Part shown: piece by piece, positions 1-24,364 of the stretch
How positions within the stretch are numbered: position 1 is the stretch's first letter
Layout: every line of letters starts with the position of its first letter
DNA from: Parachlamydiaceae bacterium
GTDB lineage: Bacteria > Chlamydiota > Chlamydiia > Chlamydiales > Parachlamydiaceae
Assembly: GCA_030679615.1 (NCBI GenBank)
Contig: JAUXSJ010000304.1
Span: 1 to 24,364 of the forward strand
Reading direction: 5' to 3'
DNA length: 24,364 nucleotides
Notes under the pieces: model-generated
Told to the model about the DNA's origin: nothing
Databases searched by the model: none
What the model saw: the letters and a program-made list of their open reading frames with translations, nothing else
Program-made: the position numbers and the translations under genes

Positions 1-37
1 AAACAAATACAGTCTTCACATTAGACAAAAAAATTAA

Positions 38-154
38 CAGGATAGGCAGGATAAAGAACAAGATATAGGAATGGGGTAAGTAAATTACTTTCGTAGTAAT
101 TTGAAGGCATTAAAAATTTGCTATTCATCATGCTTCTTTATCCTGCCTATCCTG
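38..154. repeat. Palindromic element, family A (caggata-type 9-nt units)
   Basis: caggataggcaggataaagaa (38-58) is the exact reverse complement of ttctttatcctgcctatcctg (134-154). A small internal hairpin aaattact-ttcgt-agtaattt lies in the spacer. Confidence 0.85.
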
Positions 155-258
155 CCAATCTTGTAAATTTTTTTATCTGCAGTTAATAGAGTTAGTGTTT
201 ATATTTTTTTTAAATTTGATGTTACATTTCAAAATTCATACTACAAAAGAGAACAACA

Positions 259-1104
259 ATGCCTTTACAATTTAAAAACAGCCCTCTATCGTACTACAAG
301 CGAATTTTTGCAATTATCCAACTATGCTTATCTTTTAGTTTAATGATTTGGTGCCTATTTCAACCATTTGTGGGGGAATATTTTAATTTAAAAACTAGAA
401 TGTTGCCTTATGAATATGTTTTAGGTGCACAGAAAACAAATGGAAATAATGTTCTTTTGTTTCAAAATATGAATGAAAACGATCGGGAATTAATGAAGAC
501 TGATTATCATAAAATTTTGAAATATTCCCAACGCTCCTTTTTTAAAAAAATTTATGATGGAATTATTTATTTTGCTTTTGAGGTACCTCCATTTGAACTT
601 GCGTGGATCTTTTTTTCTATTGTGATTGCAATACTCATTCTTTTGCAAAAAGAAGGATCTAAAAGCCTTAGTTGGTTATTGCCTATTATTGCAATAGGAT
701 TAGTTGTAGATGATTTTCAATCGGATCAAAAAATCAATTCATCTTCAGATCTAATTCTATTCCCAACTGAAAAACAATTAATAGATGAAGGTTATATTCA
801 AAATTTCCAACATGTCAATTGGATGGAGCAAAAGAATCAATTGACTCAAGGATGGCAAAATTATTTGATAGACAAGTGGAGTTCGCCTCAAGACGAAAAC
901 CGATTAGAAAAAGCTGAATTTAATTTTAATGTAGCAAGATTAAAATTATTTCATGAAGAACCATTTCAAAACTGGATTAAACCTAAAAATGAAAAATTGA
1001 GTTTAATATTGATTGTATTATTTATGTTTTGGAATATTTTATTTGCTTTAGTTATTTTCGATTTCTCGAAAAAAGGAAAAATTCTAACTTTTAGATCTAC
1101 GTAA
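259..1104 (+). CDS. Hypothetical integral membrane protein
   Basis: 281-aa ORF with an N-terminal hydrophobic helix, two central hydrophobic helices and a C-terminal hydrophobic helix; no family recognised. Confidence 0.8.
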   Translation: MPLQFKNSPLSYYKRIFAIIQLCLSFSLMIWCLFQPFVGEYFNLKTRMLPYEYVLGAQKTNGNNVLLFQNMNENDRELMKTDYHKILKYSQRSFFKKIYDGIIYFAFEVPPFELAWIFFSIVIAILILLQKEGSKSLSWLLPIIAIGLVVDDFQSDQKINSSSDLILFPTEKQLIDEGYIQNFQHVNWMEQKNQLTQGWQNYLIDKWSSPQDENRLEKAEFNFNVARLKLFHEEPFQNWIKPKNEKLSLILIVLFMFWNILFALVIFDFSKKGKILTFRST

Positions 1105-1106
1105 CC

Positions 1107-1277
1107 CCAAAAGTCGCTAAATTTTTTATCACAAAGAGCAGAAAGAACACAGAGACACAAAGAGAGGGCATGTTTAATAATGAAACTATATTAAAGAATT
1201 TCATTACTAAACATGCCCTCTCTTTGTGTCTTTGTGTTCTTTCTACTCTTTGTGATAAAAAATTTAGCGACTTTTGG
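1107..1277. repeat. 171-bp near-perfect inverted repeat, family B (acacaaag-type); probably also a bidirectional terminator
   Basis: 79-bp arms (1107-1185 and 1199-1277) with 3 mismatches and a 13-nt loop, between two convergent stop codons (1104 and 1295). Confidence 0.95.
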
Positions 1278-1294
1278 TTTAAACTAAATCCTAC

Positions 1295-2563
1295 TTAAAA
1301 GAATTGAGCGAGTTTAAATGTTCCAATTCCGGCAAAATAACCCACAAAAGCTGCTATACCGATTCTTCGCAAATACCAGAAAAATTGCACGCGCTCAAGC
1401 CCCATAAATGCAATTCCAGCAGCAGAACCCACGACTAAAATACTTCCACCTGTTCCTGCGCAATAGGCTACCAAATTCCAAAAACTTGAATCCATAGGGT
1501 ATGTTGATAAGTCATACATTCCCATTACAGCTGCAACCAGAGGAACATTATCCACAACAGCTGAAGCGAGGCCAATAGCAATCGCTACAAACTCAGAATT
1601 TCCAATGGTATTATCCATCCAATTTGCTAAATTATAAAGAATACCCGCTGTTTGTAATGCATCAATGCACAATAATATTCCTAAAAAGAACAGAACCCCT
1701 GAAACATCAATAGATGTCATGATTGCAGGAACCCGTAAATGTTCTCTTGTTGGTATTCCAGTATGAACAAAGTCAGTAAATAACCACATTAATCCCAATC
1801 CAAACATCATTCCCATGAAAGGAGGAAGTCCTGTATAAATTTTAAAAAGAGGAACTGAGATTAAACAAATCACTCCAAGCCAAAATACGATATTGCCCAT
1901 AGGCTCTTTTTCTTCTTTCACACTGACGGGATTAGATGTAAATTCTCCCTTTAAAAAGATCCCTATCATGGCAAGAAAAGCCACTAAACAAACAAGACTA
2001 GGTAAAAATAAAACTTTTATTATGTTTACTGTTGAAAGTTGACCACCAATCCATAACATCGTCGTTGTTACATCTCCAATCGGTGTCCATGCTCCACCTG
2101 CATTTGCTGCTACAACAACAGTGCCACCTAATAAAAGTCGATCTTCATTAGAATCTAAAAGCTTTCTTAACAAAGTGACCATAATAATCGTCGTTGTTAG
2201 ATTATCTAGAATGGAAGAAAGAAAAAATGAAATGAATCCAATGGTCCATAATAATTTTTTCTTAGATTTTGGCTCAATAGCATTAGAAAGGATCGAAAAC
2301 CCTTTATGCGCATTAATAATTTCAACGATAGTTAAAGCACCTAACAGAAAAAAAACAATTTGGCTAATATTCGCCATATGTTCGCCAAGCCACTCAATAT
2401 TTTTTTCATGAGAAGCTGTTCCACTAGCAAATTGTAAAATCCAACAGACTATGGCCATCAATAGGGCAATGGAGGTTTTATTAATTTTACTTACATGCTC
2501 GATAGCAATAAATAAATAGCCGATCACAAACGTAATGATCATTAATAAATTGAATAAATTCAT
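1295..2563 (-). CDS. nhaD: NhaD-type Na+/H+ antiporter (ion transporter superfamily)
   Basis: 422 aa, highly hydrophobic; motifs FFLSSILDNLTTT, AANAGGAWTPIGDVTT, SAVVDNVPLVAA, GTGGSILVVGSAAG typical of NhaD. Confidence 0.9.
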   Translation of the reverse strand: MNLFNLLMIITFVIGYLFIAIEHVSKINKTSIALLMAIVCWILQFASGTASHEKNIEWLGEHMANISQIVFFLLGALTIVEIINAHKGFSILSNAIEPKSKKKLLWTIGFISFFLSSILDNLTTTIIMVTLLRKLLDSNEDRLLLGGTVVVAANAGGAWTPIGDVTTTMLWIGGQLSTVNIIKVLFLPSLVCLVAFLAMIGIFLKGEFTSNPVSVKEEKEPMGNIVFWLGVICLISVPLFKIYTGLPPFMGMMFGLGLMWLFTDFVHTGIPTREHLRVPAIMTSIDVSGVLFFLGILLCIDALQTAGILYNLANWMDNTIGNSEFVAIAIGLASAVVDNVPLVAAVMGMYDLSTYPMDSSFWNLVAYCAGTGGSILVVGSAAGIAFMGLERVQFFWYLRRIGIAAFVGYFAGIGTFKLAQFF

Positions 2564-2596
2564 GATAGTATAGGGTTCGTTTGTTTAAAAAAAAAT

Positions 2597-2950
2597 CCGG
2601 GAAAATATAAGCCGGATTCTGTTAGCTAATTACTTAGCTCAGTCATCATTCGTCTAGGGTTGCCATTACTAACAACCTCAAGCGACTCTTCTTGAGTCCT
2701 GCGGAGCACAGTATTACTCAAATTCGTTCTTGCTTCGGATAGGGTTTACCGCTATCTGAGTTTTCTCAGATAGTCCAATTCCTTAAATTGGAATTTCACC
2801 CTGTCTGCCAACCCGAAGGTTAGCAGCGGAATACTTTCTGTTGCACTTTCCGTAGCTTTACAGCCCCCAGTATTTCACTGGTATCCTCTCCTATGAAGCC
2901 CGGACTTTCCTCTCCTTAAAAACATAAGCAGCGATGACTCTTTTTCCCGG
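2597..2950 (-). ncRNA. rnpB: RNase P RNA (bacterial type A)
   Basis: Minus strand carries GAGGAAAGTCCGGGC near the 5' end, AAGTGCAACAGAAA, and AACAGAATCCGGCTTAT near the 3' end. Terminal P1 helix ccgggaaaa/ttttcccgg defines the ends. Confidence 0.95.
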
Positions 2951-2988
2951 AAAAAACTTAAAACCTAATTATGGTAAAAAATAGGTTC

Positions 2989-3753
2989 TTAAACTTTTGC
3001 TTTTCGACGACGTTGCTTTGTTGGAACAAGAGCATCCTCTAAGACTTTATTTTCTTGCCAGTAGTGAATGCGTGAACAATGTTCACAAAAAACCAAACGC
3101 TCTCCTCTTCTCACTAGGTTCTCATGCTGTGCAGTTAACATAATATGACAACCACTGCAGCAACGATTTTCTAGTGGAACAACAACTCGATCTCTTTTAT
3201 TGCGCAATAATCTTTCGTAAATTTTAAAGACTTCAACATTCGCATGTGACACTAATTCATCACGTTCTGTTTTAATAGCACGGCCTTCGCTATTAATGAG
3301 TCGAATGTTTTCTTCAATTTCGTTTTCATGAACTTTTGAACCTGCTATAGCAGAATCCAAGTTTTCTTTTAACACTTTTAAATTGTCTTCTTCAACTGTT
3401 AAACGATCGTAAAAATCACTTAATCGCTGTTCTTTCGTTAATCTTTCTCTATCAGCAGTTGAAAGTTCATGAGTAATTGCATTATATTCATCTACTTTTT
3501 TAATCGAACTTTGATGAGCTTCTAATTTTTTAATCTTAGCTAAAACATCTGCATGCTCGCCTTCCATCTGTCGAATGACTTTTTTCATTTCAAAAATGTC
3601 GGATTCTTTTTCATTCACTCGATTTGTCAAAGAGGCTTCATTTGCTTTGATGCTTTCCCTTTCTTTCTCTCTTTGACGTCTGACCTCCAATAATTGAATC
3701 ATTTTCATGTCACATTCTTGGATTTTTAATATCACATTAAGGGCTTCTAACAT
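2989..3753 (-). CDS. CT398/CdsZ-like coiled-coil protein with C-terminal C4 zinc ribbon (DUF164 type)
   Basis: Long coiled coil followed by CSGC...CEHC; length 254 aa and adjacency to rnpB match the chlamydial arrangement. Confidence 0.85.
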   Translation of the reverse strand: MLEALNVILKIQECDMKMIQLLEVRRQREKERESIKANEASLTNRVNEKESDIFEMKKVIRQMEGEHADVLAKIKKLEAHQSSIKKVDEYNAITHELSTADRERLTKEQRLSDFYDRLTVEEDNLKVLKENLDSAIAGSKVHENEIEENIRLINSEGRAIKTERDELVSHANVEVFKIYERLLRNKRDRVVVPLENRCCSGCHIMLTAQHENLVRRGERLVFCEHCSRIHYWQENKVLEDALVPTKQRRRKAKV

Positions 3754-4060
3754 AATTTATTCCTTAAGGTAAATGAGATAATTATAATAGTGTATGCCAT
3801 CATAACGAATGAGGAAAAAAAAGAAAAGAAATCAATTGATTGAATTTTTTTTTTGATCAGGCAAGCAATCAATACAATTTAAAAACAAACTGGATTTTTG
3901 ATATTTTATTTCATTTTCATTTCAACATATTATGGTCAAGAACAGATTATTATTCATTAGATACTAATAAGATTTTTAAAATCAATAAACACTTGTTTTT
4001 TTAAATTTTTGTAATATTATTTCTGATATAAAAAAACAAACATTAAATAAAGAAGGTTTT

Positions 4061-4600
4061 ATGATTAGTAATAATTACAACGTTTTCATTTCTGATCAAA
4101 CAATTGAACTAATTGAAGAAAAAATCAATTGTTCTATTTCTTTTAAAAAAACTTCATGGAAATGGCATTATTCTCTTATTCAAAAGGGTAATAATAGTGA
4201 AGTAGTAGGCGATATTGTAAAAAAAAGTGACAATCAATTCGTAAAAATCATTGAACTGCATAAAAAAATAAAAGATCAATCAACACTAACAAATGATTTT
4301 GATGAAGCACAAATAATGAAATTTTTAAATAAATTTTGTCACTTAAAATATAGGCAATTTTTATTCCAATCTAAAATAGAAATTTTTCAAAACGACTGTT
4401 ACCCAGTGATCAAGAATATTCTCGAAGAAAACACAAATAAAAAAGTTATGCTAGTTTCAAAAATAGCGGAATTTTTCAAAAATAAACTTGAAGGAGGATT
4501 TTCACGATATTTTCAAGAAAATTTATCAAATTTCGATCAAGATTGTTTTTCTATAGTAAAAGAAATAAATAAAGATTTATTTTTTAATCAAAACCAATAA
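4061..4600 (+). CDS. Hypothetical protein (orphan, Lys/Asn-rich)
   Basis: 179-aa ORF in an AT-rich region with AGAAGG upstream; no motif recognised. Confidence 0.65.
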   Translation: MISNNYNVFISDQTIELIEEKINCSISFKKTSWKWHYSLIQKGNNSEVVGDIVKKSDNQFVKIIELHKKIKDQSTLTNDFDEAQIMKFLNKFCHLKYRQFLFQSKIEIFQNDCYPVIKNILEENTNKKVMLVSKIAEFFKNKLEGGFSRYFQENLSNFDQDCFSIVKEINKDLFFNQNQ

Positions 4601-4618
4601 AAAAATGTAATTAAATAT

Positions 4619-4667
4619 GGAGTGCGCGTGACTTGTCACCGCTTTCATAGCTTCGACTTGTCGAAGC
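4619..4667 (+). repeat. REP-like unit (GGAG-tagged hairpin) plus a second hairpin
   Basis: ggagt-gcg(c)gtga-cttg-tcaccgc-ttt followed by gcttcga-cttg-tcgaagc; same GGAGTGCG...CGCTTT frame as the units at 11033 and 11151. Confidence 0.7.
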
Positions 4668-4924
4668 GTTGCGTAGTGGCAAAGAATTGTGCTATCTGCA
4701 ACGACATTTTTAGAGAAGCCATTTCTCAGAATCGAAAGATCGCAAGGTTAACTCGGTTTAACCTGATGACCTAAGCCTGCTCATTTTGTTTTTTCTTTTT
4801 TAAGAATTATAAAGTCTTTTTCTTGATTTAAACTTTTTTGTTGACATTCATTTTGATACCTGGGAAAAAAATACTGGACTCATAAATTAGTCATATCAAC
4901 ACATTTATGAAAAGGTAGTAAGCC

Positions 4925-5377
4925 ATGCTTACAAAAAAAGATTCAACTAAAGAAACAAAAGTTAAACTCAGCAAAGTAAACGCTCTAAACAAAAATGCTG
5001 AAGAAAATTCATATTGCTGTTCACAATCGTCATTATCTATTCCATCCCCCTCCAAGCCCATAAAACCTAACAATTCAATTCCTTCAAAAAATCAAGATGC
5101 TCAAGAAAAAAAATCTTCTTACAAAACTCGTCTGACTATTAAGTATGACATCGGCTATCAAAATAAATTTTTTATTCGCGGCAAAGGAGCAAATTTAAGT
5201 TGGGATAAAGGACAAGAGTTCACTAATGTCAAACCTGATGAGTGGATTTGGGAAACAGAGATTCCTTTCAATCAATGCGAATTTAAAGTATTAATTAACG
5301 ATGAAATTTATGAAATTGGTGAAAATCATTTTTTAAATTGCGGATCCTCGGTTGTCTATACTCCTCATTTTAATTAG
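4925..5377 (+). CDS. Hypothetical protein with low-complexity N-terminus and CBM20-like C-terminal domain
   Basis: C-terminal ~80 aa pattern FIRGKGANLSWDKG...WIWET...EFKVLIND resembles starch-binding CBM20 folds (recognition by eye only). Confidence 0.7.
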   Translation: MLTKKDSTKETKVKLSKVNALNKNAEENSYCCSQSSLSIPSPSKPIKPNNSIPSKNQDAQEKKSSYKTRLTIKYDIGYQNKFFIRGKGANLSWDKGQEFTNVKPDEWIWETEIPFNQCEFKVLINDEIYEIGENHFLNCGSSVVYTPHFN

Positions 5378-5407
5378 CTTTAACGATGGATAAAATAACA
5401 AGGTAAT

Positions 5408-5525
5408 ATAAATTTTTCTTGTTCTATCGTTATATCGTTATATCGTTTCCATCGTTAATTTGCTTTAAGACTCATGTCAGCTAAAAGTAAAATTAACGAT
5501 GGAAACGATAGAACGATATAACGAT
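5408..5525. repeat. Palindromic element, family C copy 1 (atcgtt-type 8-nt units)
   Basis: Arms 5426-5461 and 5490-5525 (36 bp, 1 mismatch); loop gctttaagactcatgtcagctaaaagta. Confidence 0.9.
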
Positions 5526-5659
5526 GGATTTAGGAAACGGACCTTCCTTTCAATCAATGCGAATTTAAAATGTTGATTAACGATGAAATTTATGAAATAG
5601 GTGAAAATCAATTTTTAAATTAATGATCTTCTGTTGCTTACACTCCTCATTTTAATTAG
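5525..5659 (+). pseudogene. Degenerate tandem copy of the 3' end of the 4925..5377 gene
   Basis: 5525-5659 matches 5243-5377 at an offset of 282 bp, with substitutions and an in-frame TAA in place of the Cys codon. Confidence 0.85.
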
Positions 5660-5695
5660 CTTTAACGATGGATAAAACAATAAGATAATATAAAC

Positions 5696-5808
5696 TTTTC
5701 TTGTTCTATCGTTCTATCGTTTCCATCGTTAACTTTACTTTTAGCTGACACGAGTCTTAAAGCAATTAACGATGGAAATGATATAACGATAGAACAAGAA
5801 AAATTTAT
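5696..5808. repeat. Palindromic element, family C copy 2 (loop in inverted orientation)
   Basis: Arms 5696-5732 and 5766-5802 (2 mismatches); loop ctttacttttagctgacacgagtcttaaagcaa is nearly the reverse complement of the copy 1 loop. Confidence 0.9.
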
Positions 5809-5814
5809 TTTAAG

Positions 5815-5857
5815 AATCCTGTTTATCCTTCCTATCCTTTTAATCCTGTAATTTTTT
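5815..5857. repeat. Solo right arm of family A
   Basis: aatcctgtttatccttcctatccttttaatcctgtaatttttt resembles the right arm at 137-174; no clear left arm nearby. Confidence 0.65.
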
Positions 5858-5977
5858 ATACGACATTTGTTAACTTCAATCTCATCAACTAAACAATCTT
5901 GCATAAAAACGATCATTTCAGACACAATAAATCTCCAGAAAGCTTCAATTTTTACAAGTTAATCAGGGATTTTTTGA

Positions 5978-7456
5978 ATGACATCGAGACTAAAAAAATA
6001 TTTATCAAAACATGCCTCTTCACCTCTCAATCCTGCAGTTGTTGCTTACATCGCATCTCTCGATCACCTGGCTTCCGTAGCTCCTGAAGTGGAAAAAAGC
6101 ATTGTTCAAGAATTAAATGATGAAAGATCTCATTTAAAACTAATCGCTTCAGAGAATTTTTCATCTTTGGCTGTTCAACTCGCCATGGGTAATTTACTAA
6201 CAGATAAATATGCTGAAGGCTATCCGGGTCATCGCTTTTATGCAGGTTGTAATAATGTTGATGCGATTGAAAGTCTTGCTCAGCAAGAACTGATTGAATT
6301 GTTTAAATGCGAACATGCATATGTCCAACCACATTCTGGTGCAGATGCCAACCTAGTTGCATTATGGGCTATACTTTTTCATAAAATCCAAGCTCCTGCT
6401 ATTGAGAAATTAGGCAAAAAAACTTTAGATGAATTATCCCCTGAAGAATATGAAGAGGTACGTCAACTTTTAGTTAATCAAAAACTCATGGGGATGTCGT
6501 TAAATTCAGGTGGACATCTCACTCATGGTTACAGACATAATATTTCTTCGAAAATCCTTAAAGCTGTTCATTATGATGTAAATCCAAAAACAGAATTAAT
6601 TGACTACGATCAATTATCAGATCAAGTTAAAAAGGAAAAGCCCACCATTCTTATGGCAGGGTATTCTGCTCACCCAAGAAAAATCAATTTTGCTAAAATG
6701 AGAGAAATTGCCGATCAAGTGGGAGCTGTTTTATTTGTTGACATGGCCCATTTCGCAGGTCTTGTTGCAGGTGGAGTGTTTGAAGGAGAATTCAATCCGA
6801 TTCCTTATGCTGATATCGTCTCTTCAACTACCCATAAGACCTTAAGAGGACCAAGAGGTGGTATCATTTTATGCAAAAAAGAATATGCAGATGCTGTCAA
6901 TAAAGGATGTCCTTTAGTTTTAGGAGGTCCGCTTCCACATGTGATGGCTGCAAAAGCTGTTGCCTTTAAAGAAGCTAATACTCAAGAATTTAAAGATTAC
7001 GCTAAAAAAATTGTTGAAAATGCACACTATTTAGCTGAACGCTTTATCCAAAAAGGTGTCCGTTTAGTTACAGGTGGAACAGAAAATCATTTATTAATTG
7101 TGGATTTAACACAATTTGGATTAACAGGTCGGATTGCAGAGTCAGTTCTTCGATCAGCTCATATCACTGTTAATCGAAATGCCATCCCATTTGACCAACA
7201 AGGTCCATGGTATACATCGGGAATTAGATTAGGAACAGCTGCTTTAACAACCTTAGGAATGGGAAAAGAAGAGATGTATGAAATCGCTGATGTGATTATT
7301 ACTATTCTTATAAACACAAAGCCAGCTATGATTGAAAAAACAGGACAATTGAGTAAGGCAAATGGAATCACTGATCCTTTAGTGTTAGAAGAAGCAAAGA
7401 AACGGATCGCTCAACTTTTAAATCGATATCCGCTCTATCCTGAAATTGAAATTTAA
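5978..7456 (+). CDS. glyA: Serine hydroxymethyltransferase
   Basis: LIASEN, KYAEGYPG, YVQPHSGADAN, GGHLTHG, DMAHFAGLVA, STTHKTLRGPRGG (PLP lysine), TSGIRLGT; long chlamydial-type form. Confidence 0.98.
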   Translation: MTSRLKKYLSKHASSPLNPAVVAYIASLDHLASVAPEVEKSIVQELNDERSHLKLIASENFSSLAVQLAMGNLLTDKYAEGYPGHRFYAGCNNVDAIESLAQQELIELFKCEHAYVQPHSGADANLVALWAILFHKIQAPAIEKLGKKTLDELSPEEYEEVRQLLVNQKLMGMSLNSGGHLTHGYRHNISSKILKAVHYDVNPKTELIDYDQLSDQVKKEKPTILMAGYSAHPRKINFAKMREIADQVGAVLFVDMAHFAGLVAGGVFEGEFNPIPYADIVSSTTHKTLRGPRGGIILCKKEYADAVNKGCPLVLGGPLPHVMAAKAVAFKEANTQEFKDYAKKIVENAHYLAERFIQKGVRLVTGGTENHLLIVDLTQFGLTGRIAESVLRSAHITVNRNAIPFDQQGPWYTSGIRLGTAALTTLGMGKEEMYEIADVIITILINTKPAMIEKTGQLSKANGITDPLVLEEAKKRIAQLLNRYPLYPEIEI

Positions 7457-7487
7457 TGTATTTTATGCCCTTAGTTAGGAGAAAACC

Positions 7488-8105
7488 ATGGCGAAACAAA
7501 ACGATAATCATCAAGGACCGGTCCCTTCAAAGGTAGCAGATAAAATTGAAAATGCTTTATTAAATTCTCGCCGCATATTTCTTTCAGATGTGGTAGATAA
7601 TGATACAGCTAGTGATATCATAAAAAAATTATGGTATTTTGAAATGACAGATCCAGGTAAGCCCATTCTTTTTATCATTAATAGTCCGGGCGGAGCTGTT
7701 GATTCAGGCTTTGCAATTTGGGACACAGTAAAGTTAATCACATCTCCTGTGATCACACTTGTGACAGGTTTAGCTGCTTCAATGGGTTCTATTCTTAGTC
7801 TTTGTGCTACGAAAAAGGGTGGTCGTTATGCAACACCTCATTCCAGAATTATGATTCATCAACCCTTGCTTTCTGGAGTTATTAAAGGACAAGCAACTGA
7901 TCTTGAGATTCAAGCTAAGGAAATTCTTAAAACAAAAAGATTATTAATTAATATTTATGTTCAAGAAACCGGTAAAGATTTTGCTGCCATCGAAAAGGCT
8001 TTGGATAGAGATATGTGGATGACAGCTGAAGAAGCGAAAGCATTCGGATTGCTTGATGGGATTGTTAATTCTCCTGAAGAACTCAGTCAGCTTTATCATG
8101 CATAA
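7488..8105 (+). CDS. clpP: ATP-dependent Clp protease proteolytic subunit (ClpP1-type by synteny)
   Basis: INSPGG, AASMGS (catalytic Ser), IMIHQP (His), DRDMWM (Asp); AGGAG ribosome-binding site upstream. Confidence 0.96.
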
Positions 8106-8967
8106 TTGGTCATTTGCAAAATATGTAGGATGCGGTAACGATTTTATTTTATTCGATAATCGCCAAAATAATTTCCCGGTCGACTCAAAGTTAATTGTTT
8201 CTCTTTGTGATCGACAATATGGAATAGGGGCAGATGGGGTTCTTTTATTAGAACTTTCGAAACTTGCTGATTGTAAGATGCGCATTTTTAATTCTGATGG
8301 TCATGAAGCCGAAATGTGTGGAAATGGCTTACGTTGTTTTATCAAATGGATTCATGCTCTTGGTATTCGTCGTGAAGTTTATACCATTGAAGTCATGAAT
8401 CATTTTTTACAAGGAAGAATGATTAACGAACAAGATGTCTGCATTGAAATGAAAAATCCATCAGAAATTGTATGGGAAACATCTTTAAGCTATAAGGACC
8501 AACTATTCAAGGTTCATACTTTGAATACCGGGGTTCCACATGCAATCATATTTGTAGACAATCTTGATGAAATTCCTGTCAATGAAGTTGGAAGCTATAT
8601 TAGAAACCATCCTCTATGGCAACCAAAAGGAACTAATGTCAATTTTGTAAAAATTGAAAAAGACCAAAGTTTATCAGTACGAACTTTCGAAAGAGGAGTT
8701 GAGGGTGAAACCCTTGCTTGTGGAACGGGTGTGACAGCAGCAGCATTAGCTGCAGCTTATTTATTTGATGTAAAGTCACCTGTAAAATCAAAAACAAGAT
8801 CAGGTGAAAACCTAATTGTTCACTTTGATTATCAACACGGTCATTTTTCAAAAATTTCATTAACTGGAGCGGCACAACACAAATTTTCAGGAGAAGTTAA
8901 TTTAAAAGAAATTCTCCAATCATCTCGATTTTCCATTGCCAGTAACTCCAAACATTCACTAACATAG
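8098..8967 (+). CDS. dapF: Diaminopimelate epimerase
   Basis: [48 protein letters not shown]. Start moved to ATG 8098, which overlaps the clpP stop; the track start at 8053 runs deep into clpP. Confidence 0.95.
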
Positions 8968-8991
8968 CATTTTAGAAAGGAATTAAAACGC

Positions 8992-10212
8992 ATGTGTGCA
9001 AAAATAAAACAAGAAGCTCAAAATCCCTTAATTTTACGTTGTCATCGATTAATGGAAGCCTTTGCTAAATCTGATGATGAGAGAGATTTTTATATTGATA
9101 GACAAGAGGGATTTCTTGTTTATGTTGATTTAGATAAACCTCAGGAAGAATTAGACACATTATATCTGGAACTTGAACAAAATGCCGACCGCTATTGTGG
9201 AATTCCAAAACTGTCTTTTTATGAAACAAAAAAAATCATGGAAGGATTTGTTAATGAGAAAGTTTATGACATTGATACAAAAGAAAAATTACTCGATATC
9301 ATTCAGTCTAAAGAAGCGAGAGAAAATTTTTTAGAATTTATCTATGATCATCATTCCGAACAGGAAAAATGGCAACAGTTTTATCAAGAGCGTTCAAGAA
9401 TTCGCATTATTGAATGGCTTAGACAAAACCATTTTCATTTTGTTTTTGAAGAAGATCTAGATCTTCCAAAACAACTGATTGAGAAATTAAAACAATCCCT
9501 TTTTCAGCCCAAAGTGGGAAAAGACATTCAAAATGCTCGTAAGTCACTTGCAATGAAAGCAAAAACTTATTACTCAAACGAAGCTTTAAATCCTCGTCCA
9601 AAACGTGGACGACCACCTAAACAAGCTGTAAAACAGGAATTTGAACCACAAGTAACAGTTGATATTTACACGACTGTCACTCCATCTGTTCGACCATTTC
9701 TCTTTTCTCCAGATCTCAATGTTTCATCTCCATTTTCTATCTTCTCTTCAAAATTTGATTCTGAAGAAGAAGTTGTATCTAATCGCCGTCAACTTGATCC
9801 CGAAGGAGATGGTCCCTTACAACAAAAATTAGCTGCAATCCGCTCTTTCTCTTCAAAATGGACAGAAAGTACATCGAAAGTTGAAAATAATCCTTATGCA
9901 ATCGATACGAATTTTGATGATGATGACGATGATGACGATGATGATGATGATGCCTTTTCTGGATCAAAAAAATCTCAAAAGAAAAGCGCTCCTTCTAAAT
10001 CGAAACCAGCGCCTACCAGCGCTAAAGCTAAAGTCACTGCAACCAAAGTTAAGAAACCATCTTCTGCAACAACAAAAAGTGCATTAAAAAAGCCAGCTCC
10101 AGCCGCAAAGAAGAGTGCAAAGGTTGAAAAACCAAAAGTGAAAAGAATTATGCCTAAGGTTCCTCCAGTTAAAGGAACAGATGTTAAGCCAAAAAAATTG
10201 ATAAAAAAATAG
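8992..10212 (+). CDS. UPF0158 / CT429-like protein with AT-hook, poly-Asp tract and Lys/Ala-rich tail
   Basis: N-terminal LMEAFAKSDDERDFYIDRQEG and position after dapF match chlamydial CT429; PRPKRGRPPK at 9592-9621; 12 Asp codons at 9916-9951. Confidence 0.85.
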   Translation: MCAKIKQEAQNPLILRCHRLMEAFAKSDDERDFYIDRQEGFLVYVDLDKPQEELDTLYLELEQNADRYCGIPKLSFYETKKIMEGFVNEKVYDIDTKEKLLDIIQSKEARENFLEFIYDHHSEQEKWQQFYQERSRIRIIEWLRQNHFHFVFEEDLDLPKQLIEKLKQSLFQPKVGKDIQNARKSLAMKAKTYYSNEALNPRPKRGRPPKQAVKQEFEPQVTVDIYTTVTPSVRPFLFSPDLNVSSPFSIFSSKFDSEEEVVSNRRQLDPEGDGPLQQKLAAIRSFSSKWTESTSKVENNPYAIDTNFDDDDDDDDDDDDAFSGSKKSQKKSAPSKSKPAPTSAKAKVTATKVKKPSSATTKSALKKPAPAAKKSAKVEKPKVKRIMPKVPPVKGTDVKPKKLIKK

Positions 10213-10232
10213 ACGAAAACGGAGGTGTTAAA

Positions 10233-10880
10233 ATGAATCAATCTTCTTTCACCTCTTCCTTCATGATTTATATTCTTTTTTTGTGTTTAAATTTTCAGCT
10301 GAACATTGTTTGCGCTGAGAAAATTGATAATAAAGTTTATGATATCGCTGTCTTTGGGAGCCCAACAAGTGGTCCATTAATTGAAGGTGCCATAGGTGCA
10401 ATTCAAAAAGGATATCGACATCGTTTCTATTGTCATTCATCTGGACCGAATCCAGGCTTTATTGGAGCTCAAACTAGTACCAAACTTTCTTCAATTAAAG
10501 AGCAACCTGGGGTCTTCCCAGCACCTCTAATGGGTTCTGATTCATTACAATTTACTTTTGCATTAACAGCGTCACACGATCCTGTTATTCCAGTGATTGT
10601 AAAACCGGACGGAACCATCCTAAAAGGTTATCCGATGACTTATGAACATGCTCCTCAAGTTCTGTCTATTCCCTATCCAGCCCAAACTGGTATTTACAAT
10701 TTTTTCGTTCTTAATCAAAATATCAACTTCGAAAAAAATTCTTCTCCTTCAGAAAATCCTTGGATCAATGTCAACGTGATTACAAATCATCAATCAAGAA
10801 AAAGTCAAAATTTTTCCATTAAAACCTTTAATGCACAGGTCGAATCTCCAGAATTTATTTGTGCCGAATATATTTATTAA
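10233..10880 (+). CDS. Hypothetical exported protein
   Basis: 215 aa, strong GGAGG ribosome-binding site, hydrophobic N-terminal segment ending VCA (signal-peptide-like). Confidence 0.75.
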   Translation: MNQSSFTSSFMIYILFLCLNFQLNIVCAEKIDNKVYDIAVFGSPTSGPLIEGAIGAIQKGYRHRFYCHSSGPNPGFIGAQTSTKLSSIKEQPGVFPAPLMGSDSLQFTFALTASHDPVIPVIVKPDGTILKGYPMTYEHAPQVLSIPYPAQTGIYNFFVLNQNINFEKNSSPSENPWINVNVITNHQSRKSQNFSIKTFNAQVESPEFICAEYIY

Positions 10881-10924
10881 AAGACTAAAGAGACATTAGG
10901 GACTATAGGGACTTAAGGGACATC
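10880..10924 (+). repeat. Five 9-nt tandem units (ARRGAC-NNN), solo arm of family D
   Basis: aaagactaa/agagacatt/agggactat/agggactta/agggacatc, beginning on the last base of the stop codon; similar units at 21089-21115. Confidence 0.75.
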
Positions 10925-10928
10925 AGAA

Positions 10929-11281
10929 GCAACATCTCTACTTAAGCAACAATGGAGTAAAAATCAACCACAGGGATCAAAAAATCGACTTTAGGTTTTT
11001 TACTCAATCGCCATGTCTTCATGATACCTTTTGGAGTGCGAAGGCCCTGCCTTCGCTTTTTTCAAGAGAGAATAATTATGATGCAATGTCATTATCCGGC
11101 TTAATCAATTCAATTTATAAAAGTGCATATGTGGATATCCGAATCATAAAAAAGCGAAGGCAGGGCCTTCGCACTCCAAAAGGTATCATGAAGTCATGGC
11201 GATTGAATAAAAAAGCCTAAAGTCGACTCTGATCTTAGTAGTTAATTTTTACGCCATTGTTACTTAAGTTGATGATGTTGC
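10929..11281. repeat. 353-bp REPIN-like inverted doublet of GGAG-tagged REP units
   Basis: Inner arms 11004-11062 and 11148-11206 (59 bp, 1 mismatch), each containing gcgaagg-ccctg-ccttcgc. Imperfect outer arms extend to 10929 and 11281; 85-nt spacer. Confidence 0.9.
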
Positions 11282-11282
11282 A

Positions 11283-11915
11283 TTAATACATCATTTCCCT
11301 AAAATCATTGCAAATTTCTTTACCAAACAAGAAAAGCAACCCTAAATAAGATAAATAAATTGCATTCTTTAGCATTGCTTCCTTTTGTGGATGCAAAATT
11401 TTTGCACAGCATAGAGCGTTATTAATGCCGTGAATTAAATAACTTTCAGACATACTTCGACGATTTTCGCTTACATATCCATACACAACACCGGTTAGGC
11501 AAATCCATGCAACATTTTTCATTTGATGAAATGTCAATGGCTGATAAATAAAATGAGAAAGCCCAAATAAAAGTGCAGATACAATAATTCGAAATATTTT
11601 TTGTATTCTTAAATTAATTACATTAGTTTTCTTATTTCGATTTCTTCTTCTTTGAATTAAAAAAATTCCCCCTTGAACACAAATTCTAAAAAAAAATTCT
11701 TCATAAAGAGGCTTTCTAACAACATGTTTTATAATCTGATTTTTTGATAATGGCACTTGATTTAAAATTTGCTGAAATCTCGTAAATATGGAATTAGAAC
11801 CTAGTTGCTTTCTTTTTTCTACAATCAAATAATTGTTTTGCAAGAAATTCAAACACTGGTAAACCATTCCGATTTTTGAAATTTCGAACACAACTGAAAA
11901 AAAAGATACATGCAT
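11283..11915 (-). CDS. CPBP family intramembrane metalloprotease (CAAX protease / Abi-like)
   Basis: PLYEEFFFR (EExxxR), SALLFGLSH (FxxxH), IHGINN (HxxxN) motifs with hydrophobic helices; start codon uncertain. Confidence 0.85.
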   Translation of the reverse strand: MHVSFFSVVFEISKIGMVYQCLNFLQNNYLIVEKRKQLGSNSIFTRFQQILNQVPLSKNQIIKHVVRKPLYEEFFFRICVQGGIFLIQRRRNRNKKTNVINLRIQKIFRIIVSALLFGLSHFIYQPLTFHQMKNVAWICLTGVVYGYVSENRRSMSESYLIHGINNALCCAKILHPQKEAMLKNAIYLSYLGLLFLFGKEICNDFREMMY

Positions 11916-12099
11916 AATACACTTCCAAAAAAATTAAAATGGAGTCTATCAATAAATCCATTTTAAATAAGAAAATTATTTCAATAAAAAACAGTTTAAA
12001 ACAAAAATATAAAGATTAAAAAAATTATATGAAATTATTAATTGGCACAATAATTGCATTACTACTGTAAACTTAAGAATCAAAAAAAATAAGGTGGTT

Positions 12100-13521
12100 A
12101 TGAGTAATGTAGAAAAAATCTTTTTAAATTTTAATGATTATCCCGAATATAGTTCAAATATTGATAGAATAAAAAATGAAAATAAAATTGATTCATTAAT
12201 TAAAAATATTCAATTTGAATTAAATAAATGTAAAATCAATAAATCTTATACAAAAGTCAGAAATACAATAGAGGGAAAAAACTTTGAAATTATCGCTAAA
12301 ATTGGTGATCAAGAGCAATTGATCTTAGCTGGCAATTGGAAAAATTTTCATCATAGTCTAATCGATGAAGTGGCTTTAAAATTTTTTTATAACATAAGTC
12401 TTGACATATCCATTACACCAGAAGCTTTTGATTTTATTCGTCGAATTCCAATCCATGAATGGAAAGAAATTGCTCAACTTATTAAAAAAAGCCCTCCCTT
12501 ACTGGAAGAGCAAATTCAAGCATTTAAAATAGGGCAATATGATCATCCAGTTTTTCAAGAAAAAGAATGGCCAGCTCTTGCCTTAAAAGCTTATTTCGAA
12601 CAAAAAATTGATCGCAATCAAATCACTACACTTCTTCTTTATGATGGAATAAAACAACTTGAGCCTGCTAAATTAAAGAATAATAGAGAAATCCCTGTAA
12701 AACTTGAAGTTTGTTACTTATTCGATAAAAACAATATAATTGACTCAAAAGTATTTATTAATTTATTAAACAATTTAGATTTTTATATTGTTAATTTAGA
12801 GTTTTCAGCACAAGAACAGAAAGAATTAATAACAGCTCTTTCATCTAAAAATCAATTTGAAAATCCACATTTCTTTATATATAGTAAATTTCCTGCGAGT
12901 CCTCAAATATTATTACCTCCTAATCTCATTAATATTCTTTTAAAAATAAAATCAAAACACGCAATTAGATTTAATCCTGTCCTTGGACATTCTTTACGTG
13001 ATGATTTTACACATAAAACTTATCGTGATGCACTAGTCTTTTGTCGTTATATAAAAACACCTGATACCCTTCATGGAACTAAAGACGTTAACCCTTTGTT
13101 TTTTTATAGTCATGATCTTATTCATGTTATCTTCGAGTCCTTTAATATTCATAGATCTTTTTGGCTTGAATTAGCTGCTAAACTTGAATTACATCATTTA
13201 ACTGTAGCTTTAAATACGATTTTAGATCGTAATTTTAATCCTGATACCTCTATAAAAGATAATATAAAAAATTTGCTCGTTCAAATAGAAAACGAATTAG
13301 AAACATTAATTAAAGAAGGGCTTCTTAAAAAAGACGCTGAATTATTAGAAACTGAAAAGGATTGGGAAAAATTAGTGGATATTATGACAGATTTTATGAT
13401 CGACTCTGAACATAAAGACGATTTTTTAGAAGCTATTTTTGAATTAAATTCTCTTAGACGGACACAAGATAGGATCTTAGAAAGATTAAAATCAAAAAAA
13501 AATCTACCTTCTAAATTGTAA
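12100..13521 (+). CDS. Hypothetical protein (orphan, possible secreted effector)
   Basis: ~474-aa open frame, very AT-rich; H-x12-HDxxH at 13072-13125. ATG 12100 preferred over GTG 12094. Confidence 0.8.
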   Translation: MSNVEKIFLNFNDYPEYSSNIDRIKNENKIDSLIKNIQFELNKCKINKSYTKVRNTIEGKNFEIIAKIGDQEQLILAGNWKNFHHSLIDEVALKFFYNISLDISITPEAFDFIRRIPIHEWKEIAQLIKKSPPLLEEQIQAFKIGQYDHPVFQEKEWPALALKAYFEQKIDRNQITTLLLYDGIKQLEPAKLKNNREIPVKLEVCYLFDKNNIIDSKVFINLLNNLDFYIVNLEFSAQEQKELITALSSKNQFENPHFFIYSKFPASPQILLPPNLINILLKIKSKHAIRFNPVLGHSLRDDFTHKTYRDALVFCRYIKTPDTLHGTKDVNPLFFYSHDLIHVIFESFNIHRSFWLELAAKLELHHLTVALNTILDRNFNPDTSIKDNIKNLLVQIENELETLIKEGLLKKDAELLETEKDWEKLVDIMTDFMIDSEHKDDFLEAIFELNSLRRTQDRILERLKSKKNLPSKL

Positions 13522-13582
13522 TCCTTTTTGATCTTCTCATTTGATGACAAATCTGTTAATACTTATAAAAATGGAGTATGAT

Positions 13583-14743
13583 ATGTCATCACCGGCATCT
13601 TCTCAAAAAAATAATGATTTTTTTATCCTCTGCAAAAAAGTTGCTGAAGATAAGGAAAAAAAACTATTATTCTCCAAGGCATCTTTTTCAAAAGATCATT
13701 CTTCCATATTAATAAATCATCAAGATCATCGCTTGCCGTATAAGCGTGATGTGGATAGTATTTTACATTCTAATGCTTACTCCCGCTATGTTGATAAAAC
13801 TCAAGTTGTTTACCTCGTCGATAATGACCATATTTCTCATCGTAGTCTCCATGTACAACTTGTCAGCAGCTTTGCAAGAGGAATAGGCGAAATCCTTGGC
13901 CTAAACCTTGATTTAATCGAAGCCATTGCACTTGGACATGATGTAGGTCATCCTCCATTTGGCCACGAAGGTGAGGGATACTTATCTGCACTATCTCTTG
14001 AATATGGAAATGGTCCTTTCACTCATTCTCATCAATCTTGCCAACTTCTTTCTGAAATAGAACCTCTTAATTTAGGGTTGGCTGTCTACGATGGATTTCT
14101 TTGTCACGATGGAGGAATGTCTGAACATGTGATTTATCCAAAATTTGATAAATCGTGGGATGATCATTTAAAAGATAAAGTGATAAAAAAAAATAACCCT
14201 GAAACTTCGTTAATGCCTTGCACTCTTGAGGGATCATTAGTTAAACTTTGTGATACCTTAAGTTATATAGGCAGAGATATCGAAGATGCAATCCATTTAA
14301 AAATCATTAGTCGAGATGAAATTCCTATAACATGCTTAGGCACAAATAATCATGAGATGCTCAGTCAATTGGCAAGTGATATCATTAAGAATAGTTTGCA
14401 AAAAGAGTATATCGCTCTTTCCAAAGAAAGTTTTGAGGCATTAAAAATTTTACGGGCATTTAATTTTCAACACATTTATTCTCATCCTAAATTAAAAGTA
14501 GAATCCACTAAAATTAAAGAAAGCTATCGTATTCTTTTTGAATGGTTGCTGGAAAATTTCAAAAAAGAGCAACAAGAAAGCTATTTATGGAACCATTTTA
14601 TCAAAAAAAGAGACGAGAATTACATTCAACAGACACCTCCGGTTCAAATGGTCATTGACTATATTGCTGGAATGACAGACCATTTTTTTGTGAGAACTGT
14701 CGAAAAAATCTTTATTCCTTCTAAAATTAAATTATTTGAATAA
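13583..14743 (+). CDS. dgt: HD-domain deoxyguanosinetriphosphate triphosphohydrolase (dGTPase-like)
   Basis: RDVDSILHS...DKTQV, IEAIALGHDVGHPPFGHEGE, DTLSYIGRDIEDA, DYIAGMTD. ATG 13583 has GGAG 6 nt upstream. Confidence 0.88.
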   Translation: MSSPASSQKNNDFFILCKKVAEDKEKKLLFSKASFSKDHSSILINHQDHRLPYKRDVDSILHSNAYSRYVDKTQVVYLVDNDHISHRSLHVQLVSSFARGIGEILGLNLDLIEAIALGHDVGHPPFGHEGEGYLSALSLEYGNGPFTHSHQSCQLLSEIEPLNLGLAVYDGFLCHDGGMSEHVIYPKFDKSWDDHLKDKVIKKNNPETSLMPCTLEGSLVKLCDTLSYIGRDIEDAIHLKIISRDEIPITCLGTNNHEMLSQLASDIIKNSLQKEYIALSKESFEALKILRAFNFQHIYSHPKLKVESTKIKESYRILFEWLLENFKKEQQESYLWNHFIKKRDENYIQQTPPVQMVIDYIAGMTDHFFVRTVEKIFIPSKIKLFE

Positions 14744-14747
14744 TCTT

Positions 14748-15434
14748 ATGCGATGCATTTTCATTGAAACCTCTACTGAGCGCGGAGTCGTTGGTTTAAT
14801 TCAAGATCAAACGATTGTCTATTCAAAATACCTCCCCTTTGGAATGACTCAATCTCAACAATTGATACCTTTTCTTCATGAACTCATTCAATCACTTGAC
14901 TTATCAAACCAACCCATCGATGTCATTGGACTTGGAATTGGACCAGGATCTTATACAGGTATTAGAGTTGGAGTTGCTGCTGGTCAATCATTAGCTTATG
15001 CATGGAACCTTCCCATGATTGGAGTTTCCAGTTTATATGGATTTATACCATCTCAACCAAATGTAAAGTTTGCAGCTTTAATAGATGCGAGGATTGGGGG
15101 AGTATATGTAATAAAAGGAACAAGTCATTCCAATCATCAAATAAGTTACCAATCAACCCCAGAGCTTTTTAGTTTAGAAAAAGTAGGGGAAGTTCTTAAA
15201 GAAACAACCCATTTTGTAACGCCAAATTCCAAATCGTTAAAATCAAAATTTAATCTTCACTATCCTGAGAATAATTGGGTATGGGAAGAACAAAATCCTT
15301 CACTCATTTCCTTGAATTCTGTTTTATCAAATGCATGGAATAATAATGAGCAAATTAGACCTCCTACACATTTAAAACTGCTTTATTTAAGAGAAACAGA
15401 AGCGGAACGTTCATTAAAAAAATTATCTTCCTAA
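14748..15434 (+). CDS. tsaB: tRNA threonylcarbamoyladenosine biosynthesis protein TsaB (YeaZ)
   Basis: IFIETST, GIGPGSYTGIRVGVAAGQSLA, LIDARIGGVY; upstream of rpsU-dnaJ as in chlamydiae. First ATG at 14748. Confidence 0.92.
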   Translation: MRCIFIETSTERGVVGLIQDQTIVYSKYLPFGMTQSQQLIPFLHELIQSLDLSNQPIDVIGLGIGPGSYTGIRVGVAAGQSLAYAWNLPMIGVSSLYGFIPSQPNVKFAALIDARIGGVYVIKGTSHSNHQISYQSTPELFSLEKVGEVLKETTHFVTPNSKSLKSKFNLHYPENNWVWEEQNPSLISLNSVLSNAWNNNEQIRPPTHLKLLYLRETEAERSLKKLSS

Positions 15435-15475
15435 TTATTTCTATTGAAAAAAATTTATCCTCTTAATTCTTTCTA

Positions 15476-15504
15476 TTGAAAAGAAGTATTCCCTCATGTA
15501 AACT
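15476..15504 (+). promoter_or_regulatory. Putative sigma66/sigma70 promoter for rpsU
   Basis: TTGAAA-N17-TAAACT, about 90 nt upstream of the rpsU start; pattern match only. Confidence 0.45.
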
Positions 15505-15595
15505 TGATTTATCTGTATTAAAGAAAATGGGTCTAACTCTTTTAATGTAAGAAAAGATCAGATCTTAACATTTAAGAACATCAGGATTAAATGAC

Positions 15596-15775
15596 ATGTC
15601 ACTTGTAAAAGTTCGTATTGGTGATTCAATTGATAAAGCTCTTCGTGCTTTAAAAAAACGTTTGGATAAAGAAGGTGTAATGAAGTCAGTAAAAGCGCAT
15701 CGTTTTTATTGCAAACCCTCTATAAAAAAACGAGCAAAGTCAAAAGCTGCTTTAAAATACAAAAAACAGCGCTAG
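15596..15775 (+). CDS. rpsU: 30S ribosomal protein S21 (not in ORF track)
   Basis: Manual translation [59 protein letters not shown] (59 aa) has the bS21 pattern. Confidence 0.95.
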
Positions 15776-15874
15776 AATATTGTTGTTCATCTGACTACAC
15801 ATCCATATTTTGGATAACGCAAAAAGAAATGATTTAAGTTACTGATTGTTAATCCAATTATCTATTTTTTCTTC

Positions 15875-15949
15875 AGCTTGTTTTCTTTTTTTTGGCTTCT
15901 GGATGATGAAAAAATTCATCTGAGAACAAAAAATAAAAGAAACCAAGCT
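15875..15949. terminator. Imperfect long hairpin between rpsU and dnaJ (terminator or regulatory structure)
   Basis: agcttgttttctttt...ggatga pairs imperfectly with tcatctgagaac...aaccaagct. Confidence 0.4.
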
Positions 15950-16052
15950 TTAGAAAAATTGGATTTTTTAGTTAATTATCAAAATTAAATTAGCTTTTAG
16001 ATCAAATTTTTTTTGAAATCATTTAAATCTTTAATAAAAAATGTAAGTTTCT

Positions 16053-17210
16053 ATGACTGATTATTACGAAATTTTAGAAGTTCCTCGAAATGCAACAGCC
16101 GAAGAAATTAAAAAAGGCTATCGCAAAAAAGCTCTTCAGTTTCATCCTGATAAAAATCCAGGGGATGCAAAAGCTGAAAAACGTTTTAAAGAAGTTTCAG
16201 AAGCGTATGAAGTCTTAAGTGATGAGAAAAAAAGACAAATTTACGATCGCTACGGAAAAGAAGCCTTACAAGGTGGAGCCGGTGGAGGTCCTGGAATGCA
16301 AGGATTTTCTTCAATGGACGAAGCTCTTCGTACATTTATGGGTGCTTTCGGCATGGGCGGCGGCGGTGGTGAAACAATTTTTGATTTCTTTGGAGGCGGA
16401 GACTTTCGCGGTCAAGAAAGTAGTCGAGGTGCTCGACAAGGCGCAAGCAAACGGGTCAATATCACGATATCCTTTGAAGAAGCAGCGAGAGGTACAGACA
16501 AAGAACTTGCCGTTAGTAACTATGTTGCTTGTTCGACTTGTAATGGAAAAGGTTCTAGCAACCCGAAATCAGTAAAAACTTGTTCACAATGTAATGGAAG
16601 AGGTCAAGTCTTTGAACAAAGAGGCTTCTTTAACATGACAACAGGATGCCCAACCTGTCATGGTGAAGGAAAAGTTATTACGGATCCTTGCAAAAATTGC
16701 CGTGGTCAAGGTGTTGTTAAGGAAAAGCAACATGTTAAAGTGCATATTCCTGCTGGTGTAGATAGCGGAATGCGTCTTAAAATGAATGGACATGGAGATG
16801 CTGGACAGAATGGCGGTCCTGCTGGGGATTTGTATGTCTTCATCACAGTAGAATCGCATGAATTATTTGAAAGAGAAGGCAATGATATTCTCTTAGATGT
16901 ACCTGTTAGCTTTACTGAAGCTGCTTTAGGAACTAAAAAAGAGGTCCCTTCTTTATTTAATCATACCTGCCGGATTACTATCCCAGAAGGAACTCAAAAT
17001 GGAAAAATATTTAGAGTGACTGGAGAAGGTTTTCCAAATGTTCATGGTCATGGTCGAGGTGATTTGTTAATTAGCATTTTTGTTGAAACCCCAACAGGTC
17101 TAAATGAAAGTCAAAAAGAATTATTACGTCAATTTGGTGAAACCGAAGGAATTAATAATTTACCTAAACGCAAAGGCTTTTTAGATAAAATTAAAGAATT
17201 CTTTAATTAA
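16053..17210 (+). CDS. dnaJ: Chaperone DnaJ
   Basis: J-domain with HPD, G/F-rich linker, four CxxCxGxG repeats, C-terminal domain. Confidence 0.98.
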
Positions 17211-17309
17211 TGCAACGCTTTATATGAATGATGTTAATAAATAAGTTTATGTTAACTAATTACTAAATTACTTAATATTAGATTTCTTTCAAAACTTAAA
17301 GGGGATTAA

Positions 17310-17448
17310 ATACAAAGACACGAAGACTCTAAGGCACGAAGAAGTTTAAAGGATGGGCTTTATGATTCGAACACCATCTTTTACGTAAGGGACTCCAAAA
17401 TAATCTTGTCTTTGCTCTTTGTGTCTTCGTACCTTTGTGTCTTTATGT
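17310..17448. repeat. Degenerate family B palindrome
   Basis: acaaagacacgaagac...gcacgaag (17312-17341) faces ctttgtgtcttcgtacctttgtgtctt (17417-17443); same ACACRAAG units as 1107-1277. Confidence 0.7.
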
Positions 17449-17545
17449 TGCATTTTTCTACACTCATTGACTCAACTCCAAATTGTGAATTCTAAGATGA
17501 AATCGCAAACCAAACCTTTTCTTCGATTCCTATATCGATCACTTA

Positions 17546-17713
17546 TATAGTCAATTAAATTACATTTGATAATTTTTGACCGCGTCAAAGCCTCGAGATT
17601 AAAAAATTTTTTCATGTGCAATATTAATTTAATATTGTACATGAAAAAATTTATTCAATCGCGAGGCTTTCACGCTGGTCAAAATTTTATCAACTGTGGT
17701 TTAATCGACTATA
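17546..17713. mobile_element. 168-bp palindromic MITE-like element, family E copy 1
   Basis: Full-length imperfect palindrome with TATA at both ends; second copy 1115 bp downstream. Confidence 0.8.
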
Positions 17714-18508
17714 TTTAAATATTTCTCCCAAATTCTTTAAATGCATCTTAAATTCATCAAGAAGATTATTTAAATTATCAATATTTGATTGATGCCTATT
17801 AATAGAATTACCTAAATGTGAATTTTCTAATTTTCTTTCTTCAGCTAGTAATAATTTCTCGGTTATGCTAATGAGTTGTGTCATGTCTTTCTTATTTTTT
17901 TCATAAGATTTTAAATTTCTATAAACATTAAGAAATTTTTCTCCTATATTAATAAAATGATCAATATCTCTCTGCTGAATTTCACTTAGTGGCTTTTTAC
18001 TTATTATTGTATTAAAAGATGATATTTTAGGCTTTAAACTTTCGAGTTTATCACTCGCTTGAGAATCAAAATTTCTCCAGCCGTCTAACGTTTTTAAATT
18101 TTGTTGATGTCTGTTTTTAGATTTTGGTTGTACAGAATCAGTATAAGCTTGTCGTTCTCTCTCAAATAATTTTTCAACCCCTTTTGAAATTATTTTTTTA
18201 TCATCTCCTGTGATCATTTCCAGAGTATTTTTATTATCATCATCAGAATTAACTTTTTGTTTTTCAATTTTATTTATGGTTTTTTCAAATTTTTTTAATT
18301 CCTTAATTGAATTATCTACATCGTTTCTTCCTATTTTTGTTATTTTTTTTTCACTAATCGCTTCAAAATGATCAACTGTTTTTTTTATTTCTTTCAACTG
18401 ATCCAAAACTTTATTTTCATGTATCTTTTCTTTCAAACTTGGAATTTTATTTTCTGGTTGAAGAATATAAACTTGATTTTGCCCCCTATTAACTTGACTA
18501 CTATCCAT
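17690..18508 (-). CDS. Hypothetical Lys-rich coiled-coil protein (orphan)
   Basis: 272-aa ORF, AGAAGGAG upstream; the last 7 codons and stop lie inside family E copy 1. Confidence 0.78.
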   Translation of the reverse strand: MDSSQVNRGQNQVYILQPENKIPSLKEKIHENKVLDQLKEIKKTVDHFEAISEKKITKIGRNDVDNSIKELKKFEKTINKIEKQKVNSDDDNKNTLEMITGDDKKIISKGVEKLFERERQAYTDSVQPKSKNRHQQNLKTLDGWRNFDSQASDKLESLKPKISSFNTIISKKPLSEIQQRDIDHFINIGEKFLNVYRNLKSYEKNKKDMTQLISITEKLLLAEERKLENSHLGNSINRHQSNIDNLNNLLDEFKMHLKNLGEIFKYSRLNHS

Positions 18509-18660
18509 AATTTTCTCCTTCTAAAACATTTCGAAAAGGAAATAATTTTGAAACTGAATATAATTTTATTAAACAACTAAAAAATTAAGATTATATTTAA
18601 TTTTAATAAGGAAAATGCAAATCATTAGTTTACAATGTGAAGTTTCGTGAAGATTTTAGA

Positions 18661-18829
18661 TATAATCGATTAAATTACATTTGATAATTTTTGACCGCGT
18701 CAAAGCCTCGAGATTGAAAAATTTTTTCATGTGCATTATTGATTTAATATTGCATATGAAAAAATTTATTCAATTGCGAGAGCTTTCACGCTGGTCAAAA
18801 TTTTATCAACTGTGATTAAATCAACTATA
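18661..18829. mobile_element. 169-bp palindromic MITE-like element, family E copy 2
   Basis: Direct repeat of 17546-17713; manual alignment gives 11 substitutions and 1 indel. Confidence 0.8.
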
Positions 18830-18959
18830 ATTAAATAATTTTGAATTAATGTGATTAAATCGTTAATTAAATTGTTTAGTTAATTAAAAATTTAATCAGT
18901 ACGAATCGGGTTGTATTGTTTTTTTTGTAACCGTTCAGTCGGTTTAATCATTGAGTTCA

Positions 18960-19028
18960 GGCATGCGATTTGCAATTTGAGATAATGAATTTTAGAAAAA
19001 GTTTTATGCAAATCACAAATCACAAGCC
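18960..19028. repeat. Degenerate hairpin with 7-nt units (caaatca)
   Basis: ggcatgcgatttgcaatttg vs caaatcacaaatcacaagcc, 16/20 complementary. Confidence 0.5.
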
Positions 19029-19055
19029 AGAGATCCACACGGGATAGTCATAAAC

Positions 19056-19111
19056 TTAAGAAAATCTCTTACGCCACTAGCCGTGGCTAATGGCGTAAGA
19101 GATTTTCTTAA
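19056..19111. terminator. GC-cored hairpin downstream of the FGE-domain gene (terminator and/or REP-like unit)
   Basis: ttaagaaaatctcttacgcca / tggcgtaagagattttcttaa, 21 bp perfect, enclosing tagcc-gt-ggcta; 17 nt from the stop at 19129. Confidence 0.7.
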
Positions 19112-19128
19112 TTCGAAGTAAGAGACTA

Positions 19129-21006
19129 TTATTTAGCCACGCGAAAGCCAGTAAAGACATCACAATATCCTGGCGGTAAAGCTAGCCTTTCAGAAACACG
19201 CACTCCATCAGCGGTACTATCATAACATCCACCTTTCACAATTTTAAAATTGTTTGGTTCGCTTTTTTCATCCCAATCAGTTACCCACTCCCACACATTA
19301 CCACTCATATCATAAGCGCCGACAGGACTCTTGGCATCGTTTGTTTTTGTGATCGAACGTTCTTGTAGTGTCACGGGCAGCTGGTTTACACCATTATAAA
19401 ACCCTACAGGATTGGTTAAAACTAGAGAACTATCTCTTATCCTCGAAGGGTCACGATAATTAGCCCAAGTGCGATCTATTTCATTTTTTCCAAAGCCATA
19501 TTTATAACGCGTTCCAATAGATCCATCCTTTGAAATTGTCATTCCCGCTGCTTTTTCCCATTCATATTCAGAAAGTAGACGGCCACCATGACTTTTACAA
19601 TAAGCTGAAGCACCAAACCAAGTCACATTAATAACAGGATACAGTTCTTTATCATTTAACACTTCGATCAATACTTGATTATTTGTAGGTAAAGGTTTAA
19701 TCGTTAATTGAGATAAAGGATTTGCTTCTGTTGTTTTGCAAATTAATTGTCCCTCACGATCAAAAATATGACCAGGTTTAGAAATATCTATTTGAAAATT
19801 TTTATTTACTATTTCTTGTGTTACCCACGCAGCAAATTCTTGATTTGTTACAGGATAAACCCCTATAGAGAATTCAGGAATATTTATTTGTTTTGCTGGT
19901 CTTTCATTTTGATGACTATCTGTAAAAGGATCGCCGACGATGGCAACCCCCCCGGGAACATTAACAAACTGATGGGATGGCAAATTCTTTTTTAACGAAA
20001 TTTCTTTATGAACATGAATATCTTGATCTTCTGTTGACAATGACGAAAACAACTCAAGGGTACGAGGTAGACTATTATGTACTGTTACATATGTCGATTT
20101 TGTTAAATTCGATTTATCATCTAAGCGTTGATAAGTTAAAAGATAATGTCCTTCTGGAAGAAATAATGTGTTGTTATTTTGAGTAAAAATTTCATCAATG
20201 ATAATTTTTTTGTTCTTGGGAGATGTCAAAACAACATGGGTTGGGCCTAAAGTTTTTAAAACCAAGGGAGCTGAAATAGGCTGTGAAGCTTTGGAGGTTG
20301 TTGAAGTTGTTTGAGTTGTCTCTTCTTTATTTAATGATTGATCAGATTCTACTGGTTTTTCCTCAATCATTTCATTTTTGATTTCATCGTCAATGATTTC
20401 TTCTTTTTTCTTTTCTAGTTTATTGTTGGGAAGGTTTTCAACAAAATCTGTTTGAATCGTTTGTTTATTAATTAAATTTTTATTCGCAAAGTTTTCATTT
20501 GAATCAGCAATTTCACTCTTTTCTTTGAAAAGTGGTTTTATTTCAGGTTTTTTTAATAGAGATAAAACTTGGTAAATATCCTTTTTAGGAATATTTGGGA
20601 ATATTTTTGAATGAATCACTTGATCGATTTTTACAGTTTCACCCGGACGAATTATAACGGTTTTTGGAACAACTTCTTCAAAAAATCCATCATGATTTGG
20701 AACTATAAATTCAATATAGTAAATACCTGGAGTTAAAGAAGGTATTGCTACCGTTGTTGAAAAACCTGATTGATGACTATCCACAAATTGATTGTTTTTA
20801 GGGTATAACTCATGCTCATCTTTTTCATTGATCAGCCAAAAACGGATTCTATCCAAACGTTCTTTTGCTTGATTTGTTTCGAAAGTCACAATCAGTGTGC
20901 CTGTTTCATTTGAAAATGCGCTTCCAAAGATTATTGAAAACAAGAATAACAAACTTAAGCAATGCAATTTCGGGTGTTTTACAAACATTCTTTTTAATTC
21001 CGTCAA
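19129..21006 (-). CDS. Exported SUMF1/FGE-sulfatase-domain protein
   Basis: N-terminal signal-like hydrophobic stretch; C-terminal YPVTNQEF, PVINVTWFGASAYC, LLSEYEWEKAA, DMSGNVWEW, KGG...GFRV motifs. Confidence 0.88.
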   Translation of the reverse strand: MTELKRMFVKHPKLHCLSLLFLFSIIFGSAFSNETGTLIVTFETNQAKERLDRIRFWLINEKDEHELYPKNNQFVDSHQSGFSTTVAIPSLTPGIYYIEFIVPNHDGFFEEVVPKTVIIRPGETVKIDQVIHSKIFPNIPKKDIYQVLSLLKKPEIKPLFKEKSEIADSNENFANKNLINKQTIQTDFVENLPNNKLEKKKEEIIDDEIKNEMIEEKPVESDQSLNKEETTQTTSTTSKASQPISAPLVLKTLGPTHVVLTSPKNKKIIIDEIFTQNNNTLFLPEGHYLLTYQRLDDKSNLTKSTYVTVHNSLPRTLELFSSLSTEDQDIHVHKEISLKKNLPSHQFVNVPGGVAIVGDPFTDSHQNERPAKQINIPEFSIGVYPVTNQEFAAWVTQEIVNKNFQIDISKPGHIFDREGQLICKTTEANPLSQLTIKPLPTNNQVLIEVLNDKELYPVINVTWFGASAYCKSHGGRLLSEYEWEKAAGMTISKDGSIGTRYKYGFGKNEIDRTWANYRDPSRIRDSSLVLTNPVGFYNGVNQLPVTLQERSITKTNDAKSPVGAYDMSGNVWEWVTDWDEKSEPNNFKIVKGGCYDSTADGVRVSERLALPPGYCDVFTGFRVAK

Positions 21007-21064
21007 ATGAGTTTAAATGCAGCATAAAGATTGCCAATATTTTTTGGAACGATTTGGTTGTCTG

Positions 21065-21332
21065 ATCTCAAATGTGTTTAAATTTTTGAGGGACGTCAGA
21101 GACAGCAGAGACAATAAGGCAATAGAAATTAACGATAACCTTTTCTTGTTATATCGTTATATCGTTATATCGTTTCCATCGTTAACTTGCTTCAAGACTC
21201 ATTTCAACTAAAAGTAAAATTTGCAATGAAAACAATATAGCAATATAACGATATAGTCCTATTTTTTGTCTAAGACGACCTTGCTATCTCAGCTGTCTCT
21301 GTCGTTCCTTAAAATTTATGCACATTCGAGGT
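21065..21332. repeat. Nested palindromes: family C copy 3 inside a family D hairpin
   Basis: Outer imperfect arms 21065-21106 and 21292-21332 (…cagagacagc/gctgtctctg…); inner atcgtt-type element ~21129-21255 with the same loop as copy 1. Confidence 0.8.
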
Positions 21333-21351
21333 ACAATGATGCATTTCCATC

Positions 21352-21380
21352 TTGCTTTCCAGTCAATATTTTTTTATATT
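21352..21380 (+). promoter_or_regulatory. Putative sigma66/sigma70 promoter for mcsAB
   Basis: TTGCTT-N17-TATATT, about 55 nt upstream of the mcsA ATG; pattern match only. Confidence 0.4.
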
Positions 21381-21433
21381 TTAAAATATCACTTATATTA
21401 ATCTGATTTTTTATCAGCTAAGGTTTATTCAGT

Positions 21434-22012
21434 ATGTTAGAAAAATATCAAAGTAAAAATTTTCCTGATCGACCTCTAGAATGTACTGAATGTAAAAAAC
21501 CTATTATGGTTCGTTATACTGAAATTATTGGAAGCACAATCACTCATACAAGCATGTGCGCTGAATGCCCAGAGCTACGCCGACGTTTATATGGTACATC
21601 ACCAAAAGAATATATAGAAAATCAAGTGCAAGCAGGAGCGGGTTTAGAATGTGGAAATTGTCGAACAGCTCTTGAAGAAGTTAAACGTGGACATCGTTTA
21701 GGATGTTCGGAATGTTATGTCGTTTTTGAAGATGTATTAATCGTTGAAATGCAATCTTCGCTTGCATTACCTGCGCGTATTTTTCCAACAAAGAAAAACC
21801 TCCCGATTCATATTGGAAGAACACCAGGTGAAGTCCCTACAATCAATCTTTCTTCTCGATTGTTGGCATTAGATGAAGCTTTAAAAGAGACATTGAATCG
21901 TGAAGATTATGAACAAGCTGCGTGGTTGAGAGATCAAATTAAAGCTTTAACCGATAATCCACCACAATCTGATCCGAATAAACAAAAGGAAACTCCTAAT
22001 GAGCAATCCTGA
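21434..22012 (+). CDS. mcsA: McsA, zinc-finger/UVR-domain activator of McsB (CT676-like)
   Basis: Four CxxC motifs (CTEC, CAEC, CGNC, CSEC) and C-terminal UVR motif REDYEQAAWLRDQI. Confidence 0.9.
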   Translation: MLEKYQSKNFPDRPLECTECKKPIMVRYTEIIGSTITHTSMCAECPELRRRLYGTSPKEYIENQVQAGAGLECGNCRTALEEVKRGHRLGCSECYVVFEDVLIVEMQSSLALPARIFPTKKNLPIHIGRTPGEVPTINLSSRLLALDEALKETLNREDYEQAAWLRDQIKALTDNPPQSDPNKQKETPNEQS

Positions 22013-23078
22013 TTCCTTTCCGCACCCTTTTTTATGTAAAGAAAGTTCTTGGGAAAAAAATCCAAATCCAATCTGGCTTGGCTCCACCGTGACCCTCAGT
22101 AGAAATTTAGAAAAATTAAATTTCCCGGGAAAATTAGCAACAGATAAAAAAAAACAAATCATCTCTCTGATTTCAAAAGATTTGATCAGTAGTAGTCACT
22201 TAAAAAATCCTAAGTTAATTCTTGCAGAAGAAATGCCACCTATTGAAAAAGAGTTCTTGGTGGAACATTTTTTATCTGAACAAGGTTTTAATCAAACCCA
22301 TATTGGAGAAGCTTTTTTATTAGATGATAGCGGAGAATTTCTTGCTGTCATAAATTTACAGGATCATTTGTTTCTTCACCTTTTAGATGTGAATGAAGAA
22401 TTGGAAGCATCTTGGAATCAATTAATAAAAATTGAATCTCAACTAAATCAATCCTTAAATTTTGCCTTTTCTCCAAAATTTGGTTTTTTAACCTCTGATC
22501 CTACACAATGTGGAACTGCTTTAATTGTTCATGTTTTTCTTCACTTGCCAGCTCTTCTTTATACAGATCGTTTAGATGACATTGTAAAGAAATCTCAAGA
22601 GGAAGGAATCCAATACTCAGGCTTGCAAGGAAATCCCACGGAATTAATCGGTGATATTGTTTCTTTTCGAAATCGATACACTTTAGGTTTATCTGAAGAA
22701 AATATCCTCTCTTCTTTGCGTACATTGGCAACAAAATTGGTGGTAGAAGAAAAAGGAGTTCGACAACATTTAAAGAACGAAAATGAAAATGAACTTGCGG
22801 TGATTAAAGACAAAGTCAGTCGAGCTTACGCCATTCTATTACATTCGTACCAAATCGAAGCAGTTGAAGCTTTAGAATCATTAAGTCTTTTAAAATTAGG
22901 ATTAGATTTAGAATGGCTTAAGGGGATTACTCAAAGTGAATTAAATAAACTTCTTTTTTCCACACGTCGTGGACATTTACATTGTCATTATAATCAAATC
23001 ATTACATTAGATAAATTCCCTCATCTTCGAGCTGAATTTATTCATCAAGCCTTAAAAAATGTTGAGTTACTTATATAG
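21999..23078 (+). CDS. mcsB: McsB-like protein arginine kinase family protein (CT675-like), catalytic motifs divergent
   Basis: Phosphagen-kinase fold motifs TLSRN, INLQDH, FGFLTSDPTQCGT, HLPAL, NRYTLGLSEE; overlaps mcsA by 14 nt. Confidence 0.88.
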   Translation: MSNPDSFPHPFLCKESSWEKNPNPIWLGSTVTLSRNLEKLNFPGKLATDKKKQIISLISKDLISSSHLKNPKLILAEEMPPIEKEFLVEHFLSEQGFNQTHIGEAFLLDDSGEFLAVINLQDHLFLHLLDVNEELEASWNQLIKIESQLNQSLNFAFSPKFGFLTSDPTQCGTALIVHVFLHLPALLYTDRLDDIVKKSQEEGIQYSGLQGNPTELIGDIVSFRNRYTLGLSEENILSSLRTLATKLVVEEKGVRQHLKNENENELAVIKDKVSRAYAILLHSYQIEAVEALESLSLLKLGLDLEWLKGITQSELNKLLFSTRRGHLHCHYNQIITLDKFPHLRAEFIHQALKNVELLI

Positions 23079-23086
23079 CAACCTCT

Positions 23087-24364
23087 ATGAATGCTTTAAA
23101 TTTTTCTGAACTTCACAGAAGTTTATTGGAAATTCAATTCGAGCTTATTCATGCAAATAATACATCAACTAAAGACATCGTAGACCTTAATTTGTTTGCC
23201 TCATCTCGGATGTGTGTTTACAGTCAAAGTTTATGGACGGGTAAGGTTGTTGAATTATGGACAAAAGTTTGGACATGGTTACCAGGAAACGCCTCTCCTT
23301 GCAAACCAAAAGTAGCATTGGATTTTATTTTTTCAACAGTATTTCAAAATGCGGTAAATTCAACTTATGAATGCCGCAGAAATCGCATGATCCATTGTAT
23401 TCAATCTATTAATAATGCTTTTAATCTTTCTAAAGAACAAATCAATCTTCAAGAAAATCGATACCGAATCGATCTACAAGAAGAATTACCCTCTATAGAC
23501 AAAGCCCATATAGAAGTTTTGATGGAAGATTATTATAGTTCAGAGGCTATTCTCAATGAAAATGATCTCATTGCAATGCGTCATACAATTTTACGATTTC
23601 ATCAAGCAACAATGAAATTTTGGCGCTTCTACATGAGTCGAAAAGTAGGCCTTGACCAGCGAAAATTATTGTATAATCCAATCTTACAGCATTTGTTGCC
23701 TGATTCCCATTTTTTTAATCGATCTTTCTATAAAGCCTTGATTTACGAAGGGCGTTGGGTGGTTTTAGAGTCAAAACTGCAACAAGCCATTCCTTTTGTA
23801 GAATTAGCCAAACTTAATCATCCTCATCTTTTAAAAGAAAAAGATAAAACTTGCCTCAAAAAATGGATTGAAAAAATCAACGTTTGTCATGAAACAATTC
23901 CTTCCAAATTGTTTTTAAGTGTGATCATTGAAGTGGCTAAATTATTAAAAATTCAAGGATCTACATCTCAACCTTTATTCAATCTGGTTTTTTGGCTCAA
24001 AAAAGAAAAATGTATCTTTGTGAAAAAAAACGATCCTCATCAGTTAAGAAGACGCGCCACAAATTTAAAATCTGGAAAAACCATTCAATGCAATCATAAA
24101 AATTACACATTAGGAAAATATTTAGGGGAAAAACGTACCCATCTAGATAAGTATCATTATTATGAATTAGAAAATACAAATTATGTTATCGAAGTGCCTA
24201 ATAATGGTTTTCGATCTTTTTTAAGGACTCCTCAAGAAAAAAATTATTCTTTTCACTGGGGAACAAAATTACTCAAAACGATAGATATCGATCCTAAAGG
24301 TCGATTTGTAATTTTAGAAAAACTTCCTTTTTCATTAAGCAATCACATTTGGACAAGTAGTCAA
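23087..24364 (+). CDS. Hypothetical protein, 3'-truncated by window edge (not in ORF track)
   Basis: Frame from ATG 23087 (MNALNFSELHRSLLEIQ...) has no stop for 426 codons to the window end; starts 8 nt after the mcsB stop. Confidence 0.85.
   Translation, partial: MNALNFSELHRSLLEIQFELIHANNTSTKDIVDLNLFASSRMCVYSQSLWTGKVVELWTKVWTWLPGNASPCKPKVALDFIFSTVFQNAVNSTYECRRNRMIHCIQSINNAFNLSKEQINLQENRYRIDLQEELPSIDKAHIEVLMEDYYSSEAILNENDLIAMRHTILRFHQATMKFWRFYMSRKVGLDQRKLLYNPILQHLLPDSHFFNRSFYKALIYEGRWVVLESKLQQAIPFVELAKLNHPHLLKEKDKTCLKKWIEKINVCHETIPSKLFLSVIIEVAKLLKIQGSTSQPLFNLVFWLKKEKCIFVKKNDPHQLRRRATNLKSGKTIQCNHKNYTLGKYLGEKRTHLDKYHYYELENTNYVIEVPNNGFRSFLRTPQEKNYSFHWGTKLLKTIDIDPKGRFVILEKLPFSLSNHIWTSSQ

Follow-up and report, generated by a model that had tools for sequence, protein, structure and literature searches.

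Palindromic repeats in the intergenic DNA of a groundwater chlamydia: co-resident kinds and candidate partner genes

What are the long palindromes that lie between the genes of a groundwater chlamydia (Parachlamydiaceae), and do they bring genes with them? The stretch of DNA analyzed here, 24,364 nt in full and referred to below as the window, holds about 14 palindromic elements in its intergenic gaps, as located by a palindrome search and by inspection of the sequence (Table 1). An original prediction had described these palindromes (families A to E, plus GGAG-tagged units), all of which were recovered in place, and had proposed that they are non-autonomous hairpin elements, possibly forming a system of gene acquisition analogous to integron attC sites and distinct from REP/RAYT. 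The reading that we consider reasonably probable is that the window samples a genome colonized by three co-resident kinds of non-autonomous palindromic repeats: REP/REPIN elements (families F and G), gene-less GxxExxY cassettes (families A to C and probably D and H), and a MITE-like element (family E). Each kind that could be traced has a partner gene elsewhere in the genome.

Elements of the window

Table 1. Palindromic elements and related features of the window
Feature	Position	Strand	Description
Family A tandem-word palindrome	1..200	.	CAGGATA-type 9-mers; core arms 30-58 / 134-162; truncated by contig start
Family B tandem-word palindrome	1094..1290	.	T-run + ATCACAAAG + CACAGAG/CACAAAG words; arms 1094-1185/1199-1290, 92 nt each, 90% complementary, 13-nt loop
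Family G REP module	4598..4686	+	Tag GGAGTGCG at 4619-4626; starts at stop codon of ORF 4061-4600; hairpins GCGCGTGAC-TT-GTCACCGC (first) and 4650-4667 (second)
Two family C palindromes	5414-5537 and 5686-5812, within 5380..5852	.	ATCGTTAT 8-mers; A-type arm beside the pair at 5818-5852
Solo family D arm	10880..10927	+	Four GGGAC-type 9-mers; start within stop codon of ORF 10233-10880
Family F REPIN-like palindrome, 353 bp	10929..11281	.	Fills gap between two convergent genes; two convergent REP units, GGAGTGCGAAGGCCCTGCCTTCGC + T-run, 11033-11056 (+) / 11154-11177 (-)
Decayed family B palindrome	17300..17445	.	CACGAAGA/ACAAAGA words; downstream of dnaJ
Family E copy 1	17541..17723	+	168-bp end-to-end palindrome, termini TATAGTCGATTAAAT...ATTTAATCGACTATA
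Family E copy 2	18659..18845	+	Orientation as copy 1; upstream of orphan ORF 17690-18508
Family H half-element	18948..19031	+	CAAATCA 7-mer words
Hairpin, near-perfect 27-nt arms	19056..19111	.	3' of FGE-sulfatase gene; low copy, terminator-like
Family D palindrome	21081..21317	.	AGAGACNNN / GGGACNNNN 9-mers; upstream of mcsA; family C copy (21135-21255) nested in its loop

Families A to D do share a design, inverted arrays of 8-9-nt words round a spacer, and family H, which is palindromic at other loci (e.g., on contig C18), is built in the same way. The 3' end of ORF 4925-5377 is duplicated in tandem, and the duplicated stretch contains the two C palindromes, whose loop is flipped between copies; a similar gene-end duplication with C arms is found at 5579-5761 of contig C212. 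Nesting, as seen in the D palindrome, also occurs elsewhere: in genome G177, a B-like palindrome occupies the loop of an A-type one. An Rfam search returned no family for any palindrome, its sole match in the window being RNase P RNA. Matches of 37 nt between window positions 9911-9952 and many genomes were set aside as simple sequence, a run of 12 Asp codons.

Abundance and genomic position

A genome-wide search of the assembly (2.26 Mb, 87% complete, smallest contigs at least 2.5 kb) bore out the expectation that the families are multicopy, all eight having between 12 and 140 loci (A, 69; B, 22; C, 28; D, 21; E, 26; F, 140; G, 41; H, 12). A generic scan for exact-word palindromes yielded 31 loci only and was left out of the evidence, its reversed-sequence control being invalid since inverted complementarity survives reversal. 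The placement between genes or at gene ends that had been noted for the window also extends to the genome, since 354 of 359 loci are intergenic though 82% of the assembly is coding sequence; the intergenic share of the eight families is at least 97%. The families are enriched downstream of gene 3' ends, and elements are held by 82 convergent gaps versus 20 divergent ones, the total lengths of both gap types being alike. Five abutments of elements on stop codons had been pointed out in the window, and ORF coordinates agree with all of them; the last codons of ORF 259-1104 contain the start of a family B element, and the stop codon of ORF 17690-18508 lies inside the first E copy. Genome-wide, 31 of 196 loci fall within 10 nt of a stop codon versus 16.2 expected if each element is placed uniformly within its own gap, a modest excess of about two-fold. 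All three kinds of repeat accumulate in the intergenic space behind gene 3' ends, in many cases directly at the stop codon, likely because insertions are tolerated there and because AT-rich stop regions offer targets.

The arms within one copy are 90-93% complementary, identity between copies is only 76-83%, and loops and spacers are conserved between copies that have unrelated flanks. The number of units differs among the arrays of family D, and six contig ends cut through such arrays. The repeats account for the fragmentation of the assembly: its contigs, like those of the source run, stop at them. Repeats, in short, occupy much of the noncoding DNA of an environmental chlamydia.

REP/REPIN elements and their RAYT genes

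The GGAG-tagged, GC-rich units of families F and G are of the REP/REPIN type, every unit combining a GGAGT head with a GC-rich hairpin and a T-run. In the genome, 169 copies of the GGAGTGCG tag were counted versus about 10 expected, 156 of these being intergenic. Among neighboring tags no more than 400 nt apart, 37 pairs are inverted and a single pair is direct; the modal distance is about 140 nt. The candidate enzyme, which had been placed outside the window, is encoded on contigs C24 and C152, where ORFs score 86.8 and 106.9 bits, respectively, in a profile search with the RAYT model NF047646 of NCBIfam (cutoff, 80 bits). The C24 ORF matches TnpA-REP (PDB 4ER8), and the RAYT sequence contains HYH and YxxxNPV motifs. 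Two inverted F units of 31 nt, 100% identical, flank the C24 gene 17 nt upstream and 3 nt downstream, and the two units of the window's 353-bp palindrome are identical to them.

Does the association extend beyond this genome? RAYT homologues are present in 21 of 200 Chlamydiales genomes. At about nine RAYT loci fetched from other genomes, which are nearly all of the fetched loci that have a strong flanking inverted repeat, the flanks are headed by GGAGTGCG or a one-base variant, and the hairpins differ. The two-hairpin module of family G flanks a RAYT gene in genome G062 (locus L155) and has matches of about 90% identity in G025, G003, G011, and G027.

We posit that F and G units would be recognized as single-stranded hairpins and spread by the RAYT HUH/tyrosine transposases encoded on C24 and C152. 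Both F units (11038-11056 on the plus strand, 11172-11154 on the minus strand) and the hairpin at 19062-19105 were called terminator-like, with a GC-rich stem and a T-run at a gene 3' end, and from this arrangement we infer that F and G elements may double as intrinsic terminators. These observations extend the REP-RAYT system, with a GGAG head, to the obligate intracellular Chlamydiales, and the conserved head is a sequence open to biochemical testing.

Word arrays and a family of nucleases

Families A, B, and C look like gene-less relatives of small cassettes in which inverted arrays of 7-9-nt words enclose one gene for a GxxExxY (PD-(D/E)XK) nuclease; D and H are probably gene-less relatives of such cassettes too, and no gene-carrying copy of either was found. 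All three GxxExxY (TIGR04256/PF13366) genes of the genome lie between A-type or C-type word arrays. The arms around the decayed genes on contigs C170 and C72 carry the A-type words that also make up 69 gene-less loci, and those around the intact gene on C212 carry the C-type words of 28 gene-less loci. RAYT and the GxxExxY nuclease had both been listed as candidate enzymes in the original prediction, and both are found outside the window, flanked by the same repeats. In other chlamydiae, flanking inverted repeats (counted at 30 bits or more) accompany 15 of 24 GxxExxY genes versus 0 of 46 shifted controls. The arms there combine a T-run (TTTTT), ACCACAGAG, and CACAGAG words, a design that family B repeats in nearly the same sequence. 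The G, E, and Y residues and those of the D...ExK motif are invariant in 29 GxxExxY sequences, and an AlphaFold2 model of the protein (pLDDT, 86) has Cas4 and lambda exonuclease as its nearest neighbors.

Two observations on C212 weigh against the link: its C-type words are opposite in polarity to those of the C palindromes, and its gene is the only intact GxxExxY gene in the 87%-complete assembly. In genome G187, a 440-bp cassette, made up of the arms and the gene, sits as a unit inside an IS630 element of 1764 bp; a related IS630 of about 1160 bp in G089 is without the cassette. The many identical GxxExxY copies in G187 were rejected as proof of the cassette's own mobility since the repeated unit is the 1764-bp IS630, and thus the copies reflect hitch-hiking and not an activity of the cassette.

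How might a nuclease gene and so many gene-less palindromes be connected? We speculate that the nuclease would recognize the word arrays, or the hairpin or cruciform formed by them, and would promote the copying or maintenance of the palindromes, as RAYT serves REPINs. We tentatively propose, as a real possibility and not as a settled view, that families A to D and H together with GxxExxY represent a distinct, undescribed class of palindromic element that coexists in the Chlamydiales with GGAG-headed REP-RAYT; in this class, a minimal PD-(D/E)XK nuclease resembling Cas4 and lambda exonuclease, and not an HUH or DDE transposase, may recognize arrays of 7-9-nt words or the cruciform and may propagate or maintain hundreds of gene-less copies. 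Alternatively, the association of gene and arms could reflect a preference of the gene, or of other elements, for palindrome loops as insertion sites, and insertions into such loops do occur (the D loop of the window and G177). Searches of the literature on chlamydial MITEs and on GxxExxY/PDDEXK_3 turned up no account of such elements. The widespread family PF13366 carries the label "function unknown" (PMC3424549); through the GxxExxY link it would gain a definite candidate for its DNA substrate and a role open to testing.

MITEs as a partial or general explanation

The 168-bp element E is a MITE-like foldback element, for which neither a parent nor a candidate enzyme was found. It has TA-rich ends and conserved 15-nt termini, of which there are 44 in the genome, and identical 15-nt termini are found in genomes of other families. 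Could every family, then, be an ordinary MITE, that is, a deleted DDE-transposase insertion sequence (IS630, IS5, or IS4 type) mobilized in trans by IS copies lost from the assembly? The termini of E would fit this explanation, as would the long C subfamily, which is bounded on both sides by TTAA or TTA; E, long C, and A all have terminal inverted repeats and no coding capacity. IS630 and IS4 elements are known in the Chlamydiales genomes searched, and collapsed IS copies could be missing from an assembly that is 87% complete and has no contig below 2.5 kb. Nonetheless, we regard this explanation as unlikely for all families. No autonomous IS with matching ends was found in the incomplete assembly, no arm pair in the genome encloses a transposase, and no DDE_3 gene was found in the assembly; a screen of multicopy ORFs for a transposase brought up NEL/LRR effectors, ATPases, and genes of similar kinds, and nothing else. 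The one gene seen repeatedly between such arms is GxxExxY. For target-site duplications, the elements offer no unambiguous case: the candidates are TA (E) and TTA/TTAA (C) alone, and since the element ends are palindromic too, such duplications cannot be distinguished from them.

Only one IS touches family A, an IS4-family element on contig C236 with A-type words at both ends, which was considered as the parent of A and rejected. In G166 and G177, where it has homologues, a word of 11 bp is directly duplicated on the two sides of a conserved CATACGCATCAGGCTAA end. A palindromes are thus a target of the IS, which does not share their ends and is not their parent.

Arrival versus origin in place

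A further question is whether the palindromes moved at all. They might be host structures that arose in place, either terminators or arrays of protein-binding sites that grew by slippage: the F units have the canonical stem and T-run of terminators and face the incoming genes, A and C arms finish in A/T runs, word number varies in a VNTR-like manner, and convergent gaps are strongly enriched. We find this improbable given that loops and spacers are kept among dozens of copies with unrelated flanks, that copies are nested, and that dedicated genes (RAYT and GxxExxY) are flanked by the same repeats. Moreover, the repeats are absent from orthologous gaps in relatives, which have a simple terminator in their place. 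In four close relatives, the gap orthologous to 5380..5852 is 55-219 nt long and repeat-free; in the window, the C elements stand between two conserved syntenic genes, with no gene brought in.

Mobility is inferred since contigs of the source run break at every repeat; a search of that run for empty alleles of the window gave no readable polymorphism, and contig depth is 201 at 10929..11281 versus about 6.6 in unique sequence. No family yielded a pair of filled and empty sites between closely related genomes, the nearest genomes being about 70% identical.

Do the palindromes deliver genes?

The palindromes appear not to deliver their neighboring genes. The elements had been described as lying mostly beside orphan or accessory genes, and this impression gives way to a mixture of family-conserved and lineage-specific neighbors. 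Of 40 genomes of the family, 32 contain ORF 259-1104; in 6 of 8 fetched relatives, ORF 4925-5377 keeps its synteny with glyA; and dnaJ and mcsA are core genes. Among the flanked genes that were examined, lineage specificity was shown only for ORF 4061-4600 (in 0 of 40 family genomes) and for ORF 17690-18508, which lacks homologues in a set of 5.8 billion proteins.

It is therefore highly improbable that the palindromes delimit mobile gene cassettes in a hairpin-based acquisition system comparable to integron attC: the orphan ORF 17690-18508 does lie between two direct E copies, and ORF 4061-4600 does end at a REP unit within a gap that measures 158-599 nt in relatives, but the former arrangement is unique in the genome and so cannot carry the hypothesis, no multicopy repeat lies left of the latter, the two sides of most genes carry different families, conserved genes such as ORF 259-1104 and the ORF 4925-5377-glyA pair stand in relatives with only the repeats being extra here, and neither cassette arrays, an attC-like core, nor a shared orientation was seen, multicopy ORFs being only effector-type paralogues.

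Thus, the prediction of non-autonomous hairpin repeats holds, the elements being multicopy with candidate enzymes elsewhere, and that of one gene-acquisition system distinct from REP/RAYT does not, part of it being REP/RAYT. The gene-cassette reading is not supported, and none of the three kinds of repeat looks like a gene-capture system; GxxExxY is the only gene that recurs between such arms. This negative result removes an attractive but unsupported idea.

Comparison with known systems

Like integron attC sites, the elements described here are imperfect palindromes that fold as single strands and lie at gene ends. In contrast to attC sites, they have no cassette arrays, shared orientation, or attC core, and no integrase with attI was seen next to them in the window (five Phage_integrase matches lie on contigs other than the window's); the genes that they flank include conserved syntenic core genes.

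MITEs are derived from insertion sequences, as exemplified by Correia elements or IS630-derived MITEs. The elements here are likewise short, with terminal inverted repeats, no ORF, many intergenic copies, and nesting, and the likeness is extended in E and the long C subfamily by defined, conserved termini and TA/TTAA flanks. They differ in that a parent IS with the same ends was not found, in that their duplications are ambiguous, and in that arms are tandem words of variable number. Insertion sequences that target REPs include IS1397, ISKpn1, and IS110-type elements; the C236 IS4-family element and its G166 and G177 homologues likewise reside inside a repeat, with an 11-bp duplication, but the transposase is of the IS4 (DDE) family and the target is a tandem-word palindrome, not a REP.

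The closest likeness of F and G is to the REP/REPIN-RAYT systems of Proteobacteria (Nunvar 2010; Bertels and Rainey 2011, PMC3116915; 4ER8; PMC3733652), in which, as here, short GC-rich hairpins carry a conserved head on the 5' side, number in the hundreds outside genes, and form inverted doublets, and a low-copy HUH/Y1 gene lies between two inverted units. The described REP superfamilies are GTAG- and CGTC-tagged (PMC3733652), whereas the head here is GGAG(TGCG), which may or may not belong to one of those superfamilies; the lineage that hosts it is AT-rich and obligately intracellular, and at least two intact and two decayed RAYTs occur together, with one hairpin type per RAYT. Families A to E, in contrast, are without an HUH partner, and the arms of A to D and H are arrays of 7-9-nt words, not one hairpin. 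Even so, the organization is parallel: tandem-word palindromes stand to GxxExxY as REPINs stand to RAYT.

Palindromes across the genome

Every element that had been listed in the window was confirmed, both by an inverted-repeat scan and by direct reading, and we add several details to that list (see the table). The elements comprise palindromes made of tandem words (families A, B, C, D and H), a MITE-like palindrome (E) and GGAG-tagged REP units (F and G). BLAST against the whole assembly finds every family to be multicopy, with 69 (A), 22 (B), 28 (C), 21 (D), 26 (E), 140 (F), 41 (G) and 12 (H) merged loci. Crude gene calls, which cover 82% of the sequence, place 354 of the 359 loci between genes; 82 lie in convergent gaps versus 20 in divergent gaps, the two gap types being similar in total length. 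The noted association with stop codons also holds, in that 31 of 196 elements fall within 10 nt of one, against 16.2 expected from uniform placement of each in its own gap. Assembler depth in the source run was 201 over the F region versus ~6.6 over unique sequence, and contigs stop at every repeat.

The DNA derives from a groundwater metagenome. The assembly has 2.26 Mb in 368 contigs (32.9% G+C, 87% complete), and the window, one entire contig of it, carries the chlamydial genes glyA-clpP-dapF-UPF0158, mcsA/mcsB and dnaJ as well as RNase P RNA. The closest genomes in the comparison set belong to other genera and share only ~70% identity in conserved genes, so filled and empty sites can be compared only between genera. 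The RNase P RNA accounts for the 425 bp of apparently empty DNA that separate the CitMHS transporter gene from the Zn-ribbon gene. Non-syntenic 37-nt matches (95 to 97% identical) in many chlamydial genomes come from 12 consecutive Asp codons in the UPF0158/CT429 homologue, which are simple sequence and not a mobile element. Type IX secretion sorting domains (Por_Secre_tail), unusual in Chlamydiae, occur in two contig-end ORFs and may reflect slight contamination of the bin (stated contamination, 1.9%).

Features of the window and of other contigs (C) of the same assembly, and loci (L) from other genomes
Feature	Location	Detail
Palindrome enclosing two GGAG units	window 10929-11281	353 bp; added to the list
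Half of a further tandem-word palindrome (H)	window 18948-19031	added to the list
Additional A-type arm	window 5818-5852	added to the list
A words		CAGGATANN
B words		CACAGAGN / CACAAAGN
C words		ATCGTTAT
D words		GGGACNNNN
H words		CAAATCA
Duplicated gene 3' end with C-type arms	window 5243-5808	loop orientation flipped between the two copies
Duplicated gene 3' end with C-type arms	C212:5420-5780	locus unrelated to the preceding
RNase P RNA, bacterial class A	window 2593-2950 (-)	245 bits
Run of 12 Asp codons	window 9916-9951	UPF0158/CT429 homologue
Decayed RAYT gene	C126:10490-11110	one in-frame TAG
IS200-type Y1 gene	C212:1-900	74 bits on NF033573
IS4-family element	C236:2590-4183	NF033592, 220 bits
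IS630 with GxxExxY gene	L139:34-1797	genome G187; 1764 bp
IS630 without cassette	L170:1313-2467	genome G089; ~1160 bp
Por_Secre_tail ORF	C268:1-1252
Por_Secre_tail ORF	C330:1-626

GGAG-headed repeats and their candidate transposase

Families F and G belong to the REP/REPIN elements and come with a REP-associated tyrosine transposase (RAYT), a known kind of system in which the head sequence and the host group appear to be new. A genome search with the Pfam Y1_Tnp profile gave nine matches, among them ORFs on C24 and C152 that score 86.8 and 106.9 bits on the NCBI curated RAYT profile (cut-off, 80); the C24 ORF also matches the Escherichia coli TnpA-REP structure 4ER8 and lies between two inverted copies, both perfect, of the F unit of the window, TGGAGTGCGAAGGCCCTGCCTTCGCTTTTTT. 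We count 169 copies of the eight-base head GGAGTGCG, 156 of them intergenic, versus ~10 expected; what follows the head is mostly one of two hairpin types, F or G. Neighboring heads less than 400 nt apart are inverted in 37 pairs and direct in 1, which is the REPIN doublet form, with a modal spacing of ~140 nt as in the window. Both F units of the window read as terminators with a canonical stem and T-run, each oriented toward the gene that runs into it.

Of 200 Chlamydiales genomes sampled, 21 have homologues of the C24 protein, usually one each. In about nine fetched loci, a number that takes in nearly every locus with a strong inverted repeat around the gene, the repeats carry GGAGTGCG or a one-base variant as their head; the hairpin behind the head varies between genomes, and one locus (G062) carries the G-type two-hairpin module of the window. 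For the PVC superphylum, a survey of tagged repeats (PMC3733652) makes mention of GTAG repeats.

Other Y1 genes were also seen. The decayed gene on C126 lies between inverted GGAATGCGAAAGTCCTCTTTCGC units and looks like a dying REP-RAYT pair alongside an active-looking one. Five more are of IS200 type (C212, C141, C33, C251 and C229), at least two of which (C212 and C229) have on their flanks GC-rich hairpin repeats of other kinds, lacking the GGAG head; thus, REP-like families in the genome are not limited to those of the window.

Tandem-word palindromes and a nuclease gene

The arms of A to D and H are arrays of 7- to 9-nt words, inverted around a spacer. Word number differs among copies, and D arrays extend past six contig ends. 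Several observations indicate that these are dispersed repeats and not local hairpins. Loops are kept among copies whose flanks are unrelated; the window has a C copy nested within a D palindrome's loop, and another genome (G177) has a B-like copy within an A-type loop. The gap between ORF 4925-5377 and glyA is 600 nt with two C copies here but 55 to 219 nt and repeat-free in four relatives (G004, G007, G009 and G010), with a plain terminator in G009. Finally, arm complementarity inside one copy is 90 to 93% versus 76 to 83% arm identity between copies, which also indicates a pairing constraint or arm-to-arm conversion. The tandem duplications listed in the table suggest that C-type palindromes favor local duplications and flipping of the loop.

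What, then, might be the partner of these palindromes? On C212, a cluster of C arms encloses an intact 142-aa ORF at 4993-5421 matching GxxExxY nucleases (TIGR04256, 142 bits; PF13366, PDDEXK_3, 138 bits), and the genome's two other copies (C170 and C72) are both decayed, each framed precisely by the two arms of an A-type palindrome. The gene occurs in 72 of 200 Chlamydiales genomes and in 0 of 14 control genomes. At 30 fetched loci, the common flanks, within ~150 nt, are inverted arms of a T-run, ACCACAGAG and CACAGAG words, nearly equal in sequence to family B. Flanking inverted repeats of at least 30 bits accompany 15 of the 24 genes having full flanks versus none of 46 control intervals shifted within those loci. 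The literature searched contains no account of this association of gene and arms.

The G, E and Y of the name motif and a D...ExK triad are invariant in 29 sequences. No sequence match to any solved structure was found; an AlphaFold2 model (pLDDT, 86) predicts a fold closest to Cas4 SSO0001 and lambda exonuclease. In G187, at least 21 identical or near-identical copies are passengers of an IS630, sited between the left end of the element and the 3' end of its transposase gene, so copy number alone does not speak for an activity of the cassette itself. A related IS630 of the same genus (G089) lacks the 440-bp cassette, from which it follows that arms and gene can insert as a single unit. In our reading, A, B and C would be relatives of GxxExxY cassettes that lack the gene; by their design, D and H are likely the same. 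The mode by which these palindromes would spread is one that we infer.

An orphan MITE-like family

Family E is palindromic end to end (168 bp, termini TATAGTCGATTAAAT), and the genome has 44 such termini. Identical 15-nt ends bound elements of 75 to 170 bp with differing interiors in other chlamydial families (G027, G130 and G095), the pattern to be expected of MITEs that depend on a conserved transposase. We found no transposase gene for E, and no DDE_3 gene, in this 87% complete assembly.

Do the palindromes capture genes?

The original prediction went further, proposing that the palindromes may delimit genes in an acquisition system analogous to, yet distinct from, integron attC sites and REP/RAYT. 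The interpretation is borne out in part: the elements are multicopy, non-autonomous hairpin repeats, and candidate enzymes are encoded on other contigs. A gene-acquisition machine is not supported. Conservation varies among the genes next to the palindromes: they include the core genes dnaJ and mcsA and an ORF (259-1104) present in 32 of 40 family genomes, and the order Zn-ribbon gene, ORF 4925-5377, glyA, clpP, dapF, UPF0158 is preserved in relatives. ORF 4061-4600 occurs only in this genome among those searched, with a REP at its 3' end only and a left flank free of multicopy repeats. The sole cassette-like case, a unique one, is ORF 17690-18508 (-), between direct E copies. It encodes 272 aa in DNA of 25 to 28% G+C, one E copy includes its stop codon, and a search of 5.8 billion proteins gave no homologue. 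Elsewhere we saw no arrays, shared orientation or matched pairs, and we therefore consider gene capture unlikely.

Relation to known systems

An IS4-family element with A-type words at both ends was considered as the partner or parent of family A and rejected. Homologues are present in other genomes (L047 in G166, L046 in G177 and L045 in G062), and there one A word (CAGGATA-type) is found duplicated over 11 bp (CCTGCATATCC, CCTGTTAATCC) outside the conserved IS end, CATACGCATCAGGCTAA; the IS therefore targets A palindromes. In this respect, it is comparable to REP-targeting IS elements. In total, the window combines a known system in a new guise, the GGAG-headed REP-RAYT, with a probably undescribed class of nuclease-linked palindromes and an orphan MITE family.

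Follow-up and report, generated by a model that had tools for sequence, protein, structure and literature searches.

Probable independent insertions of an IS630-type palindromic MITE on both sides of an orphan gene in a Parachlamydiaceae genome

The stretch of DNA examined here, hereafter the window, comprises 24,364 nucleotides and represents the longest contig (C338) of a Parachlamydiaceae MAG from a groundwater metagenome, which has a size of 2.26 Mb in 368 contigs, a G+C content of 33%, and a completeness of 87%. Its gene content, which includes mcsAB-clpC and genes for FGE-domain proteins, is among the features that assign it to the environmental Chlamydiota. The dnaJ gene (16053..17210, plus strand) is the last gene in a block that consists of genes for an HD hydrolase and TsaB, a small ORF, and dnaJ. 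Convergent with dnaJ is an orphan gene for a protein of 272 amino acids, here called P0001 (17690..18508, minus strand), with a good ribosome-binding site (AGGAG) located 8 to 12 nt before the ATG. The orphan gene is preceded on the minus strand by a gene for an FGE-sulfatase domain protein (19129..21006), and directly past the stop codon of the latter is a terminator-like hairpin (19056-19111) with 27-nt arms that are 96% complementary and followed by a T-run. This hairpin is possibly a member of a further repeat family. The block of HD hydrolase, tsaB, and dnaJ genes is syntenic in 7 relatives, and in all of them the synteny stops directly after dnaJ (window 17210 onward); an FGE-domain gene, the orphan gene, or mcsAB after dnaJ was found in none of the 7. 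An empty site, for which the earlier note on this locus had proposed to inspect relatives, was not found among them, and the collections searched contained no close strain. Four relatives contain a convergent gene for a protein of about 290 amino acids 3' of dnaJ, the homolog of which is located at the start of contig C185 (2-313) in the genome studied here. Judged from these gene orders, the orphan gene and the 2 MITE copies around it are at a putative rearrangement point. It was also noted that the segment between dnaJ and the left MITE (window 17228-17435) contains an inverted repeat family of the ACAAAGACACGAAG type, with a word depth in the source run of 19-52 versus about 7 for unique DNA.

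The orphan gene product is rich in lysine, asparagine, and glutamate and is predicted to be helical, and the gene has a G+C content of about 25% versus 30-44% in the neighboring genes. No homologs were identified among 5.8 billion proteins or in the JGI metagenome contigs, and searches in 41 relatives gave low-complexity matches only. The protein was not assigned to any Pfam family, and neither Pfam nor Atlas provided usable information. We have treated the gene as real, since an open frame of 272 codons at 25% G+C is unlikely to have arisen by chance.

The orphan gene is enclosed by 2 copies of a palindromic element in the same orientation. The left copy (17546..17713, plus strand, 168 bp) overlaps with the 3' end of the gene, whereas the right copy (18661..18829, plus strand, 169 nt) is located 152 nt upstream of its start codon. 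An earlier note, made from the letters of the window, had described the 2 copies as separated by 11 substitutions and one 1-nt indel, and our alignment gave the same counts, corresponding to 93% identity. That each copy folds along its whole length, as the note had also proposed, was borne out by predicted folding energies of -83.7 kcal/mol for RNA (z = -18.8) and -47.9 kcal/mol for DNA (z = -11.5) relative to shuffled sequences, and the identity of each copy with its own reverse complement amounts to 83-85%. Both copies start with TATA and finish with TATA, and they have the same asymmetries, an unpaired base and a C/G mismatch adjoining GCGTCAAAGC and GCTTTCACGC. In the left copy, the inner core extends from GCGTCAAAGC to GCTTTCACGC (17582..17677) and contains a C·C mismatch and a central terminator-like hairpin between A and T runs. 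The final 24 nt of the 272-codon ORF, corresponding to the last 7 codons and the stop, are located inside the left copy and supply the protein terminus ...KYSRLNHS*, in agreement with the earlier description.

The repeat is far above chance but not special to this locus. The genome-wide search for the element that had been suggested in the earlier note recovered it at 29 places in the 2.26-Mb MAG, including about 13 full-length copies, several that are truncated at the ends of contigs, and three derivatives of about 90 bp with the center deleted. The word depth in the source run was 38-130 over the element versus 6-7 over unique DNA, and the element accounts for many of the contig breaks in this MAG. 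It is small (168 bp), non-coding, multi-copy, and dispersed, as is characteristic of a MITE. All 27 copies examined are located between ORFs or at ORF ends, at least 7 of them 0-5 nt from a stop codon, and their orientation relative to the abutting gene showed no significant bias (9 vs 4, counted by hand). In every reading frame, a stop codon is encountered no more than 8 codons into the element, and insertions at the very end of genes are therefore expected to survive. In this sense, the element illustrates a harmless rewriting of gene ends, with stops in all three frames. The expectation that copies would bracket single genes in arrays was not borne out, in that the copies elsewhere are scattered singly and the window contains the one pair.

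A second family of elements of about 155 bp, with the same ends and a part of the interior in common with the 168-bp family, here called family A, was identified in the same genome. Searches for the arm pattern of family A in the JGI metagenome contigs gave no match. Single TATAGTCGATTAAAT ends were also observed at a fixed distance (about 25 nt, followed by GTTACTTG) from doublets of two or three REP families (C112:5818, C279:8677, C346:2182, C232:876, C121:6852, and C152:3125, the last of which adjoins a Y1 gene), and these arrangements may have arisen by nested insertion or represent a composite repeat unit. Mini-elements of 28-48 bp, which contain barely more than both ends (G000 C9:99-126 and C288:4462-4495; G043 C6:61652-61699 and C11:361-408), could represent products of excision or derivatives with extreme deletions.

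The complete ends all read TATAGTCGATTAAAT / ATTTAATCGACTATA (TATAG...CTATA), and the 15-nt terminal inverted repeats are invariant in the complete copies. A TA dinucleotide bounds every copy on both sides, and abutting elements (C304; G033) have exactly one TA in common, from which we infer a duplication of the TA target. Elements of the IS630/Tc1-mariner group insert at TA and duplicate it. Of the 401 genomes sampled from the phylum, 124 contain transposases of the IS630 family (DDE_3), and a group of elements of about 920-940 bp among them has ends of the type TATAGT-N-TTAAAT-N-CATYGATAA; one related element (L084) encodes an intact transposase of 306 amino acids. The two arms of the palindromic element resemble each other and the ends of insertion sequences over about 28 nt. 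For family A, the outer 30 nt or so of the arms matched the right ends of DDE_3 elements of about 935 bp in other Chlamydiota (L092 and L093) at 27/31 and 26/31 positions, and the alignment without the first 6 nt gave a z of about 6 versus shuffled sequences. Another terminus type of the superfamily (TATACCGCTCGTGATTCAAAA...) is identical at 24/24 positions to the end of an IS630-family insertion sequence of 1121 bp that encodes a transposase of 352 amino acids (L102). A possible extension of the homology past about 30 nt, in the form of a shared GAAAGCT, was considered too weak to claim. Given this homology and the TA-flanked ends, together with the known targeting of TA, the element is best described as an IS630-type MITE, one of the identities that had been put forward in the earlier note. 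As a separate observation, a decayed IS630-family element with 33-nt ends starting with TATAGTAAATTGTG contains an IS5-like element nested inside it (L078; G044 C39).

No DDE_3 or mariner domain and no remnant of a cognate transposase was identified in this MAG (87% complete, 368 contigs), and tblastn searches of the MAG with the related IS630-family proteins gave no match. Nor does any pair of ends at the distance of an insertion sequence enclose a transposase gene in this genome; in another genome (G043), end pairs separated by 2.2 kb and 8 kb enclose housekeeping genes. The enzyme that mobilized the element would thus be either unassembled or lost in this genome.

We consider it likely that the 2 palindromes represent independent insertions of an IS630-type MITE around a resident orphan gene. 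In the proposed scenario, both are fairly old insertions of a non-autonomous MITE of about 168 bp, with ends reading TA followed by TAGTCGATTAAAT... and TA as the target, which would have been mobilized in trans by an IS630-family (DDE_3) transposase with duplication of the TA. One copy would have inserted into a TA located 5 nt before the stop codon of the pre-existing orphan gene, and, since each frame of the element is closed by a stop within 8 codons, the protein terminus would have changed from ...FKYK* to ...FKYSRLNHS*; the other copy would have landed 152 nt upstream of the start codon. When the left copy and one TA were removed in silico, an ORF of 267 codons ending with FKYK* was obtained, with the stop 2 codons past the insertion point. 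The insertion has thus exchanged one residue for SRLNHS, and the excised form is 5 amino acids shorter than the present protein of 272 amino acids, which argues that the gene was there first and is nearly intact. A 4-bp duplication of TATA, which would have given a longer native tail, is disfavored since abutting elements have TA rather than TATA in common. The earlier note had expected scattered copies without a tendency to bracket genes, together with a longer native C-terminus, if the insertions were independent; the copies are indeed scattered, whereas the native C-terminus is not longer but 5 amino acids shorter.

Relative to the family consensus, 6 positions are changed in the left copy and 6 in the right copy, with no change in common, and the copies are therefore not duplicates of one another. 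When 22-27 copies were placed randomly in non-ORF DNA, 29-43% of the trials contained 2 copies no more than 1.2 kb apart. Besides the pair in the window, the assembly contains a single long pairing of ends, of 2.7 kb on C343, which was judged to be due to chance. Since the palindromes are separate insertions of a dispersed MITE, the orphan gene is probably a bystander rather than a mobile cassette. For the locus itself this result is deflationary: 2 MITE insertions have clipped the orphan gene at its last codon and altered its upstream region.

According to an alternative reading, the 2 MITEs and the gene form a composite transposon (17546-18829, 1284 bp) that has moved as one unit via its outermost ends, with the gene as cargo. 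The outer ends are a proper inverted pair flanked by TA, although such flanks are common to all insertions and thus uninformative on this point. The orphan gene is also poor in G+C (about 25% versus 30-44%) and located at the break in synteny, mobilization by flanking MITEs is cited as documented in a passage of PMC11602168, and the similar divergence of both copies from the consensus would fit a joint arrival as well as independent insertions. However, no second copy of the unit of 1.28 kb, or of the gene, was found in the genome or in any of the collections searched, about one third of the genomes with such copy numbers would contain a close pair by chance, the position of the left copy 5 nt before the native stop fits an insertion into a resident gene, and no transposase was found in the MAG (87% complete, 368 contigs). 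The composite or cassette-like unit proposed in the earlier note is for these reasons, and in view of the scattered copies that lack shared derived changes, improbable. Homologous recombination could delete the pair, and a transposase acting on the outer ends could in principle move it, but there was no sign of either. The circular junctions that the earlier note had suggested were likewise not recovered, in that an independent assembly of the source run contained no joint, deletion, or circle; this is weak evidence, as the contigs of such an assembly drop rare forms. One of these contigs spans 17669-18695 and connects the inner arms of the 2 copies.

When both ends were searched for exactly, with one genome per species, elements of 148-167 bp were identified in one MAG labeled Vampirovibrionales as well as in several further MAGs of Chlamydiae. 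In an alignment of nine elements from six genomes, the 15-nt ends were invariant, the blocks GCGYCAAAGC and GCTTTCRCGC were conserved, and a loop ATATT...AATAT was present. The left arms of these elements are only 59% identical, and across the 61 pairs beyond the ends, 94.5% of the cells in the alignment are standard pairs and 41 of the pairs have changed on both sides. In control pairings, the corresponding value was 74% when a left arm was matched with the right arm of another element, and 34-42% when the partner was slid. The mismatch and the bulge, to which the earlier note had drawn attention in the 2 copies, are conserved far beyond them: the C·C mismatch is present in 8 of the nine aligned elements, next to a pair that alternates between T-A and C-G.

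A core pattern that requires this asymmetry was found in 113 of the 401 sampled genomes, which represent 76 of 212 genera, and the largest number of matches in one genome was 71, whereas a control with the reversed pattern gave two matches in total. In five rich genomes, 207 asymmetric elements were counted versus about nine symmetric ones. Among the genomes of about 1 Mb in one family (f20), which are presumably animal pathogens, the pattern was present in 1 of 30. We also observed 132 matches to the end motif and 2 MITE families of the superfamily in a 1.3-Mb MAG titled Chlamydia trachomatis (CAMAUB01..., L056-L073), the label of which looks wrong given the near absence of the core from f20. 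The length of the elements is 163-169 bp everywhere, while the outer 35 nt or so are lineage-specific. About a dozen terminus types were distinguished, most of them starting with TATAC or TATAG, and one genome contained 662 matches to its own terminus 21-mer. In G009, the closest relative as judged by DnaJ, the core and loop are the same but the ends are quite different, and the TATAGTCGATTAAAT ends are also present on elements without the core (L061, L066), which argues that ends and core are separable modules. By these comparisons the core is better conserved than the ends, which is unusual for a MITE that moves only via its ends and is a counterpoint to our main reading. Across the phylum, the presence of the core was not clearly associated with that of DDE_3 or Y1 genes (hand counts, related genomes); DDE_3 genes were present in 9 of the 18 core-richest genomes, compared to a base rate of 31%.

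We suggest tentatively, and as the less probable case, that the inner hairpin of about 100 nt (GCGYCAAAGC, the loop ATATT-AATAT, and GCTTTCRCGC, with the C·C mismatch and the bulge, in elements of 163-169 bp) is a functional module on interchangeable IS630-type ends. It could be a strand-marked structure that is read by a protein or a ribonuclease, or it could be needed for transposition via a folded strand. Arm-to-arm conversion, or the repeated birth of elements from sequences with long inverted ends, are alternatives to a functional hairpin. Within family A, about 14 cells are broken versus 2 compensated pairs, and selection on the pairing is therefore not visible at short range. Searches in Rfam gave sub-threshold matches only, to models of plant and animal microRNA hairpins, which are uninformative because any long AT-rich hairpin would give such matches.

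A related proposal concerns events after the insertion and is compatible with independent insertions. It holds that the element has been domesticated as a structural element, with the hairpin serving, for example, as a two-way terminator between convergent genes or as a target for RNase III or a stabilizer at mRNA 3' ends, and that the pair insulates or regulates the gene. The center of family A forms a 20-bp stem with A and T runs flanking it on both strands, many copies abut stop codons, and the pairing is maintained across the diverged families as described above; for Correia elements, processing by RNase III and the presence of promoters have been described (PMC2649163). Yet the changes in family A are mostly uncompensated, the T-run center is not kept in the other families, and promoter-like sites are no more common than in shuffled sequences. 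We consider domestication to have a slim chance of being correct.

The remaining possibility is that the palindromes are hairpin recombination sites, the single-stranded folds of which would be recombined by an integron-like tyrosine recombinase or by an HUH enzyme (RAYT/IS200-like) with the release of the gene as a circle, and with the conserved bulge and mismatch as strand markers. The genome contains an integron-type integrase gene (C181, 699-1685; TIGR02249, 426 bits versus a cut-off of 265) and at least 4 intact Y1 transposase genes. Across five rich genomes, the C·C mismatch is present in about 96% of the elements and the neighboring pairs covary, and a 1-nt bulge located 4 nt outside the mismatch is kept in several families, as judged by eye. 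Against this, neither an RYYYAAC nor a GTTRRRY core was identified at the ends or at the conserved inner positions of the 2 copies and the family consensus, as the earlier note had already observed for the ends. The element is longer than known attC sites, the copies are scattered singly rather than arrayed, and none of the 29 places are on the integrase contig. The candidate attC on C181 is GC-rich with a GTTAGGC core and unrelated to the element; the Y1 genes have short GC-rich REPs on their flanks, a separate family for each gene, and never the 168-bp element; and the association with Y1 genes across the phylum is weak, with 11 of the 18 rich genomes versus a base rate of 36%. A DDE transposase is indicated by the 15-nt inverted ends with TA, which are invariant and homologous to IS630 ends, and cassette excision at hairpin sites is most improbable.

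On C181 (L110), the integrase gene is followed by 2 orphan ORFs on the same strand that are split by a GC-rich inverted repeat (about 2575-2790) with the GTTAGGC core. This repeat is located 3' of the integrase gene, is unique to the contig, and may be an attC site; the G+C content of the contig (32.7%) is that of the genome. The Y1 (IS200/RAYT-like) genes, of which at least 4 are intact and several are broken, are mutually diverged (C251, C212, C141, C33, C229, C152, C144, and C24) and are flanked on both sides by their own GC-rich REP families with 10-84 genomic copies. The REP of the Y1 gene on C24 corresponds to a hairpin pair at window 11030-11211.

We have interpreted the locus as the product of 2 independent MITE insertions, and as such it is ordinary; the superfamily, the conserved mismatch, and the Correia-like ends are the more interesting part. 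The environmental Chlamydiota contain a large superfamily of palindromic MITEs of about 165 bp, in 113 of the 401 sampled genomes and with hundreds of ends in some of them. No description of such a chlamydial family was found in the literature searched, which is not proof of absence. If the core is indeed a functional module, the superfamily would be a distinct, phylum-wide class of chlamydial mobile elements rather than ordinary decayed insertion sequences.

In comparison with known systems, the pair in the window resembles MITE-flanked composite units such as the integron mobilization units, in which 2 copies of one MITE likewise surround a gene and the outer ends form an inverted pair. Those units are known from the same cargo in several contexts, whereas the unit in the window is unique and shows no sign of movement. 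As in the attC sites of integrons, the element is an imperfect palindrome with conserved unpaired bases in a genome with an integron integrase, but it differs in that it has no R''/R' cores, is 168 bp long with TA-flanked invariant inverted ends, and occurs in single scattered copies that are not beside the integrase. The REP/REPIN-RAYT systems also consist of long hairpins that are abundant between genes, and several RAYT-like Y1 genes with REPs are present here; however, these REPs are short, GC-rich, and unrelated in sequence, and the 168-bp element was not found beside any of the Y1 genes.

A closer parallel is RUP in Streptococcus pneumoniae, which has been assigned to IS630 by the similarity of its inverted ends and its TA targets, with reference to the insertion at and duplication of TA by IS630/Tc1-mariner elements (PMC2229807). 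A matching element, IS630-Spn1, is present in the same genome as RUP, whereas matching insertion sequences for the chlamydial element were identified in other Chlamydiota only, and it is the interior rather than the ends that is conserved across the phylum.

The Correia elements of Neisseria (CREE/NEMIS) are also small (about 105-157 bp), non-coding, dispersed, TA-flanked, and mostly located beside genes, and for these elements (PMC2649163) as for the one studied here no transposase has been found in the host genome. The Correia terminus TATAGTGGATTAAAT, published variants of which begin with tatagtggattaaatttaaa (PMC5039591), is identical to TATAGTCGATTAAAT at 14 of 15 positions, and a variant end that is present at several places in this genome, TATAGTCGATTAAATTTAAA, matches Correia at 19/20 positions. 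The agreement between the family ends and the 26-bp Correia repeat is limited to those first 15 nt, and the interior is, as judged by eye, unlike the published repeat variants (CCGGTACGG / TCAGGACAA ends); the conserved Neisseria core, which has an IHF site in the long form, was likewise not recognized in it. As the interiors are unrelated, the element is not a Correia element; it is a palindrome over its whole length with a conserved core and mismatch of its own, in a different phylum, and promoter, IHF, and RNase III functions have been shown for the Correia elements. The mobilizing mechanism of the Correia elements was undetermined as of 2009 (PMC2649163). The ends that they have in common with the chlamydial element are a lead to a shared transposase family and provide a testable candidate; if the inner hairpin is a functional module on interchangeable ends, the Correia-like ends would point to IS630-family enzymes as the mobilizers of the Correia elements.
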